The position numbers were made by a program, and so were the translations under genes. DNA of 63,954 bases, filler included, from Thraustochytrium aureum (lineage: Eukaryota), in NCBI GenBank assembly GCA_012862495.1. It is 7 parts of 6 records of this genome, joined end to end, with 100 filler letters (N's around TTAATTAATTAA, not from the genome) between each part and the next. Parts side by side here need not be neighbours in the genome. Positions count along the whole stretch, not along the records: positions 19,339 to 48,809 come from BLSG01000087.1; 6 more parts are not named here. The stretch is one strand, 5' to 3'. How positions within the stretch are numbered: position 1 is the first letter of the stretch; each line of letters begins with the position of its first letter. Of the stretch, positions 1 to 63,954 are shown one piece after another. The notes under the pieces were generated by a model. That model saw only the letters and a program-made list of their open reading frames with translations, was not told where the DNA came from and did no database searches.

Positions 1-270
1 GGCTTGGAGCGCCTCCAACAGGGGCGGCGGGTGCTCGAGCGAAACATTGTCTAGATGTCGTCGTCGGCGGCGGCGTGCGCTACCTGCGCCCCCCGTTTGC
101 GTGAACCTTGGACGGCGCATTTGCGCGGCGCCCAGTTCGGGCTCTGAGAGGGGGCGACGGCGGCTATCTGTAGCGAGGCTCCCAGGCCCGAGCCCCAGGC
201 CAATCAACTGACAAGGAGGCAAAGACATGGACAAACATAATTTTGCGCATCAGGCGATCCGATTATGAAA

Positions 271-1664
271 TCACTCCTCAACCGTTGAGGGTGACTTTGG
301 CGCCAATTGGGCAGGCCGAACCAATCTCCTTGCGCGCTTTAAAGACGCGCCCTTGTGCCGGAACCCCAAAAAACACGCGGACACGGCGATGATACGGCAC
401 GCCTCCTTGGCAGCCAGCCTTAGAACTGTGTTGCCCTCTGCGACCAGGACTGGTTCCGTGCCAATACTCTCCACGCTCTGCAAGGCCTGCACCGCGTTGA
501 GCAACACAGAACCCAGCAATACGGCTTGGATGATCTGGTACCGGCGGCGAAAGCTTGCATAGCGACCAGAGCCATTCGATTGCACAACAAAGCGGTGGAT
601 GGCTTTGCAACACGTCGACGAAGATTGACCAAAGCTTGCGCTCGCAGCACTCCCACCGGCGTGGCTTGGCGAGCTCGTGGTTGTTAGACCTGAGAATGAC
701 GTCTGCTCCGACGCGAGTCGAGTCGACAGGCGGCTCGACGTCGCCGATGAGCCAAACCTGTCGCCTCCAATACGAAACACGTCGAGCTGAACTGTCATCG
801 AGCGAAACGTGCGGCAAAGCGACGCGAAAACGAGGACCGAGATGATCGTCAGGAGCACGGCGCGCCCAGACTCGAGCGCAAAGTACTTTGCGCTCGGAGC
901 CGCCATCTGCACGAACCGAAGCCCTGGATAGGCGATGATGATCACTGCGTAAAGCAGGAGCTTGTCCCGCCGCTTCAAGTACGAATTTCGCATCTGTGCT
1001 TCCAATGCATCGTTCATAGAGGCAATCAAGCAACGCCGCCCGCCGCAGCCGCAGCGCTTGAGAAAGCGTCCAGGAGCGCGTAAGACTCCTTGGAATAAAG
1101 CCCTGCAAATCCCCTGACGTCAACCGTGCTTGCGAGGCCTATGAGGCACGCAGCTGTGTTTACGGCCCACATGTGCGCGACCGGGGAGTGGTACCTGGGC
1201 TTTGTCATTATTGCCCCGCCCATGCGCGCTCGAAGGACAAAACATACCGCAAGCAGCGCATACATCACCGCTGCGCACGCTTGAAAAGCCTGCAGAGGTG
1301 GTCCGAGCACATCTGCAAACGTCGCCGTGCACGGCGCGTCTGGGGGCGTGCTCAGGTTCTTTCCATCCACGCCGACGTTCCGTGCGTCTGGCAAGTATGG
1401 GAAGGAGCAGTGCGTCCCCGTTGAGACAGGGAGCTCGAGCATCCTAGCGCAGCCGCTGCAGCGCTTTCGCGCTCGCCAGCCCGCGCAGCTGCTCCGCTTC
1501 GGCCGCACAGGGCAATAGCGAACTACTCGAGCGCCAAAACGATCGAAACCCAGGAGGAGAGCGCCTTCGCTAAAGGCTGTTCCGTACTCGGCAAACGGAT
1601 CAAAAGCCTCGTCCGCCCCCATGAGCGGCCCAGCGAGCGAGCGAGCGGCCTCCGGTTCTCGCAT
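271..1664 (-). CDS. Multi-pass membrane protein of unknown function, split by a 1-nt frameshift near 1028
   Basis: ORFs 1026..1664 and 271..1029 abut (GGC GTT GC|TTG ATT GCC). Together they give a Cys-containing N-terminal part and several hydrophobic segments (AAVMYALLAVCFVL, LLLYAVIIIAYPGL, AVLLTIISVLVFASL, IIQAVLLGSVLL, IIAVSACFLGF) with a Ser-rich loop. Confidence 0.55.
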
Positions 1665-2413
1665 GTGAGTGCTTTAAACCCGTCGAGCTCTAGCGGTGCG
1701 AGGAGGCAGGAGCACGAGCACGGCCGCTCCACACGCGCAACAGCGTTGAGCTGCCGGTACGAACCACTTGCGGCCTATTCGAGTCCAAGCAAGTGACAAG
1801 CGCGTCGGGCGCGACACGAGTGGCCTTCCTCTCGTGCAATTCGCGCGAAGAAAAACCGCCTTCCGAATCCCTTTCCGTGCAACCAGACCTNNNNNNNNNN
1901 NNNNNNNNNNNNNNNNNNNNNNNNNNNNNNNNNNNNNNNNNNNNNNNNNNNNNNNNNNNNNNNNNNNNNNNNNNNNNNNNNNNNNNNNGTGGTCCCCTTC
2001 TCAGAGCCCTTCGCGTTCGACCATTCGCGTGTCGGTCGCAGCTGCTCTTGCGCAACAGCCGTCCAACGGCTACGACCAACCCGCATCCAGCGCCACTGAA
2101 CACGCCAGGCAGCGAGCGACCAACCAGCCGGCGCTTGTGCAGCGAGGCCGCCGGCGCTCGCACATCGGCGTCGACCGACCTGTCCGCGTGGCAAGCCGGC
2201 TAGCCGGCCGCCCAGTGGGCACGTGCAAGTCAAACGAGCGCATGGCAACGCAGCAGCAGACAGCATTCAAGCATTCCATCGACACGCCAACGGACCTACT
2301 GGCCGATGCGGGGCAGTTCAGGGGCCTCGCAGCCCCGCAAATCGCAGCCCCGCAAATCGCAGCCCCGCAAAGCCCGATGAACGCAGGTCTCGCCAGAGCA
2401 CATCGGCCCGCTT

Positions 2414-2414
2414 G

Positions 2415-2457
<43 letters not shown>
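2414..2457 (+). repeat. (GCCT)n microsatellite
   Basis: About 11 tandem GCCT units are visible directly. Confidence 0.9.
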
Positions 2458-2458
<1 letters not shown>

Positions 2459-2642
2459 TAGAGTCATCCGTCGCTCGATGTTGTCGCCGCGGCCGAGCGC
2501 GCCGCGTTTCGCTTCGGCTTAGGCCGGCCCGGAGTGGATCAGGCAGGAGCTCGAGCACCGCCGGGAGTTTCGAAGCGCGGTTACTGCGTCAGTTGAACAG
2601 AAGCTGGGCCTGTGGGACCCGCGGCCGGGCAGGCGCCAAGGG

Positions 2643-3614
2643 ATGGAAGAGCTGCGACGGAGGGTCGAGGTGCTCGAAATTGAGCTGCTTGAGACGCAAA
2701 CGTCGAATGGCATCGCGCTCGATGACCTCAGGTTGGAGAATATTCGGCTCAAGACGAAGGCGCGCAGGTTGGAAGGCGACGTCTTCCACGACGACCTGTT
2801 TCAGGGGCAAAACAAAGAGATGCGCTACTTGGCTGGCCGCGTTGGCGCCGTTCGCGCTGCTATGGCGAGCATGATCTTCGAGAAACTCGCGGCGTTCGAG
2901 GCCGCAAAGCCGAGTCTTGCAGGCAACGCCCGCGTTGTGCGGCGCGACCTGGAGCACGCCGAGGCGGCCGCGGCGGCGCTGAGGCAGGAGCGCGCCGAGC
3001 TGCTCGAGTACCTTCGCGACGACGAGCTGCGCAAGCTCAAGCTCGAGCTGCAGTCGCTCCTGCTCTGCTCGCTCAGCCGGGACAGCCGCGCAAAGCTGGA
3101 CGCACTGAACGAAGAGCGACTCCGCCTCGCCGAGCTCGAGGCGCAAGCGCACTTGACCGAAAGGGATGCGAAGGGGCTCAGGGACGAGCACGACGCGCTT
3201 ACCGCAGACCAGGTCGCTTCGATGCAGGAGGTTGACCACTTGCGCGCATACACTGGCCTCGTCAAGAGCGAGCGCGACCGCCAGGCCGTCCTGGACCGCT
3301 TCGTGGCCAAGCACTCTGGAATGCAGCACCCCATGCTTCTCTCCGAGCGGGCGTCAAAGGACGGGGTGACGGCGTCAAAGGCTCTCCGTGTTGCTCTGTC
3401 TGAGCTCGAGGTCGTGCAAGCTGCTCTGGCTGAAAAGCCGGCAGCTCGGCGCGAAGGATTTTCAGAGGTTGTTTTCGCCAAGCTGGGCGTGGAGATAAAC
3501 AAGCTCTGCACTTCCGTGGTTAACGCACTCGCTCGGGAAGAGTCCGTTGCAAATGCGCTCGTCGACTACGTAAACACCCACCCGGCGCCGCGGGAGGCTG
3601 GATGGCGCTTGTGA
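2643..3614 (+). CDS. Coiled-coil protein, unknown function
   Basis: 323-aa ATG-started ORF rich in E/L/R/A with heptad-like periodicity. Confidence 0.65.
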   Translation: MEELRRRVEVLEIELLETQTSNGIALDDLRLENIRLKTKARRLEGDVFHDDLFQGQNKEMRYLAGRVGAVRAAMASMIFEKLAAFEAAKPSLAGNARVVRRDLEHAEAAAAALRQERAELLEYLRDDELRKLKLELQSLLLCSLSRDSRAKLDALNEERLRLAELEAQAHLTERDAKGLRDEHDALTADQVASMQEVDHLRAYTGLVKSERDRQAVLDRFVAKHSGMQHPMLLSERASKDGVTASKALRVALSELEVVQAALAEKPAARREGFSEVVFAKLGVEINKLCTSVVNALAREESVANALVDYVNTHPAPREAGWRL

Positions 3615-3905
3615 GCGGCTGCTGCGAAGGCCGGGCTTCCAAGCGCGGCCGGCCAGCCAGCAACGAGGCTCTCGAACGCCACGATGTCTCTACTAGAGAG
3701 AGAGTAGCGCTCTCGCTGCTGGAGGGGTAGTCGCCTGATGCGGAGACAAGTGCGCTTTTGTTGCAAGCGCTGTGGGTTAGCCATCAGCGATCGGCGGCTC
3801 GGGACGAACGGGCTGGACGGGCCATCAGGGCACCAATCGCGCCCCTCGAGCAGAAAGCGAAAGAGGGAGGGGCCAGGCCGAGGACCTCACAAGCAAACCC
3901 GCTTA

Positions 3906-6880
3906 TCAAAGATCGCCGCTACCCGCCGCGCTCGCCGGAGCGCTGCGGCCAAACAGGCTGGAAAAGTAATCGTTTGACTTGGCCTCGCCGCCGTCCGTGA
4001 TAGCCGCTTCAGAAACAGCGCCACTGCCCTCCGCACTTTGCTCAGGGCTTCCAACGTCGAGACGGCCTTTGCGACCAAGAGGTGCCCCAGCGCCCTTCTT
4101 CGCGCGGCGGGGCCGGCCGGTTGCCTTGCGCCCTGGAAGGGGAGCATCACCCTTACTGCTGCTGGTGTATTTTGTCTTGACTGGCCGCACGACAGCGAGC
4201 CAAGAGTCCGGATGCACTTCCCCCGGCCATGTAAACGCCTGGCCGTCAAGCTCAAAGGCAGCGTGAGCGGCGAGGGCATCCTCAAACCTGACGATGGCGC
4301 TAGCTCTGTTCCTGGCCACCTCAACACGCTCAACCGGTCCGCGAGCAATGAGGGCAGCGAAAAAAGGCGTCTCGCCGCGCTTGATGGCCTCGTCACTGCA
4401 TGTTTCGGGTGGCAAGTTGCCGAGGAAAACGCTCCTGGACGCTTCCCCGGCACTGTCGGCGATTGGGAGGCGGTCCCCTCCTCTTTCGCCTGAGCCCTTG
4501 TTCGCCGTCCGTTTTTGCTTGCTGAATGGAGCAACCTCTAGCGCGCGGCCCTGCAAGATCAGTAAGCCGTTCCCCTGAGCGAGGGCCTTTTGGGCGCTTG
4601 CAACCTCCTTGAAACAAACCGTCGCGGTGCCTTTGGAATTTCCGCGCTTGCCGCGCTTCACCTTCACTCCCTCGACAGGGCCGCACGCCGCAGCAAAATG
4701 GGCCTCGATTTCTTCCTCCGTTGAGTGGTACGACAGGTTCGCAACGAACACTGTACGCTCCGCCTTGCTGGCTACCTCCTGCTTGTTCTCGCTGTGAACT
4801 GAGGCTGACAAAGTCTTGGCCTCGGCTGGGTTCGCCGTTTCGCGCTGAGCGGCGGCGGGAGCCGAGTCCCCCGAAGGCCCTCGCCTCCGCGAGCTTCCGA
4901 TGCTCCAGGGTCAACGCGGCGGCGCTTGCGCCGCGCGCCTGCGTCGCTTGGGACCTGCAGCGCGCCCCTCTTCGCCAGCTTAGCCGAGGTCGAGGTTTCT
5001 GCCGCTCTTTCACTCGATTGGTGCCGCGCCGCCCCTCGAGCGCCTGCAAGCGTGCTTGTGCTGTGCGCGCTTGCTCGGCCGAGGACTTGACGCGTAGCAA
5101 CCTGCGCGGCAAGCAGTGAGGCGATGTCGCCACACCGGGACTCGGCGTCGACCCACCGCTGTGCCAGCTTTCGGGCCGCTTGCTGTTGCGAGGCATTCCC
5201 CGTAGCTGTGCGCAGCGCGTGCATTCCGCGCTTGAATAGCCGGCGCGCCCGCTCTATGTCTTGGCATCCCAACAGGGACTGCACCCCTTGCTGGTAAACT
5301 TGGGACGAGCTCGGGAAGAGCTCGGCGACGTCCTGCCACACGGAAAGACACTTGTCAAGCGCTGCCGCACCGGGCTGGATTGCTTGCCCGATGAGCCGCG
5401 AGTCAGTAAGGCACTCGCACAGCGCGCGGGCGGCCTTGCATACCGCCCCGGCCTCGACCGACCGCACCTTTAAGAACGACAGCACGTATTCGGCGTGGTC
5501 CACGAGATGCTTGGCCCGCATTGCCAAGCGCGCTCCCGCTGAGCTGCCCGGTGAAGAGGCGGTCTCGCACGCCTCGGCCGCCTTGCGTCTGTATAGATCA
5601 ACCGAAGCGAGCAACACCTGCGCGAGGTCGTCCGTACTGAGCGGGCCATACTCTGCGGTAACTTGTAGCAAGACCTGGCCCACTCCCTGCACCAAAGCGT
5701 CCCACGATAGCAACTCGGCGCGCTCAATCGCCTCGAGCAAAAGACACCACAACCGAGGGCTTTGCGGGCACTTTCGCGCGGCGCGCGAGGCGATCGCACG
5801 CGCCCCTTGAACGTCGTCACCATGCGCGAGCGAGTCAAACACATAGTCCTCCCAAAGCGGCTCTTCCTCAGGCCAGCACTGCAGGGCTCGTTCAAAAACC
5901 GAGCGAGCAACCGCGTGCCACTTGATCTGGGCCGCCTCAGAACCGAGCGCTTTCTCTGAGCGCTTTCGCGCCTTTTGAGCTGCCGAACGCTGCGCCACAA
6001 CAAAGTCGATGTACGAGCGCCAAGATTGCACGCCCGCTGGCTGGCTGCTGGCCCGACTCACGGCGTGCTCGAACGGCTCCAGCGCTTGGCACGCCTGGCT
6101 TGCGAGCTCGCCAACTTCCACACCGACGGCCGCCGCCTGCGGTGCAAGCGCCTCAAGTGCGGACAGCGACGAAGATCGATTGACGGCCGCCACGGGGGCT
6201 GAAATGAGCCGCAAGTGAGCCTCGACGACGCGCTCTCGACTTGCCTCGTCCTGGCGCCCCGTGCTCTGGCCCTCCTCGAACGCGAGCGCCATGCTCCAGA
6301 ATGCATGACCTTCCGCGAACCAAAAGCCTGCAGCAGCTTGAGCAGCTTGAAACGTTTCGCGGACCTCTTCGGCGGAGCAGACTTGGTCGTTTGCACGATT
6401 CAGGCGCACAAGAAACTCGCATTTCAAGCGCCAGAGCGCTGGCACACTAAACTCCTCCAGCGCCCGGTCGACAAGCGCACCCACGGCAGTCTTGGCCTCC
6501 ACAGTGCAAGCCGCCGACCGCGTTTCATCTTGCGCCCACTGGACCCAGAACGCTTCGGGCAAGGCAAAGTGGGCAGCGGCTCTTTCCCGGGCGCCCCGGA
6601 CGCGCGCGAGCTCGCCAGCGCCCCTCAGCGCGTCGACGAGGACCAGGTGTGCTTCGAGGCTCTCTGCAGGCGCGGTCGCCACCGAGGACTCGAGCGCCTT
6701 CAACGCCTGCTCGTCGAGCTCCTCGTCCGACTCGGACTCGTCGCCAGAGCTGGTCCCTGCGCCTTCGCCGCCGTCGTCGTCAGGCCGCAACCCGCCGCCG
6801 GGCGGCGACTCTCTATCCGAGTCTATCCGAGCCGCCTCGCCGCTCGACGTCGTGCCGCTGGCCGCCATCACCGCGCGCAA
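3906..6880 (-). CDS. SART3: SART3/Prp24-like U4/U6 snRNP recycling factor (HAT repeats + RRM), frameshift near 4800-4880
   Basis: Acidic N-terminus and HAT-like repeats (ARVRGARERAAAHFALPEAFWVQW, ARSVFERALQCWPEEEPLWEDY, ARRLFKRGM). The downstream ORF has an RRM (TVFVANLSY...KGTATVCF), a second degenerate RRM and a C-terminal KSNDYFSSLF motif like the Lsm-interaction motif. Confidence 0.8.
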
Positions 6881-7532
6881 CCGCCCGCGANNNNNNNNNN
6901 NNNNNNNNNNNNNNNNNNNNNNNNNNNNNNNNNNNNNNNNNNNNNNNNNNNNNNNNNNNNNNNNNNNNNNNNNNNNNNNNNNNNNNNNNNNNNNNNNNNN
7001 NNNNNNNNNNNNNNNNNNNNNNNNNNNNNNNNNNNNNNNNNNNNNNNNNNNNNNNNNNNNNNNNNNNNNNNNNNNNNNNNNNNNNNNNNNNNNNNNNNNN
7101 NNNNNNNNNNNNNNNNNNNNNNNNNNNNNNNNNNNNNNNNNNNNNNNNNNNNNNNNNNNNNNNNNNNNNNNNNNNNNNNNNNNNNNNNNNNNNNNNNNNN
7201 NNNNNNNNNNNNNNNNNNNNNNNNNNNNNNNNNNNNNNNNNNNNNNNNNNNNNNNNNNNNNNNNNNNNNNNNNNNNNNNNNNNNNNNNNNNNNNNNNNNN
7301 NNGAGAGTGTGGGAGTCTCGAGCTGGCCGCGGCTGCGGGACTTGCTCGCGGACTGAGCGGCGGACGGGTTTGGGTGGGTTGCGGTCGGGTTGCCCTGGAG
7401 CGGGGACTTGCGATCGATTGAGTTGAACTCTGTAGTGGTACTTTTTAAAGAAGCGCATGCGCCGTCATGCATGCGTGCTCGTGGCTGAAAGAGGTGCCCC
7501 AGCGCGTGTGGGCGTGTCAAGCGAGTCGGAGT

Positions 7533-10500
7533 TCACATGTTGAGGTCCTTGCTGGACGATAGAATGGAGAACTGCGTGCCGGGCTTGGTGCCGTGTTGGG
7601 TCTTCAGCGCACCCAGGGAACGCGCTTTGAGATCCGAAATCTTGGCCAAGCCGCAGCTGTCTTGCACGATCCCCGCTCGACGGTGTCTCAGGGGCTTGGC
7701 AGACCACTCTTCCACAAGCGAAGCGAGCCGCGGGCACGCTCTGGAAGCGAACGAGTTGCGAGCATTTCCGTCGTTTTCGAGGATCGCTCTCACAAGAAGG
7801 TCGGCCGTCGCATCGCGCTCCAGTTCTGGCTGCTCGGCGCTCATCGAGGTGCTGCCCGCCGGGACGACCTTGCGCGACGACGCTCGTCTGCTCTCCCGTC
7901 GCACGGAGAGCCGTAGGCCGGACATTTCCGGCGGTAAGACACCTGGATTGATAATGTTTCGAAACATCCCGCGGTCTCTAGCGTCCGTGATTCGAATGAC
8001 CTTGGCCTTGGGCAGGACGCCAAGACCGCCGCCAAAGGCAACCGCAAGATACTCCATGGCCATGTTGGTGTATCCATTGAGCCGGCTGAGGACAAGGTGC
8101 TCCCCTCCGAGGAGACCAGGATAGTTTTGGAGCACGTTCCGCCACTCTTGGAAAAGGATAGATGAGTATTGGCCATAGGAGATGAGGCTCCAGCTCGAGT
8201 TGACGTACGATAGAGGGACGACGTGCACCACGATGCGAAGCTCACGTGAAAGCTTTTCTGCGACGATCGAGAGAAACTCTGCCACGCCAATAAGTGCCTT
8301 GCGCATATTCCGCTTCTTGTTCTCGAGGCTGCTCACGCTTGCATAGTCGACAGCCGACGGCATGAAGAGGAGCGCTGCAATTGCTCCCCGATTTCTGTCG
8401 ATCGCGAGGACGGGGTTGAACGGGATCGCCTCGCGCAGACGCACCACGTCTGCGATTTGATCCAAGCTCAGGTTTCGCGACACTATCTCCTTCGAGAGCT
8501 TGGAAACATTGTTCGCCTCTCGCCACTGCAGCGTCTCAAGAAGACGTTGCGCAGCGGGGTACTTGCTCCCGTCATGCGCGCGAAGGTATCGAAGGAGGCC
8601 CACGCTGCCGATGAGGTGCTGCGGCGCCTGCGCCAGCGTCATACCACCTGCAACAAGTTGAAGCATGTACCGCTTGCACGTGAGATGCCCAATGCGCCGT
8701 TCCAGGCGCGAGGCGCGATTGGCAGAAGACAGGTCTCCAACACTGATTGACGCAAACATAGCAGTACAAGAGGCAATGTTTGCTTCGACGTCCGCGAGGA
8801 GCCCCACGAGTGTAGCGTCGCTTCGATTGAGGTCCTTTCGTGCACTGCGCTCGAGACTCTCGACGTACTGCCAGAGATCCATGGTTCGCTCCACTTCGGA
8901 GTGGCTGACATTGCGAAAGCACGATGTCGCGACTGAGAAAGTCCCGAGTTCCGCGGATAGCGCCTTGGGTGGCGCTGCCTTCCGCAGCAACCAAGGATCG
9001 TGTTCTGGAAAGCTGATCACACTGTTCCCCGGCACCAGAGGCCTCCAACAGCTCAGCTGGAATAAACCGCCGCGACACACGCTCAACGAGCTCGCTGAGG
9101 TTGTGCAAGACGGTTGGCTTCCATCGCGCTGTGCGAAAGGGAGCTAGCATTTTGAGAGTTGTCTCAGACGGCTTCCAGACCAGCACTTCGATCTGGAACG
9201 GGTGCTGCATCGCTTGCTGCTCCAGAATACGCACGACAAGCCCAACCAATAATGTGCAGTCCCTAGGCGAAAGGCCACCAGGCTCGCCGCGGCCGTCAGC
9301 CAGCACGCGGAGTTTGTACACTTGCTTTGTATCAAACGATGTTCGCTCGAGCGCCAGCAGAGCTCGCTCGGCCAGGTGAAGGACAAGGTCTTCGACTAGC
9401 CGCGTGTTTCGCAAGAGGGCGGTGATGGGGCCAAAGTTTGCGCCTTTGCCCAAATAAATGTACTGCAGCAAAGCCGTCTTTGAAGTGTCGCGCTCCAAAC
9501 GATCGACGTGNNNNNNNNNNNNNNNNNNNNNNNNNNNNNNNNNNNNNNNNNNNNNNNNNNNNNNNNNNNNNNNNNNNNNNNNNNNNNNNNNNNNNNNNNN
9601 NNNNNNNNNNNNNNNNNNNNNNNNNNNNNNNNNNNNNNNNNNNNNNNNNNNNNNNNNNNNNNNNNNNNNNNNNNNNNNNNNNNNNNNNNNNNNNNNNNNN
9701 NNNNNNNNNNNNNNNNNNNNNNNNNNNNNNNNNNNNNNNNNNNNNNNNNNNNNNNNNNNNNNNNNNNNNNNNNNNNNNNNNCGGCGAATTCGCGCCGTCG
9801 TGAGCGGGCCGCGCTCCACGATCGCGCAGCGGAGAGGGCGCCAACTACGTTGCCTTGGTGCCGTCTCAAAAACAGGAGAATCCGGAGATCCCAGGACTGG
9901 ACAACGTCCTCGTGCCTTTGGATCTTGAGTAGGTTGCGAATAAAGGTGGTTGCGGAAACTTCGACGTCCCCTACTTCTGTTGGCCCAAAGCTGTCGAGCT
10001 CGGACCGTTGATAGACGTCGCTCCGCTCGCTCGCTTGCTCAGCAGCGGCAAGATAGCGGTCCAAGCGCAGGTAGTTGCGCAGGAAAGAGCTCTTGTACGA
10101 GAAGGCGAAAACGCCCAGGAGAGCCTGAATAAAGGCAAGCATCATCCACCCAGAGACGCAGCAAACGGTGGCTGGTTTGAAGTGAGCTTGGCTTTGATGC
10201 ACTGCGCCGTCTCCCGCGTGATGTATGCGCTTGAGAACCCGATCCTGTAAAAGGCGAGGAGCGCCATGAGCGCTTCAAAAGGCGCCACTTTGATCATGAG
10301 GGCTGACTGGCTTCGGCGGAGGCGCGCAATCTCGTAGCGAATCTCTGTTCTCTGGATGCTACTCGAGCCTTCTTGCTTTGACCTTGAAAGCTCGCGCTCG
10401 AGCCGCGCGGTCATGGCGGCGACTCGAAGCCCCCTGTTTGCAAGATGCCGAGCGTCCAGAAAGGTCCGGACATGCGAAAAGCAGGTGACAACAAACACAG

Positions 10501-10867
10501 AGAATAGAGCGACGGAGAACAGCAAGTATATGCTCAGCAACGAGAACGGCACCGTGCCCTTCAGGAGCGACATGCCCACCACGTTGAGCACATCGATCGA
10601 CCGCATCGCAACCTCGTATGTGAACAGGAGCAAGGTCCTCTTTGCCAGAAGCGAGGCCGCCTGTTTGTCTTGGGGTATCGGCGGGACGAGCTCAAGCTCG
10701 ACGTCTGCATCGGTGACGCGCATCGACGGTGCTATGCTCTTCAGCGTCTTCAGACCATTTGACAGCGAGGCGCGCTTTCTTTGCGCATCCAGCAGTTCCG
10801 TCTGCGGGGTGGCCACGCTCGGTCTCATCCTCGTTCTCGCGGGGCTCGAGCCTCTCGAAGTCTCCAT
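7533..10867 (-). CDS. Membrane-anchored protein with two CRAL-TRIO (Sec14-like) domains; several frameshifts and an N gap
   Basis: Consecutive minus-strand ORFs 10142..(ATG 10867), 9396..10202, 8572..9819 and 7533..9086. N-terminal TM segments, two CRAL-TRIO-N-like motifs (ILLFLRRHQGNVVGA; LLRYLRAHDG...AAQRLLETLQWREAN) and two C-terminal-like motifs (VSRRFIPAEL; INPGVLPPEMSG). Confidence 0.55.
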
Positions 10868-12763
10868 GCGTGCTCGTCGCCTGGGCCGGCGACGTTCTCT
10901 AGCAGCCGCGCCGCGCGGCCAGCATGCTCTTGCGCGTGACTCGCCAGGCGACAGCTGCACTGGTGCTGTGCACCACCGCACACTTGTTGGGAAATATGGT
11001 CGCAAACTCACGGAGGAATACAACGTCGATTCAAGCTTTCCAAGCTCGTCCTCAGCAATAAAGTCGTCAACGACAAGCTGGGGCGGCGGCGTAAGGCGAG
11101 CGGCCCATGTTGGGCAGCGTCCCCTCTTTAAAAAAAACGGACAAGACGCACTTTTCCGATGCAAGACCGACACCTCTCGAGGTGGAGTCGCGAGGCCTGC
11201 ACTGCTCGCCGTCCTTATTGCCTTTTCGCCATCGAGCTGAGCGAATCCAATCACGCCGCAGCGCCGCAGCGCCGCAATCGTAGATTGTCTTTTCAAGAAC
11301 AGAGTGGCTGCAAGTTTCGAGTAGATGCGTTTCTTTACAAGCTTGCATCGGCACGACACCTCAATCCTGAATTCCGACACCTGAAACACCACCCAGAACC
11401 TCGAGCGAACGCCGCTGCTTCGCTGGAAAGCCTCGGGCAAACCCCGCGCAACCAAGCGCCAATCGATCATCCGCGCTGTGATGAACGACCACCGCGGCAC
11501 ATGACGCGACGACGGAAAGAATCGCAACGGACATAGCCGGTGGAGCCGTTGAACTCGAGCGGCAAAGCGCTAGCTAGTTGCCGAAAACTCTCTCTTCGTT
11601 GGCAGGACCTCGAGAGGTGATGGCTGTGCAAGGGCAGNNNNNNNNNNNNNNNNNNNNNNNNNNNNNNNNNNNNNNNNNNNNNNNNNNNNNNNNNNNNNNN
11701 NNNNNNNNNNNNNNNNNNNNNNNNNNNNNNNNNNNNNNNNNNNNNNNNNNNNNNNNNNNNNNNNNNNNNNNNNNNNNNNNNNNNNNNNNNNNNNNNNNNN
11801 NNNNNNNNNNNNNNNNNNNNNNNNNNNNNNNNNNNNNNNNNNNNNNNNNNNNNNNNNNNNNNNNNNNNNNNNNNNNNNNNNNNNNNNNNNNNNNNNNNNN
11901 NNNNNNTCTCGTTTTTGTTGGCTGCTTGCAAGGGCAGCGCGTCTCGCTCTGTTGGTTGTCTTTTCTCACGCCGTGCAAGAGAGGGACGGGCCACGTTTCG
12001 CAGAGCGCGTGTTAGGGAGCTCGAGCCCTTTAGCGGACAGACGGGGGGAGACGGCATGCGTCCTAGGTGCGAGCTCGCGAAGAGCAGTCTAGAGGCGAAA
12101 ACTGCGACTTTGCGCGTTTTTTGTTTGCGTGTTGCAAACCCACCTGCACGATTCAGCTGCACGACAAACGCTCTCCTCCCTCCGCCCCTGTTTGCAACGG
12201 ATAGAATGTGCACGACTACAGCTGCCACGAATCTTCTTCATCAGGCGAGGCAAAAAAAAACCAAGCGAACGGTGTTGAAGAAGCAGGACATGAGAAGGGA
12301 ACGAGTCTATTGTTGTTCCTTCGCACGAAGAGCGACGTTGGGCTGCTCCAGGACGGCTCGAGTCAGTCACCTTGTCCGCCGCTCTCTCCAGAGCTCTAGC
12401 TAGCTAGAGAGAGCTCTTAGTAGTTGTCAGAGTATTGGTCGGCCAGCTAAGCGTATCGAGTTGGAATCTGTCAAACGTTTCTTCTGTCCTAGACGACAGA
12501 ACCTCAGCGGATGTGAAAAGATTCATACCTGTGGTTGCCTGTGCACGAGGTTTACTCTTTGCCAAGCTGGTTTTTGAAAAAGCCGTTTCTGTGCTTTGGG
12601 AAGCGCGTTAGCGAATGCTTGAGCTTGTGCAGTTCCCGTTGAATGGTTCGTGTAGACGCCCGACGAACCAGATTGGCTACGGGGTCGAGCTGGCGCAGAG
12701 CGGACGTTCGGAGGTGGGCGGTGCGCCACGGCTGGCGCAGGACCTACCTCGGGACCAGTACCG

Positions 12764-15700
12764 ATGCCGCCAGGAGCGCGTTCACTTGGTGTTGCAGTGT
12801 TCGTGCTGGCCAATGTGCTGGCGCCACACACAGTGCGGGCAAACTCGGCGTGCGCTGCGCATGTTGCCAAGTCTGGAGACCAGGCCAGCACGCAAGGACG
12901 CACCCTCGTGCTCGCAGCCGGCGCAACATTTCCATATCGTCTCTACCAGGACGCGATTTTTGCATACGGCTTTGAGAACAACAATGTTGAAATCACGTAC
13001 GCAGCACTCGGTAGCGGCGGGGGGAAGTGCCGCATCATGAGCTACTGTGATGTCTGCTCCCACCCCTATAAAGACACAAGCCCCGGGACCGACGTCGCGG
13101 ATCCGGCAGCTGTGGATTTCGCCGGGAGCGACTCCCTTCTCAAGCCGGGAGACTATGAGGCCTACGACGACGTGCAAATGTTGCCTTCCGTGGCTGGCGC
13201 TGTGGTCCCAATATTCAACGTGAAAGGCGTTAGCAAGCTTGTTCTCAACAGTACGGTGGTCGCGCAAATCTTTCGCCGGTGCCAAGACGAGTCAGCGCCA
13301 AGCTGCAAACCAAACTCGATCAAGTCTTGGGCGGATCCCCGAATCCTGGAGCTCAACCCGCACGCCGAAGACGCGCTTCGGCAGGCTGGGGAGATTACTG
13401 TCGTCGTTCGAGCCGATGGCAGCGGAACGACCGAGGTATTTAGACGCGCCTTGAGCCACTTCGAGGATGCCTTTGCGGACCAAGTTGGCATCTCTTCGTC
13501 GTCGATTTGGCCCAACGTCAAGGTCTTGCATGCCAATTACAACGCTGGAGTGGCCGCGACCGTGGCGAGTACGCCGGACGCGATCGGATATTCAATCCTT
13601 GCCGAGGCCAAGACACTGGATGTCGGGTTGGCCATGATGACGAAATCCTCGACGCAAGTTGGCTTTGAGATCGAGGCATCAGCTTTGAGCACCAGTCTCG
13701 CCCTCATGGAAAAGGGCCTGGACTTTGGCAACAATGGTGACTTGCCGTCGCGCCTGACAGCCAACGTTCACGGAGCGGTCGGCTCTGGAGCCTGGCCAAT
13801 AGCATCGTACACTTACTTTGTCGTTCGGATGCGAACGACGCGCATTGGAGGGTCTTGCGCAGGTCGCGCAGCGCTTTTGAAGTTCTTGGAGTGGTTCTAC
13901 AGCAGCGAGGTTGTCGAGACACTCGCTGAGCGCCGAGGCTTTGCCGTGCTTCCGTCTGAAGTCCGCAACGTGGTCCTGGACAAAGTTCGGAGCGGGCTCT
14001 CGTGCAATGGACAGTTGCTCTTTTCGAACCCGGAACGAGTCCCGCTCATACTCCAGACTAGCAGCCTTCTAGAACCCCCAATGAGCATTCTGGCGACTGC
14101 ATATGGCGTTCTTGATTCCAAGACATCTCTCACGTTATCGGCACAAGAGGAAATGACGGTGAGCGAGCTCGCGAAGGTAGAGGGACTCGGGTCGGCGCCG
14201 TTCAGTAGTCCAAAGCTGCGCCTCGGCTTTCGCGAGACGTGGGCAGACGCAGCGCAACTGGAGAAGGATGGGGCGCTGCACATTCTTCCGCTCGTTGGTG
14301 TCGCTTGGGGCGTTTTGTTCAGTGTCTGCGGCGCGACCAACACGTCGTGCCAACAGGCAGAACTTGAAGTCACGTTGACACCAGATGGCCTTATTGGTCT
14401 CCTTACGGGGCAAGTTCTCTTCTGGGACGATCCCGCAATCGTAGCCACAACCGTAAGCGGCTCGGTGGTGGTCTTCCCTCACGAGAGCATCGTGTTCGTG
14501 CGCGCCACGGACGACATTGCACAATCCTGGGAAGCTCGCCTTGTCAGCCGATTGCGCGACCTCGGTGCTGACTTGAGCGTGACGAGCTTGCGCCGCGGCG
14601 ACGTCATCGTGGAGAAAGTTGACCATGCTAAGGCGCACGTGCACGCCACGCCATGGGCGCTCACTGTCGGGCCAATCGTTGGCCCGACTCACCTCCCTTG
14701 GCCTCCTTGCCCGCATTCGCGTGGACGAGGCTCCCGGGATCGCGCTGAGCGCGGAGACGATCCTTTCGGGAGAGTACCCCTTCGTAGCTGAGATTGCCGC
14801 GGCCTTCCCGATCGCCTTCGCCGGCCCAGAGTGCGAAAGCTTGGCGAAGACGCCTTGATTTCCGTGGGGCAGCGATTCGGCCGGCTCGTGTTCTGGCTCT
14901 TGGACAGTGCCACCCTCGCCGCACCACTCTCGCACGACAACATGGCATACTTGCCACTGCGAAACGCGTCCACGCTGGAGGCTGCAGAGAGAAGCCGGAT
15001 AGGCGTCAAGTGCGGGGGGATGAGCGTGATGCGCCCGGAGCACAAGCTCTCGACCCTCCCTCCTGCGGGGAAAATTGCTTTGCTGACAGCAATGACCGTG
15101 TTCCAGGCAGCGACACTTGGAGTGGCCTACGTCGTGGTCCAAAACCGCAGAACGGCCGTCATCCGACTCTCTACATGGACTTTCCTTGTCCAGATTTTGG
15201 CCGGGACGATAATTTCTTCGCTGTCGATTGTGCCTATCGTTCAGGACGACTCGGGGCTATTTGATAGCGTTGGGGACTATGCCGTCAGCCAAGAGGAGAT
15301 TGAGGCAGCGCTTGCGCACCTCGACACCGGCTGCACCTTGCTCCCTGTGCTTTTCTTTGTTGGGTACGCGATGGTCTTCTGCCCTCTGCTTCTGAAGACT
15401 TGGCGGATCAACAAGTACTGGCAACAAGCCACGAATCGCACCCGGCATCAAGTCAGCATCCCGACCTCGGTGCTTATCAAGTACGAGGTGGGGATAATTG
15501 GCACCGTTGTCCTGATTCTCGTACTTTGGAGTGCACGAGACCCGCTTCGCTGGGAGCGCGAGGTGCTGGCGGTAGACACGCTCACGGGCCGCCCCATCGA
15601 GTCCGTCGGGCGGTGCGTGTCCAGCTCGGCCATGAGTTACTTGGTGCCGCTCTTGTGCTTTGTGATTTTGACCTTGTTTGCGGGCACGTACCTCGCATTC

Positions 15701-16225
15701 AAGGGTCGAAAGGTGGCTGTTGCCTTTGCCGAGGGCAAGTGGATTGCGCTCGCACTGGCGAACTACCTCGAGTGCTTCGTCCTATGCCTGCCGATCTTGA
15801 TTCTGACAAGGGAGACCGCCGCAGCAGACAGCGCTGTCAAGGCAAGCTTTGTACTCCTCGTAAACACAGGAACCGTGGCAATCATCTTTGGCCCGAAACT
15901 GTTCATCATGGCGCAAGATCCAGACGGCAACATGTCGGGGGGTGCCAACGGGTGGAGCCAAACGCCTTCGAATCGGGGGAATGGTGAACTTCCGCAACAC
16001 GCGGCAGGGAAGCAAGGCCCTCGCGCGGGGCGGCGCGCTAAAGCGATGCAGCGCGTCGTACCAACGTCAGTTGCGCGCAGTTCCGTAGGAGGCGAGGTCG
16101 CCGCATTGAGTGCAGTGAGCACATTTTGCATCGAGGACAACGATGCAGAAGCAGAGGACCAGTTTGAGTCGAGCAGAGGCCATTTCGATGCCGCAAGCGA
16201 AAGAAGACGCCAGATGGCCTTTTGA
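12764..16225 (+). CDS. PstS-like phosphate-binding domain(s) fused to a class C (7tm_3-like) GPCR; two frameshifts near 14690 and 14850
   Basis: Signal peptide, then PstS motifs AAGATFP, YAALGSGGG, VDFAGSD, VVVRADGSGTT, AIGYS, GAWPIASYTY. A second degenerate PBP domain follows (LLTGQVLFWDDPAI, EYPFV). Seven hydrophobic segments carry class C motifs GYAMVFCPLLLKTWRI, FAEGKWI and IFGPKL. Confidence 0.8.
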
Positions 16226-16290
16226 AGAGAAAGAGCTTGTGCACGTGGAGCTGCGCCAGATGGCCTTTGAGAGAAGAGCTTGTGCACGTG
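16208..16290 (+). repeat. Imperfect ~40-bp direct duplication spanning the GPCR stop codon
   Basis: cgccagatggccttttgaagagaaagagcttgtgcacgtg (16208-16247) and cgccagatggcctttgagagaagagcttgtgcacgtg (16254-16290). Confidence 0.85.
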
Positions 16291-17471
16291 TTGCTGTGGC
16301 GGTGTAAATTACCCGCACGTCTTTTGGTCTTCCGCAAACCAGATAGATGGGTTTGCCAGTAGAGTAGATTAGTAGGTAGAGAGCACTCAAGTACTCTGTT
16401 CGAGCATGTACATTCATACTACAGCTTTATCAGCACACAAGTTGCCAAGCTGCGTCCTGCAAACGCTGCCAGTCCTCCAGAATCGGGCAGTTCACAACGT
16501 CGCTGATTTCATGATCTCAGGACTCGCTTTGTCGTACTAGCTCTAGAGCAACGCCAGGACCACCTTTTTCATCAAGAAACAACCGAGACACTTCTGCGCG
16601 NNNNNNNNNNNNNNNNNNNNNNNNNNNNNNNNNNNNNNNNNNNNNNNNNNNNNNNNNNNNNNNNNNNNNNNNNNNNNNNNNNNNNNNNNNNNNNNNNNNN
16701 NNNNNNNNNNNNNNNNNNNNNNNNNNNNNNNNNNNNNNNNNNNNNNNNNNNNNNNNNNNNNNNNNNNNNNNNNNNNNNNNNNNNNNNNNNNNNNNNNNNN
16801 NNNNNNNNNNNNNNNNNNNNNNNNNNNNNNNNNNNNNNNNNNNNNNNNNNNNNNNNNNNNNNNNNNNNNNNNNNNNNNNNNNNNNNNNNNNNNNNNNNNN
16901 NNNNNNNNNNNNNNNNNNNNNNNNNNNNNNNNNNNNNNNNNNNNNNNNNNNNNNNNNNNACCACACCATCAAGGGGGCTCTCGGCGACCCCAAGCTTGGC
17001 CGACGACACCGCATGCGGCGCGCTCACCGGAGCGGACTAGTTCTGTCCTTGAGGAGCCGTCTGAGTGGCATCACGGCGAGAGCATGGCGCATTTCTCGCC
17101 AAGCCCGAACACCGCGGAGTCTGGCGCAGACGATGAAGACGCGCCGCTCTTCCTGCACGAGCACCCCGAACCTGCCAGGCGCGTCTCTCGCTGACACCGC
17201 CACCGAGCTCTGGCTCGCACTTTCGCTGTTGATGACGCGCTGCGGCTGTGTCGTTTTTGCTGGTCGATGGCCAGCGTGGTGTCCCGGAAAACCAAGCGAG
17301 CCCCCTTGCGTCTATCGCAATGGCCTTGGTTGAGCTGATACGGCGCTCATACGGAGCAAGGATGGGTTTGCGCGCAAGGCAAGCGTACCGGCGGAGAGCA
17401 ACAAACAAAACACACTGGTTTTCAACCTCGAGGCGCCACGCCTCGAGGCACTCTACGCTGCGGCCTCGTCG

Positions 17472-19223
17472 TCACTTCGCTGCGGAAAAGAGGCGCGAAA
17501 AGAGCGACATGGGTTCGGCGTCGCGTGGCACAGGGGTGCAGGGCTCTTGCGCTTGGTCGCGCGGCGCCTTCGCGCTCTCTGAAGCTTTCAGCCATGGGTG
17601 CAACAGGGCTTGGTCGACTGTCAGCCGGAGCTCTGGGCTGACCTGCAGCATGCGTTGCACAAAGTCAAGGGCCTCCGGCGAAAGGTGCGCCCAGTCCATC
17701 TCGTAGCGAAAGGGCGAGTTGGAGGAAGCCGAGTAGTCGGCAATTGTAAAGTCGCGCCACTGCTTGGCTTGGAGCTGAGGAAAGGGCAGATACCCTTGCA
17801 GCAGCACAAAAGCAATCACGCCGATGGACCACATGTCAGATCTGTCGCTAAACATGCACTGTAGCACGACCTCTGGAGCAGCGTAGCTCGGGCTGCCGAC
17901 GGGCCGACGCAGCTGCGCACTAGGCACGCCGAGCGTGCGCATCGACGGCGCCCCCGACGAGGCTATTGGGAGGTCGCGCGAGTGGCCAAAGTCGATCAGC
18001 ACGAGGTCTTCGGGGTCCAGCGCCTCGCCAGGCCGCCGACGCATGACATTTTCGAGCTTGATGTCCAGGTGCGCCACCCCTTGGTGGTGACAAGCGCCCA
18101 CAACGGAAAGGATGCTGCGGATCGCCTCACGCGCCTCGTGCTCAGCGCGTGGCTCAAAGTCAGTCTCGTTCAGGAAAGCAAACAAGTCGCCGCCCTTGCA
18201 AAGCTCGGTCACGATGTGAATATTGATGGGCGACTCAAAGCTCTCGACAAAGTGGATCATGTTCGGGTGAGGCCGCAGCCGGCGCATAACAGCGGCTTCG
18301 TTCCGCACAGACCCAATATCCTCCTTTTTCCAAAGCTTTTGGAATTTGTTGCACGTCTTGACCGCGAGCACCTCTCCGGTGGACCTTTCGACGGCCGTTC
18401 GAACCACGCCCTGGCGACCTTCACCGAGCAACCCGGCCTTGGTGAGGTCGATCGAGAAGCGCTCGCACATTTGCGGCGACCTGATTTCCTGCAAGGAAGA
18501 GGCGACCTGCGCTTTTAGCCGCTCGATGCCCTCTGAGCAGCGGCGGCGCTCCTCGAGGATCTCGTGGGCGCGCTGCCGCAGGCCTCCCTCGCCGCGGCGC
18601 TTGCCGCCGTGGCGCACGGGCTTGCCCTCCTCTCGCACGCGCTTACCTGCGTGCAAGGAGCTCAGGGGTGCAGCGGAGCGGGCCTCCTCCGCGCCGGCGA
18701 TCGCGTTCGAGGCAAACATGTCGATCCCCGTCCTGCTGAACAAGCACTTGCCGCGCAGCGAGGAAGCGTCAGGTTGCGAGGTTTGGGCGAGCCGGCGCCA
18801 GCCAGTTTCCTCGTCGGCGACCGTAATAGAGGGAAGGACCATAGCTTTGAGCGTGAGCGACTCTGCACGAGCTAGCCTTCGCTGCGGGTGCTTCCATGCC
18901 GCGCCGTTCTCGTCGCAGACCGAAATCGAGGGCACGACGACGCCGTCAAGACAAGCTGGCCTCCCGATCTGGCTTATCGTGTCGCTCAAAGACAGCTCGC
19001 GCGGTACGCTGTAGCCCAGTGCGATGCTTTCGCGCCACGCGTTTTCCTCTGCGTCGGCGTCAGACAGCGACATGGACCTCGACGTCGCCCGTTGTGGCCC
19101 TTGCGCCAGCCCTGTTGCGTTCTGCGAGGTTCGATCCGAAACAGCAGCGACGCTGCCAAGCTTGCGTGCGGCGGCGTACCGACCTGAGCGCCGCAGCATC
19201 CTAGCCACACGCAGCGCGACCAT
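17472..19223 (-). CDS. Ser/Thr protein kinase, CAMK/CDPK-like catalytic domain with long N-terminal extension and no EF hands
   Basis: GEGRQG, LAVK, ELCKGGDLF, HLDIKLEN, DFG, GSPSYAAPE, SDMWSIG and HPWL motifs. Confidence 0.9.
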   Translation of the reverse strand: MVALRVARMLRRSGRYAAARKLGSVAAVSDRTSQNATGLAQGPQRATSRSMSLSDADAEENAWRESIALGYSVPRELSLSDTISQIGRPACLDGVVVPSISVCDENGAAWKHPQRRLARAESLTLKAMVLPSITVADEETGWRRLAQTSQPDASSLRGKCLFSRTGIDMFASNAIAGAEEARSAAPLSSLHAGKRVREEGKPVRHGGKRRGEGGLRQRAHEILEERRRCSEGIERLKAQVASSLQEIRSPQMCERFSIDLTKAGLLGEGRQGVVRTAVERSTGEVLAVKTCNKFQKLWKKEDIGSVRNEAAVMRRLRPHPNMIHFVESFESPINIHIVTELCKGGDLFAFLNETDFEPRAEHEAREAIRSILSVVGACHHQGVAHLDIKLENVMRRRPGEALDPEDLVLIDFGHSRDLPIASSGAPSMRTLGVPSAQLRRPVGSPSYAAPEVVLQCMFSDRSDMWSIGVIAFVLLQGYLPFPQLQAKQWRDFTIADYSASSNSPFRYEMDWAHLSPEALDFVQRMLQVSPELRLTVDQALLHPWLKASESAKAPRDQAQEPCTPVPRDAEPMSLFSRLFSAAK

Positions 19224-19282
19224 TTTGCTGGCGCAGACNNNNNNNNNNNNNNNNNNNNNNNNNNNNNNNNNNNNNNNNNNNN

Positions 19283-19294
19283 TTAATTAATTAA
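19283..19294. other. Artificial contig spacer (TTAATTAATTAA, stops in six frames, flanked by Ns)
   Basis: The identical N-flanked 12-mer recurs at 48854, 55173, 59164, 60518 and 62872. Confidence 0.97.
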
Positions 19295-19338
19295 NNNNNN
19301 NNNNNNNNNNNNNNNNNNNNNNNNNNNNNNNNNNNNNN

Positions 19339-20166
19339 CGCTACACCGGTCAAAGCCCCGGTCCCCGTCTCGTCGCCCGCGCGCTCCGCGCAGCGGTCCC
19401 GAGCGCCTGCCACAAAGGCGCCTTCCGGCGGGACCCCAAAAGCGGCGCAGCGCAGCAAGATCCAGGCCCCCTCGAGCGCGGCGCGCGCTGTTCGCAAGCA
19501 GTGGGACGACCCTGCCGCGGACCCGGTGCGCGTTGGCGCGCGCGCCGACCGCGAGCCGCTGCAAGCCAACAACGCCGTCAACGGGGAGTCGCAGCAGAAT
19601 CGCTCGCGCGCTGCCGGTAAGCAAAGCGCCCCGAGCCAGCGCCAAGGGAGCAACAACCGGGAGGAGGAGGACCTGGACCTGGACCAGCAGGAGGACGAGG
19701 TTGTTCCTCGCGGCCATCAGCACCGCAGCAAGCCATCGGAAGGCCGCTCGGAGCGAAAGGCGAGCTTTGGGCGGGGTAGTCGGTCTCGCGAGCCGCAGAA
19801 TGCCGACATGGAGAGCGACGGGACCGACCACGCCAGCAACGAGGAGACAAGGGCGATGGCGGCGAGGCGCTGAATTTTCAGGACGTTGTGCGTCAGCTCG
19901 TCGACATGGAGGAGGAGCTCCTCAGTGCCCACATGAAGGCGATCCAGAAAAACGCAGACCTGCTCACCGAGGAGGGCGTTTTGCTCAGCAAGGTCCAGGG
20001 GAGCGACGTCGTTGACTATGACATTGACGAGTACGCGTCTCGCCTGGACAAGATCATTGACTCGAAGGTGCGAATGTTCACCGACCTGCAGGGCGTGCTG
20101 CGCCGTTTCCGCAAGCACTTGGCCCTCGACCACGTTGCCTCGAACGTGATCGAGGGCGGTCCTTGA
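19339..20166 (+). CDS. Kinesin-13-like C-terminal region (5' truncated by contig edge, frameshift near 19845)
   Basis: LVDMEEELLSAHMKAIQKNADLLTEEGVLLSKVQ...DIDEYASRLDKIIDSK...LQGVLRRFRKHL resembles the conserved C-terminal helical tail of plant/protist kinesin-13. The motor domain is not in the window. Confidence 0.7.
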
Positions 20167-20779
20167 GCGCCCGTGTTACCCGCTGGCCGCATTGATTGAT
20201 GCATTCTGCAAAAGTTGATGGACTGCTTTGCTTGTACACCTACGTCGATTTAGAAGAGAGAAAAGCAGCGACAGACAGAGTCGCACAGACTGGCGTTGCC
20301 TGATTAGGTACTCTACACCTCCCTTGATTCCAGTAACGACCGCACGCCTTGGAACTTGCGCATCGCGCAACCTTGTCGAGGTTTCGAGCGGCACAAGGCA
20401 CGGTGTTCAAGTACGGTCGTGCTTCAGCGCTCACGGCCACTTGAGGATCGTGCCCTTTTCGCTACCGCCACATGTACATAGCGGCGCGCGCTGTGCAGGG
20501 CCGCCGTTGAGGCTCTCGCGGCTATTAATGCAAGGACGTGCTGGGAAGGTGGCCTGCACGGGAACCACCGCAGCCGAAACACAGTCCAGGCAGCCGTTGA
20601 GGCTCTCGTGGCCATTCGTTCGTGCCAGGACGGTGGCCCGGTTGATGCACAGGCACTTTGCATTTTGTTTGCGCGCATTTTGCATTTTGCACGCTCTTCC
20701 TCGCGCCCCTGCGGGGCTCTGCTGATGCAGGAAACCAGCTTTCGCCACTCAGGCCTTTCATTTTATGGTGTTGCTGTTC

Positions 20780-23700
20780 TTATGCGCCAGTGGCGCGTCG
20801 CGCAAAGGCTTCCCAGGCCCAAGATGCCGCAGTGTCAGCCGCCAAAATGGCGAGCAGTTTGTCGCGATACCCGCCGTCCGTTGGGATGGCGACCAGCTCA
20901 AACTGGTCGCCGAGCCCTGGAACTACGTCTGCGGCCATTGCGATGCAGAGAACCCAGGTACTGCCCAGCACGCGGTGGAAGGCTTTGTTGTCCCGCAGCG
21001 ACTGCATGAAAGGCGCCCCGCGGTAGTTGGCACCAAATATGTTGCACTGGATGCAGAGCGCAACAAGGAAAACCGCGCTGTTGATCAAGTTGGGCTTGAA
21101 CGCTGCGTCAGGCTGCATCTCCTCGGCCGCCTCGTCAACGAGGGGCTGCGTGATCGTGAGGACGCCCAGCAGCGCCGCAAAGTGCACGACGAGCTGGCCT
21201 GCGAGCGAGACCATGACCGGCACGCAAAAGACGCGGGCAACGGGGCGCTCCGCCGACAGCTCCTCGAGTGGCTCNNNNNNNNNNNNNNNNNNNNNNNNNN
21301 NNNNNNNNNNNNNNNNNNNNNNNNNNNNNNNNNNNNNNNNNNNNNNNNNNNNNNNNNNNNNNNNNNNNNNNNNNNNNNNNNNNNNNNNNNNNNNNNNNNN
21401 NNNNNNNNNNNNNNNNNNNNNNNNNNNNNNNNNNNNNNNNNNNNNNNNNNNNNNNNNNNNNNNNNNNNNNNNNNNNNNNNNNNNNNNNNNNNNNNNNNNN
21501 NNNNNNNNNNNNNNNNNNNNNNNNNNNNNNNNNNNNNNNNNNNNNNNNNNNNNNNNNNNNNNNNNNNNNNNNNNNNNNNNNNNNNNNNNNNNNNNNNNNN
21601 NNNNNNNNNNNNNNNNNNNNNNNNNNNNNNNNNNNNNNNNNNNNNNNNNNNNNNNNNNNNNNNNNNNNNNNNNNNNNNNNNNNNNNNNNNNNNNNNNNNN
21701 NNNNNNNNNNNNNNNNNNNNNNNNNNNNNNNNNNNNNNNNNNNNNNNNNNNNNNNNNNNNNNNNNNNNNNNNNNNNNNNNNNNNNNNNNNNNNNNNNNNN
21801 NNNNNNNNNNNNNNNNNNNNNNNNNNNNNNNNNNNNNNNNNNNNNNNNNNNNNNNNNNNNNNNNNNNNNNNNNNNNNNNNNNNNNNNNNNNNNNNNNNNN
21901 NNNNNNNNNNNNNNNNNNNNNNNNNNNNNNNNNNNNNNNNNNNNNNNNNNNNNNNNNNNNNNNNNNNNNNNNNNNNNNNNNNNNNNNNNNNNNNNNNNNN
22001 NNNNNNNNNNNNNNNNNNNNNNNNNNNNNNNNNNNNNNNNNNNNNNNNNNNNNNNNNNNNNNNNNNNNNNNNNNNNNNNNNNNNNNNNNNNNNNNNNNNN
22101 NNCGTGAGGCCGGCCTCTGCGTCGTGGCGTTCCATGCGCTCAATCTCGCTCATCGAGGTCTTGACTGGGAGCTCCTTGTAGGCGAGCGCAAGCACCCGCG
22201 CACCGCGCATCATGAGCGACTGGTACGCCTGGCGATAGTGGGCCGGCACTGCGGCGAGGTGCGGCTCGAGCACTTCGGGGGCGCCCTTGCACGTCAGGTA
22301 CAGCGCGTTGGGGTACGCGGCCACGCTGCCGAGCGCCGCGTCCTTGCGGAGGTCGTCCACGAACACGAATGCGCTCATGCGCTTGAGCGTCGAGCTGAAC
22401 GGGTGCCGGTGCACGATGCGCAGCTGCTCTTTCCGAGCGCCGGCGGCAGCGTTGCGGCGGATCATGCGGCCGTCGCGCGTCATGCCCCACTTGATCGAGC
22501 GCACGGCGGCCTGCTCCATGGGGTCGCCATCTACCTTGTTGCTGAGGCGCACGAGCTGGTGGCAGCCGGCAATGACAAAGGTGGCCTCCGGGGAGAGCTG
22601 GTCGGGCTCGGTGAGCTCGTGCGGGCGCGCCAGGTCGGTAGCGACGCCCTTGACGATGTACCGGTCGCTCGTCAACGTCCCGGTCTTGTCAAAGCAGCAG
22701 ATGTCGAGGCGACCGGCCAGCGGGATGCGGTACGGCTCGGTGCAGAAAATGGCCAGCTTGTGCAGTCGCGCCAGCGAGGTGTTTACGGCCAGCGAGAGCT
22801 CCATGGGGAGCTCGGGCGGAACCACGGACGTTACGATCATCGTGCAGTGCAAAAACAGCTTCCAGCGCGATTGCTTTTCGTTCTTGAGGCCCTCGATCAT
22901 GACGTACACGGATGCGAAAACAGCAAACACGAGCAGCACGCCGATAAACAGATACGACTCGGCGTTGTCCACGGTGACGCGCTCTGTGCTGAACAGAATT
23001 GTGCGCATCAGCGAGCCCTGGCTCGTGGCGAAGCCTGTTCGCAGCACAAAGCAGATGCAGCCCTGGTCGGGCGGCTCGGGGATCTCGCCATCGGCGCCGC
23101 GCCCTGCGGTTGCATGCTGGATCACGCGGGTGCCACCAAGCACGACGTGCTGTGCGAACGCGTCGTCGTGCATGTCGAGCGCGCTAGCGCTGAGCGAGGG
23201 GTTCCCGTGCACCGCGGCTTGAACCGATTCTTTCATCTTGGGCACCGACTCACCGGTGAGCATGGCCTCGTTGACGATGCACGACCCGCGCAGCAACAAC
23301 ACGTCGCAGGGCATCAGGAGCTCGTCGTCGTCGCCGCCCATGACACCAGCAGCGCTGGCCTTGGTGACGCGTAGCACTGAACAAATGTCCCCGGGGACGA
23401 GCTCGCTCGTGAGTATGCGGTACCACTTTGCGCCACGGAACACAAAGACCGGGAACGCGGGGCGGCGCATGTTGCGAAGCGTGCCCAGGCTCTGCTGGCG
23501 CTGCTTGCAAACGGTGAGCTCGAACAGGACCAGCATGATCAGCGTGAACACAGAGTAGTACCAGTATTCGTCCAGGCACCACAGGGCAACGCAGAGCACC
23601 TGAAAGATGAAGAAGGGCGCCAGGGCGTGCTCGGTGAACAGCTCCTGCATCGAGGGGAATGGGATGTCAAACTCGTTCTTGCCCCACTTGCCAGTCGCCC

Positions 23701-23932
23701 GCGTCAGGTCGAGCTGCGTGCCGTGCCCGCGCCAGGCCAGATACTTGCCGAGCGCGAGCCTTGTCGGGCAGTCAAACTTGCGCACGGGCTCGTCCGCGCT
23801 GCCGGTCCAGCCGAACTTTTCCCGCTGGAATTCAAACCAGAACGCTGGCAATCGCACGTCAACCTCTGCCGCCTCAGCGCCGCCAGGCGCCGGCGCTTTG
23901 TCCAGCCGCTTGAGCGCGCAAATGTCGGGGTT
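20780..23932 (-). CDS. ATP13A1: P5A-type P-ATPase (ATP13A1/Spf1), partial with internal and 5' N gaps
   Basis: PFFIFQVLCVALWCLDEYWYYS, NEAMLTGESVP, TSVVPPELPMEL, CTEPYRIPLAG, CFDKTGTLT, KGAPE and NYRGAPFM. Confidence 0.92.
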   Translation of the reverse strand, partial: NPDICALKRLDKAPAPGGAEAAEVDVRLPAFWFEFQREKFGWTGSADEPVRKFDCPTRLALGKYLAWRGHGTQLDLTRATGKWGKNEFDIPFPSMQELFTEHALAPFFIFQVLCVALWCLDEYWYYSVFTLIMLVLFELTVCKQRQQSLGTLRNMRRPAFPVFVFRGAKWYRILTSELVPGDICSVLRVTKASAAGVMGGDDDELLMPCDVLLLRGSCIVNEAMLTGESVPKMKESVQAAVHGNPSLSASALDMHDDAFAQHVVLGGTRVIQHATAGRGADGEIPEPPDQGCICFVLRTGFATSQGSLMRTILFSTERVTVDNAESYLFIGVLLVFAVFASVYVMIEGLKNEKQSRWKLFLHCTMIVTSVVPPELPMELSLAVNTSLARLHKLAIFCTEPYRIPLAGRLDICCFDKTGTLTSDRYIVKGVATDLARPHELTEPDQLSPEATFVIAGCHQLVRLSNKVDGDPMEQAAVRSIKWGMTRDGRMIRRNAAAGARKEQLRIVHRHPFSSTLKRMSAFVFVDDLRKDAALGSVAAYPNALYLTCKGAPEVLEPHLAAVPAHYRQAYQSLMMRGARVLALAYKELPVKTSMSEIERMERHDAEAGLTXXXXXXXXXXXXXXXXXXXXXXXXXXXXXXXXXXXXXXXXXXXXXXXXXXXXXXXXXXXXXXXXXXXXXXXXXXXXXXXXXXXXXXXXXXXXXXXXXXXXXXXXXXXXXXXXXXXXXXXXXXXXXXXXXXXXXXXXXXXXXXXXXXXXXXXXXXXXXXXXXXXXXXXXXXXXXXXXXXXXXXXXXXXXXXXXXXXXXXXXXXXXXXXXXXXXXXXXXXXXXXXXXXXXXXXXXXXXXXXXXXXXXXXXXXXXXXXXXXXXXXXXXXXXXXXXXXXXEPLEELSAERPVARVFCVPVMVSLAGQLVVHFAALLGVLTITQPLVDEAAEEMQPDAAFKPNLINSAVFLVALCIQCNIFGANYRGAPFMQSLRDNKAFHRVLGSTWVLCIAMAADVVPGLGDQFELVAIPTDGGYRDKLLAILAADTAASWAWEAFARRATGA

Positions 23933-25206
23933 NNNNNNNNNNNNNNNNNNNNNNNNNNNNNNNNNNNNNNNNNNNNNNNNNNNNNNNNNNNNNNNNNNNN
24001 NNNNNNNNNNNNNNNNNNNNNNNNNNNNNNNNNNNNNNNNNNNNNNNNNNNNNNNNNNNNNNNNNNNNNNNNNNNNNNNNNNNNNNNNNNNNNNNNNNNN
24101 NNNNNNNNNNNNNNNNNNNNNNNNNNNNNNNNNNNNNNNNNNNNNNNNNNNNNNNNNNNNNNNNNNNNNNNNNNNNNNNNNNNNNNNNNNNNNNNNNNNN
24201 NNNNNNNNNNNNNNNNNNNNNNNNNNNNNNNNNNNNNNNNNNNNNNNNNNNNNNNNNNNNNNNNNNNNNNNNNNNNNNNNNNNNNNNNNNNNNNNNNNNN
24301 NNNNNNNNNNNNNNNNNNNNNNNNNNNNNNNNNNNNNNNNNNNNNNNNNNNNNNNNNNNNNNNNNNNNNNNNNNNNNNNNNNNNNNNNNNNNNNNNNNNN
24401 NNNNNNNNNNNNNNNNNNNNNNNNNNNNNNNNNNNNNNNNNNNNNNNNNNNNNNNNNNNNNNNNNNNNNNNNNNNNNNNNNNNNNNNNNNNNNNNNNNNN
24501 NNNNNNNNNNNNNNNNNNNNNNNNNNNNNNNNNNNNNNNNNNNNNNNNNNNNNNNNNNNNNNNNNNNNNNNNNNNNNNNNNNNNNNNNNNNNNNNNNNNN
24601 NNNNNNNNNNNNNNNNNNNNNNNNNNNNNNNNNNNNNNNNNNNNNNNNNNNNNNNNNNNNNNNNNNNNNNNNNNNNNNNNNNNNNNNNNNNNNNNNNNNN
24701 NNNNNNNNNNNNNNNNNNNNNNNNNNNNNNNNNNNNNNNNNNNNNNNNNNNNNNNNNNNNNNNNNNNNNNNNNNNNNNNNNNNNNNNNNNNNNNNNNNNN
24801 NNNNNNNNNNNNNNNNNNNNNNNNNNNNNNNNNNNNNNNNNNNNNNNNNNNNNNNNNNNNNNNNNNNNNNNNNNNNNNNNNNNNNNNNNNNNNNNNNNNN
24901 NNNNNNNNNNNNNNNNNNNNNNNNCAATCCTGGCGCCATCCTCGGCCATCATGATCCTGGCCATCTCCGCGGCAGCGCGGGCTCGCAAGAAATCGAGTTG
25001 TTCTTTTCCTTCACTCGGACGACCTCCACCGCGACGAGGCCACAGTCTCGCCACGATCGAGGCACGGGACGCGCCGCGGGCGCCGAGGACGGCGGCGCAG
25101 GAGCTCGGGCACCCGGCGCGGTTTCGCGCACGGCTCTCGCGGTTGCGGTTGCGGCGCGCCTGCCGGCAAGTTGATTTTGGAGGAACTCGGGCGGATTTTG
25201 GCCGAG

Positions 25207-26276
25207 ATGTTGTCCGCGACGAAGAGGAACGTGGTGGTGCCGTCCTCCGTGCTGGCGCCCGTGCTCGGAGACGTGCGAAAGGAGGCCGAGAAGGTGGTGT
25301 TTGCGCACGACGGTATGTCGAGTGTACTGCGGCCCGTCGTGATGTGCTTTGGGTTTGGAATGCTGTCGCTCGCCGACGCCTTCCAACCCGCGTCGCACGT
25401 GCACCAACTGCAGACCGCCCTTGATCACATTGGCGGCATGGGGCTTGCGAGCTTCCAACGCAAAACCTTTGCCGAGATGCTGCGGAACGGCATCCTTGGC
25501 ACGGTGATCCTCGAAGGCGTCGGCGAGGTGGAGCAGGTCACGATCAAGAGCGGGCTGTGGAGCATGGAAATCGCCGCGGCGCTCGTTGCCTGGGTCAAGA
25601 AAGGAGGCGTCCTGCTGCTGCGCGGCGAAGGCATGGCAGTGCGCATGTTGCGCGAGTGGTTTGGGCTGCCATGGACAATGAGCGGATTTAGCTCCAAGGC
25701 ACTCTGCGTCCCAACAGGCATCAAAAACGACGTGCCGTCCCAGCTGTTGCCTTTGATCATGAACGGGGACGAGATTCACACGGTGCTCCTGGAAAACGTC
25801 CCGCTCGAATCGCGCCTCATTCACGTGAAAGGCTCGGACAAGACCTCGTTCGCGGCGACCAAGTTCGGGGACGGCTTCGTTGGGTTTATCGGCGACTTGC
25901 GCTACACGACGCTGACCGTGACTGTCTGCGTCATCCTCTCCTCGCAAGCGATGATGGTGTCGGAGATGGCCAAGCCAGGCCGAAAGGCCAAGGTTGCCAA
26001 GCCCAGGTCGCGAGCGCCAAAGTCTCAGACGGCGAAGCCAACGGTGCCGAAGGCGCAGGCCAGCCCGGCTCTGACGCAGCCCGAGCCGCTGCAGCAAGGG
26101 GATGGCGCCGAGGAAGCAGCGACCCAGGCCAAGCCTGGCAGTCGCAAAAAGAGGGGGGCCGACAAAAGCAGGAGCAGCAAAGCAACGAACAAACCCAGAA
26201 CCAACCAGCCCCAAGGCAACCGGGCNCGCACAATGATTCTGAGGGCGCCAAGCAAAAGCCAACCCAGACTGAGCCT
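25207..26276 (+). CDS. Hypothetical protein, possible GATase-like alpha/beta domain with Lys/Pro/Ala-rich tail; 3' end in gap
   Basis: Long open frame with LVAWVKKGGVLLL, WFGLPW and FGDGFVGFIGD segments. The fold assignment is tentative. Confidence 0.5.
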
Positions 26277-27340
26277 NNNNNNNNNNNNNNNNNNNNNNNN
26301 NNNNNNNNNNNNNNNNNNNNNNNNNNNNNNNNNNNNNNNNNNNNNNNNNNNNNNNNNNNNNNNNNNNNNNNNNNNNNNNNNNNNNNNNNNNNNNNNNNNN
26401 NNNNNNNNNNNNNNNNNNNNNNNNNNNNNNNNNNNNNNNNNNNNNNNNNNNNNNNNNNNNNNNNNNNNNNNNNNNNNNNNNNNNNNNNNNNNNNNNNNNN
26501 NNNNNNNNNNNNNNNNNNNNNNNNNNNNNNNNNNNNNNNNNNNNNNNNNNNNNNNNNNNNNNNNNNNNNNNNNNNNNNNNNNNNNNNNNNNNNNNNNNNN
26601 NNNNNNNNNNNNNNNNNNNNNNNNNNNNNNNNNNNNNNNNNNNNNNNNNNNNNNNNNNNNNNNNNNNNNNNNNNNNNNNNNNNNNNNNNNNNNNNNNNNN
26701 NNNNNNNNNNNNNNNNNNNNNNNNNNNNNNNNNNNNNNNNNNNNNNNNNNNNNNNNNNNNNNNNNNNNNNNNNNNNNNNNNNNNNNNNNNNNNNNNNNNN
26801 NNNNNNNNNNNNNNNNNNNNNNNNNNNNNNNNNNNNNNNNNNNNNNNNNNNNNNNNNNNNNNNNNNNNNNNNNNNNNNNNNNNNNNNNNNNNNNNNNNNN
26901 NNNNNNNNNNNNNNNNNNNNNNNNNNNNNNNNNNNNNNNNNNNNNNNNNNNNNNNNNNNNNNNNNNNNNNNNNNNNNNNNNNNNNNNNNNNNNNNNNNNN
27001 NNNNNNNNNNNNNNNNNNNNNNNNNNNNNNNNNNNNNNNNNNNNNNNNNNNNNNNNNNNNNNNNNNNNNNNNNNNNNNNNNNNNNNNGGCTCGGGCTCGC
27101 TCGCCGCGACGCGGCAGGCAGCAAGGCTTCTTTGACGCGCGAGCGCACGGGCCGCCGGGACAGTTTGGCCATCGAGGCGCTCCTCGTCGCAGGCCGGAGA
27201 GCTGCGCGCCGTGCCTCGGGCATCTGGTCGTCCTCGCGACCCTCGCCACAGCGCTGGGTGGGCGGCGACTGGGCGCAGCGGGAGCGTGAGCAAGACGTCG
27301 GCGCTGCCTCCCTCGACCCCCGACGGGCGGACTCGAGAGT

Positions 27341-28540
27341 ATGGCGCCAGTGCGAGCCGGCGTTCGAGCCGCCCTGAACAGCACACTGTCCACGCGGTGC
27401 TTCGGGATCGAGTACGCCGGGTTTATGAGCAACCATCTCGCGCACGGAGTCGTCGCTCTCGAGGTCTTGAGCAGCGAGAGCCCCAAGACGACCGAGCACG
27501 TCGCCGACAAGTGGGTCGGCCAGTACATCCAGGACACGCTCGAACCTGCAGACAGCGCGCAGCGCGCAGAAGGCGCGCTCGCCCCGATCGGCGAGGGCGA
27601 GGCAGCTGACCTGCTTGGCAAGCGCGAGCGGTTCTATGGCCTTGTAGATTATTACGGCCGCCAAGTTGAACTCACGGGCCTGCAGGCTACGGTCCAAGAG
27701 CACCTCCCGAAACTCTGCGGCGGCGTCGCCGGGTCGGCCTTTCACGGGGCCATACAACTAGGATACGGCGTGTTCGCTGGCGCTGACCGTGTCGCGGTGG
27801 AAGGTCTCGCGTACTTGCACCACTCGCACCTCGCCTTTGCGACCGATGAGGTGCTCGAGGCGGCGGAGGGGCGCGCCCAAGCTTCCGGTTTCGCAGAATT
27901 CAGGAGCTCGTTCCGGTCTGCCCTAGTGGCCGTCGCTAGTGACACAGAGCTCCGCGAGCGGGCGGCCAGCGGGGAGGCGAGCTTTGCGCAGCTAGCGACT
28001 TCCCCGTTCCAGCGGCGCATGCTGGCGCTGGCGCAGAGCCCTTCCCAGCTCGACCGACCATGCAGCTCGGTCTTGCTCGCGCCGCTTGGCTGGTTCGTGG
28101 ACGCAATGCTCGAGGTTTTCCTCGAGACCAGCGACGCAGCAACCTGGGACTTTTTCCTCTTGCACGGTGTGACGTCCGCTTGGGCGCTCGAGCAGGCAAG
28201 TGCGACCCTGAACGAGACGGCGCGGGCCAGGGTCAGCGCAGGCCTGGCCCATGCTGTCGCGGCGACCTACGTCGCGCAGGGCTGTCCCGAGCTGCGGGCC
28301 GCAACGGGCACGGAGGACGAGGTGAGCCTTGCTAGCGAGTCTTGGGAGGCGATATGCAGCCGCGTCGCCAACTCTAGCTCCGACGAGCACGTGTTCAAGC
28401 TCGCCCAGGTCGCCATGCTGCGCAGCCGAGCTGCGGATTCCGCCCTCGAGGATCGGACCTTCAAGCTCGCTGCGGCACGCGCGCTACATGGCAGCATGCG
28501 GTTTGGTCCGCCGCAGCAGCGAGTCAAGCCGGGCGCATAA
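27341..28540 (+). CDS. Questin oxidase-like (DUF4243) family oxidoreductase
   Basis: Conserved His motifs FMSNHLAHG, SAFHGAIQLGYG, DFFLLHGVTSAWAL and DEHVFKL. Confidence 0.75.
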   Translation: MAPVRAGVRAALNSTLSTRCFGIEYAGFMSNHLAHGVVALEVLSSESPKTTEHVADKWVGQYIQDTLEPADSAQRAEGALAPIGEGEAADLLGKRERFYGLVDYYGRQVELTGLQATVQEHLPKLCGGVAGSAFHGAIQLGYGVFAGADRVAVEGLAYLHHSHLAFATDEVLEAAEGRAQASGFAEFRSSFRSALVAVASDTELRERAASGEASFAQLATSPFQRRMLALAQSPSQLDRPCSSVLLAPLGWFVDAMLEVFLETSDAATWDFFLLHGVTSAWALEQASATLNETARARVSAGLAHAVAATYVAQGCPELRAATGTEDEVSLASESWEAICSRVANSSSDEHVFKLAQVAMLRSRAADSALEDRTFKLAAARALHGSMRFGPPQQRVKPGA

Positions 28541-28783
28541 ACCAAAAACGGCCCCTTCGAGGCAGAGACCAAGCGGTCGTCTCGAGACCGCTTTCCTCTT
28601 GCCCAGTGCGTTTCGCTGGTAGGAGCGCCGCCTACGCTCATCAGCAGGCCAAGAGGTGCGAGAGGCGCTCAAACGGGTCGGTCGAGGGTCAGGCGCGAAA
28701 GATTAGCGCAGGCGCCCCTACCAGTGCAGGAAGTTTTTTGTATTTACGAAGTTCACAGTTCTGGCCGCAGCGCAGGTCAGCTG

Positions 28784-30193
28784 CTATGATGCGTTCTTTT
28801 TACGACGCACTGCCGCAACGACACCTTCCACGAGATCCGGTTCGGCATCAAAGAATATTTGGCCGTCCAGCGCGAGGAGCTCAGGTAGCAATTTTGCCTC
28901 ATCCGCGCTTAGCCCTGGTTTTCCAAGGCGTTCTTCAACCTCAGACGCAGACGCCAGAAAGTGGACGATGACGGTGCCTTCAGTCTTTGCCTCACGTTCC
29001 AAGGCTACGCGGGCCTCGTTAATGCAATACTTCGAGTCAAAAAAGTCGACCAGGTTGACGATAATCAGGATGACGTGCGCTTCTTCGAGTGCGCGCTTCA
29101 TCTCTTTCGTAGGGTTGCCGGACACCGGAAGGTTTTTGGCGTCCAAGAACGGCTCAAGGCCTTTATTTTGGAGTATTTCCCGGAAACTGTTTGCGTCGAA
29201 CTTGTTGGAGCCGCGATGCACGATGAACACGTCGTAGTGGCGATTAACAGGAGCAGGACGGGGTGAAACCATGCCGCTCGTGGAATCTCCGCCGTCGTCG
29301 CTTGCACCAGTGGACCCTAGCCCACGTCCGGCTCTCTTCTTCTTACGCACCACATAAACGATTGGGCAAACGAAAACAGCGAGGACAAAGACACTACCGA
29401 CGACAATTCCAGCAATGGCACCAGGACCAATCGACGCTGCGGAGGCGTCGCTCTCGTCCCCGCGCAGTCCTGACGTCTCCGTCGGCGTGCTTGATGGCGC
29501 CCCAGTCGCTTGGTCTGCCGTAGGAGCGGTGCTGGGCGTTTCGGACAAGGCGGCGGTTGGCGAAGTGCTTGGCGAGGATGTTGGGGAGACGCTGGGCCGA
29601 GCGCTCGGTGAATTGGTCGGTTGCCGCGTCGGGCCACTCGTTGGGGCTTTGGTCGGGCCACGAGTCGGGGACTTGGACGGCCCGCGAGTCGGGCCTCTCG
29701 TTGGGGCTTCGGACGGCTCGGGCGTGGGCCGCGGGACCTGAATCGGCCCGCAATCCGTGCAGTCCGTGCCAAGTTTGAGCGGCTGCTGGGTGGGGTATCC
29801 GCTGCTATCGTCACATAGCTGTCCTGCGCCTGGAGGATCTGGGCACCCCAGGGCTCCGCTGTCTTCAACTCGCGTTAAGCCGTGCTCCGAGTATGTATCA
29901 AAGCACAGCTCAACAGTGGCTTCCGTTGCGCTCGGGCAAGTCCCGCACGTCACGGGACACTGGCGCCTAACGCGCACCCCGAAGTTGGAGTTCTCACCGC
30001 AGTATTGCGCGAGCTCCAAGCAGCTGTTGCCACCGCCTTCCCAATCCGGGCAATCGCTGCCAATATGGACAGTCGGCCTGCCGTTGTCACGAATGTGGTC
30101 TTCCCAACCGGGGCACCACTGCCCGACAGCATTCTGCTGCGCGAGCATCAGCGCCATTATCAGCAACAGCAGTTTCGTTCTCATCATCTTCAT
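28784..30193 (-). CDS. Receptor 1: signal peptide - ShK-like + Cys-rich ectodomain (type A) - PST stalk - TM - canonical TIR
   Basis: MKMMRTKLLLLIMALMLAQQNAVG signal; CLELAQYC...RRQCPVTCGTC; GTDCTDCG; PT/PS repeats; TM AIAGIVVGSVFVLAVFVCPIVYVV followed by RKKKR; TIR YDVFIVHRG...PFLD...VILII...FFDSKYCINE. Confidence 0.85.
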   Translation of the reverse strand: MKMMRTKLLLLIMALMLAQQNAVGQWCPGWEDHIRDNGRPTVHIGSDCPDWEGGGNSCLELAQYCGENSNFGVRVRRQCPVTCGTCPSATEATVELCFDTYSEHGLTRVEDSGALGCPDPPGAGQLCDDSSGYPTQQPLKLGTDCTDCGPIQVPRPTPEPSEAPTRGPTRGPSKSPTRGPTKAPTSGPTRQPTNSPSARPSVSPTSSPSTSPTAALSETPSTAPTADQATGAPSSTPTETSGLRGDESDASAASIGPGAIAGIVVGSVFVLAVFVCPIVYVVRKKKRAGRGLGSTGASDDGGDSTSGMVSPRPAPVNRHYDVFIVHRGSNKFDANSFREILQNKGLEPFLDAKNLPVSGNPTKEMKRALEEAHVILIIVNLVDFFDSKYCINEARVALEREAKTEGTVIVHFLASASEVEERLGKPGLSADEAKLLPELLALDGQIFFDAEPDLVEGVVAAVRRKKNAS

Positions 30194-30729
30194 CGCTGAG
30201 GTCCACCGCCCCGCCCCTGTCTTGGCCCGCGCCAGCTGATCAGGGTTTGCGTCGTCGGCAAGCTGCACTGGCNNNNNNNNNNNNNNNNNNNNNNNNNNNN
30301 NNNNNNNNNNNNNNNNNNNNNNNNNNNNNNNNNNNNNNNNNNNNNNNNNNNNNNNNNNNNNNNNNNNNNNNNNNNNNNNNNNNNNNNNNNNNNNNNNNNN
30401 NNNNNNNNNNNNNNNNNNNNNNNNNNNNNNNNNNNNNNNNNNNNNNNNNNNNNNNNNNNNNNNNNNNNNNNNNNNNNNNNNNNNNNNNNNNNNNNNNNNN
30501 NNNNNNNNNNNNNNNNNNNNNNNNNNNNNNNNNNNNNNNNNNNNNNNNNNNNNNNNNNNNNNNNNNNNNNNNNNNNNNNNNNNNNNNNNNNNNNNNNNNN
30601 NNNNNNNNNNNNNNNNNNNNNNNNNNNNNNNNNNNNNNNNNNNNNNNNNNNNNNNNNNNNNNNNNNNNNNNNNNNNNNNNNNNNNNNNNNNNNNNNNNNN
30701 NNNNNNNNNNNNNNNNNNNNNNNNNNNNN

Positions 30730-32890
30730 GTTTGAAACGCGCTTTGACGCCTCCTATCCCTGCTCCGACTCCCCCAAAACAAAAGACAGCGACGTCACCG
30801 GCAGCAACACTACCAAAGCCAAATGCTGAGGCACCTCCCACGCCGGCAGCGCCAAGGAGTGCTGGAGCGGCGAATCCAATCAAAGCACCAACAAGGATCC
30901 CTCCCGTCAAACGTGGGAACCTGCTCTGCCAGGCGCCTGGCGGCGTGATTGGGATTTTCCCTCGGCCAACGCCGTCGTCGCTATTGACCTTTGAAAGCCA
31001 CGTTTTGAAGGACTCGGTCTCGGCGAGAGCTTTGTGCTCGAGCGCCCACAGTTTCTCGAGCTCTTGCGGGAGGCTGGTGTCGACGGTGGAGGCCAAGCTC
31101 TTGGCTTGGACGCGCCAGGCACCTACCTCGCAGAGGACATGGAGCACCTTCCGTGGAAACTCGCGCTTGGCCGCATCCCCGCTGAAGAGCTTTCGAATTG
31201 TGTCCTTTATCCAACTCTTGAGCTCACTTTCTTGCGCCTTGCCACTCTCGGCTCTGACGTTGCTCAGCACCTCGTCAGCTTCGTCAAACCAAACCGGGAC
31301 CCCTGGGCGCTCAACGTTCGACCTCCACTCGGAGCCCTCCGCAGATACCCGCCAAGCTTTCACGCTTCTCAGGTCTTCAACTTTGTGCTCCTCCTGAGCG
31401 CGTTTCCATACGCACTCCAGAGACTTGCTCGGTGGGGTGAGCGCTGCGAGCGCAACGCTGGCGATGAGTTTGTTCAACATGCGCAACGCCGCGTCGCAGT
31501 TTGCGTCTGATGATTCAGCAGACGTAAAGGTGTTGTCCGGACCCCAATAGCCCCTCTTCGCGGCCAGGTCCTGGATTTCAGCGTCAAGGTCGCTGATGAC
31601 GCTCTCCCAAGCTCTAGCGACTTGGTTCGAGTACTTGCCGCCTTCTGATAGCTCCACGAGTTGGAAAAGCTCCTCCGACTCCGCGCGAAGTGCCTGGAGG
31701 CCCGCAAGCAGGGTGACCTCGCTTGGGCTTTCAACGCGAATGCTCCGCCAACGGTCGTCTGGCGTTTTTGGAAGGGAACCGTCGAGGAGGCCACGAAAGG
31801 TTGTCATTAGGACCGCAAACCGTGCCCGAGCCATACCAAAAACGAGCTCTTTCCAGAAGTCCTTGACACCTGCCAGCTCAGCAGTCTTTGCCGCAATGTC
31901 CTTGTGAGCCGCATTGGCTCTAGCTCGCTCAGCATTTCCGTCATCCCGGAAACCTAAAAATGACCATGGCCCAGGTACGCGCAGTCCCCACGTACCCTCA
32001 GACGGCTGTCTGTTGCCAGTGTAGTCCCTGAGGACGGTGAGCTGGTTGAGGAAGTGTGTCTGCTCGCCGCCCTCGAGGTCTGGGAGGAGAGAGTAGAACT
32101 TACGAATCAGCTCGCAGTTGGCGAGGTCGCAACCCCTGCATTGGCTGTTCAGGGCGTCCACTCCGCGAGTGAAGTAGAGCGACACCTTTCTCGATTCGAA
32201 GTGTTTGGAGAGGTACTCCTTGTTGTAGATTGTCTTTGCGTTGCTACTGACTTTCTCGCGCTCCCTCTGCTCCACTGCATCCATCTTGTTGATGAACACA
32301 GCGACAGACGCCCGCGTGCCAGAGCGGCGCACAAGCTCCGCCAATTCCTCGAACTTTGTTGAACCGACGTCGGTCGTCGGAATCACCATGGCGATCAACG
32401 TGGCCTTCTTCAGTTCTTCGCAAATGACGCCTTCTCGATGCTCGCGGCCATTCGCCTCGTCTGCGCCTGGAAGGTCCACAATCTCGACACCGCCAAGACG
32501 GAGGTCCAGGTAATCCTTCATTGGTTTCATGTTGGCTTCAATTACAAGCCGCGGGATCGTCGTCCTCCTGTTTTGATGTTCAATCCAGCTTCGTGGGCCG
32601 GCAGCAGGATCGACCTGCGTTCCTTGGGTTTCGCTTGGCCCTTGGCTTTCGATTGGCCAAACACGAAGCGTCGGCTCGCCTTCGACATGGCCCCTGAAAT
32701 GTCCAGCCTCCATACTTTCCACGTGCCGCACTAGTGTTACGGTGGCGGTTTCGATCATTGCGGCGCTTGGCAACAGGTACGCTCCGATAATCGCGTTGAG
32801 GATCGTACTCTTGCCGGCGTTCTGTGTGCCCAACGCAGCGATGCGGAGCACGGAGGCGTCCGCGTCGTTGTTGAAATCCAGTCCAACCAT
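30730..32890 (-). CDS. Dynamin-like GTPase of bacterial DLP/mitofusin type with C-terminal Gly-rich hydrophobic segment; 3' end in gap
   Basis: G1 IAALGTQNAGKSTILNAIIG, LLPS..ETAT (G2), IVDLPG (G3) and INKMD (G4), then a helical region and GGILVGALIGFAAPALLGAAGVGG. Confidence 0.8.
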
Positions 32891-33934
32891 CCTCGGTAGT
32901 GCCTGCGCGCCCCCGTGCTGAGACTCAGCAAAGCCTGGCCTGTACTAGTAGGTATCTGCTTCGCGATTTGCGTGCAGCAAGCCTCGCTCGCGATGCGGGA
33001 CTGCCGACCGCGCTGGGATGGCATCCTGGTTAAACTAGNNNNNNNNNNNNNNNNNNNNNNNNNNNNNNNNNNNNNNNNNNNNNNNNNNNNNNNNNNNNNN
33101 NNNNNNNNNNNNNNNNNNNNNNNNNNNNNNNNNNNNNNNNNNNNNNNNNNNNNNNNNNNNNNNNNNNNNNNNNNNNNNNNNNNNNNNNNNNNNNNNNNNN
33201 NNNNNNNNNNNNNNNNNNNNNNNNNNNNNNNNNNNNNNNNNNNNNNNNNNNNNNNNNNNNNNNNNNNNNNNNNNNNNNNNNNNNNNNNNNNNNNNNNNNN
33301 NNNNNNNNNNNNNNNNNNNNNNNNNNNNNNNNNNNNNNNNNNNNNNNNNNNNNNNNNNNNNNNNNNNNNNNNNNNNNNNNNNNNNNNNNNNNNNNNNNNN
33401 NNNNNNNNNNNNNNNNNNNNNNNNNNNNNNNNNNNNNNNNNNNNNNNNNNNNNNNNNNNNNNNNNNNNNNNNNNNNNNNNNNNNNNNNNNNNNNNNNNNN
33501 NNNNNNNNNNNNNNNNNNNNNNNNNNNNNNNNNNNNNNNNNNNNNNNNNNNNNNNNNNNNNNNNNNNNNNNNNNNNNNNNNNNNNNNNNNNNNNNNNNNN
33601 NNNNNNNNNNNNNNNNNNNNNNNNNNNNNNNNNNNNNNNNNNNNNNNNNNNNNNNNNNNNNNNNNNNNNNNNNNNNNNNNNNNNNNNNNNNNNNNNNNNN
33701 NNNNNNNNNNNNNNNNNNNNNNNNNNNNNNNNNNNNNNNNNNNNNNNNNNNNNNNNNNNNNNNNNNNNNNNNNNNNNNNNNNNNNNNNNNNNNNNNNNNN
33801 NNNNNNNNNNNNNNNNNNNNNNNNNNNNNNNNNNNNNNNNNNNNNNNNNNNNNNNNNNNNNNNNNNNNNNNNNNNNNNNNNNNNNNNNNNNNNNNNNNNN
33901 NNNNNNNNNNNNNNNNNNNNNNNNNNNNNNNNNN

Positions 33935-35450
33935 CCTCGTACGGCATTACATCGCCAACCCGAACGCGGTGATCCTTGTGGTGATCCCGATAACCGACGA
34001 CCTGCAGACGTCGGAGGCGATCCAGCTGGCGCGCGAGTACGACAGGCCGGGCGTGCGCACCCTTGGCGTCCTGACCAAGCCAGACCACGTTTTGGCAGAC
34101 TCGTCGCGCAAGGAGTTCATGGCGAGGGCACTAAAATCGGGCGGGGGCCCGGACACTCCACTCAAGCTCGGATACATCGCTGTTCGCACGCGCAAAGGAG
34201 ACGAGCACGGCCCGCTCTCGCAAGTCCTCGAGGCTGAGCGCACGCTTTTCAGCTCGGACCCTGTCTTCGGCCAGCTGGACAGGTCGCTATGGGGCATTGA
34301 GACGCTGCGATCGCGCGTACTCTCGATCCAATCCAGGTTTCTCCGCGCGTTTCAAAAGGGCTTTGCGTCCTCGGTCCAGGCTCGAAAGGGTGAGCTGGAG
34401 GCAGAGCTTGCTGAGCTAGGAGGTTTGGAGCCCGGGGAGGAGCACGACGTACTACTTGGGTTTTTCCGACGCCTGAACGCCGTCTTTGACAGGGTTACGA
34501 TCAGAAGGGAGAGTGGGAACATGCCGAACGCGGCGCTTCTTGGGATGCACTTCGACGAGGCTGCCTTGGAGTTTGGGCGGAACATCACCGAACGGATTTG
34601 CCCCACGCCAGGGTTTTTCAAGAACGACGAGGCGACGCTTGCAGACGTGCGGGCTCTGATCCAAGACCTTGGCTCCAGTGGCGAGTTGGACAGCCTCGGG
34701 GTGTTCAACAATGTCGTCCGGAGGCACATCGCGGAGCCCGCCAAGCAAGTCGTGGAAGAGTTTGTGAGGCAGGCGAACTTCTTTGTGCAACAAGCGCTAG
34801 GTGCGATTCTCGGAATGGACGACCTCCGCGCGCTGGCCCGCAAGTGCCCGAAGATCTGCTCCAACCTGCTCGAGTCAATCAGGGCCAAGGAAGCCGAGCT
34901 CTGCCAGAGCACGCTCGCGTTTGTGAACGACCTCATCGAGGCTCAAGCAGATTACGCGCGGTTTGGGAGAGACTTGCCCTTGGGTAGCGGCACTGAGATC
35001 GTCGGGCTCATCCAAGGCCTTGGGCTGGATCAGGAGACCCAACTCGTCAGCGCTGTCAGCGCTGTTTGCGGCCAGCCTGGAGCAGTCGTCTTTCGTGCGT
35101 TCATGAACCGCGTTGGGCGCGCTTCACCCGCGAGTTCCCCCATGGGAGACCGCGGGGCCGCGTGGATTTGCCACAAGCTTCAGTGCCGGGCAGAACGTGC
35201 GGTCGCCGCATTCGAAGAAATTATCCCTCGTATAGTCTGGCGCAAGCTCGTCAAAGGGTACGAGGCCGTCTTCGAAGGCCTCCAATCAGATCTCGCCAAA
35301 GACTCTGATCTGCGCAAGCTTTGGACCGAAGAAAGTGGCACTGTTGTCGAGGAACGCAGAGCTCTTGAGGATCGCATTAGTAGGCTGGGTCGTAGCTTGG
35401 AAAAGCTGGAGCAAGTCGAGTTGCGCAGCGCAATGCTCAGCTTGGTTTGA
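33935..35450 (+). CDS. Mx-like dynamin-family GTPase (N-terminal part lost in N gap)
   Basis: ILVVIP...TSEAIQLAREYD...RTLGVLTKPD (G4 with Mx-type TKPD), LKLGYIAVRTR, WGIETLRSR, helical middle domain and GED-like end (EERRALEDRISRL). No PH or proline-rich domain is visible. Confidence 0.8.
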
Positions 35451-35619
35451 GAAAAAAAAGGCTCTTGCCAATGGCGATAAAACTGATTCGTTCGGTCGAC
35501 TCGATGTGGTCGATGCCCTTCCACAGCTCGTTGGTGGGCTACGCTACGTGAGGCGGAAGGCTCGACCTGAACGAGCCGAACGAAGCAGCACTGTCGAACC
35601 TTCTGAAGGCAGCCCAAGC

Positions 35620-36244
35620 CGGCAGTCTAGCTGCGCTACTAAGGCTGCTCGCTGAGAGGACCAGCCCCATGGGGACTGGAACGCTGACTGTGAGGCCACT
35701 CATGGGCGCCTCGATGCCAAATAAGAAATGAAAACTTACCCCGGCCTCAATTAGATCGCCAAGGTTTCTCGCCAAGAACGTCGCCGCCTCCCAACCTGTC
35801 ACATTCTTAGTCAGCCAGTTTGCCGACTCAGTCAACTCCAGCTCACGTAGTCCCTCGCTGGTGGCGCTGAAGGGGGCGAGAAACACAGCCAACGCTCTCG
35901 GCGGAGCGATCGCGCAGTTCTTCCATAGCATTGCGAAACCCGTGGTCCGTAAGCTCCCTTGCCGAAGACAAGAAGACGACAACGCGTTTTGGCCTTTTTG
36001 GAGCGCAACGACTCAAACGCCGAGCCAGCGACCTCAAGCTCGCGCAACCATGTGGTTTTGATGCCCCGCTTGTCAAGCCCTTTGCTGACTTTGTTAACCA
36101 GGCGGGCGTGCTGCTGCGTTGCAAGAAAGACACCCGGCAAACCTCATTGTGCGGGTCTCACAGGCACGTCTGCTCGGCGTTGCAGGTCGCCTCGCTCTGC
36201 AGCTGGGCGCTCGCGCAAAACGCCCTTGCCCCGGCCTCGTCCAT
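35620..36244 (-). pseudogene. Receptor remnant 2: start of type B ectodomain joined directly to a frameshifted VTGWEA TIR-like domain
   Basis: From ATG 36244 reads MDEAGARAFCASAQLQSEATCNAEQTCL*DP (TGA where paralogs have TGG). It continues across frames as FLATQQHARLV, VVVFLSSARELTDHGFRNAMEELR and ANWLTKNVTGWEA. Stalk and TM are absent. The 3' boundary is approximate. Confidence 0.7.
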
Positions 36245-37506
36245 TCTTGCCAGCAAGGCACTTTCCTGGAGGCACCGGCAGCAGGCCTGCCGCGACACCA
36301 AGCAAGACTCGGCTCCGCGTCCTCGCCAGGATCTGCTGGATGCTGGCTGGGGCAGTTCCGTTTGCTGCGCGAGGGTCGATACGTACAGGTTCGCGCCTCA
36401 CGTCCAGCCTCGCGGCTCTTGGAGATGGATCCCTGACCAATTCAATGATCTTGAAAGCTCAGGCTGGTCTTCGAGTGGCGCACGAGCTCGAGCCGCGCCT
36501 TGGCATCCGACTCGGAGTACTTTCGCACCAATGACCAATGCACGTTTGCTCGCACGGCTCTCGGCTCGGCCTTCGGAGTCGGGCGGGCGTGGAGCCGGCT
36601 GTCGCGACAACTCGGCGAGTCCTCCTTGCAGCCCAGCCAACCTGAGCGGGCCATGAGCGCAGGAAGGTCAGCAGCATTTGCGACGAGCGCAGGGTGTGCG
36701 GCCAATTCTTGCGCCGGCGTGAGCATGCGCGTCAAGTCTCCGGTCGAGGCCACGAGGAGGAGGCGGCCCAGTTCATTTCTCGCGTGGAGCCAGAATTCAG
36801 AGGGAAGAGCACCTCCTCGAGTACCCACCGACCGACCTACCGACCTTTGCGTTCAAGTTTGCGTTTGGATCGCTGCGAACGCGTTTCCGTGGAGCACGAG
36901 ATCTCATCGGAGCATCTCTTCAACGCGGAGTGCAACGCCACACGCAGCGCGTCGAGTGGCGCCTCTCGGACCATCATGAGAGCAGTTGCGTTTCGGTTTT
37001 AGCCACTGCTGCTCTGCTGGTCGCTTGCACAACCAAGACTGGTCGGACTGGTGCCACAGCGGTGCCGGCGCTGATCGAGGACGGGCATGGGCTGACCAGT
37101 TCAATGCGCCCCTAGTGAGAGCACGAGTCCCGAATCGAACGCTTCGTGCTGCGCTCGACGAAGGCCGAGAGCTGCTTTTTTTGCACCACGAAAAGGTTGC
37201 GCTCTTGTGCTCTGGCCGTCTTTGTCACCGTTCTCGCGTACGACGGCGTGCAAGGCAATGCCTACTCTACAGTGAGCGGGAATCGGTAACGGCCTTCGTA
37301 GCCGACACACTGATCTGCTTGCTTGCCTTCGAGCCGCTCAAAAGCGCTCTGTGGCGTTTGCTGAAACAATGGATAACCTGGACGAGTTCGCACAGGACGC
37401 CGAGGCGGGCTCCGAGGGCTGCACCGACCGCGGCTGCGGTCAAGCCCGGTACGGGGTCCTTCTCGTAAACGGGCCGTTTCGCCAAGCCAGCAATGATCCG
37501 ATCCAT

Positions 37507-38992
37507 TTACGCCTCATTCGCCCGCTTGTAGACATGATGGATGTGCGGGAACCTCCCAGTTGCAAAGTACGATTCCACGCCGGCCAGGACCAAGCGGTCC
37601 AGGTTGTATACCTTGAAGGGCTCTGCCTCCCAGCCCGTCACGTCCTGGAAAAGCCAGCTCGCCGCGTCGCTGTTCTCGGACTGTTTCAAGTCCTCCTTGA
37701 GCGCGTGCAGCGAGCTCAGAAAAACCGGCAAGACCTTCAACGGCACCACTTGGAAGCTGTCCGCATGGCGGTCGCGCAGCTCGCATAGCGCGGAGCGCAG
37801 CGCTGGGTCATCGACAAGCTCTTGCGAAGAGGAGAGCAACACCACCACAACGCATGCCTTATCGATGCACGACGGTCGGACGGCGCGGCTGGCTTGGTTT
37901 GCGGCGGGAGGCTCGATCACGCAATCGATGCCATTTGCAAGCAAGCCGTCCCGAACCGCTCGAGCCGGGCGAAAGTGATGTTTGTGGCACAGAATGACGA
38001 CCGGGCCGGTTGGCGCGATGGAGAGCTGTCCCAGTGGGCCGTCAAAGTCGCTCTTTGTTTGCCTTGCGCGACGACGACGCGAAAACCAGGCCACAAAACT
38101 TGCCACAAGCAAAAGCAAGCCCACTCCAGTCCCCACTCCAGCGTATACTCCCGCGTCGACTTGCTCCTGGGTGTCTTTTCCTGCAGCCGCAGGTTCGAGG
38201 GCGGATGGGCCCGAGGTTGCAGGCGCGCCGAGCGGTGCTGAAGTTGGACTAGTCTCACTGGCAGAGCTGTTGGTCGGCGCTGGGCTGGGCGGGTAAATGG
38301 GCTTGCGGCTGGGCGCTTGGCNNNNNNNNNNNNNNNNNNNNNNNNNNNNNNNNNNNNNNNNNNNNNNNNNNNNNNNNNNNNNNNNNNNNNNNNNNNNNNN
38401 NNNNNNNNNNNNNNNNNNNNNNNNNNNNNNNNNNNNNNNNNNNNNNNNNNNNNNNNNNNNNNNNNNNNNNNNNNNNNNNNNNNNNNNNNNNNNNNNNNNN
38501 NNNNNNNNNNNNNNNNNNNNNNNNNNNNNNNNNNNNNNNNNNNNNNNNNNNNNNNNNNNNNNNNNNNNNNNNNNNNNNNNNNNNNNNNNNNNNNNNNNNN
38601 NNNNNNNNNNNNNNNNNNNNNNNNNNNNNNNNNNNNNNNNNNNNNNNNNNNNNNNNNNNNNNNNNNNNNNNNNNNNNNNNNNNNNNNNNNNNNNNNNNNN
38701 NNNNNNNNNNNNNNNNNNNNNNNNNNNNNNNNNNNNNNNNNNNNNNNNNNNNNNNNNNNNNNNNNNNNNNNNNNNNNNNNNNNNNNNNNNNNNNNNNNNN
38801 NNNNNNNNNNNNNNNNNNNNNNNNNNNNNNNNNNNNNNNNNNNNNNNNNNNNNNNNNNNNNNNNNNNNNNNNNNNNNNNNNNNNNNNNNNNNNNNNNNNN
38901 NNNNNNNNNNNNNNNNNNNNNNNNNNNNNNNNNNNNNNNNNNNNNNNNNNNNNNNNNNNNNNNNNNNNNNNNNNNNNNNNNNNNNNNNNCAT
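37507..38992 (-). CDS. Receptor 3: (ectodomain in N gap) - PST stalk - TM - VTGWEA TIR-like domain
   Basis: Stalk at 38200-38320; TM VGLLLLVASFVAWF followed by SRRRR; PVVILCH...VVVVLLSS...ALCELR...VLPVFL...WLFQDVTGWEA. The putative ATG is at the gap edge (38992). Confidence 0.7.
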
Positions 38993-39811
38993 GCTGATGG
39001 CTTTGGACCAGAATGGCGACGGGTCGTCGGGCGCGCAAGCGCGATGCAGAGTTCTGTTGCGAGCTTAACGCAACTGAAGCGCTTTCGCGCAGCTCTGCGC
39101 GCGACAGGAAACCAACGAAAACAAAACGCAACAACTGGGGATTAGCAGGTGACCGTTCTTGGCTCTGACGGCCCCGCGAGGGACCGGCGCAACGGTCAGA
39201 GCTATGCTCACCTCCGCAGCGCGGCTTGTCGGCATGCTGCACAGCTCGGGGCTAGGCTGGCCCCTGACTTGGAGCCTGAGTGGGGATTTGCTCGAAGGCT
39301 TGCTTGGGTGGTCGTTGTGGTAGTTGAGAGAAGCGAGCAGTACCTATGTGCCCTTCGCATGACCATGGGACTGGGGAAAGGGGCTGGCCCTGCATGCCTT
39401 GACGGTGTCGGATTTGTCGCACTCCGGATTCAGTCAGGCAAAGCGGATCCGTGCGCCCTCTGGCTACTGCGCACGTGACCGCAACACGGCAAGCTGGCGT
39501 GGAAAGGCGCTGCTCGCTGTTCATGTGCGGGCGCTGAAGCGAAACAGTTCCGATACCTTGCATCCGCTTGCTGGGCGGTCCCACAGACAGGTCTTTTCTG
39601 CGTTGCATTCCATCAGTCCTGAATGCGCCACAGAACGCTGTCGCGCCATGCACGTCCCTCTTCGTTCGCTGCATTGCCACCTGGCGTCAACGCCACTGAC
39701 ATGCCCAACAGCGCTCTCTGTCTGCTAGTCACCTTCGCTGCACATCGCAGTATTGCGATTCGTGCGTTGGACTTCCTTGTATTCAATTGGAGAGGACTTT
39801 CTTTTCTTCCG

Positions 39812-41275
39812 TCATTTGCGTTTGTACACATCCTTCAAGGGCGGAATGCGCTCTGTGGATAAGAATTGTTCCACTCCAATGTAGATGAGCTGGTCTAGGC
39901 CATCCGTCACGTACTGCGCTGCCTCCCATCCCGTCACGTTATTCCAAAGCCAATCCACGGACTCGGCATGCGACGACAAAGTAGACCGGTAGTCGCTCTT
40001 CAAGCCTACAAGCGGCGTCATGTATACCACGAGTACAGTAACACACGAATCACGCTCTCCTTCCGCATGCAGATCTCGTAGCTCGCGGATGGCATCTTGT
40101 AGCTTTGGAGAACTGTCATACTCTCTCGCGGAGGGAAAAATGACGACCGCAAATTCGGCTTCCTGTAAGCGATGCGCAGTCATCTGGTCGTCTGAAGCAG
40201 TCTCGGGATCGACAGGACGCACGGAATCCAAAGGGGCCACAATCTCGCAGGTAAACCGCTTGCCTTTGTCCTGCAAGAAGCGGTCTTGGAGCGCCTTGGC
40301 CAGGGCGCTTTTTCCCCGATGGCAAATAACGACGACTCGCAGGGCATGCTTCGGGCTGGGCAGCCAGCATGCTGCACGAGCAAGNNNNNNNNNNNNNNNN
40401 NNNNNNNNNNNNNNNNNNNNNNNNNNNNNNNNNNNNNNNNNNNNNNNNNNNNNNNNNNNNNNNNNNNNNNNNNNNNNNNNNNNNNNNNNNNNNNNNNNNN
40501 NNNNNNNNNNNNNNNNNNNNNNNNNNNNNNNNNNNNNNNNNNNNNNNNNNNNNNNNNNNNNNNNNNNNNNNNNNNNNNNNNNNNNNNNNNNNNNNNNNNN
40601 NNNNNNNNNNNNNNNNNNNNNNNNNNNNNNNTTGTTGGACGCTGGAATTGGCGATCTTGTCGGCGGTGGGCTCGGAGTTCGGCTTGGGGCAGGACTCGGG
40701 CCTGCGCTAGGGGACTTGCTTGGGCCTGCGCTAGGGGACTTGCTTGGGCCTGGGCTAGGCGATTTGCTCGGGCCTGGGCTAGGTGACTTGCTCGGCCGGC
40801 CTGACGGAGTCTCCGTTGGGGACTTGGTCGGCGGCGTCGGTCGCGGTACGGAGAGTGCAGGGGATCCGCAGTCAGTGCAGTCTGTCCCCAGAGAGCAAGA
40901 GCTTGAACTCGAACCCAGCCTGCCATCATCGCAGAATGGCAAGACGGACGCACATCCAAACGCACCGCCATCCTCGACACGAAAGCAACTATCAAAGCAC
41001 AGGTCAGCAGTAGGGTTTGTCGAGCTCGGGCATGTGCCACACGTGACAGGGCACTGCCGCCGAACGCGTTCGCCCCTGTTGGTTTGCTCACCGCAGTACC
41101 CAGCCAGCCCTGCACACGACACGCGAAAGGCCACAGCGCACGGCACGGCTGGGTCTACGAACGGATTAGGGCTATCCCCAACGTGACCCTCCCATCCGGG
41201 GCACCACTGCGCGGCCGCCGCTAAGCAGGCATGCGCGGCGATCACCGCGGCCAGGCCGGCCTTCCGCTGCCACAT
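39812..41275 (-). CDS. Receptor 4: signal - ShK-like type A ectodomain - stalk - (TM in gap) - VTGWEA TIR-like domain
   Basis: MWQRKAGLAAVIAAHACLAAAA|QWCPGWE; RRQCPVTCGTC; GTDCTDCG; PSKSPS repeats; RVVVICHRG...AVVIFPS...AIRELR...VLVVY...WLWNNVTGWEA. Confidence 0.8.
   Translation of the reverse strand: MWQRKAGLAAVIAAHACLAAAAQWCPGWEGHVGDSPNPFVDPAVPCAVAFRVSCAGLAGYCGEQTNRGERVRRQCPVTCGTCPSSTNPTADLCFDSCFRVEDGGAFGCASVLPFCDDGRLGSSSSSCSLGTDCTDCGSPALSVPRPTPPTKSPTETPSGRPSKSPSPGPSKSPSPGPSKSPSAGPSKSPSAGPSPAPSRTPSPPPTRSPIPASNXXXXXXXXXXXXXXXXXXXXXXXXXXXXXXXXXXXXXXXXXXXXXXXXXXXXXXXXXXXXXXXXXXXXXXXXXXXXXXXXXXXLARAACWLPSPKHALRVVVICHRGKSALAKALQDRFLQDKGKRFTCEIVAPLDSVRPVDPETASDDQMTAHRLQEAEFAVVIFPSAREYDSSPKLQDAIRELRDLHAEGERDSCVTVLVVYMTPLVGLKSDYRSTLSSHAESVDWLWNNVTGWEAAQYVTDGLDQLIYIGVEQFLSTERIPPLKDVYKRK
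40690..40795 (-). repeat. Coding 24-bp tandem repeat (PSKSPS[P/A]G x4) in receptor stalk
   Basis: Repeated gggcctg(c/g)gctagg(g/c/t)ga(c/t)ttgct units. Confidence 0.8.
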
Positions 41276-41924
41276 CCCGATAGTGCTCTGCGTTGCATCA
41301 ACATACAGCGAGCTGGCAAGTGGCGAAGAGTATTGACCGAGCGCGTTGCGCTCTCATGGCCGCACCGCTCTGGATGCCGGGCAGGTCCCGGCAGAGGCGC
41401 AGCAGCAAAACAGCTGCCGAGTTAGCCAGCGGCACGCACGCCAGTATGCGTCGAGGCGGCAAGGCGCCTTGCTCTTCTTTTTTCCCGTTTCTCGCTCTTG
41501 ACCGTGGAGTGCACGGCTCGGGGTTTTGTTTCGTTTCGGGCTTGCCAAGTGCACGATACTCAGCCCTCGCATCGAATCCGAGCTCAAGAGTCGTCGCCTT
41601 GGTGAATTGATGCCCGACTGGCGCGAAACACGGACGGCGCGCTATCGATGGCGGCCGGTTCGGTCGAGGTGTGACCGAGGTTGACCCTGGCTTGAGAGAG
41701 TCCATCCAGTGCCACCACTGACTTCATCCATCATCCCTTCATACTACGCTCTTGGCAGAGGTGACCGACATTGTCAACGTGGTTGATGCACTCCTCGATC
41801 TCTCCGGCAGGCCGAGCGAGCACAGGCGGCTCCAGCAGCTCCAGGACGCTTGAGCGCGCTCGTGTTGCGCAGACCCGAGACGGATTCGGTACTCGCGGAC
41901 CAGCCGCAGCGCGCCGGCAGGTAG

Positions 41925-43463
41925 ATGGCGCTGCGACGGGGCAAGCGGGGGGTGGTGGCAGCTGCGGCGGTGGCCACGCTGCGCTCTGGCTTGGCAGCCG
42001 CGCTGTGGTGCCCCGGATGGGAAGGCTATATTGAAGACGCGCCGTTCGCTACGACAATTGTCATCGATAGGCCTTGTCCAGCATGGCATTACGAATGGCA
42101 GGGGGAACTCGTGACTGCTGCAACGTGCTCAGAGCTCGTTAGTTACTGCAGCGAGCAGACCCCCCTCGGGGAGCGCGTTCGGCGTCAGTGCCCCGTTTCG
42201 TGTGGGTCCTGCCCGAGTGCGACGAGCTCGGTCGCCGACCTTTGCTTTGACACTTGCACAACTCGCGTTGAGGACGACGGCGCAGTGGGCTGCTCCGATG
42301 TCGCGCCGGTAGGGCTATGCGACGATGGTAGGGCGGGCTCGATTTCCACGGCCTGCCCTCGAGGGACCGACTGCTCCGACTGTGGGGTTGCTCTCTCCGT
42401 ACCGCGGCCGACGCCGCCGACCAGCTTTCCCACAGCGCATCCCTCAACCAAAGCACCGACGAAAAGCCCGTCACGTCGGCCGACCAAGTCGCCCTCGAGC
42501 GGCCCGTCACGTCACCCTTCCAAGGCCCCGACAGCAGGCCCGACGCGTCAGCCGAGCAGGTCGCCGAGCAACTCGCCTAGTGCTCACCCGAGCGTTTCAA
42601 CAGGCGGAACTTCCAGCGGAGCTCCAACTCGGGCGCCGAGCGCCGCACCGAGCGCAGCCCCGAGCGCTGCCCCGAGCGCTGCCCCGAGCGCCGCGCTCGC
42701 GTCGGGACAAGCAAGCAGGGATCCAACATCGGCGCCGACGCTTGGCCCGACGGCTTTGCGAATCAGCGAAGACGACCCCTCGGAAAGTCTCGGCGCTGGT
42801 GCGATTGTTGGGATCCTCCTTGGGCTTGCTTTGCTCGCTGCCATCTTTGCTTTTGTGCGGCGGAAGAGATATCCTTCAATTATCGCGGGCGAGAAATCGC
42901 AGCAGACTTCCTATGATGTGTTCATCGTGCACCGCGGTGATAACAAGTTCGACGCCAATATAGTCCGAGAAAAGCTGGAAATGCTCGAACGCCTCAGGCC
43001 ATTCTTGGACGCCAAGAGCCTGAAAGTCGGTGGCGACCCCACAGCGGAAATGCAACGCACCCTTAGCGAAGCACCGGTCATTTTGATCCTGATCAGCCTG
43101 ATCAGCTTTTTCGACTCCAAGTATTGCGTCCAGGAAGCCCGGACAGCCCTGGAACGTGAAGCAGAGGTCAAAGGCACAGTCATCGTTTACTTCTTGGGAA
43201 GTCAGGAAGAAGTCGAGGAGCACCTCAGAAAACCAGACCTCAGCAAGGACGAGCGAGAGTTGCTTCCCAAGCTCTTTGCACTCGATTCACAGAGGCTCTT
43301 CGAGGGTGGCGACGATTCCTATAGCTCTCTTTTGAAGCTCGTCGCTGATGCGGTGAAGCGCAATAAGAAGCAAAGGGCTGTCCCGAGCGAAATGCCCTTG
43401 GCCGCGACGGGCGCCGCGAGCGAACAAGGTCAATCTAGCCCGGTAGCGAGCTCTACAACCTGA
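41925..43463 (+). CDS. Receptor 5: signal - ShK-like type A ectodomain - stalk - TM - canonical TIR (complete, uninterrupted 512-aa ORF)
   Basis: LWCPGWE; RRQCPVSCGSC; GTDCSDCG; PSAA repeats; TM AIVGILLGLALLAAIFAFV followed by RRKR; TIR YDVFIVHRG...PFLD...FFDSKYCVQE. Confidence 0.9.
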   Translation: MALRRGKRGVVAAAAVATLRSGLAAALWCPGWEGYIEDAPFATTIVIDRPCPAWHYEWQGELVTAATCSELVSYCSEQTPLGERVRRQCPVSCGSCPSATSSVADLCFDTCTTRVEDDGAVGCSDVAPVGLCDDGRAGSISTACPRGTDCSDCGVALSVPRPTPPTSFPTAHPSTKAPTKSPSRRPTKSPSSGPSRHPSKAPTAGPTRQPSRSPSNSPSAHPSVSTGGTSSGAPTRAPSAAPSAAPSAAPSAAPSAALASGQASRDPTSAPTLGPTALRISEDDPSESLGAGAIVGILLGLALLAAIFAFVRRKRYPSIIAGEKSQQTSYDVFIVHRGDNKFDANIVREKLEMLERLRPFLDAKSLKVGGDPTAEMQRTLSEAPVILILISLISFFDSKYCVQEARTALEREAEVKGTVIVYFLGSQEEVEEHLRKPDLSKDERELLPKLFALDSQRLFEGGDDSYSSLLKLVADAVKRNKKQRAVPSEMPLAATGAASEQGQSSPVASSTT

Positions 43464-44961
43464 CGCAACTCGATGAAGACTGTTTTCTAGAATGCTGTGC
43501 GCGACCGCCGGGAGACCATGGAACGCGACGAGGCGCAGAGGCAAGAGCGTCAATAAGTCCGCGGCGTGACCAGACTTTTTAAACAGGACCCACGGCGGTT
43601 AAGAAGTGCTCTTGACCATCGGGCTCCTCCCATTCAAAATGCGAGAGCGGGAACCTGGTCAGTGGATAGGCGNNNNNNNNNNNNNNNNNNNNNNNNNNNN
43701 NNNNNNNNNNNNNNNNNNNNNNNNNNNNNNNNNNNNNNNNNNNNNNNNNNNNNNNNNNNNNNNNNNNNNNNNNNNNNNNNNNNNNNNNNNNNNNNNNNNN
43801 NNNNNNNNNNNNNNNNNNNNNNNNNNNNNNNNNNNNNNNNNNNNNNNNNNNNNNNNNNNNNNNTTTCCCTGCTCTGCTCGGCTTGCGAATGCTGTACCCG
43901 AAAGTGCCGGGCGGCGATTCCGCCCTCGAGTCTGCCGGCTGTTGTTCACGAAACTCGGCTGCTTTTGGCATTTTGAACGTCGGCGTACGTGCCGACCTGA
44001 TGCGATGCAAGCGAAACTCGTGGAGCGTCCCTGCTCGCTTGCGTCAAGAGGCTTCACCTAAAGCATCACGCTGACCACCCCTATTTCTCTCCATGCTTGC
44101 TTTTTAAATTGTGCTGTCCGGACAGCGTGCAAGTGCAGGCGAACGTATTCCCTAGCGACGGCTTTGGCGGCTCCCATCCCCACGTAGAGTTCGCATCTGA
44201 GTAGAGTACAACTGGCTGGTCCAACCAGCAGGGTCGTTGAACCAATCGCATGATCATGTTCGCTGGTGATTCTCGCCAGCGCCCCCTTCATTCTTGGCCA
44301 ACACCGCGACGCGAACAACTTGCGACCACGCAGGCACATGCAAGCTCGACTTCGGCGACACACGCCACGGGCAGGGCGGCCGCGACGACAGCATCGAGCT
44401 CGATGCTGCCAGAGGATGGGCATGTGGAGATGAGTGAGATCACAGGATCATCTGGGCATATTTTCCGACAGATCGACACTGTACCGACGCGCACGTCGAG
44501 AAAAAGCGCGCTCGAGCCATTCCTTGCTGTTCACAAGACGAGGTGGGCACCAACTAAACCGAGGTGTGTCGGTCGTTCGTCCGGGTGCATGGCGCGTGCC
44601 AGACGCGTTTGCTGTAGCCAGCAAAGGTAGGTACAACGTCGCCCGCAAGGCTCAACAGGGCCTCATGGATCTGCGCTTCTCGTGGCCCCGCGCGCGCTCA
44701 AGTGTCGCGCTCAAGTCTCATCGCTGGATGACAGAATCGCATCGCATTTTTCAACTGGATCGAGACGCATGCTGGCCGGCCGACGAACGGACTGCGTGCG
44801 GGTGCACGCAGTGCCCACCGGGTGTGGTAGAGCCGAATCTCGCAGAACTCCGTGGGGCAAGGCTCGCCGAGCTTGCGTAGCAGAGTCGAGACTCGCAGCA
44901 CTCCGCGGGCGCAAGGTTCGACCACAGGCGCCAAGCCGGCGTTGCAGACGGTAGACGGGGG

Positions 44962-46353
44962 ATGGATAAGGCCGAGGCCGAAGCGTTCTGCGGCGAGTTT
45001 CTGGGGCAGACCAGCTGCAATGCGGAGCAGACGTGCTTGTGGAATCCCATGGCCGGGAGCTGCATGGTCGCCTTGACGTTCAACTTTTGCCAAGCGATGA
45101 ACGGGGACCCGGTCGACTGCGGCTTTTGGTCGCAATGCGAGTTCAAGACGGTGAACGGCATTCCAAACACTTGCACCGCCGCGCAGCGGCCGGCGGGATG
45201 GAATTGCGAGCAACCTGATTACAACCAAAATCGTTGCCACTGCGGATGCGGGATCTGGGACCCGGATTGCGACAAGTCTCCCCCGGACGACGCGAACGAT
45301 GCGAAAGCCACGTGCGGGCCGTGGGCTTCCCAAATTCCAGAGATCGGCAAGTACTGCGACTACTCGTCAAACACCTGCGCGACTCTGAGCCCAACCGCGT
45401 TACCGACCAGAACGCCAACGAGCCACCCGAAGCAGGGCACCGAGCAAAGCCCCGAGCAAAGCTCCAACACGAACACCGACCGAGGCGCCGAGCACTCGGC
45501 CCAGCGCAACCCCGAGCGCAACCCCGAGCGCATCGCCAAGTGCTATGGTAGCAACCCAAGCACCGAGCCACGCGCCGAGCTTGTCCCCACATCGGCAGCC
45601 GACGGGCAGTGTAACGGGCGGCAGCCCAACGACCCGGGCGCCGTCCGGTTTGCTTCCGACCAGTTCGCCAACGCCCTTCCTTGCTGCTGCAGCCCTCGCT
45701 GACGAAGGCGAGAGTGTCGCAGTCATTGTCGGGGCGACTGCGGCCGGTATTCTTTGCTTGCTTGGCGTTCTCGTCTTTTGGCTGTGCCGCAGGAGATCGT
45801 CAGGGCCAGCTTCCGGCCCTCGGGGGCCGGTCGTCATCCTTTGCCACAGGCAGCACGGCAACATAGCTCGAAATATCCTTGCGGGTCTGTGCGACAAGGG
45901 CTTCGAGTGCGCGATTGAGCCTCCGCTGAAGCCCGAGGATGCCGTCGCCGGCCAGCCTTCCAGCCTGGAGAAAGCCCAGCTCGTTGTCGTTCTCCTCGCA
46001 TCCGTGAAAGAGCTAGACGATGATCCCGCGCTCGCCAACGCCCTTCGCGCGTTGCGCGGTCGTCACGCGGAGGCCAGAGGCCAGGGTCTCGTTGTCTTTC
46101 CAGTGCATTTGAGCTCGCTCGGCGCGATCAAGACCGGCTCTGGAGAGTCTGCATGTTTGGACGTTCTGAACTGGCTTACCCACGAGGTGACCGGGTGGGA
46201 GGCAGAGCCGTACAAGGCAGGCAGCCTGGACCTCCTCGTCATCCATGGCGTGGAATCTTACTTTGCAACAAGCACGATCCCCCAATCAACGCGGCCTTCC
46301 ACCACGTGGAGCCCCCACGCCTCGAGAGCAATCCGCCGAGCGCAAGGCAATGA
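44962..46353 (+). CDS. Receptor 6: type B Cys-rich ectodomain - stalk - TM - VTGWEA TIR-like domain; frameshifts near 45430 and 46283
   Basis: CNAEQTCLWNP, RPAGWNC, CHCGCGIWDPDC; stalk; TM VAVIVGATAAGILCLLGVLVFWL followed by CRRR; PVVILCH...WLTHEVTGWEA. The start and signal peptide are uncertain. Confidence 0.75.
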
Positions 46354-46783
46354 TCATGATGATGGATGATGCGGCTGATGATGAACGGGAAAAGGACGAT
46401 GATTCATTGATGAACGAAAAAGCACTCGGCAAGTCCGCAAACAAGGTGTGTACCCCTCTGCTCACAAATAGGCCCAGGCCTGCCTTGCACACTCTGCCTA
46501 CCAGCCAGCCAGCCAGCCCCACGAAAAACGTGGTGAGAGTAAGCGAACAAGTGCGAGTGGGTACAGGGCGTCAAGTTGAACCGGATGGCGCACCGGCAGG
46601 AGACCGGCAGAGCTGCTGCCCGATCACAAGCTGCGGCCGAGCAGCGAGCAGCTTGATCACTCAACAGCAGACCTGAAACGAAATCAGGAGCGGAAGGCCG
46701 CGAGAGCCCGACGGCGACAGGGCGCTTCATGCACCAACCACGACGCACGAAGCTTTACGAGAACGGACTAGCGTTGCTTGGGG

Positions 46784-48138
46784 ATGGGCTTCGGGTACGA
46801 CGACGCCGTGCTGCTCTGCTCGCCGCTCCAAAGCCAAAGCACTTGTAATGCGGAGGATAGCTGCCTCTGGGATCCGGGCGATGGCACATGTAGAGCGTCC
46901 GACTGGGTGAGGTTTTGCTCCTACGCGAACACGGTGGCCGACCCTGAAACGGAATGCAAGAAAAGCTTTCACTGCCAGTACACGCGAGTCGGTGGCCAAG
47001 ATGGCGTCTGTACCACAGCGCCGCGGCCTGCTGGCTGGGTCTGCGAGGCGCCGGCTTTCTTCAATGGTGGATGCGACTGCGGGTGCGGGGTGCGTGACCC
47101 TGACTGTTTTACTGGCGGGAGTCCATGTATTCATGCGGTCCGTGGGACCGCAATGTCGACGTCGAACTCGTTTGCGACTACGAGACGAACTCATGCGTGT
47201 CGAAAGCTCCAACCCCCGGTCCGTCTAGATCTCCGACCCGCGGACCGTCGTCAAGGCCGACCTCGGTGCCCAGCGCCTCGCCAACAACTACGCCGACGAG
47301 CGCGCCTAGCCACACTCCGAGCAAGACGCCAAGTGAGGCCCCCGCTGGGTCGACGCTGAGCCCGTCTAGTTTGTCGACGATCATGCCCAGCTCGGCGCCG
47401 AGCTTGGAACGCACTTTGGCGCCGAGCTTGGAACCCACTTTGGCGCCGAGTTTGGCTCCTTCTGCTCAGCCCAAGGTCTTTACTGGAGCCCAGGCAGGGG
47501 GGGAGCCAGCGCAGCTGAGTAGCGTTGGACTGGCGGCTTTGGGAGGGCTCGTCGCTTTGTTCGTCGTGGGGGCGCTTGTTGTACTCGGATGGTGGCGCAA
47601 GCGCAAAGGCCCCGTTCCCGTGGCGCACCCCTTGTATTTGATAGAGCCAACAGAGCCAGTCGCGATCCTGGCCACGGCCCAGCATGCGAGACTGGCTCGC
47701 GCAATACAGGGCTCCTTGAGTCAGCGGAGCGTGACGAGTCAGATTGAGCCTTCGAGAGAGAGAGGCGGCGTATCCGCCATCGAGCGCGCACAGCTTGCGC
47801 TGGTACTGTTTTCGTCTGCGCGCGAGCTAGAGGATGAGGGTTTCCGCGCGATGATGCAAGAGCTGCGAGCCCGGGCCGACGATGAGACCTTGCGCATTTT
47901 CCCAGTCTATCTCACTGCGTTCGAGCCGCTCGAAACTGCCGTTCGCGCTTCGGAGCACGCGGAAGCAGCGTCCTGGTTGTTTCGCGGCGTTACTGGGTGG
48001 GAGGCAGATCTCTTCGCGACGCCCAGCCTCAGCGACATGGTGGCCAAAGCCGTGGAGACGTTTTTTGCGTGCGGAGTGATTCCCGACATCAAAGATACCT
48101 ACGTGCTTTTCCACCGGGTTGAAGAAGATCCAGTCTAG
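46784..48138 (+). CDS. Receptor 7: type B Cys-rich ectodomain - stalk - TM - VTGWEA TIR-like domain; frameshift near 47120
   Basis: CNAEDSCLWDP, RPAGWVC, CDCGCGVRDPDC; APSLEPTL repeats; TM LAALGGLVALFVVGALVVLGWW followed by RKRK; PVAILAT...MMQELR...IFPVYL...WLFRGVTGWEA. Confidence 0.78.
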
Positions 48139-48684
48139 TAGAGCTCCAGGGCACCCCCGAGTACTCCGTACCTCGCAGTACAGATCACAGGCTCCCACTC
48201 TCGACGATGTAGCTGTTGACGATCATGATGGGGCCCATGGTCATCATCATCACCGGTGCCTCGTTCTCGCACTGGCAGGCAAACGATTTTGACACTTGAC
48301 TTTCGTTCGCTGTTCGCCGATTCCGCGACCGCCTTGAATGACGACGGCCGGCAGCCGTCGGTCGTGCCAATCGACGGACGCCGTCCGACTCGAACCATCG
48401 TGCCGAAGCGCACCTGAACTCGATTTCGGATCCGCGAGGCTTGGTTCAAGAGTCATGGACAAAGGCACACTCCTGCGCAACTCCAGCGTGCTTTTTTTAN
48501 CCCGCGCCGATGCAAGTACTTGCACCACCATCATGGTACTAGTAGAGTACTCGCATGTTGGCAGCCCGGGCAGAGCACGAACAGCAGCACGAACAGCAGC
48601 ACGAACAGCAGCTCGCGTTTACGAGCCGCGGTTGTGGCGGCACTGAACGGAACATCGCTTTGGGACTTGGCGCTGTTGGCAAGA

Positions 48685-48809
48685 ATGGACGAGGCCGGGG
48701 CAACGGGCGTTTTGCGCGAGCGCCCAGCTGCAGAGCGAGGCCACCTGCAACGCCGAGCAAACGTGCCTCTGGGACCCCGCATGATGAGGTTTGCCGGCTG
48801 TCGGCATGG
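48685..48809 (+). CDS. Receptor 8: 5' fragment of a type B ectodomain gene, cut off by the scaffold end
   Basis: Near-identical (inverted) to 36130-36255. Reads MDEAGAT-AFCASAQLQSEATCNAEQTCLWDP-HDEVCR after removing two homopolymer insertions. Confidence 0.6.
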
Positions 48810-48853
48810 NNNNNNNNNNNNNNNNNNNNNNNNNNNNNNNNNNNNNNNNNNNN

Positions 48854-48865
48854 TTAATTAATTAA
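48854..48865. other. Artificial contig spacer
   Basis: N-flanked TTAATTAATTAA. Confidence 0.97.
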
Positions 48866-48909
48866 NNNNNNNNNNNNNNNNNNNNNNNNNNNNNNNNNNN
48901 NNNNNNNNN

Positions 48910-51418
48910 GTTCACGTTGAACAGCCGGAGCGCGTCGAGCTTGCGACGCGACATAATCGCGAGCAGCTGGCCATCGTGGTTAAAGGTGACATGGTCGACC
49001 GCTGTTGTCAAGTTCATGATTGCCTTGAGCGGCTCGGGCGTCGTGCTGGCCTGCGTCGCGCGGATATCGTAGAGGTTGACAACGCCGTTGGTCGAACCAA
49101 CAGCCAGGCGCCTGTTGTCCGAGGACACCGCGATGGACCGCGTGTTGATCGAGCCTTGGTCCCGGAACTTGTGCAGCAGAGTACGCATGCGCATGTCCCA
49201 GCAGTACACGTTGCCGCTCGCGCCGCTCGAGTAGGCGTAGAGGCCGTCTTGCGAGAAGGTGGAGCACGAGCCGCGCTCATTCATTTTGAGGCTGCCGACC
49301 AACTGCTTGGTCTGCTGCGAAACAAGCAGCAGGTTGCCGTCGTAGCCGAGAAATCCGAGCATCGACCCGTCAGGGGCGATCGACATGGACTCGAAGCTCT
49401 TTTCAGCCCGCCCTTGCACTCCAGGGATCTTGCCAGCGGCGCCAGACTCGAGGTCGATCCAGTAAAAGAATGGGCGGCGCCCGGAGCAGATGATCTGCTC
49501 GTGTGCACGTCCAGCGAACCCGGCCGAAAAGACGGGCATGTCGCGCAGAAACACCGATTCGATCTTGGAATTGCGCTTGCCGTCGACCTGGAACACGCGG
49601 ACGGTCTTGTCCATGCCAGCTGTGAGCATAAGGAGCCCGTTCTTGTGCCAGTCGATTGTCTGCACAACGGCCTTGGAGGGGCCGCTCTGGTTGGCATCGT
49701 TTAGCCTTGACAGCGAGAGCTTGCCTGGCGGGATCGTCTCGTAAGCCGAGTTGCTCTTCGTGAGGCCCTCGCTGGACCGCAGGAGGGCGTTGACCTCGGC
49801 CTGCTCCGCCTCGTCCTCGCTGTCCTCGTTCTCCTCTTCGTCGCGGCCAGCTTGCTGAAGCGCAGCGGATGCCCAGCCGACGCGGTCGACCATCTTGGAC
49901 CGCTGCTCCCGAAGGCGTTGCACAAACTCGCGCCCCGAGACCTTGGCTTCGCCGTCCGTCTTGCGCAGCTTGCGCAGGCGGTGCACCTTGCTAAGGTCGA
50001 CCTGGACGGCGTCGTCGTCGTCGTCAACCCAGGCTGCGCCGTCCTGTGCCTTGGAGGCCCGGCCCTCGCCCACTCCCGCAGCCTCGCCGTCGCTCTCGCC
50101 GTCAGAGTCCGAGCCGCTGTCGCCCTTGTCCTCAAAGAAGAGCGAGCCGCCGTTCGGCCCTTCTGGGCGCTGGCGCTTCTTGGAGCTGACGGCAGCAAAA
50201 CCGTCCCGAAGGGTCTTTGCGCTTGTGAGGTCGCCGAAGAGAGCCCTTTCGAGTGCTTGCTCCTCGTCGTCCGCGGGCTCTTCGTCGCTCTCGTCGTCCG
50301 AGTTTTCTGCGGCACCGCCATCCATTTCAGCGTCGGCGTCCGCGTCGGCGTCCACGTCGGCCTCCTCTTCCTCGTCCGCGGACTCTTGCGCAGCAGGGGC
50401 CTTTTTGCGGCCCGACGAGGCCGCCTGCGTGGCAGAGATGCTGGCAATCATCGCTGCGAGCGGGTCTTCTTGCTCAGCTTCGCCTTCCTCGCTCATTTCA
50501 TCCCCGCTGGATGCGCTCTCGCTCTCGCTCTCGCTCTCGCTCGGGGGTTTGGCTTGCTTTTTCGAGGGACCTTTTCGCGACAGGCTCGCTCGACTCTGCC
50601 TCGCTACCGTCGGCGGCGCCCTCGGAGGGCTTGGGGGCGCTCTCCAGCTCTTCGGGTAGCTCTTCAGGGGCCCGGTCGCTCTCTTGGTCAACTTTAGGCG
50701 CACTATCGTCATCAGTCGACTCCTCGTTGGCTGCTTGCTCGATGGCTTGAGCAAGAGTCCTTCCGCGAGCGGCGTTCGGGGCCAGGCTCTCGTCGTCCGT
50801 GTCGACATCGACGTTCGGGTNNNNNNNNNNNNNNNNNNNNNNNNNNNNNNNNNNNNNNNNNNNNNNNNNNNNNNNNNNNNNNNNNNNNNNNNNNNNNNNN
50901 NNNNNNNNNNNNNNNNNNNNNNNNNNNNNNNNNNNNNNNNNNNNNNNNNNNNNNNNNNNNNNNNNNNNNNNNNNNNNNNNNNNNNNNNNNNNNNNNNNNN
51001 NNNNNNNNNNNNNNNNNNNNNNNNNNNNNNNNNNNNNNNNNNNNNNNNNNNNNNNNNNNNNNNNNNNNNNNNNNNNNNNNNNNNNNNNNNNNNNNNNNNN
51101 NNNNNNNNNNNNNNNNNNNNNNNNNNNNNNNNNNNNNNNNNNNNNNNNNNNNNNNNNNNNNNNNNNNNNNNNNNNNNNNNNNNNNNNNNNNNNNNNNNNN
51201 NNNNNNNNNNNNNNNNNNNNNNNNNNNNNNNNNNNNNNNNNNNNNNNNNNNNNNNTCGGCGTCCGCGGCACTGGCGTTTTCGCCAGGGCTTTCGCCTTGG
51301 CCGCCTTGGGCGTCTTGGCGGCCGCTGCGCGCCTCGTCATCGGCGCGGCGCCTTCATCGCCAGTGGTATCCTCGTCAACCGTCGCCTCGCTCCTCGTGCG
51401 CCTCCTCGTCAGCACCAT
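48910..51418 (-). CDS. UTP18: U3 snoRNA-associated protein 18 (WD40), 3' truncated, with gap and frameshift in the low-complexity N-terminus
   Basis: LERALFGD, AAWVDDDDD..VDL...RLRKLRK...SGREFVQRLREQ, LNDAN, VFQVDGKRNSKI, SGRRPFFY and WD repeats. Confidence 0.88.
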
Positions 51419-51591
51419 CTTCCTGCCTCCACGCAGCGCAGCTTCGCGTCAAACCAACGCGGGGAAAGGCCCAAAAGCAACCAAGCCAAGCCCCAACGCA
51501 AAGACGCCGAGACCAAACCGAACCAGCGCGAGGGCGCCAGGAAAGCCCCAATGCCGCACGCCACGCAAACGCTCGAGGTCCTCCACCGCGC

Positions 51592-51592
<1 letters not shown>

Positions 51593-51623
<31 letters not shown>
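51593..51623 (+). repeat. (CTG)n microsatellite
   Basis: About 10 CTG units; another run ends a contig at about 59097-59119. Confidence 0.9.
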
Positions 51624-51625
<2 letters not shown>

Positions 51626-52040
51626 GTTGCGCTCGCCCCGTTCGCGCACTGCTGCTGCTCCATCATGGCGCTGCCAACCATTCGGCAGCCGCTCCAGCGA
51701 AACTCGCGCGCACTCTCGCGCACCCCAGTTTAATTAATCGGAACTCGCGCCAATTTGTGCGCTCGTTTCGCTGTATAGTAGGCACAGACCACCGGCGAAT
51801 ACCGGGTAAATAAATAACGTTATTTATATTTAAATTGTGCCGATTAGTAGGGGTAAGGTTTTAGGGGGTAGCTGGGGTAATGATAGGACAAGGTGCATGT
51901 GGTGATGGTGGTGGCCGATGTCGCCCATGGCAGATGCGCAAGGCACTCTGACGCGGGACAGGGCCTCGGCGCCGTCCACTTGCGTGGACGTGATTCTGGC
52001 CTCGGGGCGTTTCGGGTGCCTCGCGTGGCGGCCCAGAGTA

Positions 52041-52601
52041 ATGGCGGCTCCGGCGAACAAGTATGCGGAAAGGCTGGCCCTTGTGGTTGTGGGCGCCCTT
52101 GTTGGGGCCTGCTTTGCTGGGTCGCTCGCCGGAGCTCCAGCCGCGGACTTGGGCGCCTCGGATAGAGACGAAGAAGAAGAGACGCTGCGGGTCGTGCTAG
52201 AGTTTTTGGAAGCGCAATCGCAGAGGGACTTGGATAAGATGTGCGAGCTCGTGACTGAGGATGTGGTGTACATCAACGAGCCGCACCCACCCGAGCGCAC
52301 TGTACGCGGCAAGGAGCTGTTTCGCGAGGCGTTTGCCATGTCACCGTGCATATGGGGCGACGAGGCCGACCTCCAGGTCCTGCGGTACTCGTGCACGGAG
52401 GACACGGTGTTCGTGGAGCGCCTTGACCGTTTCAAGGTAGAAGGGACGTGGATCGAGATCCCGATTTGCGGGTACTTGAGGGTGCGGGGCGGGCGCGTCG
52501 CGCTCTGGAAAGACTATTGGGACTACGCCAAGTACAAGTCGTTTGTGATGGCAAAGTTCGGCCCCGAGTTTTCGCTCATGCGACGGACGAAACCGAGCTG
52601 A
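52041..52601 (+). CDS. Limonene-1,2-epoxide hydrolase / SnoaL-like (NTF2 fold) protein with N-terminal signal or anchor
   Basis: LVTEDVVYIN, TVFVERLDRF and IPICGYLRVRGGRVALWKDYWD match the LEH pattern (ERxD ... WxDYxD). Hydrophobic N-terminus LALVVVGALVGACFAGSLA. Confidence 0.78.
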   Translation: MAAPANKYAERLALVVVGALVGACFAGSLAGAPAADLGASDRDEEEETLRVVLEFLEAQSQRDLDKMCELVTEDVVYINEPHPPERTVRGKELFREAFAMSPCIWGDEADLQVLRYSCTEDTVFVERLDRFKVEGTWIEIPICGYLRVRGGRVALWKDYWDYAKYKSFVMAKFGPEFSLMRRTKPS

Positions 52602-53162
52602 AGGAGCGGACTCGAAGGTCGGGACGGCGAACGAACTCTCTTCTTGGGGCTCCAAGGGCGCCACTGAAGGAGGCGACGCTCCGAGTTGGCCGGGGCCCAT
52701 CGCTCATTCGGTGCGTGCAGATTGGCCAAAGTTGGTGCGGCTCACGATTGAAAGCAACAAAACAGCCGAGCTCCCAGGCGCACCGCTGCCATGGGCGGCT
52801 CAGCTAGTGCGCCGGACACGATTTCGCGCGTTTGGCGAGGGGCAGCAGCGGCCCGAGCGTTGAAGTGTTGGTAGTTGATTGTTTTTGTTGTTTTATTGCT
52901 CTCGCTCCTGGTCTGAAAAGAAGAGAGGCCTGCGCCCTGACAAAGCGCCTGCCTGTCTCCAGAGAAGGTCGCCTACGTCTTAAGAAAGAAACGTCAGGGG
53001 GGGTTCCCACGGTCAAATGCTCCCGGGGCCCGAAAGGTTTCGCCTGGGCCGCCGAAGCGCAGGGCATCCAGAACTGCTGCACAATCCTCTCCGCTCGGCC
53101 TGCGCACGCCGTGCTCGCCAGCGTGCGTCAAGGCCTGCTTCAAGCTAGTCCGACATTCCCTT

Positions 53163-53976
53163 TTACTTGCCCCCGGCAGCCTCCTGTGTCTCCTCGTTGT
53201 CGTTCATCTGCTCGACGATCCACTCGAGGCCGGCCTCGAGGCCCTCGCCGGTCTTGGCCGAGCAGGACTGGATCTGGAAGGCGCGCTCGTCACTGAGGCC
53301 GAGGGCATCGGTCACGTCGGCGGCGCTCATGGCACTGAGCAGGTCCTGCTTGTTNNNNNNNNNNNNNNNNNNNNNNNNNNNNNNNNNNNNNNNNNNNNNN
53401 NNNNNNNNNNNNNNNNNNNNNNNNNNNNNNNNNNNNNNNNNNNNNNNNNNNNNNNNNNNNNNNNNNNNNNNNNNNNNNNNNNNNNNNNNNNNNNNNNNNN
53501 NNNNNNNNNNNNNNNNNNNNNNNNNNNNNNNNNNNNNNNNNNNNNNNNNNNNNNNNNNNNNNNACGTCGGCGGCGCTCATGGCACTGAGCAGGTCCTGCT
53601 TGTTGGCGAAAACCAGCAGCGGGACGCCGGAGAGCTTGGTCTCCTTGAGCAAGCTGCCGAGCTCCTCGGCGCACTCGTCGAGGCGGGCTGTATCGGCGCT
53701 GTCCACAACGTAGATGAGCGCATCCGTGTTGTCGTAATAGTTGCGCCAATACGGGCGGATGGTCTTCTGGCCACCGATGTCCCACACGTTGAGCTTGAAC
53801 CCGGCAGTCTGGAGCGACTTGATGTTGAAGCCTTGCGTGGGCATAATGTTGTCAATGTCCTCGGACGAGAGCTTCTTCAGGATGGTGGTCTTGCCGGCGT
53901 TGTCGAGGCCGAGCACGAGAACACGCGCCTCGTTGTCCGAGCGCTTGAGCTTGCGAAGCATGTTGAGAAGGCCCAT
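53163..53976 (-). CDS. ARL3: ADP-ribosylation factor-like 3 small GTPase (interrupted by a false gap)
   Basis: [44 protein letters not shown] and FANKQDL. The C-terminus [19 protein letters not shown]...GGK* lies left of the gap. Confidence 0.92.
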
Positions 53977-55172
53977 CTTGTCGAGCTATTTGTTTGTGTC
54001 TGCACTCAGCAGGCTGTCAGCGCCCAGCTCTTGCGATACGCAAGCCTCGCTCCTCCTCGCTACACTTCTGGCGGTCTCCTGGTCGCCTTCACTCACCTTC
54101 AACGCACTGTTCGCCCCGATGCGCCGCCTTGCTCCTGGTCTTGCTGCTGCTGCTTGCTGCCGCGTGTCGCACTGCTGCTCGGTTGGTGCTCTGGAGGACG
54201 GCCACGAAAGGATGCGTTGAGTGTCTGGCGGGCAGTCTGATTCTGGCGGTCGTGGTATGCAATAGCACGGCGCTTGCGGCCCGTTTCACTTTGTCCCAGA
54301 GGCAAAGCGCCTCACTCTCACAAATCCTCCTCTAAGGCACGCGGGGCGCAACCGATAGCTCGGGGCGAAAATTTGAGCGGCAGACAAGCTGACAAGACAG
54401 CGAGCAGGCAAGCGGAACAGACAGGCAGCGGCCACAGAGCATGCAAGCAACTTTCTTTCGGCAAACTCCCTGCAACTTGCCGCCTCAGCGCATCCGCACT
54501 TCTCGCGCTGCCCGCGCTCTCAGCGGCAGCCCTGCGTCAGTTTCACTTTCCAACCTCATTCTCCCACCAGAGAGAAGGCACGAAGCAGGACTTGCCAATC
54601 AAGTGCATGTTTATGAGTAGAGGTAGAGTAGCCCAAGCCACCCAAAAAAAACGCGCATTCCGAAACGTCCATCCCTTGGCGCAGCAAACGGCGCCGACGA
54701 ACGACCGCCATCCACGCCGCCTCGGAAACGTTTCGCTGCCGCTCCGAGCCCGAACGCCTAGCGCAACGATCTCCGCCCACTCGCTGCCGCAGGCCGGCCT
54801 TCCTCCCCGCCTGGCCTGCCTGCGGCGTGCATGCAAAACCGACTTGCCAACTTACCAACGGATCTATCCCAAGACCAACGCCACCGAAACCCGGGAGCGA
54901 ACCCGGCGCAGGGCGCGCAGGCAGGCCGCTCGCAGGCCCTCCTGCCGCTGCCCACTCGCGCGCCTCACTGTTCAACCGGCATCTGCAGGCCAGCCTGGCT
55001 GCCAGGCGCCCAGCCAGCAGAGCGGCAGCACCATTCAACACCGCCAACGGACACCTCCGCGACGACGGTTACTTGCACGGCCGGCGCAACCTAACCCGCA
55101 GGTCAGGGTCAGCGCAGGGTCGGTCGCANNNNNNNNNNNNNNNNNNNNNNNNNNNNNNNNNNNNNNNNNNNN

Positions 55173-55184
55173 TTAATTAATTAA
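55173..55184. other. Artificial contig spacer
   Basis: N-flanked TTAATTAATTAA. Confidence 0.97.
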
Positions 55185-55228
55185 NNNNNNNNNNNNNNNN
55201 NNNNNNNNNNNNNNNNNNNNNNNNNNNN

Positions 55229-58200
55229 ACGTCCAAGTCGACGAGGAGGTGCAAGCCGGTTTGGCAAGTCCTCGCTGGTGTGCTGCACCTTGGCAACGTC
55301 GAAATCGCCGCAGGAAAGACAGGGGAGGCGGTTGTGCGCGGCTCGGGGAGCTCTGCGCCGTTGGCGCGCGCTTCCGCGCTGTGGGGCCTGGCAAACGCCA
55401 AGGACTTGCAGCAACTGTTCTGCGAGCGGCCGATCACGGTTGGGCATGACGTGACCCACGCGCAGCTCTCCGAGGTCCAGGCGATCAAGGCCCGCGACGC
55501 GATTGCCAAAGACGTGTACGCGCGCCTGTTTGACTGGCTCCAAGAGAGGATCAACAGCAGCGTGGACCCCTCGTTCAACCCCGACGAGCCCCGCTCTTCC
55601 AACGTGCCTCACTTTGTGGGCGTCTTGGACATCTTTGGCTTCGAGAGCTTTGAGCGGAACGACCTGGAGCAGCTGCTGATCAACTACGCGAACGAGCGCC
55701 TGCAGGCCAGCTTCAACCACCACGTACTGCAGAACGAGGCCGACTTGTACATGCGCGAGGGCCTGATGCTAGTGTCAAAGATGAATCAGCGCGGGGGGTC
55801 CTTTAGCAGCGTTGCAGCGCGGCAAACTCGCGTCAGCAGCTCGGCGCAGAGCCGCGCTGTCGTCACGGTCGACATGATACAGCAGATTCTCAGGATGATC
55901 GACACCGAGGCGGAAAACGTCAAGGCCAGCGACGAGTCGCTCAACAAACGGATCCATGACGAGTTCTCCAACAACCGAGGGTTCAAACAGGTTCACCCCA
56001 GCAAGCGCCGCGTCTGCTTCACGGTGATGCACTTTGCCGGCGCAGTCACGTACACAGTGGGCAACTTCTTGGAGAAGAACCATGACTCGCTCCCCAAAGC
56101 CACGGCCGGGGTGCTCGCCCGATCGAAGAACGACCTGATCTGCGAGCTGATCGCGATCGCCTCGAGGTCCTCCATGGCGGCCTCCGGCGACAGCAAACCT
56201 GGCGCCAAGCCGCGACGAGGGATCGCTAAGAGTAAATCGGCCAAAGCCATGGAGAACAAGCGCAGCGTCGCGACGAAATTCGTCGAGCAGATGGAGCAGC
56301 TCACCCAAACCCTGGACGAGACCAACTGCTCCTTTGTGCGCTGCATCAAGCCCAACCCACTGATGCGCCGCGCGGCGCCAGGCTCGCCAGACGCGTCGGG
56401 TCGCCCGTGGTTCGATCGCAGGTATGTGTGCTCGCAGCTCAAGAGCCTTGGCATCACGCAGGCTGCCCAAACCCTGCGCGACGGCCTCCCAGTGCGCCTG
56501 TCCTTCGACGAGGTGCTCGTGCTTTTCGAGCCGCTCATCAACGGCTGCGTGGAGCGGGTCTTCCTCTCGCACGGCGAGAGCAAGCCGCATCGCTTTGTGA
56601 TGGCTGTTCTCTTCGCGTTCAAAGTGCCGCTCTCTTCTGTGAAACTAGGCATGACCAAGGTATTCTTGCACACGAGCGTGATTGAAAAGCTCGAAACTGC
56701 CATCGTCAAGGTGGACCGCTGGAGCGACACGGGGGGCTCGGATGGCGCGGCGCACGAGATCGCCTCGTTTGCGCGCAAGTTTTCGTCCTTCATGATCCGT
56801 ATCCGCTGGCGACGCGCAATTCTCGCGGTGATCTTCGCCAACTCGCTTGCCCGCGTGACGAGCAGGGCCCGCAACGCCCACGTGGCGGCCACCAAGATCC
56901 AGCAGCTGGGCCGGGGCTATTTGCGCCGGGCGGAGCTCGGACGCCTCAGGGCCGCGGCGATCATGGGCCAGAAGCTGTTCCGTGGCGGCCAGGGCCGTGC
57001 GGTCGCGCTCGAGCTCGTCGACGAGCGGCAGGCGGAGATGGCTGAAGCCATGCAAAAGGAGAACGCAGCACGAGCGAAGGAAGCAGAGAGGGCCCGCGAA
57101 GAGGCCGCCGCCGCCGCCGCCGCAGCTGACGCCGCACCCGATGAGGAGGTAGCAAGCACCAAAGAAGCGCCCAAAGGTCGAGCAGATCTCGAGGAAACAT
57201 CCGAGTCAAAGTCGGAGGGGGGCAAGGACAAGAACGCAAACCAGGACGAGTCGCCGCGGTCCAAGCAACGCGGGAAGAACGCTGGTGCAAAAGCTGGCAA
57301 GCGCTCTGGCCCGAAGAACCGGAGCGATCCCGGCAGTGGCTCGAGCGAAGTGAGCGAGCCTTTTGAGCGGATCCGCAAGCGCTCCATGGCGCCGCAGCAC
57401 TTTGACGCGCAGCGATTCGCTCTTGCGATGGAAGATGTGGAACAGAAGGAGGAAGTAGCCCAAGCAAAGGTCAAGAAATCGTACGCGAAGGTCAAGGCCG
57501 AGCTGGAGCACGACCAGGAAGGCGGGGACAGGTCGCCATGGATGGCAAGAGCCGGCTGTCGACGGCAGATGCAGACTCCTCGTACGAAGCGTCCTCAGAG
57601 TCGGCCGCCTCCGGCCGTCGCCGAGGGAACGACAAGTCGGCTGCTAGTGCTTCGCCTGCTGCCGAGCCGGAGAGCAAGTGCATGACCGCCTTGGCGAGCA
57701 AGCTGGCGGTCCGATCGCGCTCAAACTGGAAGCGGCGCTATTTTGTCCTCAACTTGATGGACCGCACCGTGTCGTACTTTGTGCAAAAGGGGGGCAAGCC
57801 GCAGCAGAAAAAGATCGGCATGTTCCGCATCAACCCGCCGGACTACCTTCCGCCGCCCCAGGTTCCTGGCGTCGCATGACGCNNNNNNNNNNNNNNNNNN
57901 NNNNNNNNNNNNNNNNNNNNNNNNNNNNNNNNNNNNNNNNNNNNNNNNNNNNNNNNNNNNNNNNNNNNNNNNNNNNNNNNNNNNNNNNNNNNNNNNNNNN
58001 NNNNNNNNNNNNNNNNNNNNNNNNNNNNNNNNNNNNNNNNNNNNNNNNNNNNNNNNNNNNNNNNNNNNNNNNNNNNNNNNNNNNNNNNNNNNNNNNNNNN
58101 NNNNNNNNNNNNNNNNNNNNNNNNNNNNNNNNNNNNNNNNNNNNNNNNNNNNNNNNNNNNNNNNNNNNNNNNNNNNNNNNNAACTCGGCCGGCAAGTACG

Positions 58201-58514
58201 TCCTAGAGGTCCGTGGGGGGAAGCTGGACCGGGATATCCTCCAAGAAGACCGCTCCCTGTTCGTTGCGTTCGACACGTTTGAGGAGCTCGACAGCTGGCG
58301 CGGCGCTATCGAGCGCTCGCTCTTTGACGCCACAGACGGCACCCAGCGCAGACAAAAGACGCGCTTCGCGGGGAGCGGCGAGGCAGAATCGGACTCTGGA
58401 ACTGTCGAGAGCTTTGGCGAGCAGTTGCGGTGCAAAAACCCGTTTTGTCTTGCCCTGAACAACACCCTTTACGGCGCTGTTTGCCTGCAGTGCGGTGAGC
58501 CGCTCATCGTTTAG
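55229..58514 (+). CDS. Myosin (5' truncated): motor C-half, IQ motifs, charged tail, PH domain, C-terminal Cys4 motif; frameshift near 57540 and gap
   Basis: LHLGNV, ARDAIAKDVYARLFDW, GVLDIFGFE, EQLLINYANERLQ, HFAGAVTY, FVRCIKPN and GMTKVF. IQ motifs AATKIQQLGRGY and QKLFRG. PH-like NWKRRYFVL...EELDSWRGAI. C-terminal CKNPFC...CLQCG. Confidence 0.88.
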
Positions 58515-58625
58515 GCGTCGCGATCGCGACGCGTCACGTACAAATTTATTGAAAGGCGAAGATTGTGTATTGTGAGCATCTTGCTAGTTCTCGATCGGAT
58601 GGGGTTTGTCGGTAGAGTTTGCGTT

Positions 58626-58967
58626 TCACCTGCCCAGGCATGCGCGCGGGCTCTGCAGTACGAATTCCATCACGTTCTGCGGCGAGCCGGGCGACCGCGG
58701 GCCCGCCATCCTCGCCTCCTCAAACTCTTGCACAACCGCAATGAGCCCGCCGGTAAACTTGCTTCCTGGGGACCCAGGTCCAACCCGCGGGCTCGTCGGC
58801 GGCGACCCGCTGCTTTCCGCGCCCACCTCCTCAACGGCCCCAGCAAAGATCCTCACCTGATCAAGCGGAGCCGGCTTCATCGGCGCCCACTCCGCAAACC
58901 CGCGCGCCTTGCGCTCGGGCGCTTCCTTGGCGCGCAGGAGCTCTTCGGCCGCAGCATCAAACTCCAT
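58626..58967 (-). CDS. Small hypothetical Ser/Pro-rich protein
   Basis: ATG-started ORF MEFDAAAEELL... with protein-like composition; no recognised motif. Confidence 0.4.
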   Translation of the reverse strand: MEFDAAAEELLRAKEAPERKARGFAEWAPMKPAPLDQVRIFAGAVEEVGAESSGSPPTSPRVGPGSPGSKFTGGLIAVVQEFEEARMAGPRSPGSPQNVMEFVLQSPRACLGR

Positions 58968-59163
58968 CGCGGCCCACTGCAGCAACAACAACGAAACCAA
59001 CCGACGACTCCGAGGGCCGCAACCGAGAGAAGAAACCGATACAGCCCACGCGACGCAAGCCAAACCCAACGCGCAAAAGCCTCCCGCGGGCTCCTCCTGC
59101 TGCTGCTGCTGCTGCTGCTNNNNNNNNNNNNNNNNNNNNNNNNNNNNNNNNNNNNNNNNNNNN

Positions 59164-59175
59164 TTAATTAATTAA
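59164..59175. other. Artificial contig spacer
   Basis: N-flanked TTAATTAATTAA. Confidence 0.97.
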
Positions 59176-59219
59176 NNNNNNNNNNNNNNNNNNNNNNNNN
59201 NNNNNNNNNNNNNNNNNNN

Positions 59220-59580
59220 TCGCTCGGCCGTGCCAGGTCCCCGATGAAGGCTTGCTGTGTGACCTCCTGTGGGCCGACCCTGACCGCGACCTGGTCGGCT
59301 GGGCGCACAGCGACCGCGGTGTCTCGTACACGTTTGGAGCAGACGTGATCCGCGACTTTCTCGACAAGCACGACCTGGACCTCGTATGTCGCGCGCACCA
59401 GGTCGTTGAGGACGGATACGAGTTTCAAGCCGACCGCAAGCTGGTCACATCTTTTCCGCGCCCAATTACTGTGGCGAATTCGAGAACGCGGGCGGGATGA
59501 TGAGCGTGTCCGAGGACCTTATGTGCTCTTTCCAGGTTCTCAAGCCGGCGAGCTGCAAAGGCGTTGTGAAGCGGAAGTGA
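59220..59580 (+). CDS. Ser/Thr phosphatase PP1-type catalytic subunit, C-terminal fragment; 1-nt frameshift near 59449
   Basis: [38 protein letters not shown], then in the shifted frame [29 protein letters not shown]. Confidence 0.92.
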
Positions 59581-59816
59581 CCGCGTGATGAGGTTGCCCT
59601 CCCCGCACAAGAACTTGTGGTATGTGGAATGGTATGGTACACATTTTTTTTACCTGCAACACTGTTCGATCAATGGAGCCCAGCGTTTTGCTGGGGAACC
59701 GTGATCCGCCGGAGAGGACAGGCGCCCGCGTCTTCAGCACTTGTGGGTCGAATTCCCTTGCCGATTGTTGTTACTCTCTAGCTCTAGCTAGTAGAGAGAG
59801 CTGGAGAGAGCTCTAG

Positions 59817-60473
59817 CTAGAAGCTATCACTGGCCAGCCGCTTGAGGGCGTGCTGCGCCATCGACAGCGCGGACAGCAGCTCGCCCTTGATGACATACTC
59901 AGCCAGCCATTGCATGCTCTCGATGTGCTCGGCATCGCTGCAAATGTCGGGGCGCAGGTCCTCTGCCTCCAGAAGCAGACACACCAACTCGAGCAGCTCT
60001 GGGTCGTAGGAGAGCTGCTCCTCGTAAACATCGAGCAACCGCCGCGCTGACACGAAGCTCATTGGGTCCCTGTTGCGCAGCGCCTCGAGCTCTTCTTCGC
60101 CAAGGTTATCCGCTGCGTCGTAGGCGAAGGGCGACGCTCCTGCGCTGTTCGCCATAGAGCCCCAAAAGGCTTCTTCGAGCGTCCATGCGGTAGCCCCCGT
60201 CTCTTCATTCCAATAGTATAGCTGGTTGGTCTCCACATCCATCATCTCTTGCCACGGGCCAGCCTCGACTGCACCGAGCGAGATTGACTGCAGCGGGGCA
60301 ACGGCTCCTGCCGCGCCCTCCTTGCTCTCGGGTGCGTTGAACTCGACTGCATCCGCCAGAGCGTCGCCAGCCTCGTTGTACGCGAATGAGGACCCTGATT
60401 CGTCCTCATACGCGACCCACCGCCCTTGCTGTTCGTAGCCTGCTTGCTGTTCGTAGCCTGCTTGCTGTTCGTA
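59817..60473 (-). CDS. WW-domain protein, 5' truncated, with YEQQAG tandem repeats
   Basis: Open frame from the contig edge: 18-bp YEQQAG repeats, degenerate WW-like RWVAYEDESGSSFAYNE, then PWQEMMDVETNQLYYWNEETGATAWT. Confidence 0.72.
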   Translation of the reverse strand, partial: YEQQAGYEQQAGYEQQGRWVAYEDESGSSFAYNEAGDALADAVEFNAPESKEGAAGAVAPLQSISLGAVEAGPWQEMMDVETNQLYYWNEETGATAWTLEEAFWGSMANSAGASPFAYDAADNLGEEELEALRNRDPMSFVSARRLLDVYEEQLSYDPELLELVCLLLEAEDLRPDICSDAEHIESMQWLAEYVIKGELLSALSMAQHALKRLASDSF

Positions 60474-60517
60474 NNNNNNNNNNNNNNNNNNNNNNNNNNN
60501 NNNNNNNNNNNNNNNNN

Positions 60518-60529
60518 TTAATTAATTAA
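60518..60529. other. Artificial contig spacer
   Basis: N-flanked TTAATTAATTAA. Confidence 0.97.
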
Positions 60530-61264
60530 NNNNNNNNNNNNNNNNNNNNNNNNNNNNNNNNNNNNNNNNNNNNTCAAGCAACGCGACATGAACCAAACCC
60601 GAGGAATTCTCGCACAAAAATGCACCTTTTCTACCTAGGCGCATACACCGAAGGTCAAAAGGCAGGGCCGGACCGCCAAATCCCTCAGGCCGCAAGCCAA
60701 AGCGCGCCGAAGCCGACGCGAAGCGCGCTCGAGCGAGGCCCGCGCCCGCGTAGCGAGCAGCCTGCATCCAAACCCACCGGCGCCAACCTATCCGTTGACG
60801 CACGCATTCTGGGACTTGTCCGTTTTCACCGTCACAATACCCACGTTATTTTCCCCGGTATTTGTTCTTTTTCTAAGAACATTCGGGTAAATTTGAGCCC
60901 TCGTGGGTCTTAAAGACAAGCGAGCTCTGCCCCCTCGGGAAAACATGCTCTGGGAACTTTTCTCCCAGACTGGGCTTCAACGCAAGACTGAGGAGACCAC
61001 AGCAGACCGCGAACGAAGCAGGCGAGCGAGCGGGCGAGCGAGGCAGGGACACGGCGCAGGAGGCGGTGCGGTGCTGCAGGCTGCGGCGCGCTGCGGCGCT
61101 TCGCGCTGTGCTGCTGCGCGCTGTGCTGCGGTGCGAAGGTCTGCTCTGCGAAGGTCTGCTCCGGAATTCAACCATTCCGCGGCGGTTGGGCTCGTTGTTG
61201 AAATACTGGGGAAAGGTGAGCGGAGAGGCGCGAACGCACGGCGCGCACGGGAAGGACGGCGGGG

Positions 61265-62827
61265 ATGAGCTCGCGGGGCAGCGGACGAGAGGAGGATGGC
61301 GAGGTCCCGATTGAGCAGCTCAAGGATATTGTGGCGAGGACGCTCGAGGCGAAAGGCGTGCTCGGGACGATTCGGGCGCAACTCCGGGCTGCCGTGTTTA
61401 CGGCGCTGGATGACCAGGAGCGGGTGAATGGGCTGCATTTGGAGAATGCGAGGGTCGAGCAGATTATGGCGGACGATAGAAGCATCATGCTCGCCGCGCT
61501 CCTGCACGAATACTTTGAGTTTTACGCGCTCGACCGCACCATGTCTGTTTTCGCACCGGAAGCCAACTGGTCGCCAGAGGCGTATCCAGGGCGGGAGCAG
61601 CTGGTACAAGACCTCAAACTCGACCCAGACCTTGCAGACGAGGCGGAGCGTCCACTTTTGCTTGACCTACTCTGGGACAGGCTCGATACACGGGGAGCGG
61701 CGCAGCCATCCAGCACACGGCATTCGGGGCTGCAGACGCGCCCGTCTGCCATCTCAACCGCGCAAAGCTCTTCCCGCTTCTCGCCCGGGGCCGACCAGTT
61801 TGCGATCCCAACTGATTATGCAAGTGACCAGGACCACGAATCAGAGTTTGGCGACGACAGCGAGGCCAATGTGTCGCCCCGCAACCAGAATGGTGACAAG
61901 GCGGGGATTTCGGCGCACTCGGGCGCAATTCCACATCAATCTGCGCCAGCCCCGCCACAATCAATCACGCGATCAGCGGCATCGTCTCCGGGCTCTGCCG
62001 GCCTCCCCGCCGTTGGTTCGCCTGGCCGATTCTCGAGTCTCTCCCCAGAATCTGTTGCGAGGTCAGCCGGCCTGTCGAGCGCCCCGCCCTCGCCAGGTTC
62101 GCGTTCTCGAGCACCCATCAAGTCTCCAGGGTTTGTTGTTGCGGGCGACAGCCTGTCTCGTTCTCAACAGGGGACGCCAGTCTCGCGCATCTCGTCCGTC
62201 AGCGCGCAGTCGCCGCGACACGTGGGGGGCGACGATGGGCCAGGCTCTGTCAGCGATGGCATTCGTAGCCCCGTGGCCAGCGGGCATGCGGGTTCGGCCA
62301 TAGGGTCGCCGGTGGAGTCTGTGGCAAGTGCAACTGAGAGCGCAACTTCTGGTGATGGGCAAGACCACGTTTTGGAACCCAGTGCGGCACACGCCAGCCC
62401 GTCTACGAGGAGCAGCATCTCTGCTGGTGGGCTTGACGACAACTCAACGATTGAATCACAGAACGTCGCAGCCCAAGGGTTAAGCGTTGGCCTTTCTGGT
62501 GCTGAAGCAACCCTTGAGCGCTTCCCTGGCGTATCCTCGACTGTGCAGAGCAGTCCTGATGGTTCGCTTGCGTCAAGAAGCGGTTCAGGATTGCGCTCGC
62601 CAGGCCTGGGACTGTTTACCCATAGCGACGAAATCGATGGTGCGCCAAGCGAGCAGAGCAGCCCTGCGAGCTCGACCCAATCTGCTGGCGCGAGCTCGCC
62701 TGGACGACGTTCAACAAAGTCGAGCAAGGGGCCGAGTTCGCAGGGGTTGCGCTCGCCAGGACAAATGTCCACGCACAACGAGTCTCATGCAAGCGAGGAC
62801 GAATCCGATGCTGAGATAAGCGAGCAC
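61265..62827 (+). CDS. CEP43: FGFR1OP/CEP43-like centrosomal protein (LisH/FOP dimerisation domain + Ser-rich tail), 3' truncated
   Basis: LKDIVARTLEAKGVLGTIRAQLRAAVFTAL and LLHEYFEFYALDRTMSVFAPEAN match the FOP/FOR20/TON1 N-terminus. The long disordered tail favours FOP over FOR20. Confidence 0.72.
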
Positions 62828-62871
62828 NNNNNNNNNNNNNNNNNNNNNNNNNNNNNNNNNNNNNNNNNNNN

Positions 62872-62883
62872 TTAATTAATTAA
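62872..62883. other. Artificial contig spacer
   Basis: N-flanked TTAATTAATTAA. Confidence 0.97.
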
Positions 62884-62927
62884 NNNNNNNNNNNNNNNNN
62901 NNNNNNNNNNNNNNNNNNNNNNNNNNN

Positions 62928-63927
62928 AGCCCGGGGATGTTGTGCTGGAGATCGGCTGCTCGTTTGGCAAGTGCACGGAAGCTATCGCTCGGGCCAACTG
63001 CGCACCAGACCGCATTCTCGCGCTCGACGTGAGCGAGGCCTGCGTCAAGGCCACCTCGGAGCGCGTGCCGCAGGCTACTACGCTGCGCTTGAACGCGATG
63101 CGGGAGTGGCGTCCCATGGTAGAGCACTTGAACGCGCTTCGGTCCGCCGCTGGCGCAGGGGACGCCGCGCCGGTTGTCATGGTTGACATTGGAGGCAACA
63201 GGGAGCTCGAGTCGGTGGTTGCGCTCCTGCCGTTTGTGTTGGTGAACATTAGGCCGCGCTTGCTTTTGTGCAAGTCAGAGTGCTTGTACGAAGCGGCGCG
63301 GAGTCTGGGCGGCCTCAACGAGCAGCACTGGATGGCGCTTCGCGAGAAAGCGGCCTCGGCAGTGCTCTTGCGGCGCGAGCAAGAGGCCAATCAGATCAAG
63401 TTCCGGCCGCACCAGGAGCCTCTGCGGGTAGCTTCGAACGGCGTTCCTATCTGCAGGTATCACAACTACGACTCGGCGTTGGGCTGTCTCCGAATTACGT
63501 CATGCGCAGAAACCCGCGGCACCGTATGCGAATTTGAGCACGGCTTTTGCCACGGTACGTTCGGCTGCTCGCTCCGCCCGCCTGCCTACCTCCCTTGTTT
63601 CTTGTGCGGGCTGTTGCTAACGAGGAGCGTGTTGTGATGGCAGCCTGCGGGCTTGAGGGCCACCGCGCTTTCGAGTGCGAGGACCCGCACCGCGACCGCA
63701 ACCTCGTTGAAACCTTGTTTGGTTTGCACGGCGGCGGCCATAACGCCGCCGCCGTGCTTACGCAGCCAAGCGCCGGTTCCGCCAAGTGCGGTGGCGATCG
63801 CCTTGCTACGGGGCCCACCGAGCTCTTGACACCAGTGGTGACCCTCCAGGCGTCAAATGGCGCAGTGGACGCTGCCGCAGTGGACGGTGCCGCAGTGGAC
63901 GCTGCCGCAGTGAAAAACGACGTTTAG
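62928..63927 (+). CDS. Class I SAM-methyltransferase-like protein with C-terminal zinc-binding motifs; 5' truncated, one predicted intron 63555-63643
   Basis: DVVLEIGCSFG (motif I), ILALDVS and VMVDIGGNR; Cys/His cluster ICRYHNY...CEFEH. Splicing creates CHACGLEGHRAFEC (CX2CX4HX4C). Confidence 0.68.
63555..63643 (+). other. Predicted 89-nt spliceosomal intron
   Basis: Donor G|GTACGT, branch-like GCTAAC at 63616-63621 and acceptor CAG. Removal joins two ORFs in frame and restores a zinc knuckle. Confidence 0.8.
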
Positions 63928-63954
63928 ACGTGTTAGATCCTTGACGATTGCGAT

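Follow-up and report, generated by a model that had tools for sequence, protein, structure and literature searches.

Animal G-protein-coupled receptors (GPCRs) of class C, such as GABA-B, mGlu and CaSR, have an outer clamshell binding domain and a membrane part with a TM3-ECL2 cysteine pair, Lys/Arg in TM3, Glu in TM6 and PK in TM7. These are the class C marks named in the accessible text of PMC3727952 (TM3-ECL2 cysteines, a TM3 basic pair, a TM6 acid and a TM7 PK). The mGlu receptors are described as obligate dimers (PMC11730304), and CaSR is described as responding to phosphate through its own ectodomain (PMC6795806), a route different from the one considered here. Non-animal class C receptors with other heads are known, including Bmp, OpuAC and sugar-binding domains. 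The pairing of a PstS-type binding domain (Pfam PBP_like_2) with a class C seven-helix domain (Pfam 7tm_3) has been in print since 2012, when it was given for the chytrid protein SPPG_06488 (PMC3251606), and a supplementary figure of a eukaryote-wide survey also contains it (PMC3971589, 2014). In 2016 four Plasmodiophora brassicae proteins encoded by single transcripts were filed as putative phosphate transporters and, in the text available, called unique to that organism (PMC4815078). That paper answers the question of whether the architecture had already been reported in protists, on which the first-pass annotation of our locus could not decide. The term PBP_like_2 appears in the accessible part of PMC10445921 only in an abbreviation table, the main text of PMC4053784 leaves the ectodomain of 67 cyclases unnamed, and the running text of PMC12716839 and PMC13614923 holds nothing direct on the architecture. 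In the open literature, which here means freely readable papers and few of their supplements, we found no functional test of PBP_like_2 plus 7tm_3 proteins, no labyrinthulomycete report of them and no account of the PstS head as a shared module.

We analysed a 63,954-nucleotide stretch of DNA from Thraustochytrium aureum (the window), in which the first-pass annotation had placed a candidate phosphate receptor of this kind at 12764..16225 on the + strand. The ends of that interval held, with an ATG at 12764 that has no in-frame ATG upstream and a TGA at 16223-16225 that ends the frame of the seven-helix part; the single open frame between them did not, as described below. The start codon and a likely signal peptide occupy 12764..12841 (+, aa 1-26). 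The signal peptide that had been proposed is visible by eye as a hydrophobic stretch at aa 8-20 followed by small residues at about aa 24-26, and was left unflagged by a 19-residue hydropathy scan; the relatives P0002 and P0070 bear hydrophobic leaders.

The first large domain (domain 1; 12899..14023, +, aa 46-420) is a PstS-type binding domain. Pfam PBP_like_2 matched aa 41-382 (E 4e-20) and TIGR00975 matched with an E of 1e-49 and 169.1 bits, under the NCBIfam PstS equivalog cut-off of 205. The phosphate-site motifs claimed for this domain were located as GATF (aa 53), GSGGG (83), DFAGSD (118) and RADGSGTT (216). The domain matched 19 solved PstS sequences in the PDB at about 26% identity overall. 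An AlphaFold model of the ectodomain, built from the window piece 12884-14680 with 79 sequences, had a mean pLDDT of 91.6. In a Foldseek search with this model the first 18 listed matches were all PstS, with a target TM of 0.88-0.92 over the first 13, and the match to Yersinia pestis 2z22 had an E of 4e-26 and a target TM of 0.90; the predicted model of domain 1 thus has the type II two-lobed PstS fold.

The pocket of domain 1 is formed by T55, F56, S84, D123, R216, D218, S220, G221, T222 and N260, and at each of these ten positions the residue is the consensus one among the 49 bacterial PstS in our site alignment. Into this alignment went 182 sequences whose match to domain 1 was long and strong, and every one of the 49 bacterial PstS passed the intact-site rule applied to it. 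The selectivity aspartate D123 and the other nine pocket positions are unchanged at an overall identity of about 26%, so selection has preserved the site. Seven phosphate ligands of Xanthomonas PhoX, as given in PMC5439949, correspond to pocket positions of domain 1 when mapped through the PDB alignments. Almost all solved PBP_like_2 structures have phosphate bound, and two PBP_like_2 proteins also take arsenate and tungstate, according to the accessible text of PMC10443332. Judged from its sequence, domain 1 very probably binds phosphate. Bacterial PstS, including those of E. coli and Y. pestis and Chloroflexota lipoproteins such as P0014, have the same fold and the same ten pocket positions, whereas the head encoded in the window is fused to a receptor, duplicated, and bears cysteine-containing insertions (C89-C98, C173/C181).

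Domain 1 is followed by a degenerate PstS-fold copy (domain 2; 14024..15031, +, aa 421-756 of the read-through protein described below). A profile built from 61 second domains aligned to domain 1 end to end with an E of 3e-47 and 16% identity, and a profile made from eukaryotic second domains only matched all 51 bacterial PstS in the set. The columns facing T55, S84, D123 and S220-T222 are variable in the 61 second domains and hold no replacement motif, and the Arg column has R in 10 of the 61. Across 56 proteins, the mean identity to the window protein is 0.19 for domain 2 vs 0.40 for domain 1. Domain 2 of P0070 and that of the window protein have a short loop and an SGEYPF motif in common. 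The suggestion of a second, degenerate binding-protein domain was therefore borne out by the profile-profile match, as a PstS fold that lacks the conserved pocket.

The membrane part (15071..15898, +) is a class C seven-helix domain of GABA-B2-like type, which bears out the class C assignment made at first pass. Pfam 7tm_3 matched with an E of 1e-35 and 123.8 bits vs a cut-off of 33.5, a hydropathy scan found seven hydrophobic segments, and the best PDB matches were GABA-B2 (E 8e-11). The C857/C951 pair, KTWR (878-881), E990 and GPK (1043-1045) are all present. Unlike animal class C receptors, the protein has two type II PstS folds in place of the ANF_receptor domain: Pfam found no match to this type I Venus-flytrap family in the window protein at E up to 1, and no nine-cysteine domain. 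By its sequence it would thus be neither an animal-type class C receptor nor the PstS of an ABC importer. For the full-length layout we used the relative P0002 as a stand-in; its model had a pLDDT of 86.7 and matched both PstS and the GABA-B helices (rmsd 2.9), and the orientation of the domains is uncertain because its pTM was only 0.58. The membrane domain is followed by a cytoplasmic tail of about 105 aa and the stop codon (15902..16225, +). The tail is not conserved, and alignments with relatives end at about aa 1047-1080. A direct repeat with 43-base spacing lies just past the stop codon at 16231-16296, its first copy starting before the stop as judged by eye.

The putative role given to the Plasmodiophora proteins offers another reading, in which the fusion of a binding domain with a seven-helix domain would give a phosphate transporter. 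One of the Plasmodiophora proteins, P0155 (PBRA_005806), has the same domain pair, a tandem head and an intact first pocket, and its first domain falls in the same group as that of the window protein; the Plasmodiophora proteins therefore belong to the same family, although they come from a different supergroup lineage and were read as transporters. In the text available, however, the transporter claim for the four proteins rested on homology only (PMC4815078). The membrane part has the fold and activation motifs of a class C GPCR and is no permease, and the same head also sits on a phosphodiesterase and on cyclases with a single membrane pass, proteins that cannot transport. We count the occurrence of this head on signalling outputs such as cyclases, a phosphodiesterase and RGS proteins in favor of a receptor, and regard a transporter as very improbable.

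The window copy of the gene does not read through as assembled. The frame that begins at 12764 is terminated by a TAG at 14789-14791, which lies between two offsetting one-base indels (14692..14835, +). The plausible protein shifts to frame +1 for the stretch between about 14693 and 14835, and the original frame resumes afterwards. The frame +1 piece matches the relative P0070 (12 of 21 residues identical, E 2e-6) and is included in the alignment of domain 2 with domain 1, whereas the same DNA in the original frame gave no match to P0070 (best E 3). A contig from a public sequencing run (X1), which spans 13766-15089 at a depth of about 6, has one base fewer at 14692 and one more after 14835, leaving the frame open. 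Two other runs (X2 and X3) cover only short pieces, all outside the indel sites. With X placed at both breaks, the read-through protein is 1153 residues long. The assumption of an intron around the stop was rejected: many GT/GC-AG pairs are possible, each would excise conserved parts of domain 2, and the frame +1 alignment with relatives and the indels in the X1 contig also rule it out.

Elsewhere, many substitutions and longer, multi-base indels set X1 apart from the window. Six of the ten coding substitutions between them are synonymous where 25-29% were expected (P 0.02-0.04), which is weak support for a gene under selection. Between 27088 and 47000 the window also differs from X1 by both substitutions and indels, and a second offsetting one-base pair was seen there at 44563/44645. 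The neighbouring gene has no frameshift across 627 aligned residues; the assembly is therefore not generally error-prone in this region. Taken literally, the window would hold a truly broken allele that encodes a 675-aa secreted protein (domain 1 and most of domain 2) or gives no product at all, in either case without a receptor. The in-frame TAG, the sound adjacent gene and the multi-base indels of X1, which are as expected of a second haplotype, speak for such an allele. Against it, the two indels cancel exactly and X1 has neither, the seven-helix part retains its motifs and an open frame, and the substitutions lean synonymous; moreover, the species keeps an open allele even if that of the window is broken. 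We consider a truly broken allele quite unlikely. Assembly errors or a minor allele probably account for both indels, and X1 may be another haplotype. Because the assembled frame is broken, the window's copy is a poor starting point for experiments.

The fusion of the two domains in one gene is almost certainly real. PBP_like_2 and 7tm_3 lie in one chain on contiguous window DNA, the X1 contig (13766-15089) is open across both indels, and full-length relatives are colinear. Among these are Hondaea fermentalgiana P0001, P0002 and P0101, annotated automatically as GABA-B subunit 2 or mGlu-like, and P0070, all of which have the same three-domain layout as the window protein and, unlike its assembled copy, open frames; P0001 and P0070 are 39-41% identical to it. 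A complete MMETSP transcript, P0004, encodes both domains. Separate genes for the PstS and seven-helix parts are ruled out by the full-length relatives. A bacterial contig or chimera is ruled out by the eukaryotic neighbours, which include a splicing factor, a kinase, a P-type ATPase, dynamins and a myosin. The nine best matches of the nearby P5A ATPase are 47-61% identical (Hondaea, 57%) and score well above the remaining ones. Hondaea fermentalgiana, a thraustochytrid, is also among the best named matches of the receptor (39-40% identity), and a labyrinthulomycete host is likely on this evidence. None of the 28 window ORFs scanned, some of them eukaryotic housekeeping genes, encodes PstC, PstA or PstB. 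PT repeats with a TIR domain occur in two ORFs and PT repeats in a third (28787-30271, -; 41925-43460, +; 47104-48135, +), and two dynamin-like ORFs point apart (30731-32944, -; 33936-35447, +).

To place the head in its family we searched 1.84 billion proteins with a profile of five ectodomains and obtained 808 matches at E up to 1e-30. The best 150 of these included 141 new proteins, of which the 99 of at least 640 aa were scanned with Pfam and the 42 shorter ones left out. A 7tm_3 domain was found in 45 of the 99. Other outputs were a nucleotide cyclase (11), a glutaminase (2), a phosphodiesterase (1), a PARP (1) and RGS alone (1); six proteins have a cysteine-rich stalk (Ephrin_rec_like or DUF7630) without 7tm_3, two of them with TRP, and most of the rest contain only the binding domain. 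With six proteins from other searches, 51 carry 7tm_3, and 48 of these have a second domain, in a set gathered with a query that favoured tandem forms. Most members are unnamed; the others come from Hondaea, Plasmodiophora, Euglena longa, Euglena gracilis, Tetraselmis, Ostreococcus, Cymbomonas, Hanusia, Diacronema, Chromosphaera and the annelid Owenia. An ESM Atlas search with P0070 gave clusters holding both Pfam families at 0.97-0.98. The chytrid protein SPPG_06488 has the same domain pair by description and was merely listed in its source.

Several family members have unusual layouts. P0190 combines the binding domain, 7tm_3, RGS and G-alpha in one chain with a drifted pocket, and in P0207 an intact head is combined with several membrane helices and RGS. 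P0200 from Owenia fusiformis (CAH1793096.1), encoded on a 39 Mb contig, is a receptor guanylyl cyclase with a single PstS head, one membrane helix, a kinase-like domain and a cyclase. Its head retains all ten pocket positions (SFSDRDSGTN), making it a candidate phosphate-gated cyclase in an animal; the unnamed proteins P0182 and P0180 are similar. The same head occurs in P0122 (from a cluster with Ostreococcus tauri), P0082 (Euglena gracilis), P0088 (Tetraselmis astigmatica), P0067 (Chromosphaera perkinsii), P0163, P0003 and P0007, whose outputs comprise cyclases, a phosphodiesterase, TRP-like, glutaminase, MHYT and nucleoside-hydrolase-like domains. P0122, P0088 and P0067 have an intact pocket, and that of P0082 and P0003 has drifted. 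In O. tauri, the reference models P0369 and P0370 appear to be split inside the head. Two proteins labelled Batrachochytrium salamandrivorans (BASA81), P0089 and P0213, nevertheless group with the window protein and its Hondaea relatives, and their label may come from a contaminated assembly.

Pocket conservation within the family bears on whether phosphate is the signal. Of the 51 proteins with 7tm_3, 43 are in the site alignment and 36 cover all ten columns; 20 of these 36 keep the pocket and 16, P0190 among them, have changed residues; the site can therefore be lost within the family. The window protein might be a receptor for which phosphate is not the signal, with a pocket that is always filled or that takes a related ligand such as a phosphorylated compound or another oxyanion; it might also signal without a G protein, or act in a heterodimer as the silent partner. 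Bacterial PstS proteins bind their ligand tightly, at micromolar concentrations or below, and a pocket of this kind could be saturated. The seven-helix part is nearest to GABA-B2, which works in a heterodimer. The drifted pockets of the 16 paralogues and the arsenate and tungstate taken by two PBP_like_2 proteins (PMC10443332) point the same way. The window protein itself, however, has all ten pocket positions unchanged, D123 included, at its low identity to solved PstS, and we regard this alternative as unlikely without being negligible.

We examined the origin of the head with a quick IQ-TREE run on 72 hand-picked first domains, 43 of them receptor-linked and 29 taken as prokaryotic. The 43 receptor-linked domains formed one group (SH-aLRT 93, not starred), which joined 13 PstS of one bacterial group at 100. 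FastTree, with 165 of the 182 alignment rows, gave the same neighbourhood with a less resolved base and one receptor row outside. P0014, a member of that bacterial group, has relatives at 65-68% identity in four Chloroflexota genomes, and in all three Chloroflexota loci scanned the PstS gene is followed by pstC, pstA and pstB. The C365/C414 pair is found in 20 of 20 Chloroflexota-like PstS and in 0 of 29 other bacterial rows; C365 and C414 occur in 113 and 111, respectively, of the 133 rows not labelled bacterial. In this sample, where bacteria were collected by likeness to the query, archaeal PstS were left out and the Chloroflexota label comes from four loci, Chloroflexota-like PstS is the nearest prokaryotic group. 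These results suggest a Chloroflexota-like bacterial donor of the head and support the earlier idea of a co-opted bacterial module.

Our preferred reading is that the gene encodes a cell-surface GPCR that senses phosphate, and we give the mechanism as a whole a probability of about 0.6. Judged from its pocket and fold, domain 1 would bring its two lobes together on phosphate, the way bacterial PstS does. Domain 2, having lost its pocket, may act as a rigid spacer that relays the movement, in a position filled in animal class C receptors by the cysteine-rich domain or stalk. In what is probably a dimer, the helices would then rearrange and load G-alpha, by analogy with known class C receptors. 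G-alpha and GPCR domains are described as enriched in thraustochytrid genomes (PMC6050695). Domain 1 is set apart from the membrane by the whole of domain 2, and this would count against a relay of closure. The reading made at first pass of a phosphate-sensing GPCR thus stands in that sequence, fold and family evidence point to a class C receptor whose head derives from PstS and probably binds phosphate; it had missed the broken frame.

The domain pairing is already known, and the window protein adds another member. What is added here is that the PstS head belongs to a wide family with varied signalling outputs, far wider than the earlier papers state, and that its first domains lie beside PstS of Chloroflexota pst operons. 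More tentatively, and at somewhat less than even odds, eukaryotes may have a widespread, so far unrecognised class of extracellular phosphate receptors. In this class a single PstS acquired from a Chloroflexota-like bacterium would have become the sensor, in most cases together with a dead second copy, and would have been joined to class C GPCRs, nucleotide cyclases, a phosphodiesterase, glutaminases, TRP-like and RGS proteins in stramenopiles, Rhizaria, euglenids, green algae, an ichthyosporean and an annelid; the window gene would be, under the same joint reading, the GPCR form. The sensing of phosphate outside the cell by eukaryotes is still debated in the literature available to us. A PstS head with an intact pocket speaks to such sensing directly and is cheaply testable, and family members occur in culturable Hondaea, Euglena gracilis, Ostreococcus tauri and Tetraselmis. 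If true, this reading would bear on nutrient sensing in plankton and in decomposer protists.

Follow-up and report, generated by a model that had tools for sequence, protein, structure and literature searches.

RPS4 and RRS1, a head-to-head sensor/executor pair, are soluble TIR-NB-LRR proteins, and Thoeris combines a TIR sensor, ThsB, with an effector that reads its signal. Animal and choanoflagellate Toll-like receptors (TLRs), like IL-1 receptors, share a signal peptide, an outer head, one transmembrane helix (TM) and a cytoplasmic TIR domain (PMC6040629). In protists, catalytic TIRs have been reported (10.64898/2026.04.20.719644), and Gephyrocapsa (Emiliania) huxleyi has virus-induced head-TM-TIR genes, one of which, cogent1101_i1, encodes a single-pass protein with a non-LRR outer region and an inner TIR that has the conserved Glu and an RPS4-TIR-like structure (PMC12489294). 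Among dynamins, the Mx-like clade (animal Mx, fungal MxF and plant DRP4) shares a GTPase domain, a middle domain and a GED, with no PH domain, and in stramenopiles the Mx-like genes have a high turnover (PMC11789081), while in bacteria pairs of LeoA-like dynamins give protection from phage (10.1101/2022.05.11.491447). Thraustochytrids carry persistent mirusviruses and giant viruses (PMC12606086; 10.64898/2026.07.28.741200).

The window, meaning the whole stretch of 63,954 nucleotides of Thraustochytrium aureum DNA that was analysed, brings genes of these kinds together between 28784 and 48809. In these 20 kb there are six receptor genes with TIR-type tails (R1, R37, R40, R42, R45 and R47), three broken receptor pieces (R36, R39 and R48) and two dynamin-family GTPase genes. 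The first-pass annotation had at least eight TIR receptors and one remnant; the receptor cluster is real, but six genes are recognisable and the rest are broken. Its other main observations stand: the paralogues lie on both strands (tblastn and ORFs), no housekeeping gene is recognised inside 28784-48809, and the cluster reaches the scaffold end at 48809. By tblastn, receptor modules are absent from the rest of the window. The cluster had been placed between two spacers (19239-19338 and 48810-48909). It does lie on one gapped scaffold, but ordinary genes (a P-type ATPase and a questin-oxidase-like gene) share that scaffold left of 28.6 kb, so the left edge of the cluster is not set by the spacer. 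TIR receptors, an Mx/Drp-type gene and a bacterial-dynamin-like gene adjoin in the layout of a defence island, and no TIR-receptor and dynamin cluster of this kind was found in the literature searched. Judged from sequence, an array of TIR-fold receptors with two unrelated dynamin-family genes is likely to be a fast-evolving innate-immune locus of this marine protist, and the balance tips modestly towards a rapidly evolving immune receptor array accompanied by two likely antiviral GTPases.

The receptors consist of a small Cys-rich head, only about 140 aa, a Pro/Thr stalk, a single membrane helix and a TIR-fold tail. Hydropathy gives one TM each in R1, R37, R42, R45 and R47, the position of the R40 TM being inside a gap, and basic residues follow immediately after each visible TM, which places the TIR on the inner side. 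Signal-like N-termini can be seen by eye in R1, R40 and R42, and none is clear in R45 and R47 as they stand in the window. The description of the receptors as Toll-like fits their topology, a single TM and then a TIR, but not their heads: there is no Pfam LRR match at E<=1, and the pattern LxxLxLxxNxL has 0 matches in 7 reading frames. The receptors are therefore not TLRs. With neither LRR nor Ig domains, and with a small Cys module carried by a Pro/Thr stalk instead, they probably reached the TLR/IL-1R layout by convergence. They resemble the G. huxleyi protein in layout, a likeness drawn without sequence comparison, but its outer region is much longer, and the available part of that account describes no cluster, no dynamin neighbours and no Glu-less subfamily (PMC12489294). 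The cluster would represent a third independent way of building a head-TM-TIR receptor.

Two receptors are complete and were identified by Pfam matches. R1 (28784..30193, minus strand, 469 aa; hydropathy was also used) has a signal peptide, a type-A Cys head made of an ShK-like part and a GTDCxDCG module, a PT stalk (Pfam PT, 29.9 bits), a TM and a canonical TIR (TIR-A). R42 (41925..43463, plus strand, 512 aa) has a type-A head, a PT stalk (48.3 bits), a TM and a TIR-A. R40 (39812..41275, minus strand, about 490 aa) is a chimera: its type-A head is 60% identical to that of R42, but it carries a divergent TIR-B tail. The two genes are head-to-head, with start codons 650 bases apart. R37 (37507..38321, minus strand) shows a stalk, TM and TIR-B tail, its 5' part lying in the gap 38322-38989. 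R45 (44962..46369) and R47 (46784..48138), both on the plus strand, each have a type-B head, stalk, TM and TIR-B, and both are frameshifted in the window, R45 at 45429 and again in the tail at 46283, and R47 at 47113. As for the broken pieces, R36 (35539..36330, minus strand) was found by tblastn in three frames and by six-frame reading; it is a type-B head start followed, out of frame, by a TIR-B tail that is itself frameshifted, without stalk or TM, and brings the TIR-fold tails to seven. R39 (39250..39700, minus strand) is what remains of a type-B head, interrupted by frameshifts and stops, in which reading by eye showed no TM or TIR; it was missed by tblastn at E 1e-3, which makes this call less certain. 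R48 (48620..48809, plus strand) is a type-B head start with frameshifts and stop codons, with no TIR visible up to the scaffold end, and is 92% identical to R36 over 129 bases.

All three type-A heads match ShK (PF01549), which the first-pass annotation had named, at 14.5-15.7 bits, below the Pfam cut-off of 20.9, though the CxxTCGxC end is present. The GTDCxDCG module recurs in many surface proteins that are otherwise unrelated and carry FG-GAP, VWA, EF-hand or lectin-type domains, and none of 43 segments from metagenome loci has a Pfam TIR downstream of it. The head is therefore no immune signature.

The tails fall into two types. Only R1 and R42, two of the six receptors, pass the Pfam TIR cut-offs: R1 scores 40.1 bits for TIR_2 (cut-off 28) and 27.4 for TIR (cut-off 21.3), and R42 scores 35.4 and 21.3. 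Their TIRs are 61% identical, and their YCVQE and YCINE motifs align with WCLDE of the plant TIR 3jrn, placing Glu393 of R1 and Glu404 of R42 at the catalytic position. In this they are like Thoeris TIRs, and TIR-A also gives weak matches to ThsB and ThcB4 (E 3e-5 to 9e-4). The four type-B tails (R37, R40, R45 and R47) match no TIR profile at E<=10, and no true relative of TIR-B was found among 1.84 billion proteins. One member, the R37 tail, was modelled from a 4-sequence alignment (pLDDT 81.7), giving a five-stranded flavodoxin-like fold that is nearest to TIR structures. Foldseek places plant TIR domains at ranks 1-10 (best E 1.2e-4, TM about 0.6 to L6/RPS4), and VIA places TIR-containing chains at ranks 1-12, the first non-TIR chain having Z 10.1. 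Among solved structures the closest is one chain of the RPS4-RRS1 TIR heterodimer (PDB 4c6t; Z 14.7, rmsd 3.1 over 144 residues). The TIR assignment of the first-pass annotation is thus upheld by structure comparison for the divergent tail, and the type-B tails of four receptors are TIR by predicted fold only. At the usual catalytic position they have Ser, Ala, Asn, Asp or Met, as judged by MAFFT and by counting along the predicted helix. There is an invariant Glu70, and three of the four have a further Glu one turn later; either could serve as a substitute catalytic residue. The register is ambiguous: hhalign, at a probability of 2.3%, sets the later one, which belongs to the ELR motif, against the catalytic Glu. 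TIR-B would be a TIR subfamily invisible to Pfam, and protist TIR counts are on that basis underestimates.

Both GTPases have Pfam Dynamin_N matches, in agreement with the first-pass annotation. The first, DLP (30730..32890, minus strand, at least 720 aa, its C-terminus entering a gap), is a dynamin-type GTPase with G1-G4 intact (G1 GTQNAGKS, G3 DLPG, G4 NKMD; Dynamin_N 58.4 bits) and a C-terminal hydrophobic segment. In sequence it resembles bacterial dynamin-like proteins: the best PDB match is BDLP 2j68 (E 4.6e-4), and there are matches to CrfC (E 9.8e-10, 37 bits against a family cut-off of 1146) and to PADLOC LeoA (E 4.2e-8, with a short part covered), all far under the family cut-offs where these are given. 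BDLP1, CrfC and LeoA are NKxD-type GTPases like DLP; the C-terminal place of the hydrophobic segment sets DLP apart from the bacterial proteins. A single-sequence model has pLDDT 34.7, too low for use on a neck/trunk fold.

The second GTPase gene (33935..35450, plus strand; N-terminus in gap 33039-33934, into which loose contig ends of X1, X2 and X4 run on from it) encodes the end of the GTPase domain (G4 TKPD), a middle domain and a GED, without a PH domain. Pfam gives Dynamin_M 40.8 (cut-off 28.5), Dynamin_N 30.2 and a weak GED (E 0.11), which nonetheless aligns with that of MxA. The PDB scores, obtained with the N-terminal half of the GTPase domain in the gap, are near-tied (red-algal dynamin 56.7 bits, MxA 52.0, Vps1 49.5), and the nearest Atlas clusters, which give a lead only, are small ones of plant, fungal and chordate dynamins. 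The earlier term Mx-like therefore holds for the architecture, which on sequence is that of Mx/Drp, equally shared with Drp1 and Vps1, and is not a Mx-clade assignment; like the Mx-like clade, the gene is divergent. The two GTPase genes are head-to-head across one gap. Neither is a tandem duplicate of the other (best BLASTP E 1.7), and the TIR array thus contains two distinct dynamin lineages. Two adjacent dynamin genes near defence-type genes recall the two-gene anti-phage system as described in the available part of that account (10.1101/2022.05.11.491447), but here only one gene is bacterial-type and the pair is head-to-head, not an operon.

The locus varies between samples, as the first-pass annotation would lead one to expect of a defence locus. 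Four sequencing runs were compared: X1, a DNA run, and X2, X3 and X4, probable RNA runs from one study, whose RNA-like behaviour is seen in the control bins that they cover (8/30, 13/30 and 12/30, against 30/30 for X1). Between X1 and the window, 205 of 17,531 bases in the cluster and 38 of 15,938 control bases differ, a 4.9-fold excess in one comparison with one control scaffold, to which paralogue contigs at 90% identity may contribute. X1 contigs that are 90-95% alike number 7 of 41 in the cluster and 2 of 31 in the control, and part of the excess could come from contigs of unseen paralogues. Among the listed variants, 20 of 31 codons in the cluster and 17 of 33 in the control are amino-acid-changing, which is no clear excess. 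Both R45 frameshifts are present in X1 and absent from X2, X3 and X4, and these three have one extra base at the R47 frameshift, where the X1 contig ends (47115) and is uninformative. Chimeras (R40), pseudogenes (three broken copies), a recent duplicate (R48/R36) and broken alleles fit birth-and-death evolution. X2-X4 contigs cover R1, DLP, the Mx/Drp-type gene, R40, R42, R45 and R47 at least partly, and of these R1, DLP and the Mx/Drp-type gene lie outside the stretch by which the runs were picked. These runs come from one study with conditions not known, and expression may therefore be constitutive.

An immune function might operate as follows. The disulphide-rich heads, held out on mucin-like stalks, would bind a virus, a bacterium or another cell surface, and receptor clustering would bring the cytoplasmic tails together. 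The canonical tails (R1 and R42) would then cleave NAD+, producing an ADPR-type signal or draining NAD+, while the TIR-B tails may be non-catalytic partners or modulating subunits that allow more kinds of head to be used. In the cytosol the Mx/Drp-type GTPase may attack virus parts as they enter, and DLP may work at a membrane. Both would be independent defences in the same variable region, not direct readers of a TIR signal, possibly switched on together through shared head-to-head promoters. Little is settled about the ways in which protists detect and fend off viruses, and the locus offers testable candidates. Thraustochytrids include genetically tractable species.

The presence within the array of two kinds of dynamin with a known antiviral background also hints that protists may cluster defence genes as bacteria do. 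Guilt by association is how most bacterial defence systems were found. A tentative and rather doubtful extension is that the locus is a bacterial-style defence island in a unicellular eukaryote, with shuffling Toll-like-shaped receptors, sensor/executor couples of catalytic TIRs with an undescribed family of Glu-less TIRs that profiles miss, and co-regulated Mx-like and bacterial-type dynamins directed against the giant viruses and mirusviruses of thraustochytrids. If so, guilt by association would work in protists.

Of the other explanations, a non-immune receptor array, sensing substrate, neighbours or self/non-self on the cell surface or the ectoplasmic net, with the dynamins as fast-evolving membrane-remodelling genes gathered in an unstable region, is improbable but the strongest. 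The wide use of the head module, the frequency of PT stalks in protist surface proteins (36 matches, mostly PT-repeat), the lack of the usual Glu in four of six tails and the apparent transcripts without known challenge all agree with it. However, the literature consulted links TIR domains as well as non-housekeeping dynamins to defence, their occurrence together, alongside pseudogenes and null alleles, suits an arms race better than stable sensing, and even allorecognition would count as a conflict function.

Less probable by some way is an integrated sensor-effector island, in which R40 (TIR-B) and R42 (TIR-A) work together as sensor and executor and their signal directly activates the two GTPases. 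The two head-to-head pairs, the shared head type and different tails of R40 and R42, and the RPS4-RRS1 match of TIR-B point this way, and pairing of an active with a Glu-less TIR is a candidate here, although the cluster receptors are membrane-bound. On the other side, neither GTPase has a domain known to bind ADPR-type signals, no tie between TIRs and GTPases other than position was found, and the same arrangement was not found in a second genome in the comparisons made here. Likewise, among the cluster ORFs (the scaffold ending at 48809 and three gaps being unread) no reader of a TIR-made nucleotide, and no SLOG, Macro or SIR2 effector, was recognised, a difference from Thoeris, whose sensors are also soluble. 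Head-to-head layout is in any case commonplace in compact genomes.

We regard it as very improbable that the cluster is mainly a graveyard of dead duplicates or a scaffolding artefact of low-coverage assembly: the region is interrupted by six N gaps, each 191-896 bases long, and by a lone N, three gaps (30273-30729, 33039-33934 and 38322-38989) are unbridged and no contig spans the whole cluster among the contigs listed, and R45, R47 and the three remnants are damaged, but intact alleles exist, the GTPase motifs and catalytic Glu are retained, and the linkage assumed in the first-pass annotation is borne out in part. The gap 40385-40631 is bridged by X2, X3 and X4 contigs with 256 letters, keeping the R40 frame, and 43673-43863 by contigs of all four runs. 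Contigs also join the Mx/Drp-type gene to R36 (34264-36509), R36 to R37 (36623-37837, in X1) and R45 to R47 (45186-47266). A single X1 contig connects 38321 in R37 to R45-head-like sequence.

The cluster at 28784-48809 is a real, undescribed and probably fast-evolving receptor array, with a new subfamily of TIR domains and two embedded divergent dynamins. It lies on the scaffold at 19339-48809 (GC about 60-63%), one of several gapped scaffolds strung together in the window via N-TTAATTAATTAA-N spacers; genes in the window appear intron-poor. In order from the left, there is the receptor gene R1 (-), a bacterial-dynamin-like GTPase (DLP, 30730-32890, -), an Mx/Drp-type dynamin (33935-35450, +, its N-terminus in a gap), the remnant R36 (-), R37 (-), a decayed head R39 (-), R40 (-), R42 (+), R45 (+), R47 (+), and the fragment R48 (+) at the scaffold end. 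The first-pass annotation described at least eight Toll-like TIR receptors. The array is indeed present, and the count from ORF lists, six-frame reading and tblastn is six genes plus three broken pieces, these being R36 (a tail with no stalk or membrane helix) and R39 and R48 (heads only). The receptor modules have no tblastn match elsewhere in the 64 kb window. The description as Toll-like holds for topology alone: leucine-rich repeats (LRR) are absent from the receptors by Pfam and by a sequence pattern check, and Toll-like receptors are defined as LRR-TM-TIR proteins confined to choanozoans (PMC6040629).

The receptors share a layout consisting of a head, about 140 aa long and rich in cysteine (12-16 per head in the three counted), a Pro/Thr/Ser stalk (Pfam PT), one hydrophobic helix, basic residues, and a tail of 150-175 aa. 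They are built from two types of head and two types of tail. Head A (R1, R40 and R42, 53-60% identity) combines a CDDG...GTDCxDCG module with a part that weakly resembles ShK. Head B (R45, R47 and remnants, 42% identity) has no family match in Pfam and other profile scans, and no usable Atlas match. R40 carries head A joined to tail B, from which it follows that heads and tails have been shuffled.

Tail A (R1 and R42, 61% identity) scores above the Pfam TIR_2 cut-off, and alignment to a plant TIR shows that it keeps a glutamate at the catalytic position. Tail B (R37, R40, R45, R47 and the remnant R36, with 34-52% identity to R37) has its own invariant WLxxxVTGWEA motif and no match to any TIR profile. 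Structure prediction covered one of four members, R37, whose model from a four-sequence alignment has a pLDDT of 81.7 and the TIR order of strands and helices. The best ten Foldseek matches are all plant TIR domains (top E 1.2e-4), and in a VIA-align comparison with 48,161 chains the first twelve all contain TIR; the best chain, 4c6t_B, has Z 14.7 (rmsd 3.1 over 144 residues), compared to Z 10.1 for the best flavodoxin-type chain. Tail B is thus a TIR domain by predicted fold, and the TIR fold proposed earlier is upheld for this one modelled member. Under the simplest register, tail B has small or non-acidic residues at the catalytic position; two other conserved glutamates are nearby, one of which is preferred by hhalign at very low confidence. 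Judged by its residues, tail B is likely to be a "dead enzyme". Its profile gave one match in 1.84 billion representatives, which on reading was repetitive sequence and was rejected, so that within these libraries TIR-B is an unrecorded, lineage-restricted TIR subfamily. Against PDB sequences, the profile gave chance matches only. A predicted complex of the R42 and R37 tails scored 0.30 against a mark of 0.34, this being run without alignments and with R37 rather than R40, the head-to-head partner.

The GTDCxDCG module of the heads is widespread, with 220 metagenome stretches matched and 79 loci kept. Custom TIR profiles find no TIR-A or TIR-B relative in the ORFs of these loci, and Pfam TIR is found in none of 43 non-redundant downstream segments. 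Since the module is common, and without TIR in the metagenome loci, the receptors were built locally from common surface modules. In these marine and freshwater contigs the module, C-x3-C...CDDGG...C..GTDC.DCG, is often repeated, up to 14 copies per protein; it is extracellular and LNR-like by eye, and no Pfam family specific to it came up in the scans. In one locus (L047, 341-1192) the module precedes a hydrophobic segment and a region with a weak match to a PARP catalytic domain (E 3e-5, below cut-off), possibly another NAD-using receptor. A homologue search with the whole R42 protein gave 36 matches, mostly to the PT stalk, and as weak evidence the TIR-A pair is found in 0 of 7997 candidates among longer proteins. 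Searches able to reach only close relatives found no loci for TIR-B in metagenomes, for TIR-A or the Mx-type protein in viral contigs, or for the type-B head in prokaryote genomes; DLP likewise had none in prokaryote genomes, in viral contigs or on plasmids. A second locus with the arrangement of the cluster was not found in metagenomes, viral contigs, prokaryote genomes or plasmids, by searches that are weak for distant relatives.

Beyond its architecture, folds, residues, shuffling, decay and variation, which are shown, the most likely working of the cluster is as follows. The stalk-mounted heads would bind a ligand, leading the tails to cluster; TIR-A would cleave NAD+, either for signalling or to deplete it in the cell; receptors with TIR-B would be non-catalytic partners that widen recognition; and the two GTPases would be independent defences that lie in one variable block and are perhaps co-induced. 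Taken as a whole, this working is moderately probable, and from one genome fragment an immune role for the array is likely. The domains found downstream of the head module in metagenomes are FG-GAP, VWA, EF-hand and similar, and the array could serve non-immune sensing, which we consider rather unlikely. In Gephyrocapsa huxleyi, virus infection is reported to induce head-TM-TIR genes (PMC12489294). Active NADases are known among protist TIRs; the survey concerned mentions TIRs of thraustochytrids once, in a clade that includes an algal TIR producing 3'cADPR (10.64898/2026.04.20.719644); thraustochytrid TIRs of the present kind may be listed in the supplements of that survey. Thraustochytrids carry persistent mirusviruses and nucleocytoviruses, and term look-ups in both papers found no mention of TIR domains or dynamin (PMC12606086, 10.64898/2026.07.28.741200). 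The literature searched, mostly outside subscription journals, holds no description of a thraustochytrid TIR array or of protist TIR-dynamin clustering. Within this scope each ingredient has a precedent, and the combination and the TIR-B family have none.

In DLP the motifs G1-G4 are intact, with NKxD; the middle is helical and a C-terminal segment is hydrophobic. The best matches, all weak, are BDLP1, CrfC and LeoA; pairs of LeoA-like dynamins protect bacteria from jumbo phages (10.1101/2022.05.11.491447). The single-sequence structure model of DLP was unusable. The Mx-type gene encodes a protein with TKxD, middle domain and GED that lacks a PH domain. Against dynamins of solved structure it scores low and almost equally (red-algal dynamin 56.7, MxA 52.0 and Vps1 49.5 bits), where much higher values would be expected of a housekeeping Drp1/Vps1 orthologue; it is therefore a divergent member. 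Its sequence is compatible with membership of the Mx clade without proving it. Stramenopiles have Mx-like genes with fast turnover, in a clade defined by phylogeny (PMC11789081). As a lead, the nearest clusters in the Atlas are small ones of plant, fungal and chordate dynamins. No alignment is found between the two GTPases, the overlapping GTPase part being short because of the gap in the Mx-type gene. The two point away from each other across one gap. A sensor-effector island with direct wiring is improbable. A DLP-R1 fusion across the gap at 30273-30729 was set aside as less likely: the frame matches, but R1 begins with its own signal-like peptide. Within DLP, 31184-31366 has at least 16 substitutions in 183 bases relative to the window, common to three sequencing runs (X1, X2 and X4), many of them altering residues 527-587; this suggests either an allele of deep divergence or a second copy of DLP.

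At least half of the words in 40640-48490 are present in each of four runs (X1-X4); X5 and X6 (share 0.09) were left out of the contig comparison. A 17 kb control stretch is covered in 30 of 30 bins by X1, and in 8, 13 and 12 by X2, X3 and X4, which leave about 10 kb of it nearly blank; X2-X4 thus behave like RNA. These three come from one study, and their RNA type is a guess. Their contigs occupy 28, 26 and 27 of the 30 bins of the cluster; among the genes covered are R1, DLP and the Mx-type gene, all three outside the stretch used for the run search. Over R37 (36804-38804) they give almost no cover, which says nothing on silence or absence. They bridge the gap at 40385-40631 with 256 letters, in frame, and all four runs close 43673-43863. 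Single contigs connect the Mx-type gene with R36, and R45 with R47; three cluster gaps have no bridging contig among those listed. The frameshifts in R45 (45429, 46283) and R47 (47113) are absent from X2-X4, and X1 retains the window's form of R45, so that there appear to be intact as well as broken alleles. The window may itself derive from X1, which would then not be independent. A gene graveyard or an artefact, to which the broken pieces and frameshifts might be ascribed, is highly improbable beside the in-frame bridge and the apparently intact alleles. X1 differs from the window at 205 of 17,531 cluster bases and 38 of 15,938 control bases (11.7 vs 2.4 per kb), an excess that unseen paralogues could inflate. 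Amino-acid changes are not clearly in excess (20 of 31 cluster and 17 of 33 control codons, from 34 and 33 listed coding variants of several hundred). In-frame length variants, beside the membrane helix or in the stalk, are seen in R42 (+18 bases at 42873, X2-X4) and in the R47 stalk (-24 bases at 47412, X2). The 1.4 kb between R42 and R45 (43557-44989) has no convincing ORF, yet is covered by probable-RNA contigs, with many differences and indels in X4; it may be a long untranslated leader or a further decayed gene, or else belong to R45 as an upstream exon.

The same four runs contain the cluster and another scaffold of the window, which is therefore read as one organism. The UTP18-like WD40 protein on the next scaffold has 61% identity to its closest named relative, from the thraustochytrid Mucochytrium quahogii, with JGI matches up to 65% and other eukaryotes at 41-45%. 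By this one gene, located on a different scaffold from the cluster, the organism is likely a thraustochytrid. To the left of the cluster, its scaffold carries a P-type ATPase gene, a 423-aa ORF with no Pfam match (24955-26223, +), and a questin-oxidase-like gene (PF14027, 113 bits; 27290-28540, +) that adjoins the cluster tail-to-tail with R1. The questin-oxidase family is best known from fungi and bacteria. It is worth adding that at 12656-16222 (+) a periplasmic-binding-protein-like domain (PF12849) precedes a family-3 GPCR seven-helix domain (PF00003). The reading is split by a frameshift near 14790, and X1 has indels at 14692 and 14835; this may be a single receptor gene with assembly or allele frameshifts.

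Follow-up and report, generated by a model that had tools for sequence, protein, structure and literature searches.

Two genes, R1 and R5, in the window (the whole stretch of 63,954 nucleotides analyzed) encode likely cell-surface receptors, judging by their sequences, with an LRR-free ectodomain, one transmembrane (TM) helix, and a TIR domain that keeps the catalytic Glu. An outside ligand may bind the ShK-like plus CDDG head and cluster the receptors, presumably at the cell surface and in a defence role, and clustering-dependent catalysis by their TIRs would then cleave NAD+ into an ADPR-type signal; we give this reading about an even chance.

Domain order of R1 and R5

In both proteins the order is signal peptide, six-Cys ShK-like module, CDDG/GTDC module, Pro/Ser/Thr stalk, one TM helix, and TIR (Table 1), and the coordinates, strands, and motifs agree with the initial annotation. 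The signal peptides are judged from the sequence, the single TM and the TIR from hydropathy and Pfam; on the Kyte–Doolittle scale, each protein has one strong TM window (2.75 in R1 and 2.88 in R5). The stalk is mucin-like, as had been proposed, with S+T+P amounting to 54–55% and a PT repeat above the Pfam cut-off in both. Pfam scans of R1 and R5 detect neither an LRR family nor an Ig domain, in keeping with the LRR-free layout suggested beforehand, which is of type I and Ig-free as well. None of the described proteins that we came across is laid out in this way.

Table 1. Receptor genes, their parts, and neighboring GTPase genes (positions along the window)
Feature	Positions	Strand	Remarks
R1	28784..30193	-	469 aa; ATG 30193, stop 28784
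R1 signal peptide	30122-30193	-	
R1 ShK-like module	29936-30052	-	
R1 CDDG/GTDC module	29747-29905	-	two Cys lost
R1 TM	29339-29407	-	PT stalk precedes
R1 class-1 TIR	28796-29236	-	Glu393 at 29015-29017
Bacterial-dynamin-like GTPase	30730..32890	-	Dynamin_N; best PDB match BDLP
Dynamin-family GTPase, 3′ part	33936..35450	+	5′ part under N run
R2	35716..36244	-	decayed copy; ectodomain-B start with stop; class-2 TIR split over frames
R3, 3′ part	37507..38321	-	stalk end, TM, class-2 TIR
R3 upstream ectodomain-B remnant	39536-39619		followed by in-frame stops and N run
R4	39812..41275	-	R1/R5 ectodomain, stalk, class-2 TIR
R5	41925..43463	+	512 aa; signal peptide at start
R5 ShK-like module	42075-42212	+	
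R5 CDDG/GTDC module	42243-42386	+	
R5 PT stalk	42402-42785	+	
R5 TM	42795-42860	+	
R5 class-1 TIR	42912-43370	+	Glu404 at 43134-43136
R6	44962..46369	+	ectodomain B, stalk, TM, class-2 TIR; one frame change near 45400
R7	46784..48138	+	ectodomain B, stalk, TM, class-2 TIR; one frame change near 47115
Ectodomain-B fragment	48674..48797	+	93% DNA identity to 36134-36255 (inverted)

Ectodomains

The motifs RRQCPV[T/S]CG[T/S]C and LCDD...GTDCxDCG occur in both R1 and R5, the latter marking the second Cys module already recognized. Of the ShK-like assignment, the motif and the six Cys in ShK spacing, ending in CxxxCxxC, hold (R1 48/58/65/79/83/86; R5 51/68/75/89/93/96), but the ShKT family (PF01549) scores 14.7–18.4 bits in 4/4 ectodomains, below the Pfam gathering cut-off of 20.9. 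Among PDB sequences, the ectodomain profile matches aurelin best (E 0.053), a protein with the ShK fold. A structure model of the ectodomain was too poor for a fold search (pLDDT 51, pTM 0.32), and the Atlas gave no match above 0.78 for ectodomain A. The ectodomains of R4, R5, and a protein from another record (P0001) contain 14 Cys and that of R1 contains 12; the two module Cys were lost together in R1, which would fit the loss of a single disulfide from a domain that folds. Ectodomain B is of the CxCGCGxxDPDC type.

The ectodomain, stalk, and TM of R1 recur in P0001 (E 2.7e-34), whose tail shows neither the class-1 motif nor a TIR match (Pfam; hhalign probability <=0.1, global mode only); thus, this ectodomain can do without a catalytic TIR. 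In a word-based search with full R1, 21 matches were obtained among 7993 scored candidates, and only P0001 has the R1 ectodomain (6/21 inspected; the rest look like stalk-composition matches). The same type of search with the R5 TIR region gave 0/509. In a metagenome scan, 80 loci were kept of 208 confirmed; all match the CDDG module only, and a TIR occurs in 0/80 (with narrow profiles of 2–6 sequences and many short loci).

Class-1 TIR domains

The TIRs of R1 and R5 are closely similar, as first described, with an identity of 61%; both contain FFDSKYCxxE and both score above the TIR_2 cut-off of 28 bits (40.2 for R1 and 35.4 for R5). The dN/dS is 0.20 for these TIRs and 0.11–0.26 for ectodomain A (rough ratios, since dS is near saturation at about 1.5), and R1 and R5 are under purifying selection. 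Glu393 and Glu404 align with the Glu of the SxWCxxE motif of Roq1, on helix alphaC. In PDB, every sequence that matches the class-1 TIR at E<=1 (8/8) is either a plant TIR or a TIR protein from bacteria, and the PDB matches include Roq1, SNC1, AT1G72930, and SpbK. The R1+R5 profile has 18 PDB matches, of which the best five are plant or bacterial; MAL, SIGIRR, and TRIF reach just E 0.17–1.7, and the 18 include no TLR chain. This ranking, in which plant and bacterial TIRs come before animal ones, supports a position closer to the enzyme-type TIRs of plants and bacteria than to the adaptor TIRs of animals, the tree containing no animal TIRs of known identity.

Among 95 relatives (the low-complexity match P0023 excluded), the Glu kept in R1 and R5 is present in 94, a conservation that is partly circular since the query itself has Glu; the betaB Asp, also kept, is present in 84. 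Four residues before the Glu, R1 and R5 have Tyr (W in 44 and Y in 37 relatives). The BB-loop Gly (90/95) is kept in R5; in R1, it is Ser, then Gly. At the betaA position for Ser/Cys/Asn, both have Val, as do 2/95 relatives, and Val also replaces the betaD Pro (83/95). There is a one-residue insertion before alphaC with respect to the consensus of the relatives.

The catalytic Glu is needed but not enough for TIR activity. In one preprint of 2026, a cADPR isomer was produced in E. coli by 4/29 protist TIRs that have the Glu, 12/61 Glu-bearing animal TIRs were active, and TLR2, IL-1R9, and IL-1R10 have the Glu and are inactive; the assay probably undercounts, since lone TIRs were used and three isomers read (bioRxiv 10.64898/2026.04.20.719644). 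The accessible text of another gives an aromatic residue four before the Glu in 12/12 cyclic-product TIRs (Tyr in 2), self-association as a requirement of TIR NADase activity, and an active site that spans two TIRs (bioRxiv 10.1101/2022.05.07.491051). With several receptor TIRs retaining Glu without activity, R1 and R5 could be real receptors signaling TIR to TIR like most TLR/IL-1R TIRs, the Glu being inherited and structural, which we consider possible but not probable. The sequence affinity of R1 and R5 to enzyme-type TIRs argues against such scaffolding, as does the retention of FFDSKYCxxE, the Asp, and the aromatic residue between paralogs that are 39% diverged; the betaA and betaD deviations, and the joining of the same ectodomain to motif-less tails in R4 and P0001, argue for it. 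The class-2 TIRs described below could serve as partners, but an adaptor gene is not seen among the 29 ORFs scanned in the window.

Comparison with known systems

Toll-like receptors have a signal peptide, an ectodomain, one TM, and a cytoplasmic TIR, according to the portion consulted of PMC6040629. R1 and R5 share these parts with the animal and choanoflagellate receptors and differ from them by the absence of LRR, the long mucin-like stalk, and a TIR closer to those of plants and bacteria. The TIRs of TLR4 and of butterfly and brachiopod TLRs make cADPR in a Glu-dependent manner, as reported in bioRxiv 10.64898/2026.04.20.719644. Catalytic membrane TIRs already in print include that of TLR4 and that of an Arabidopsis membrane-spanning TIR protein; with TLR4 making cADPR, a surface TIR with catalysis would not be the first of its kind. 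LRR-free TIR proteins are likewise already published: the IL-1R-like Ig-TIR (for which more than one origin is reported; PMC5094078, PMC9334734), the molluscan EGF-TIR, and the TIR-only plus LRR-only receptors of Hydra carry, like R1 and R5, a TIR without an LRR ectodomain. In contrast to Ig-TIR and EGF-TIR, the head of R1 and R5 is ShK-like plus CDDG, the TIR is enzyme-type, and the host is apparently a non-animal eukaryote.

The best sequence matches, plant Roq1, RUN1, SNC1, and L6 and bacterial TIRs of AbTir/BtTir type and SpbK, have the same Glu, Asp, and aromatic positions. These plant TIR-NLR and TIR-only NADases and bacterial TIR NADases reside in the cytosol, and their TIR is N-terminal or free, whereas the TIR of R1 and R5 forms the C-terminal part of a membrane receptor, has Tyr in place of Trp, and lacks the Ser-His pair of some relatives at alphaA. 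Whether membrane TIR receptors signal via their own enzyme activity is a live question, the cADPR output of TLR4 having only just been reported, and a simple test case is offered by a small receptor whose TIR is of the enzyme type and whose natural partners lack the motif. R1 and R5 would add an independent origin of the ectodomain-TM-TIR design.

Class-2 receptors

R2, R3, R4, R6, and R7 carry a second, divergent TIR class, which the initial annotation left out. Pfam misses it in 4/4 tested, so that the number of TIRs in genomes of this kind is probably underestimated. As modeled, class 2 has the five-strand TIR fold: the R4 model (pLDDT 78) has as best fold match 4c6t_B, the RPS4/RRS1 TIR pair entry (VIA Z 15.2, rmsd 3.1, 148 aligned). 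This match was relied on because, in Foldseek, RUN1 came first but flavodoxin-like proteins tied with it. The TIR assignment is 91–94% in hhalign, and R3 reaches 0.94 to a TIR_2 cluster in the Atlas; the class-2 profile gives zero TIR matches by sequence in PDB and 0/7996 in the profile search (weak evidence).

The SxW/YC motif and the aromatic residue four before the Glu are absent from class 2 (4/4, in both registers). In one profile direction, R3, R4, and R7 have Ala, Ala, and Met at the Glu column; with hhalign and the reverse profile, the Glu of “ELR” falls at the catalytic column after an insertion, and R6 has Ala either way. Since the register of the Glu is ambiguous between alignments, a reading of class 2 as simply without Glu was dropped. 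The last strand has an invariant WL..VTGWEA. R2 is without stalk or TM, and R3 may be a pseudogene, since its ectodomain-B remnant precedes in-frame stops and an N run. In R4, an N run (40385-40631) sits at the expected TM with the frame kept. Probably, the receptors of class 2 are either partners that are altered or do not catalyze, or copies in decay.

The R4 and R5 ectodomains are the most similar (61% identical), their genes stand head-to-head with starts 650 bp apart, and their TIRs fall in separate tree groups (support 99 and 100, quick tree method). The ectodomain common to R4 and R1/R5, with this gene order, points to ectodomain shuffling; the family has expanded locally, with recombination among its two ectodomains and its two classes of TIR. 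The independent assembly put forward at the outset is supported, with mobile modules as the parts.

The plant NLRs RRS1 and RPS4 are paired, with head-to-head genes and two different TIRs. The genes of R4 and R5 are arranged similarly, with different TIRs; unlike the plant pair, R4 and R5 are predicted membrane receptors sharing an ectodomain. The shared ectodomain might then unite R5 and R4, the class-2 TIR completing or restraining a two-subunit active site. We consider this unlikely: binding does not follow from neighborhood or from likeness of fold, even with the RPS4/RRS1 entry as best match, and inverted duplication can also yield head-to-head order. The invariant last-strand motif and an active site spanning two TIRs favor such a pairing, but in this assembly breaks or frameshifts affect 4/5 class-2 genes, and the class-2 dN/dS is relaxed (0.34–0.55, again rough).

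Neighboring GTPase genes

Two dynamin-family GTPases lie inside the receptor cluster, and no downstream effector is seen within the window. The most far-reaching picture, that of a non-animal eukaryote with its own Toll-like system built from mobile parts (ligand-switched, ShK-headed, cADPR-type TIR enzymes, head-to-head pairs whose divergent member, sharing the ectodomain, would complete or gate a split active site, and a defence island including these GTPases), is quite doubtful. Apart from it, catalysis by clustered R1 and R5 TIRs stays the preferred reading.

The bacterial-dynamin-like GTPase has a weak PADLOC match to LeoA/LeoBC and a hydrophobic C-terminal stretch, and its 3′ end is within an N run (30273-30729, 457 bases) that ends 79 bases from the R1 start. 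The frame upstream is open into this GTPase ORF; with the N run nearby, the R1 start is inferred from a signal-peptide-like leader matching those of R4 and R5. That R1 is instead the C-terminal part of a 1368-aa GTPase, in a frame stop-free from 32890 over the N run, is very improbable, given its own Met and hydrophobic leader before QWCPGWE (as in R4, R5, and P0001), a chance frame match of 1 in 3 across the gap, and an upstream open stretch of only 26 codons. For the other GTPase, Mx1 is among the best PDB matches, and assignment as Mx is putative.

R1 and R5, probable membrane receptors with a TIR domain

The layout described for R1 and R5 in the initial annotation, an ShK-like ectodomain, one transmembrane helix and a TIR domain, agrees with the present analysis. 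Pfam TIR_2 is found in both (40.2 bits in R1 and 35.4 bits in R5; cut-off 28), the PT repeat lies above its own cut-off, and each protein has a single strong transmembrane window and a stalk with 54%–55% S, T, and P.

Features of the receptor cluster and its surroundings
Feature	Position	Strand	Description
R1	28784-30193	minus	class-1 receptor
R5	41925-43463	plus	class-1 receptor
Bacterial-dynamin-like GTPase	30730-32890	-	like BDLP, LeoA/LeoBC
Dynamin-family GTPase	33936-35450	+	Mx1 among best PDB matches, TKPD motif
Ectodomain-B start	36134-36255		inverted duplicate
Ectodomain-B start	48674-48797		inverted duplicate
7tm_3 GPCR gene	12764-16225	+	PBP_like_2 (phosphate-binding-protein-like) ectodomain, then 7tm_3
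Questin oxidase-like gene	27341-28540	+	convergent with R1

The TIR domains of R1 and R5 are 61% identical (dN/dS about 0.20). For the R1 TIR, each of the eight PDB matches at E ≤ 1 is a TIR from a plant or bacterium; Glu393 of R1 (Glu404 in R5; FFDSKYCxxE) falls in register with the SxWCxxE of Roq1 in the sequence match. With the two-sequence R1 + R5 profile, the top five of 18 matches are plant or bacterial, the animal adaptors coming after (E 0.17–1.7). Searching 1.84 billion representatives yielded 96 matches with a best E of only 1.8e-16; thus, none of those searched is a close relative. Among the 95 relatives kept for column counts, Glu is present in 94, the BB Gly in 90, the betaB Asp in 84, and a Trp or Tyr four positions before Glu in 81. 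R1 and R5 retain the Glu, the betaB Asp, and the aromatic at −4; Val replaces the betaA Ser and the betaD Pro, and the BB Gly, retained in R5, is Ser in R1. Pfam scans of 39 of the 96 matches show NLR-like, multi-TIR, kinase, WD40, Roc, and similar proteins. Ectodomain A (the ShK-like module plus a second Cys module) occurs in none of the 96, and a hydrophobic segment precedes the TIR in 3/95.

The ectodomain

Six Cys, ending in CxxxCxxC, are present in the ShK-like module, and aurelin is the top PDB match of the ectodomain profile. "ShK-like" is therefore a fair term, but the "ShK domain" is not proven, because the module scores below the Pfam cut-off of 20.9 bits in R1, R4, R5, and P0001 (14.7–18.4 bits), aurelin is reached only at E 0.053, and the structure model is uninformative (pLDDT 51). 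The second (CDDG/GTDC) module is a common mobile module: it is matched by all 80 metagenome loci kept (of 208 confirmed), in otherwise unrelated proteins, and the first 49 query residues are matched by none of the 80. Its core Cys 2 and 4 are both missing in R1. The six-Cys form, CxDTC...DGxCDDG...CxxGTDCxDCG, is widespread and often repeated (L001–L080, e.g., L023, L032, L047, L072). It has no Pfam match in the four receptor ectodomains scanned and may be an unnamed extracellular domain; calcium binding would be a guess.

Class-2 receptors

The cluster is richer than initially reported, with five further receptor-like genes (R2, R3, R4, R6, and R7) at 35.7–48.1 kb. Their tails share 31%–49% identity, with an invariant WL..VTGWEA. 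Pfam detects no TIR in the class-2 tails scanned, but other comparisons establish them as TIRs: the R4 model (pLDDT 78) matches 4c6t_B with Z 15.2, the top rows being all TIR structures; profile–profile probability is 91%–94%; R3 retrieves TIR_2 clusters in the Atlas (0.94); and in shuffle controls the real score is reached by 0/200 for R3, R4, and R7 and by 1/200 for R6. The Glu column is Ala or Met in one alignment direction and, in other alignments, the Glu of ELR, preceded by an insertion of about three residues. Both registers lack the aromatic at −4 and SxW/YC; the BB region varies in length. In the tree, R1 + R5 and class 2 are two separate, well-supported groups with no resolved relation between them. 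Residues 51–200 of P0022, a Glu-bearing TIR, are the best match to both classes and have ITGWE in the last strand, as in class 2; a bridge between the classes is possible.

R4 combines ectodomain A with a class-2 TIR that shares only 19% identity with that of R1. Since its ectodomain is nearest to that of R5 (61%, vs. 53% for R1–R5), the mismatch is best read as an ectodomain exchange, provided that R4 is one gene across an N run. In P0001, which comes from another record, ectodomain A is followed by a third tail type, without the motif and with no recognized TIR. R2, R3, R6, and R7 carry ectodomain B, and inspection by eye shows no hydrophobic leader in them. R2 is a decayed copy, R3 has stops in its 5′ part, and R6 and R7 have one frame change each; pseudogenes and errors of the assembly are both possible explanations. 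The ectodomain-B start is duplicated in inverted orientation (93% identical), which shows a recent rearrangement within the cluster.

Possible activity and novelty

Glu-dependent NAD+ cleavage by R1 and R5, proposed initially, has about an even chance. The active site spans two TIRs, so that enzyme TIRs need self-association (10.1101/2022.05.07.491051, available text); outside clustering of the receptor would supply it. According to the accessible part of a preprint (bioRxiv 10.64898/2026.04.20.719644), 4/29 protist and 12/61 animal Glu-bearing TIRs are active, and TLR2 is inactive despite its Glu. Scaffold signaling by the R1 and R5 TIRs is a weaker candidate. Because most active TIRs in that preprint made cADPR without depleting NAD+, a messenger would be the likelier output should R1 and R5 be active. 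Paired gating by class 2, compatible with activity, is unlikely. That R1 is part of a GTPase fusion is very improbable.

Catalytic TIRs in membrane proteins have precedents, since the same preprint, in that part, reports cADPR from TLR4, two invertebrate TLRs, and one Arabidopsis membrane-spanning protein. LRR-free TIR layouts are already known in animals (PMC5094078, PMC9334734, PMC6040629), and a 2010 survey found LRR-TM-TIR nearly confined to animals (PMC2939053), as far as the available texts go. The R1/R5 architecture is real and apparently undescribed: we found no ShK-like + TM + TIR layout in the literature covered, which includes few subscription journals. By title, the matches listed for shk, TIR domain, transmembrane, and toll-like are TLR reviews and surveys, and the co-mention of ShKT and TIR in the available text of PMC11797021 is unrelated. 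In the literature covered, no paper joins a TIR domain with Labyrinthulomycetes, and for thraustochytrids only the above preprint does. From their sequences, R1 and R5 appear to be a variant of membrane TIR receptors, with putative activity and ligand.

Surrounding genes

The gene content is eukaryotic and intron-poor, with long open frames for myosin head, 7tm_3 GPCR, kinase, HAT-repeat, and WD40 proteins. The two GTPases lie head-to-head between R1 and R2, inside the cluster. The TKPD motif of one of them is linked to Mx. Many eukaryote groups have Mx-like genes (PMC11789081, available text); this GTPase would be a candidate. The PBP_like_2 and 7tm_3 segments, with a frame change near 14790, are probably a single class-C-like GPCR. 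The window holds 7972 N bases in many runs; paired 44-base runs, 12 bases apart, recur (e.g., 19239-19338, 48810-48909, 55129-55228, 59120-59219, 60474-60573, and 62828-62927).

What the first reader, a model, noticed from the sequence alone, without database searches (positions are those of the whole stretch)
33935..35450. Mx-like GTPase embedded among TIR receptors
Seen: TKPD G4 motif, LGYIAVRTR, divergent middle domain and GED, and no PH/PRD. Known: TKPD is characteristic of Mx proteins and Mx-like DRPs, whereas dynamin/Drp1/Vps1 usually have TKLD, and Mx-like genes occur beyond animals. Inference: an antiviral effector physically linked to its putative sensors.
Basis: partly seen in the sequence, partly recalled or inferred. 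Interest (0 to 1): 0.7.

Follow-up and report, generated by a model that had tools for sequence, protein, structure and literature searches.

The report
Mx-like dynamin in TIR receptor cluster
A single-celled eukaryote carries a dynamin-family gene of the Mx-like (plant DRP4-type) branch, head to head with a bacterial-type dynamin, inside a 20-kb array of duplicated and partly broken TIR-fold receptor genes; the array is likely an immune-gene cluster, but an antiviral role and any sensor-to-effector link are untested.

Summary
Window 33936-35450 (+) encodes 504 residues of a dynamin-superfamily protein with TKPD, stalk and GED and no PH/PRD; G1-G3 lie in an N gap and were not seen. Trees place it beside Hondaea GBG30247 (99/97) in the DRP4-type group (100/98), the third Mx-like lineage of Langley 2025. 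Grouping with Dyn/Drp proteins is rejected (p-AU 0.0002), but so is grouping with animal Mx, fungal MxF and other TKPD proteins (p-AU 0.0002). The 20-kb block holds only these two GTPases, six TIR or TIR-fold receptor genes (two frameshifted in this haplotype) and two remnants. Allelic pN/pS is 0.43 (12 N, 9 S); a diverged paralog exists. No TIR gene was found beside 11 distant Mx-like loci, and no close relative's locus could be fetched. Verdict: an ordinary member of a known Mx-like lineage in an unusual, probably immune, neighbourhood; antiviral action and a link to the receptors remain inference.

The parts
33936..35450 (+). DRP4-type Mx-like dynamin-superfamily gene, C-terminal 504 codons (end of GTPase domain with TKPD, BSE, stalk, GED)
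   Evidence: trees
33039..33934 (.). N run that should hold the start and G1-G3 of the Mx-like gene and the region between the two divergent GTPase genes
   Evidence: X1 contig of 2269 bases has 1578 on the window, so 691 run upstream
30731..32890 (-). Bacterial-type dynamin-like (BDLP-like) GTPase, at least 720 aa, G1 GTQNAGKST, G3 DLPG, G4 NKMD, glycine-rich hydrophobic C-terminal segments; head to head with the Mx-like gene; 3' end in an N run
   Evidence: Dynamin_N E 1.2e-15; BDLP 2j68 E 5e-4; bacterial dynamin clusters 0.92-0.94; LeoA E 5e-8, partial match
28784..30190 (-). T1: single-pass receptor; signal-like N-terminus, Cys-rich ShK-like ectodomain, P/T/S stalk, TM, TIR with CxxE glutamate
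   Evidence: TIR_2 E 6e-10; ShK E 0.026, below cut-off
35713..36255 (-). T7: broken remnant of a divergent-TIR receptor (stop, frameshift, no stalk or TM), convergent on the Mx-like gene's 3' end
37507..38319 (-). T2: stalk, TM and divergent TIR-fold domain; N-terminus in an N run
39812..41272 (-). T3: shuffled receptor, T1/T4-type ectodomain joined to a T2/T5/T6-type divergent TIR; internal N run bridged in frame by contigs of X2-X4 (256 letters for 247 N)
41925..43463 (+). T4: complete single-pass receptor, ShK-like ectodomain, PT stalk, TM, TIR with CxxE glutamate; TIR about 60% identical to T1
   Evidence: (TIR_2 E 1.7e-8)
44881..46369 (+). T5: Cys-rich ectodomain and divergent TIR in two frames in this haplotype; X2-X4 contigs differ by an indel there, X1 agrees with the window
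46772..48138 (+). T6: Cys-rich ectodomain and divergent TIR in two frames in this haplotype; X2-X4 contigs differ by an indel there; domain modelled as TIR fold
48674..48802 (+). 129-base remnant, 92% identical inverted copy of part of T7

Best explanation
The gene encodes a DRP4-type Mx-like dynamin that sits with a bacterial-type dynamin in a fast-turning array of TIR-fold receptor genes, and it likely serves as a defence effector that shares a locus, and probably regulation, with those receptors rather than binding them. Shown: dynamin/Mx fold, tree position, neighbours, duplications, domain shuffling, polymorphic frameshifts, a paralog. Inferred from known families: the protein would polymerise through its stalk and use GTP hydrolysis to constrict or trap a parasite structure or membrane, most plausibly of a giant virus; T1 and T4 would sense a surface ligand through the Cys-rich ectodomain, cluster their TIR domains and cleave NAD+ into a signal; the two divergently oriented GTPases would share an upstream region. 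The step from TIR signal to GTPase induction is pure inference.
For: Sister to P0190 and Hondaea GBG30247 at 99/97, inside the DRP4-type group at 100/98 (same placement); Dyn/Drp grouping rejected, p-AU 0.000175. Langley's Dataset S17 puts GBG30247 with red algal, dinoflagellate and plant DRP4. In 28.8-48.8 kb the long ORFs with a family are only TIR-type receptors and the two GTPases; housekeeping genes lie outside. Turnover: two remnants, one shuffled receptor, two receptors frameshifted here but with other indel alleles in X2-X4; a collinear paralog 88% identical over 147 bases in X2; 13 of 21 allelic coding differences fall in 157 bases; BDLP-like helical region 13 N: 4 S. Proteins from 6 of 6 viral-collection contigs tested nest in the same DRP4-type group, which fits a host-virus conflict. 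TIR genes, one with an ectodomain, respond to virus in G. huxleyi (PMC12489294, passages); protist TIRs can be NADases (10.64898/2026.04.20.719644, passages).
Against: No functional or expression data. G1-G3 unseen. Allelic pN/pS 0.43 is below 1 (p 0.07 against neutrality) with no housekeeping control. 0 of 61 ORFs scanned around 11 distant Mx-like loci carry a Pfam TIR at E 1e-4, and profiles of the window's TIRs hit 0 of 3047 ORFs from 92 loci; these loci are distant, mostly short, and some may be viral. Monophyly of the DRP4 lineage with animal and fungal Mx has only 58.4/93 support in the published IQ-TREE file as I read it, and I saw no test of antiviral activity for this lineage in protists. 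The loop that reads RGxELPxF in animal Mx is shortened and changed in this protein and its two sisters. Without the genome, the chance of such a neighbourhood cannot be computed.
Confidence: 0.5

Rival explanations
1. Co-location without shared function: the block is a duplication-prone compartment where fast-evolving families collect, and the Mx-like protein does lineage-specific membrane remodelling unrelated to the receptors.
For: No TIR beside 11 other Mx-like loci; remnants and inverted copies show an unstable region; pN/pS below 1; Foldseek ranks Drp1 and dynamin level with Mx.
Against: Two unrelated dynamin classes, each with defence precedent, sit head to head in the middle of the array; a paralog and patchy allelic divergence fit conflict better than housekeeping.
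Confidence: 0.3
2. Direct sensor-effector module: the TIR domains or their NAD-derived signal switch on the two GTPases after translation, as in a bacterial defence island.
For: Tight physical linkage; intact CxxE glutamate in T1 and T4; weak PADLOC matches to ThsB-type TIR and LeoA.
Against: No extra ligand-binding domain on the Mx-like protein; PADLOC matches are partial and weak; linkage not seen in distant relatives; receptors turn over while the GTPase stays intact.
Confidence: 0.1
3. A catalytically dead or decaying copy, with the working gene being the paralog elsewhere.
For: G1-G3 unseen; neighbours include pseudogenes; a paralog exists; long terminal branch, 1.25.
Against: 504 codons without a stop in the window, and no indel inside the ORF in the four runs laid (table 4); synonymous excess among alleles and paralog differences; confident model.
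Confidence: 0.07
4. Housekeeping Drp1/Vps1-type fission dynamin.
For: Best PDB sequence hit is the red algal Dnm1 structure 6fgz; no PH/PRD, as in Drp1 and Vps1.
Against: AU test rejects grouping with 15 Dyn/Drp proteins; with 20 Dyn/Drp rows including Vps1-like ones it stays in the DRP4-type group; best whole-length identity to any protein found is about 29%.
Confidence: 0.03

Closest known systems
Hondaea fermentalgiana GBG30247.1 and the third Mx-like lineage (plant DRP4, red algae, alveolates) of Langley et al. 2025, PMC11789081
   Same: Nearest named relative; same clade; GTPase-stalk-GED layout without PH; shared shortened stalk loop.
   Different: Only about 25-27% identical overall; G4 is TKPD here and TKVD in Hondaea; the Hondaea model is fused to an unrelated membrane protein; its neighbourhood could not be read.
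Animal MxA/MxB and fungal MxF
   Same: Same fold, TKPD, no PH/PRD.
   Different: Separate clade (p-AU 0.0002); RGxELPxF loop absent; no interferon system (recalled); antiviral activity untested.
Bacterial dynamin-like proteins (BDLP 2j68, LeoA of the PADLOC Leo models) for the gene at 30731-32890
   Same: GTPase motifs, long helical body, C-terminal hydrophobic segments.
   Different: In a eukaryote, paired with an Mx-like gene; matches cover the GTPase domain only; no close prokaryotic copy found.
Membrane TIR proteins of protists (G. huxleyi, PMC12489294) and Toll-like receptors
   Same: Ectodomain, one TM helix, cytosolic TIR with the conserved glutamate in T1 and T4.
   Different: ShK-like Cys-rich ectodomain on a PT stalk, no LRR found; four copies carry a divergent TIR that Pfam misses; clustered with dynamins.

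Membership tests
Dynamin superfamily, classical GTPase-stalk-GED type | G4 T/N-K-x-D motif and end of GTPase domain | tested here: met
   TKPD at 47-50; Pfam Dynamin_N 121-167
Dynamin superfamily, classical GTPase-stalk-GED type | Intact G1-G3 motifs | not testable with these tools
   in the N run; contigs extend into it but only 30 letters are shown
Dynamin superfamily, classical GTPase-stalk-GED type | BSE, four-helix stalk and GED | tested here: met
   Dynamin_M E 2e-10; model and Foldseek; Pfam GED weak
Mx-like lineage 3 (DRP4-type, Langley 2025) | Groups with GBG30247, red algal and chlorophyte DRP4-type proteins | tested here: met
   99/97 and 100/98 on 442 columns after G3; the published definition uses the whole GTPase domain, and no land-plant DRP4, PADS or MADS row was in my set
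Mx-like lineage 3 (DRP4-type, Langley 2025) | No PH domain or PRD | tested here: met
Mx-like lineage 3 (DRP4-type, Langley 2025) | Copy-number turnover | tested here: inconclusive
   one paralog contig in 1 of 4 runs laid; no genome
Animal Mx / fungal MxF / TKPD stramenopile group | One clade with these proteins | tested here: not met
   p-AU 0.000214
Animal Mx / fungal MxF / TKPD stramenopile group | RGxELPxF stalk loop (its role in oligomer assembly is recalled) | tested here: not met
   present in P0032, P0295, P0007; shortened and changed in P0001, P0190, P0191
Animal Mx / fungal MxF / TKPD stramenopile group | Infection-induced, restricts a virus | not testable with these tools
   no RNA holder on record
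Drp1/Dnm1/Vps1/dynamin clade | One clade with Dyn/Drp proteins | tested here: not met
   p-AU 0.000175. Reference rows are mainly ciliate or unnamed proteins labelled by tree position and motif
Drp1/Dnm1/Vps1/dynamin clade | Strong purifying selection | tested here: inconclusive
   pN/pS 0.43 on 21 differences, no control gene
TIR-domain membrane receptors | TIR domain | tested here: met
   T1, T4 by Pfam; T6 by fold, RPS4 TIR TM 0.65, E 1e-5 and atlas 0.90; T2, T3, T5 by 32-39% identity to T6. Profile comparison of the two TIR types was not significant (probability 2.8%)
TIR-domain membrane receptors | Single transmembrane helix before the TIR | tested here: met
   hydropathy peaks in T1, T2, T4, T5, T6; T3's falls in an N run
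TIR NADases | Catalytic glutamate in the CxxE position (pattern recalled) | tested here: inconclusive
   present in T1 and T4; the divergent four lack the pattern, with a Glu one turn later in T2, T3, T6 and Ala in T5
Toll-like receptors | LRR ectodomain | tested here: not met
   no LRR by Pfam in the sequenced parts
Bacterial dynamin-like proteins (30731-32890) | Dynamin GTPase motifs plus helical body and C-terminal membrane segment | tested here: met
   no tree or model was made, so origin is open

The most novel reading that the evidence does not exclude
A eukaryotic defence island: an array of surface TIR receptors signals, through NAD-derived messengers, to two antiviral dynamins of separate origin (an Mx-like and a bacterial-type one) driven from one divergent promoter, in an arms race with giant viruses that have captured the same DRP4-type dynamin.
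Probability: 0.18. Interest if true: 0.8.

Novelty: new variant of a known kind. Interest (0 to 1): 0.45.

Why it matters
Whether Mx-like proteins outside animals are antiviral is open (PMC11789081, Discussion). A protist locus where one sits with a bacterial-type dynamin among turning-over TIR receptors gives guilt-by-association evidence and a compact test system: one infection series and a few knockouts. If such clusters are general, defence-island mining could be carried from bacteria to protists. The gene alone is an ordinary new member of a published lineage.

Tried and rejected
No genome was held, so copy number and chance of clustering are untested. Scans with P0001 alone found no relative in viral or metagenome contigs; the BDLP-like protein found none in prokaryote genomes. 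The homolog search with T4 returned 36 proteins, 32 with the PT repeat and none with a TIR family, so it is uninformative. Expression: no RNA holder listed; X2-X4 are only guessed to be RNA, come from one study and are contigs; their lack of cover at about 36.5-39.1 kb and the marsh run X6 (one 158-base piece) are not used as evidence. The paralog pN/pS printed used mismatched site ranges and is discarded; only its counts (9 synonymous, 6 non-synonymous of 15 listed differences) are kept. The in-frame read-through from the BDLP-like ORF across N into T1 was rejected as a fusion because T1 has its own hydrophobic N-terminus. The atlas gave no answer for P0001 and the wide structural search none for the TIR model. 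I recalled that P0190's accession series comes from a dinoflagellate culture assembly that may contain a labyrinthulomycete; the listing did not confirm it. The host taxon was not tested with housekeeping genes: labyrinthulomycete is a guess from the nearest named relative, while the atlas's nearest TIR clusters are mostly haptophyte. No complex was predicted. Earlier scan findings: three look-ups, nothing. Rows dropped before the trees: hits under 480 aa, most of the 118 ciliate-type hits, and 3 without a found G4.

Full report
Observation. The frame 33936-35450 (+) is open for 504 codons and begins at the edge of an 896-base N run. TKPD lies at residues 47-50 and LGYIAVRTR at 78-86. Pfam finds the tail of Dynamin_N and Dynamin_M above cut-off and a weak GED, E 0.021. 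An AlphaFold model from a 12-row alignment (pLDDT 78.6, pTM 0.53) matches Drp1, dynamin and MxA/MxB along its whole length with similar scores, so the fold does not tell these families apart. There is no PH domain or PRD. One contig of run X1 runs 691 bases upstream into the gap, enough for the 153-185 residues that the nearest relatives have there, but G1-G3 were not seen. The gene is intronless over the sequenced part, with GC3 0.72 against 0.64-0.86 for seven flanking genes; the window is eukaryotic (myosin, WD40, RRM, HAT-repeat, kinase and P-type ATPase genes).

What family. The HMMER scan of 1.84 billion representatives gave 154 hits at E 1e-10 or better; the best are P0190 (29% over 2-490) and P0191, named CAK8997294.1 and Hondaea fermentalgiana GBG30247.1. 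A FastTree of 185 rows, IQ-TREE on 59 rows x 442 columns and a quick tree of 57 rows with more Dyn/Drp and Vps1-like rows all join the protein to these two (99/97) inside a group with Gracilaria KAI0562045, Chromera and Bryopsis GMH36208 (100/98). All three sisters are long branches (1.25-2.0), and one search warned of that; the mixture model and a shared shortened stalk loop argue the join is real. AU tests reject holding it with 15 Dyn/Drp rows (p 0.000175) and with 21 animal Mx, fungal MxF and stramenopile TKPD rows (p 0.000214). In Langley et al. 2025 (PMC11789081; I read main-text parts 1-4 of 8, the SI legends, parts 2-3 of 5 of Dataset S17 and search hits in Datasets S7-S8), GBG30247 and KAI0562045 fall with plant DRP4 (92.3/98 and 94.7/97), their third Mx-like lineage. 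As I read that Newick string, the node joining this lineage to the other Mx lineages has 58.4/93. So 'Mx-like' is correct in the published sense and rests on moderate support. My trees hold no land-plant DRP4, PADS, MADS or OPA1 rows and cannot test that node.

TKPD. It marks 67 of 69 word-search hits, but only 3 of the 49 rows of the group that holds this protein, where SKCD, TKID, TKVD and TKCD prevail. It is therefore not the reason for the Mx-like placement. The word does not occur in the main text of Langley et al.; six papers hold it with dynamin and Mx terms (listing only).

Neighbourhood. Around the pair lie T1 and T4, with Pfam TIR_2, one TM helix, a PT stalk, a weakly ShK-like ectodomain and a CxxE glutamate, and T2, T3, T5, T6, whose cytosolic domains are 32-39% identical to T6 and missed by Pfam. 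The T6 domain models at pLDDT 85.6 and its top hits are plant TIR domains (RPS4, TM 0.65, E 1e-5); the atlas agrees at 0.90; the direct profile comparison with T1/T4 was not significant. T3 joins a T1/T4-type ectodomain to a divergent TIR, bridged in frame by contigs of X2-X4. T5 and T6 are split over two frames in the window and X1 but carry other indel alleles in X2-X4. A broken copy starts about 260 bases after the Mx-like stop and a 129-base inverted piece of it lies at 48674-48802. No other family was found between 28.8 and 48.8 kb among the long ORFs scanned.

Selection and copies. Against the X3 allele (21 coding differences listed of 25 in the contig) the count is 12 non-synonymous and 9 synonymous, pN/pS 0.43, p 0.07; 13 of the 21 lie in 157 bases at residues 123-175. 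X2 holds both a near-identical and a diverged allele of that tract and a 2345-base collinear paralog, 88% identical over 147 bases and too diverged to lay elsewhere except in two short stretches. The BDLP-like gene shows 13 N: 4 S in its helical part (17 of 20 differences listed) and 2 N: 4 S in the GTPase domain. This is neither strong purifying selection nor proof of positive selection; there is no control gene.

Is the linkage conserved? Not shown. No locus of a close relative could be fetched. Among 80 loci from an alignment scan, I scanned 61 neighbouring ORFs of 11 Mx-like loci (6 DRP4-type, 5 others, judged by motif) and found no TIR; window-derived TIR profiles hit none of 3047 ORFs from all 92 loci. 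These are distant organisms with short flanks, so the test is weak, but it gives no support to an ancient module.

Mechanism. Shown: fold, lineage, neighbours, turnover. Inferred from known families: stalk-mediated polymer and GTP-driven constriction on a parasite structure; ligand-driven TIR clustering and NAD+ cleavage by T1 and T4; shared regulation of the divergent GTPases. TIR genes are induced in virus-challenged and resistant G. huxleyi, one with an ectodomain (PMC12489294, passages; 'dynamin' does not occur there), and protist TIRs can make cADPR (10.64898/2026.04.20.719644, passages; its supplements were not seen). A preprint on protist immunity to giant viruses does not mention dynamin or Mx (10.64898/2026.10.11.758280, passages). 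I put a defence role with co-regulation at 0.5, chance co-location at 0.3, a direct module at 0.1, a dead copy at 0.07 and a housekeeping dynamin at 0.03.

Novelty. The gene is a new member of a published lineage. The arrangement was not found in the listings of five searches, which cover open-access text only. I rate the whole a new variant of a known kind, interest 0.45.

Noticed in passing
L001-L012 (viral contigs), dynamin ORF near 4900-6850 in most: Twelve viral-collection contigs, six named GVMAG, encode 590-650 aa dynamins; the six put in a tree form one clade (97) nested in the DRP4-type Mx-like group (98), and all six share its PG(I/V)VV-G-Q signature before G1. Langley 2025 names four viral lineages, none Mx-like. 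No MADS or PADS row was in my tree, and 25 neighbouring ORFs of four loci showed no hallmark viral gene.
   Followed up: partly
window 30731-32890 (-): Eukaryotic gene for a bacterial-type dynamin with no close copy in 185,579 prokaryote genomes by exact-pattern scan; origin and function open; diverged allele in the helical region.
   Followed up: partly
window 37507-48138: A four-member divergent TIR-fold family with an invariant W-L-x-x-x-V-T-G-W-E-A motif, missed by Pfam, lacking the CxxE pattern.
   Followed up: partly
P0191 (Hondaea GBG30247): The 1592-aa record looks like an Mx-like gene fused to a Cys-rich multi-pass membrane protein; either a gene-model merge or a real receptor fusion, and in either case an adjacent receptor-like gene.
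   Followed up: no
window 12656-16225 (+): Phosphate-binding PBP-like ectodomain followed by a 7tm_3 domain in the next frame: a class C GPCR-like receptor, split by an intron or frameshift.
   Followed up: no
window 24955-26277 (+): 441-aa ORF of no examined family between N runs; not scanned in the right frame.
   Followed up: no
window 27290-28540 (+) and 51906-52601 (+): Questin-oxidase-like and limonene-epoxide-hydrolase/SnoaL-like genes flank the cluster.
   Followed up: no
L060, L065, L067, L088: DRP4-type dynamins on gene-dense 57-60% GC contigs; L060, L065 and L088 have PD-(D/E)XK nuclease, PIF1 helicase or DNA methylase neighbours; possibly further viral copies.
   Followed up: no

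Follow-up and report, generated by a model that had tools for sequence, protein, structure and literature searches.

The five copies of the VTGWEA domain encoded at a single locus of Thraustochytrium aureum, the one locus and one organism from which all of the evidence comes, are predicted to belong to the TIR superfamily, and they likely form the cytoplasmic tails of single-pass surface receptors in which a Cys-rich ectodomain stands on a Pro/Ser/Thr stalk followed by a membrane helix. We give somewhat better than an even chance to the reading that these are non-catalytic TIR receptors, which would signal by assembly, probably with the TIR domains of Glu-bearing receptors in the same cluster, and which likely do not cleave NAD+ themselves.

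Five probable receptor copies in one cluster

A six-frame scan of the window (the whole stretch of 63,954 nucleotides that was analysed) finds the VTGWEA motif exactly five times, on the minus strand from 35802, 37641 and 39937 (copies 1 to 3) and on the plus strand from 46187 and 47989 (copies 4 and 5), which confirms the five copies that an earlier note on this DNA had placed, each within about 12 bases. When the window was simulated 100 times with an order-3 Markov model the motif never arose, and a profile built from the five copies recovered no further copy there. All five domains are 26-51% identical in pairwise comparison, with homology spanning the whole domain (BLASTP E values of 4e-19 to 3e-49 among copies 2-5), and their tree is poorly resolved. 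Sixteen residues are invariant, six of them those of VTGWEA itself. Within the longer pattern that the note had drawn, SxxE and WLxxxVTGWEA hold in all five copies, but the other elements are not universal: ELR of AxxELR is found in four copies and is replaced by ALR in copy 4, and PV[VA]IL, GVE and the βD element xPVxL are each present in three copies and missing from two. The most conserved element of the domain is the DE loop/βE region (pair identity 0.79) and the least conserved is the BB loop (0.15), which also varies in length.

Copy 1 is likely a pseudogene, because the start of its type-B Cys-rich ectodomain (36125..36244, minus strand) runs straight into the TIR-fold domain (35539..36140, minus strand), with the end of the ectodomain, the stalk and the membrane helix gone; it is the only copy without stalk or helix, its domain is split over three frames, and its ectodomain is interrupted by an in-frame stop at a position that is Trp elsewhere in the family. 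Copy 2 retains the end of the stalk, a membrane helix (38092-38148) and an intact VTGWEA domain (37510-38010) within 37507..38319 of the minus strand; an N run occupies 38322-38989 in its region, and a remnant of its type-B ectodomain is found at 39536..39619 (minus strand), the remainder being unreadable in a single frame. The readable part of copy 3 (39812..41275, minus strand) has no visible break, and comprises a signal-like N terminus, a type-A ectodomain (40835-41209), a stalk, an N run (40385-40631) where the membrane helix would lie, and the VTGWEA domain (39815-40354). On the plus strand, copy 4 (44962..46369) consists of a type-B ectodomain with 16 Cys (44962-45381), a stalk with one frame change near 45430, a membrane helix (45722-45778) and a VTGWEA domain from 45818, and copy 5 (46778..48138) of a type-B ectodomain that also has 16 Cys and contains a single frame change near 47120, a stalk, a membrane helix (47530-47586) and a VTGWEA domain from 47644. 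A further type-B ectodomain start (48674..48809, plus strand), which shares 92% DNA identity with its copy 1 counterpart, ends where the contig piece ends.

The cluster also encodes two ordinary TIR receptors, at 41925..43463 (plus strand, membrane helix 42801-42857) and 28784..30193 (minus strand, membrane helix 29351-29407), which combine a type-A ectodomain and a PT stalk with a TIR_2 domain that passes the curated cut-off and carries the catalytic Glu. Two dynamin-family genes accompany them: a dynamin-like GTPase (30731..32890, minus strand) that has two hydrophobic segments in its C-terminal part, and a gene with Dynamin_M, a weak GED and its N-terminal part in an N run (33936..35450, plus strand), which lies tail-to-tail with copy 1. 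A fusion of the dynamin-like gene to the receptor at 28.8-30.2 kb across an N run was considered and rejected; the two share a frame, yet a signal-like start of its own opens the receptor. The earlier note had missed the receptor layout and both TIR_2 receptors, one of which lies inside the interval that it covered. None of ten window proteins is on record by exact look-up.

The membrane helix precedes the VTGWEA domain in copies 2, 4 and 5, so that the suggested role of an adaptor is wrong if the word means, as it usually does, a soluble TIR protein. Basic residues lie behind the helix in these three copies, as they do in the two TIR_2 neighbours. The Cys-rich ectodomain is about 130 residues long and stands on a stalk of PT repeats, and a Pfam scan of the receptors found no LRR, Ig or NB-LRR architecture. 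The type-A ectodomain has a weak ShK-like match below the Pfam cut-off, while type B has no Pfam match, no detectable similarity to type A and no clear signal peptides. The ectodomain of copy 3 is common to both TIR_2 receptors and is 60% identical to that of the 41925-43463 receptor.

The state of the copies might suggest decaying duplicates with no present function, given that in four of the five the frame is broken or the N-terminal part cannot be read: copy 1 has lost a large segment and carries two frameshifts besides its in-frame stop, the ectodomain of copy 2 is unreadable, and a single frame change affects each of copies 4 and 5. We regard decay as very improbable, since the four other domains are intact and the copies show purifying selection, with dN/dS of about 0.24-0.59 in all six pairs (a rough estimate, dS being near saturation) and synonymous differences at 17 of 24 invariant residues. 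Furthermore, some of the breaks may be assembly errors, as two frame changes also occur in a PBP/7TM gene that lies on another piece and is unrelated to the receptors.

Predicted TIR fold and searches for relatives

An AlphaFold model of the copy 2 domain, the one copy modelled for this comparison (pLDDT 84, pTM 0.84), has the flavodoxin-like five-strand/five-helix arrangement of the TIR superfamily, as the earlier note had anticipated from the order of strands and helices. Plant TIRs account for 10 of the 11 Foldseek matches at E<=0.001, and the first 42 structural matches listed are all TIR-domain structures. Among the matches listed, the closest solved folds are the plant TIRs of RUN1, L6 and RPS4 (Z 14-15.5, including the long αD region), with RUN1 aligning over 145 residues at a VIA Z of 15.5 and an rmsd of 2.8 Å, whereas the best non-TIR structure listed reaches Z 10.3. 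In sequence the domain is 12-16% identical to the plant TIRs, and HHalign of VTGWEA domains against TIRs is not significant (probability under 1%). None of the four intact domains matches a STIR-clan Pfam profile (TIR_2, TIR, SEFIR and others) at E<=5; for SEFIR there is no Pfam match, and the top structural matches listed are TIRs. The canonical SxxC and FLD motifs are absent from the copies, just as had been reported.

The suspicion that the domain is unclassified is borne out, with no family at cut-off in Pfam, NCBIfam or PADLOC, and no true relative in a HMMER search of 1.84 billion representatives. The single match there, P0007, is a low-complexity repeat ORF and was rejected. None of 7994 longer candidates passed, metagenome contigs gave 0/8 among pattern matches, viral contigs gave 0/80, PDB sequences gave no significant match and BFVD no clear one. 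The neighbours' TIR alignment gave 0/35 against prokaryote genomes, and the type-A ectodomain 0/597 in metagenome contigs. Surveys of eukaryotic TIRs, as far as their accessible text describes, begin from Pfam or UniProt TIR annotation, and the VTGWEA family would be invisible to them because no profile matches it. VTGWEA is absent from the literature searched, although relatives could be present in the TIR tables of two 2026 surveys, and the same searches returned no labyrinthulomycete TIR receptor and no protist antiviral link of TIR, dynamin and giant virus. For transmembrane TIR with ShK they gave a mussel transcriptome and nothing relevant.

The catalytic position

The reference TIRs carry Glu 10-14 residues past the post-βC Ser column in 22 of 22 sequences, a set made up of 20 of 37 loci (16 near-duplicates and one short sequence dropped) together with the two neighbours. 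The register of the VTGWEA domains was taken from sequence alignment and the DSSP strings of two shallow-alignment models, rather than from structural superposition. When the βC-αC segment is slid without gaps, the two best registers score -1.7 and +1.9 and all others -86 or lower; in both of the best, the catalytic column holds Ser, Asp, Asn, Ala or Met, and Glu in none of the five copies. MAFFT aligns βC to αC gap-free in three of the four intact copies and pairs Ser73 in copy 2 with the Glu of the neighbour. In like-for-like models, with αC of 15 and 16 residues in the two compared, the neighbour's Glu is residue 6 of αC and residue 6 in copy 2 is Ala74. These alignments and predicted models indicate that the catalytic Glu of NADase TIRs is likely missing from the VTGWEA domains. 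As no copy holds Glu at the catalytic position, the absence of catalysis is likelier than the distinct product that the earlier note had proposed.

An atypical enzyme, processing NAD+ or another nucleotide through a relocated acid, is unlikely, though candidates for such an acid can be named: Glu77, one αC turn down, Glu64 of SxxE, and Glu128 of GWEA, which would reach into the pocket of the next subunit. All five copies have both Glu64 and Glu128, an invariance that could reflect a catalytic role, and four have Glu77. An acid, Glu, stands at the BB-loop Asp position in three of the four intact copies, His-Arg or His-Lys follows βA in three of five, and one HHalign alignment, itself not significant, matches Glu77 of ELR with the canonical Glu by way of a 3-residue gap. 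However, Glu77 is Ala in copy 4, lies 16-17 residues past the post-βC Ser column and is residue 9 of αC rather than 6. AxxELR was rejected as the ordinary catalytic motif. The BB loop, moreover, is the least conserved element, though the accessible part of PMC13732033 describes its Asp and Gly as crucial to NADase activity. The closest structures among the matches listed are enzymatic plant TIRs, but the Glu-bearing neighbour is just as good a match to these plant TIRs, so this likeness does not show catalysis. If the domain were active without the canonical Glu, it would represent new TIR chemistry.

Proposed assembly with Glu-bearing neighbours

Against the reference TIRs, the five-copy profile scores highest with the two neighbours (8.9 and 6.3 bits, against at most 3.4 for the others), values too weak for us to claim common descent with them. 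Copy 3 and the 41925..43463 receptor are arranged head-to-head with start codons 650 bases apart, and copy 3 is the one copy of five to form such a pair of one TIR with Glu and one without. According to the accessible text of PMC13725568, the Glu is absent from sensor TIRs such as RRS1, whose BB loops vary and whose genes lie head-to-head with that of their executor. The VTGWEA copies resemble RRS1 in the missing Glu and the variable BB loop, and copy 3 resembles the RRS1/RPS4 pair in facing a Glu-bearing partner gene. They differ from RUN1, L6, RPS4 and RRS1 in being single-pass membrane receptors and not cytosolic NLRs, with neither NB-ARC nor LRR.

We put forward the following mechanism for non-catalytic receptors that signal by assembly. 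The Cys-rich ectodomain on its Pro/Ser/Thr stalk, an architecture that is observed, would bind a ligand, and the receptors might then cluster in the membrane. The TIR tails could stack head-to-tail through the conserved DE-loop/βE surface, to which VTGWEA maps in the predicted model. Its use as an interface is suggested by known TIR assemblies, since βE, in the accessible text of PMC8635717, forms part of the EE surface in the BE interface on which scaffold and enzyme assemblies alike rely. By analogy with the action of RRS1 on RPS4, the assembly may finally license or restrain a catalytic TIR partner. The TIR family and the two neighbouring dynamin-family genes suggest that the receptors may have an immune role. 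Catalytic and non-catalytic receptors with the same ectodomain, side by side, would make a small and directly testable sensor/executor system, and the copy 3 pair bears on whether such pairing exists outside plants, at membranes. We consider improbable a paired arrangement of sensor and executor surface receptors, evolved in a unicellular eukaryote, in which Glu-less TIRs with swappable Cys-rich ectodomains turn on a catalytic TIR partner and the invariant VTGWEA strand completes the partner's active site in trans, possibly lending an acid and changing the product.

The missing Glu would also suit a pure decoy or inhibitor, which binds ligand or baits pathogen anti-TIR proteins and damps its catalytic neighbours while passing no signal onward, much like SIGIRR, whose role is inhibitory. 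Copy 3 could compete for the same ligand, because its ectodomain is common to the two catalytic receptors, and SIGIRR, without Glu at the catalytic position in the printed alignment, is the top sequence match of the neighbour TIR, at an E value of only 0.002. The other four copies, however, carry an ectodomain different from that of the catalytic receptors and without similarity to type A, which suggests independent sensing instead of competition, and makes the decoy a rather unlikely reading.

Non-immune surface receptors for adhesion, substrate or cell-cell recognition, in which the TIR fold is a generic docking site, seem very unlikely. Protist surface proteins often have mucin-like stalks and small Cys-rich modules, and the partial matches of the type-A ectodomain are to unrelated Cys-rich proteins. 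Against this, catalytic-type TIR receptors and dynamin-family genes, two of each, are present in the cluster, and protist TIR proteins are linked to antibacterial and antiviral defence in the accessible portions of bioRxiv 10.64898/2026.04.20.719644 and PMC12489294.

The receptors proposed here have the type I layout of animal and choanoflagellate TLRs, IL-1 receptors and SIGIRR, with an ectodomain, a membrane helix and a cytoplasmic TIR. We know of no MyD88-type partner for the VTGWEA receptors. The accessible text of bioRxiv 10.64898/2026.04.20.719644 states that the catalytic Glu is absent from most TIRs of TLRs and IL-1 receptors, which serve as scaffolds. The ectodomain is Cys-rich on a PT stalk rather than LRR or Ig, and the fold is nearer to plant TIRs than to TLRs (Z 10.4 for the TLR15 TIR against the copy 2 model). 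The cluster would present Toll-like logic, in a likely protist, behind an ectodomain that is neither LRR nor Ig. In unicellular eukaryotes, cogent1101_i1 of Gephyrocapsa huxleyi is a membrane TIR protein linked to virus resistance by expression in the accessible part of PMC12489294; it also joins an extracellular region to an intracellular TIR, and differs in keeping the Glu.

Among 37 matches in a protein search with the type-A ectodomain, the metagenomic protein P0008 alone gave full coverage. It has the ectodomain (43-46% identity), stalk and membrane helix in common with the receptors described here, but its tail matches neither VTGWEA nor TIR_2. An Atlas score of 0.91, for which few shared features were counted, is a weak hint of a third divergent TIR. 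The type-A ectodomain thus joins three tails: a catalytic-type TIR, a TIR that likely lacks the Glu, and the third tail of P0008 in another organism.

A predicted TIR fold outside the profiles tested

A six-frame scan of the window finds the VTGWEA motif exactly five times, at the five places that the earlier note had marked between 35620 and 48138, and the motif does not occur in any of 100 simulated windows. The four intact domains of these genes (copies 1–5, within 35539–48138) align over their full length with 24 invariant columns, and all five share 16 invariant residues at 26–51% identity once the breaks of copy 1 are bridged. Different codons are used at 17 of the 24 residues invariant among the intact domains, and dN/dS is approximately 0.24–0.59 in all six pairs of these, with dS near saturation. 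On the evidence of their sequences, the VTGWEA domains are real protein domains under selection.

An AlphaFold2 model computed from a four-sequence alignment (pLDDT 84, pTM 0.84) displays five strands alternating with helices. Its best Foldseek matches are the plant TIRs L6, RUN1, RPS4 and Roq1 (TM ~0.6), which upholds the TIR-like fold that had been suspected from the sequence, and VIA-align overlays it on RUN1 with a Z of 15.5 and a root-mean-square deviation of 2.8 Å over 145 residues, TIR structures occupying the first 42 rows. Its ESM Atlas features likewise point towards clusters of TIRs (0.94), where the counts of shared features stay under 170. The family had also been called possibly unclassified, and this holds as far as the searches reach: no Pfam, PADLOC or NCBIfam family attained its cut-off for the domain, and the sole HMMER match among 1.84 billion representatives is a repeat ORF. 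Because the model matches TIRs while these searches stay empty, the domain is, as modelled, a TIR fold that lies outside all profiles tested. The proteins are not members of the Pfam TIR/TIR_2, TLR/IL-1R or NLR families, and a literature search did not find the motif; highly diverged, uncharacterised eukaryotic TIR clades are described in PMC13142454.

In the model, VTGWEA forms the DE loop and strand βE, where conservation among the copies is highest; it is lowest in the BB loop. A Gly-aromatic pair is frequent at this position in plant TIRs, which could make the motif less unusual than it seems at first. Strand βE is part of the EE surface, which packs on the BB loop of the next subunit in both scaffold and enzyme assemblies, according to PMC8635717.

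The catalytic position

Catalytic TIRs are defined by a Glu on αC, as stated in bioRxiv 10.64898/2026.04.20.719644. A reference set of 22 TIRs was made up of 20 of 37 fetched bacterial loci and of the two neighbouring TIR_2 receptors at 41925–43463 (+) and 28784–30193 (-); throughout this set the Glu is invariant and follows the post-βC Ser column by 10–14 residues. An ungapped slide of that block over the five copies gave two adjacent best registers, far above all others, and neither places a Glu of any copy in the catalytic column; a MAFFT alignment agrees. The Roq1 Glu falls in the same column of a mixed profile, a partly circular test. In the model of a neighbour TIR, αC has 15 residues and its sixth is Glu; in copy 2 the helix has 16 residues, of which the sixth is Ala74 and the ninth the Glu of ELR, a position that is Ala in copy 4. 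The catalytic Glu is predicted to be missing from the VTGWEA domains, by alignment and helix position rather than by superposition. Two points count against this: one HHalign alignment to TIRs, a comparison that was not significant, opened a gap to pair the catalytic Glu with that of ELR, and the copies have two further invariant glutamates. An atypical enzyme relying on such residues is possible though doubtful, given the catalytic column in both best registers.

Receptor architecture and cluster history

The VTGWEA domains are receptor tails, as judged from predicted membrane helices. Copies 2, 4 and 5 have, in order, a Pro/Ser/Thr stalk, a hydrophobic helix, basic residues and the VTGWEA domain, and copy 3 has a signal-like start, an ectodomain and a stalk, then an N run at the expected helix position. 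Type A, a Cys-rich ectodomain of ~130 residues with a weak, below cut-off ShK-like match, is carried by copy 3 and both neighbours, with 53–60% identity among the three ectodomains; the tail of each neighbour is an ordinary TIR_2 domain (E 2e-8 at 41925–43463 and 6e-10 at 28784–30193). Type B, with 16 Cys, is found in copies 4 and 5; remnants of it precede copies 1 and 2, and a further one starts at 48674–48809 (copy 6); no similarity was found between the two types. The metagenomic protein P0008 joins type A, stalk and helix to a tail of a third kind. Since type A occurs with VTGWEA, TIR_2 and third-kind tails, and VTGWEA tails with types A and B, ectodomains and tails have been exchanged. 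A non-immune role for the receptors is quite improbable. P0008 belongs to another organism, and its tail (residues 250–400), with an Atlas score of 0.91 from few shared features and no hit in Pfam, may be a third divergent TIR.

Copies 1–3 point leftward, and the TIR_2 receptor at 41925–43463 and copies 4–6 rightward. Copy 3 and this receptor have a common ectodomain, the VTGWEA domains most alike are those of copies 2 and 4 (51%), and copies 1 and 6 show 92% DNA identity; these orientations and mirrored likenesses suggest an old inverted duplication. Copy 1 is likely a pseudogene, given its in-frame stop, two frameshifts and missing stalk and helix, and the ectodomain of copy 2 cannot be read. 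A single frame change, at a short base run, interrupts each of copies 4 and 5; assembly error is plausible for these two because an unrelated PBP/7TM gene has two similar changes. Decay, which copy 1 exemplifies, is a very improbable account of domains under selection. The PBP/7TM gene, at 12656–16225 (+), fuses a PBP_like_2 (phosphate-binding-protein) domain to a class C 7TM domain, with its frame changes at ~14650–14860.

Proposed role and surrounding locus

PMC6040629 reports LRR-TM-TIR proteins in choanozoans only and Ig-TM-TIR proteins in animals only. A haptophyte membrane TIR protein is known from PMC12489294, and it keeps the Glu that the VTGWEA receptors are predicted to lack. The proposed role is modelled on the RRS1/RPS4 pair, in which, as set out in PMC13725568 and PMC13732033, the sensor lacks both Glu and BB-loop motif, the two genes are arranged head-to-head, and activity depends on the Glu of the executor. 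On this model, ligand binding would cluster the receptors, and the Glu-less tails would assemble with, and control, other TIRs, the simplest candidates being the TIRs of the Glu-bearing neighbours. We lean towards this reading, by which a VTGWEA protein is predicted to function as scaffold-type or sensor-type TIR receptors do. Copy 3 fits the RRS1/RPS4 layout, being head-to-head with the receptor at 41925–43463, whereas the other four copies have no such partner gene. A pure decoy, which would likewise dispense with Glu, is unlikely.

Contig pieces of the window are joined by N44-TTAATTAATTAA-N44 linkers at 19239, 48810, 55129, 59120, 60474 and 62828, so gene neighbourhood across these is not real; the VTGWEA cluster forms the end of piece 19339–48809. 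The window carries eukaryotic genes (myosin, WD40, P-type ATPase, kinase, class C 7TM), GC is ~0.6, and ORFs stay open for 500–800 codons, the organism therefore being intron-poor. It is presumably a protist. Two long ORFs, at 7536–9143 (-) and 24955–26223 (+), match no Pfam family, and their codon bias is coding-like. Two dynamin-family genes separate the VTGWEA cluster from the second TIR_2 receptor (28784–30193). Placed divergently inside the TIR receptor cluster, at 30731–32890 (-) and 33936–35450 (+), one has C-terminal hydrophobic segments and the other middle and weak GED domains; Mx-like dynamins have antiviral roles. A Questin oxidase-like gene (PF14027, E 2e-32) at 27341–28540 (+) adjoins the second TIR_2 receptor.

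Follow-up and report, generated by a model that had tools for sequence, protein, structure and literature searches.

A receptor cluster in Thraustochytrium aureum in which one gene joins a cysteine-rich ectodomain to a probable diverged TIR-fold domain

Introduction

Pathogen sensing at the cell surface of single-celled eukaryotes is largely an open question. Toll-like and IL-1 receptors of animals and choanoflagellates run from a signal peptide through an ectodomain and one transmembrane (TM) segment to a cytoplasmic TIR, an arrangement described for TLRs in PMC6040629. TM-TIR genes are reported to be induced in virus-resistant G. huxleyi (PMC12489294), and some protist TIRs are reported to be NADases (10.64898/2026.04.20.719644). 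Plant TIR-NLR pairs such as RPS4/RRS1 are encoded head-to-head with one TIR diverged, and dead TIRs vary more than active ones (PMC13725568). The vertebrate paired receptors Siglec-5/14, Siglec-11/16 and PILR are linked, with similar ectodomains and different cytoplasmic outputs, and duplication and conversion have shaped them (PMC13358205).

Here we describe a receptor cluster in T. aureum (assembly GCA_012862495.1). The window, meaning the whole stretch of DNA analysed, is 63,954 nucleotides long; its part from BLSG01000087.1 covers 19,339-48,809, and receptors R1-R8 are numbered along it. R1 and R5 share the layout of the Toll-like and IL-1 receptors, but the cluster has short Cys-rich modules on a P/T/S stalk and no LRR or Ig domain, and common descent is not evident beyond the TIR. 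The G. huxleyi and protist proteins likewise combine an extracellular region with an intracellular TIR bearing a conserved Glu, with a possible antiviral role; the accessible portions of those two reports (PMC12489294, 10.64898/2026.04.20.719644), compared here by description rather than by sequence, describe no paralog cluster, Glu-less partner or ectodomain exchange. Like RPS4/RRS1, R4 and R5 are head-to-head genes, 649 bp apart, one with a Glu-bearing TIR and the other with a Glu-less, apparently diverged one; the plant proteins, however, are intracellular NB-LRR receptors, whereas the cluster has no NB-ARC or LRR and R4 and R5 share a sensor domain. As in the Siglec and PILR pairs, R4 and R5 are linked, with homologous ectodomains and different endodomains (78/127 versus 26/139 identities), but there the ectodomains are near-identical through ongoing conversion and the outputs are ITIM/ITAM, whereas here ectodomain identity is 61% and the outputs are a TIR and a putative pseudo-TIR.

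Results

Layout of the cluster

The features of the cluster are as follows.

28784..30193, minus strand: R1, with signal peptide, type A ectodomain (29726-30118), P/T/S stalk, TM and canonical TIR (28793-29239)
30730..32890, minus strand: dynamin-family GTPase 1 (Pfam Dynamin_N, 1.2e-15; PDB 2j68, E 4.6e-4)
33935..35450, plus strand: dynamin-family GTPase 2, with N, middle and weak GED regions, its 5' end in a gap
35539..36244, minus strand: R2 remnant, an out-of-frame fusion of the first type B Cys module, which contains an in-frame stop, and a frameshifted VTGWEA domain
37507..38321, minus strand: R3, with stalk end, TM and VTGWEA (putative pseudo-TIR) domain
39282..39686, minus strand: decayed type B ectodomain and start of stalk, with several frameshifts (tblastn E 2e-5)
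39812..41275, minus strand: R4, with signal peptide, type A ectodomain (40835-41209), stalk, gap and VTGWEA domain (39845-40342)
40385..40631, no strand: N gap within R4, 247 N, filled by 256 bases in bridging contigs with the frame kept
41276..41924, no strand: 649-bp interval between the start codons of the divergent genes R4 and R5
41925..43463, plus strand: R5, with signal peptide, type A ectodomain (42003-42407), stalk, TM and canonical TIR (42909-43367)
44962..46369, plus strand: R6, with type B ectodomain, stalk, TM and VTGWEA domain (45824-46273); +1 frameshift at 45429
46784..48138, plus strand: R7, with type B ectodomain, stalk, TM and VTGWEA domain (47656-48078); frameshift at 47113
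48686..48809, plus strand: R8, the first part of a further type B gene, cut by a gap

The genes R2-R3-R4 and R5-R6-R7 mirror each other around the 649-bp interval, a putative shared promoter. The three architectures reported in the first-pass annotation, type A with TIR (R1, R5), type A with VTGWEA (R4) and type B with VTGWEA (R6, R7), all lie where it placed them. R2, which it had also read as type B with VTGWEA, does carry the first type B Cys module but lacks CxCGCGxxDPDC, stalk and TM. The R2 endodomain is sister to that of R7 (tree support 95/94), and R8 is 92% identical to R2 over 129 nt. No type B ectodomain with a canonical TIR occurs within the window, leaving three of the four combinations. 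The R3 ectodomain falls inside a 668-N gap and is probably type B; a single X1 contig links 38321 to sequence matching R6 45136-45272. The remnant at 39282..39686 also has short DNA matches to R6. The R4 stalk carries 24-nt repeats, and the R4 TM falls inside the gap.

GTPase 1 was matched weakly by a bacterial dynamin-like protein, and its 3' end lies inside an N gap, across which it is in frame with the adjoining R1; R1 has its own signal peptide, though. Since Mx1/Mx2, Vps1 and dynamins matched GTPase 2 at similar E-values, it may be an Mx protein or another member of the dynamin family.

The type A ectodomain of R1, R4 and R5 consists of a weak ShK-like module, below the Pfam cut-off in all three genes (E 0.02-0.06; 14.5-15.8 bits versus 20.9), and a second Cys module. 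Pfam gave no match at E up to 1 to an LRR or Ig ectodomain of the Toll-like or IL-1 type. A possible resemblance between the Cys modules and the LNR repeats of Notch gained no support from Pfam. Type A and type B ectodomains cannot be aligned (hhalign E 0.3), and at least one exchange of ectodomain against endodomain must therefore have occurred. The stalks are common to A and B genes: R5 and R6 stalk DNA is 71% alike over 139 nt, exceeding 200/200 codon shuffles, a similarity that may be overstated because the shuffle breaks the repeat periodicity. Starting from the first Met, R6 and R7 lack a hydrophobic signal peptide: their highest hydropathy over 11 residues is 0.6-0.9, versus 2.2-3.2 for type A. 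The 1-base frameshifts of R6 and R7 in the window are absent from X2-X4 contigs, in which both frames are intact; X1 does not show the change at 45429.

Receptor 4 is one gene

The two halves of R4, linked in the first-pass annotation across a gap of ~250 nt, belong to one real gene that joins a type A ectodomain to a VTGWEA domain. Contigs from runs X2, X3 and X4, all of one study, and from X1 were compared with the gap. Each of X2, X3 and X4 holds two distinct contigs that span 40385-40631, with 256 letters in the gap and 138 and 178 letters matched on the two sides; all gap-bridging contigs come from that one study. Both halves lie in one reading frame, kept across the gap because 2+256 is divisible by 3, and overlapping contigs tile as far as the start codon. 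X1 has no gap-bridging contig; by hand translation, its two loose ends are in frame and give more stalk and the end of the hydrophobic TM run. A second R4 haplotype is ~88-92% identical and carries the same type A-to-VTGWEA join. Among the 26 listed sites at which the R4 haplotypes differ from the window (94 further rows exist), 11 codons are synonymous and 11 non-synonymous, with no sign of strong diversifying selection from these sites.

The outcome that the annotation had set against its own reading, two genes or a scaffold misjoin, might draw on the position of the join, in an N gap beside tandem repeats, and on the lack of a single bridging contig in X1. In each of X2-X4, however, two separate contigs give the same frame-keeping interval, the tiling continues to the start codon, and a misjoin would need the same chimera in contigs of two haplotypes; we consider it extremely improbable. 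In X2-X4 neither R3 nor the interval separating the R4 and R5 starts is covered; X1 covers both. The difference involves one study of presumed type, and we do not count it as evidence. X4 also has a loose end at 29439, which might reflect a mosaic allele of R1.

The VTGWEA domain and the canonical TIRs

R1 and R5 match Pfam TIR_2 above its curated cut-off (E 6e-10 and 1.7e-8; 40.1 and 35.4 bits versus 28). Both read SKYCxxE at the αC catalytic position, so that, judged by sequence, R1 has the Glu of the SxxCxxE position and R5 has it at the catalytic position. Pfam TIR families matched none of the four VTGWEA domains at E up to 10, and the VTGWEA profile reached the R1/R5 TIRs at only E 0.013. 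An AF2 model, made for the R3 domain only (pLDDT 83.8, pTM 0.84), has a TIR fold: the best VIA-align match was the RUN1 TIR (Z 15.4, rmsd 2.8 Å, 143 aligned), and clearly non-TIR matches began at rank 45 (Z 9.8); the best Foldseek match was the RRS1 TIR (E 1.1e-3); and the top Atlas clusters were TIR at 0.94. A single-sequence fold prediction was dropped (pLDDT 40). The model points to VTGWEA being a highly diverged TIR-fold domain, not an unrelated output module, and its family escaped both Pfam and our sequence searches. The two outputs set apart in the first-pass annotation are thus distinct, one intact and one diverged, but both appear to be TIR folds.

None of the four domains (R3, R4, R6, R7) keeps the catalytic αC Glu in either register of the sequence alignment, which was made without superposition; the column holds Asp, Ser, Asn and Ala, or Ala/Met in the alternative register. 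Only in R4 are an HRG motif and, at this column, an acidic residue kept. Across the four endodomains, 30-52% identical, 22 columns are invariant. The VTGWEA domains are predicted to be catalytically dead; another activity may be possible because they share an invariant Glu at another position.

Unequal divergence of the two halves

R4 is a mosaic. Its identities to R5 are 78/127 in the ectodomain and 26/139 in the endodomain (p 7e-13), while the control pairs R1-R5 (70/130 versus 92/148, p 0.18) and R6-R7 (54/137 versus 49/140, p 0.46) are even. No other VTGWEA domain is as close to the R4 endodomain as the R4 and R5 ectodomains are to each other (p 4e-5 or less), and by pairwise score the R4 VTGWEA domain is no nearer the R1/R5 TIRs than that of R6.

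The endodomain tree separates the three type-A genes from the rest (90/90), with R4 sister to all B-type endodomains, so that ectodomain type changes once on it. Because this tree already puts the type-A genes together, the incongruence of ectodomain and endodomain trees predicted earlier is missing at the level of types. At the finer level it is one-sided: the endodomain tree rejects R4+R5 (p-AU 0.00016), but the ectodomain-module tree, in which R1 has a long branch, prefers R4+R5 (86/84) without rejecting R1+R5 (p-AU 0.23). The ectodomain grouping of R4 with R5 is weak (21 versus 10 shared residues, p 0.07; third positions 28 versus 23, p 0.58), and the 25 related second-Cys modules are too short for rooting the ectodomain tree.

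Searches for relatives

Whole R5 gave 36 matches, 31 of them recorded as carrying the PT stalk family and none with a TIR. The R5 ectodomain yielded no relative among 135 candidates, and the VTGWEA profile none among longer proteins; its one match among 1.84 billion representatives was a repetitive spurious protein. Pattern scans found no relative of VTGWEA in metagenomes or viral contigs, of the R1/R5 TIR in viral contigs, or of type B in prokaryote genomes; PDB gave no genuine match by sequence, and the Atlas no usable match to type B. The type A scan gave 80 loci, in essence matches to the second Cys module, and 76 long ORFs; among the 30 of these scanned with Pfam, one had a TIR (multi-pass, 27.6 bits, just below cut-off). 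We located no literature on this receptor family, and the TIR tables in PMC13142454 and 10.64898/2026.04.20.719644 may hold relatives.

Discussion

The reading we favour, and consider reasonably probable, is a lineage-specific cluster of single-pass Cys-rich/stalk/TM/TIR receptors in which R4, a real join of a type A ectodomain and a diverged TIR-fold domain that is predicted dead, likely arose by one old exchange behind the stalk. One old event suffices. Only three of the four combinations occur within the window, the tree shows a single change and both haplotypes share the join, which is likely an old, fixed event and does not demonstrate a combinatorial generator. Tandem and inverted duplication may have built the cluster, followed by crossover or conversion via the repetitive stalks common to A and B genes. 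Ligand-driven clustering of R1/R5 would turn on NAD+ cleavage by their TIRs; R4, with its like ectodomain, predicted dead TIR and head-to-head position, could be a non-catalytic co-receptor or brake acting via TIR-TIR contacts, as could the B-type receptors. The role would probably be in defence, since two dynamin-family GTPases lie in the same block. Against this reading, the R4 endodomain is sister to the B-type set (90/90), as for an intermediate rather than a recipient, and no donor gene was found within the data searched. Clear signal peptides are also missing from the B-type genes, some of which are broken.

Unlikely, though it merits attention, is that R4 is a missing link: VTGWEA would derive from a type A TIR, the B ectodomain would have replaced A once, founding R2, R3, R6 and R7, and the R4-R5 likeness would reflect old conversion between these head-to-head neighbours or a fast R1. 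R4 does branch first among VTGWEA domains, with a single switch of ectodomain type, it alone keeps the HRG motif and acidic residue, and the branch leading to R1 is long in the module tree. Such a history would, however, need ~3 changes for each endodomain site but 0.5 for each ectodomain site, where both control pairs change evenly, and the R4 domain is no nearer R1/R5 by pairwise score than that of R6. Two events would be needed altogether, because the uneven divergence of R4 still demands an ectodomain exchange.

The first-pass annotation proposed that recombination creates combinatorial diversity of sensor and output. Exchange is indeed required, by the unalignable A and B ectodomains and the R4 halves (p 7e-13), but combinatorial generation is not shown, and we find it improbable that recurrent recombination yields such combinations in the population. 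The second haplotype, the R2/R8 match, the internal deletion in R2, the shared stalk repeats and the one X1 contig, which suggests a 137-nt R3 ectodomain patch at least 90% like R6 where the endodomains are 66% alike, would fit it; the fourth combination, missing from the window, the same join in both R4 haplotypes, paralogs only 66-76% identical in DNA and no sign of strong diversifying selection at the listed sites speak against it. Equally improbable is ordinary birth-and-death debris, with neutral exchange and VTGWEA genes decaying or serving in adhesion or prey sensing outside immunity. Three units are indeed broken (R2, R8 and the remnant at 39.3-39.7 kb), and R6 and R7 are without clear signal peptides and frameshifted in the window, but the 22 invariant columns argue for long purifying selection, as do the confident VTGWEA fold and the intact R6/R7 frames in X2-X4.

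Under our preferred reading, R4 and R5 are reminiscent of paired immune receptors, and their resemblance to paired TIR-NLRs would be in how they work. Tentatively, and with the odds against it, we suggest an independently built paired surface receptor, in which an active TIR-NADase, R5, would be held in check by R4, a same-ligand partner from one bidirectional promoter whose dead TIR would belong to a family not seen before, and further pseudo-TIR receptors and dynamin GTPases would make up a defence island in which stalk repeats serve to re-assort the sensors.

The locus offers a compact set: two Glu-bearing TIR receptors, a non-LRR ectodomain, a missed, probable TIR-fold family and a natural chimera joining both. 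If R4 does not regulate R5, the locus adds one more example to the common pattern of fast-evolving receptor clusters that exchange domains. If it does, the head-to-head active/dead logic of plants and the shared-ectodomain logic of vertebrates would meet in a protist.

Gene order and receptor architectures

The window, a gapped scaffold with 29 runs of N, comes from a GC-rich, intron-poor eukaryotic genome and carries myosin, kinase, RRM and 7tm_3 genes. Unsized contig joins, across which contig order is not guaranteed, are recognisable at 48854-48865 and five similar places by a 12-base linker with stops in all frames, flanked on either side by 44 N. At 12656-16222, a periplasmic-binding-protein ectodomain is paired with a family 3 GPCR domain, with a break in frame near 14790. 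The receptor cluster spans 28.8-48.8 kb in this order:

R1, minus strand, receptor
30730-35450, two dynamin-family GTPases, divergently oriented
R2, minus strand, remnant
R3, minus strand, ectodomain in an N gap
decayed type B piece
R4, minus strand, receptor
R5, plus strand, receptor
R6, plus strand, receptor
R7, plus strand, receptor
R8, plus strand, start only

The layout is mirrored, R2 matching R7 (95/94), R3 matching R6 (78/149; endodomains 66% alike) and R4 matching R5 in the ectodomain only; R4 and R5 diverge from a 649-bp interval.

R1 and R5 comprise a signal peptide, a type A ectodomain, a P/T/S stalk, a TM and a TIR_2 domain (E 6e-10 and 1.7e-8), the union of type A with a canonical TIR being as the first-pass annotation had described. 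The type A ectodomain begins with a weak ShK-like module, under the cut-off in 3/3, followed by a CDDG...GTDCxDCG module that occurs widely in unrelated proteins, often as repeats (201 scan matches, 80 loci kept). R6 and R7 carry a type B ectodomain, stalk, TM and VTGWEA domain; neither has a hydrophobic signal at the first Met, and the 1-base frameshift of each in the window is absent from contigs of sequencing runs X2-X4. The annotated type B-VTGWEA union stands for these two, while R2 keeps only the first type B module, joined to a broken endodomain. The two ectodomain types are unalignable. A single ORF at L013:4822-6195 holds two type-B-like CxCGCGxxDPDC modules and a type A second module, which marks both kinds as mobile Cys-rich modules lacking a Pfam family. 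At L047:2-6784, a 2261-aa ORF carries a type A second module and a PDZ domain together with a weak TIR_2 and at least 6 TM-like runs.

In X2-X4, an in-frame 18-nt insertion lies directly behind the R5 TM (42873). At 29439 an X4 contig matches the R1 stalk end, then continues with at least 255 unlike letters; this may reflect either a mosaic R1 allele or a short match arising by chance.

One dynamin-family GTPase is weakly like a bacterial dynamin-like protein and has a C-terminal hydrophobic run; in the other, the middle and GED regions are of dynamin/Mx type. Comparison with known proteins assigned neither of the two to a clade. Differences are dense in the first in each of the four runs, for example 20 in 769 nt in X1. 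PMC11789081 describes Mx-like dynamins as widespread in protists. The cluster is a possible defence island.

Receptor 4 is a single gene

The halves of R4, annotated as linked across a gap, are indeed continuous. In each of X2, X3 and X4 (one study), two contigs span the gap, with 256 letters separating 40384 from 40632 and the frame kept; one is near-identical to the window and the other about 88-92% identical. Overlapping contigs tile the stalk to the start codon. Of the loose ends in X1, possibly the source of the window, one encodes stalk and the other the end of a TM run. R4 is therefore one gene joining type A to VTGWEA, and both haplotypes share the join. In one haplotype (X2-X4 contigs), 91 bases of the R4 endodomain are skipped or replaced at 39960-40052.

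The VTGWEA domain is a predicted dead TIR

Pfam matched none of the VTGWEA domains (0 of 4), and searches of longer proteins, 1.84 billion protein representatives, metagenomes and viral contigs found no homolog. A model from the four-sequence alignment was confident (pLDDT 83.8, pTM 0.84). Foldseek ranked the RRS1 TIR first, at an E of only 1.1e-3 with flavodoxin-like folds interleaved. VIA-align, run on the 1000 best Foldseek chains, separated TIRs from other folds: the top nine rows were plant TIRs (RUN1 Z 15.4, rmsd 2.8, 143 aligned), and the first clearly non-TIR row came at rank 45 (Z 9.8), with the Cat1, SPARTA and SARM1 rows counted among the TIRs. Atlas agreed on TIR (0.94), with 149-159 shared features, below the 170 typical of same-family matches. 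By sequence alignment, the Glu at the catalytic position, within SKYCxxE in R1 and R5, is replaced by D, S, N and A in the four VTGWEA domains, or A/A/A/M in the other register. The two outputs are therefore an intact TIR (R1, R5) and a predicted dead TIR fold (VTGWEA).

Origin of the R4 combination

Ectodomain and endodomain diverged evenly in the control pairs R1-R5 (70/130 vs 92/148 identities, p 0.18) and R6-R7 (54/137 vs 49/140, p 0.46), and unevenly in R4-R5 (78/127 vs 26/139, p 7e-13); no other VTGWEA domain is as close to the R4 endodomain as the R4 and R5 ectodomains are to each other. The incongruent trees that the annotation expected are absent at the level of ectodomain type, and the finer incongruence is one-sided. 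The seven-row endodomain tree unites R1 and R5 (100/100) and rejects R4+R5 (p-AU 0.00016); the ectodomain module tree (49 columns, 25 outgroups) groups R4 with R5 (86/84) but does not reject R1+R5 (p-AU 0.23). Site patterns in the ectodomain favour R4+R5 by 21 to 10 (p 0.07), a preference not seen at third positions.

The shortest history is one exchange into R4. Its main rival has the TIR decaying within a type A gene, one replacement by a type B ectodomain, and ectodomain conversion; it is favoured by the position of the R4 endodomain as sister to all B-type endodomains (90/90), so that a single change of ectodomain type suffices there. The recombining genes probably met in their stalks, judging from R5/R6 stalk DNA (71% over 139 nt). 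The annotation's further proposal, that recombination creates combinatorial sensor/output diversity, is not demonstrated: the window has no B+TIR gene, the R4 join is in both haplotypes and the tree needs a single type change. Shuffling is thus partly supported, probably as one old, fixed exchange.

An X1 contig (depth 5.7) runs from the R3 stalk (38321) into 137 nt that match the R6 ectodomain (45136-45272, opposite strand) at 90% or better, then diverges; this is possibly a recent conversion tract between mirror paralogs.

Proposed working

By analogy with known systems, ligand would cluster R1/R5 and activate NAD+ cleavage; R4, with its related ectodomain and transcribed away from R5, may co-cluster with R5 and modulate or suppress it, and through the B-type genes further ligands may act on the shared TIR-TIR network. 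R4/R5 resemble plant NLR pairs, marked by head-to-head position and a diverged TIR (PMC13725568), and linked vertebrate receptors whose ectodomains are alike but whose tails differ (PMC13358205). Protist TIRs can be NADases (10.64898/2026.04.20.719644). Other papers describe a TM-TIR in G. huxleyi under virus challenge (PMC12489294), many unstudied diverged eukaryotic TIR clades (PMC13142454) and, for comparison, choanoflagellate TLR layouts (PMC6040629). The cluster would add to these a previously unrecognised, predicted pseudo-TIR family and a putative active/dead head-to-head pair.
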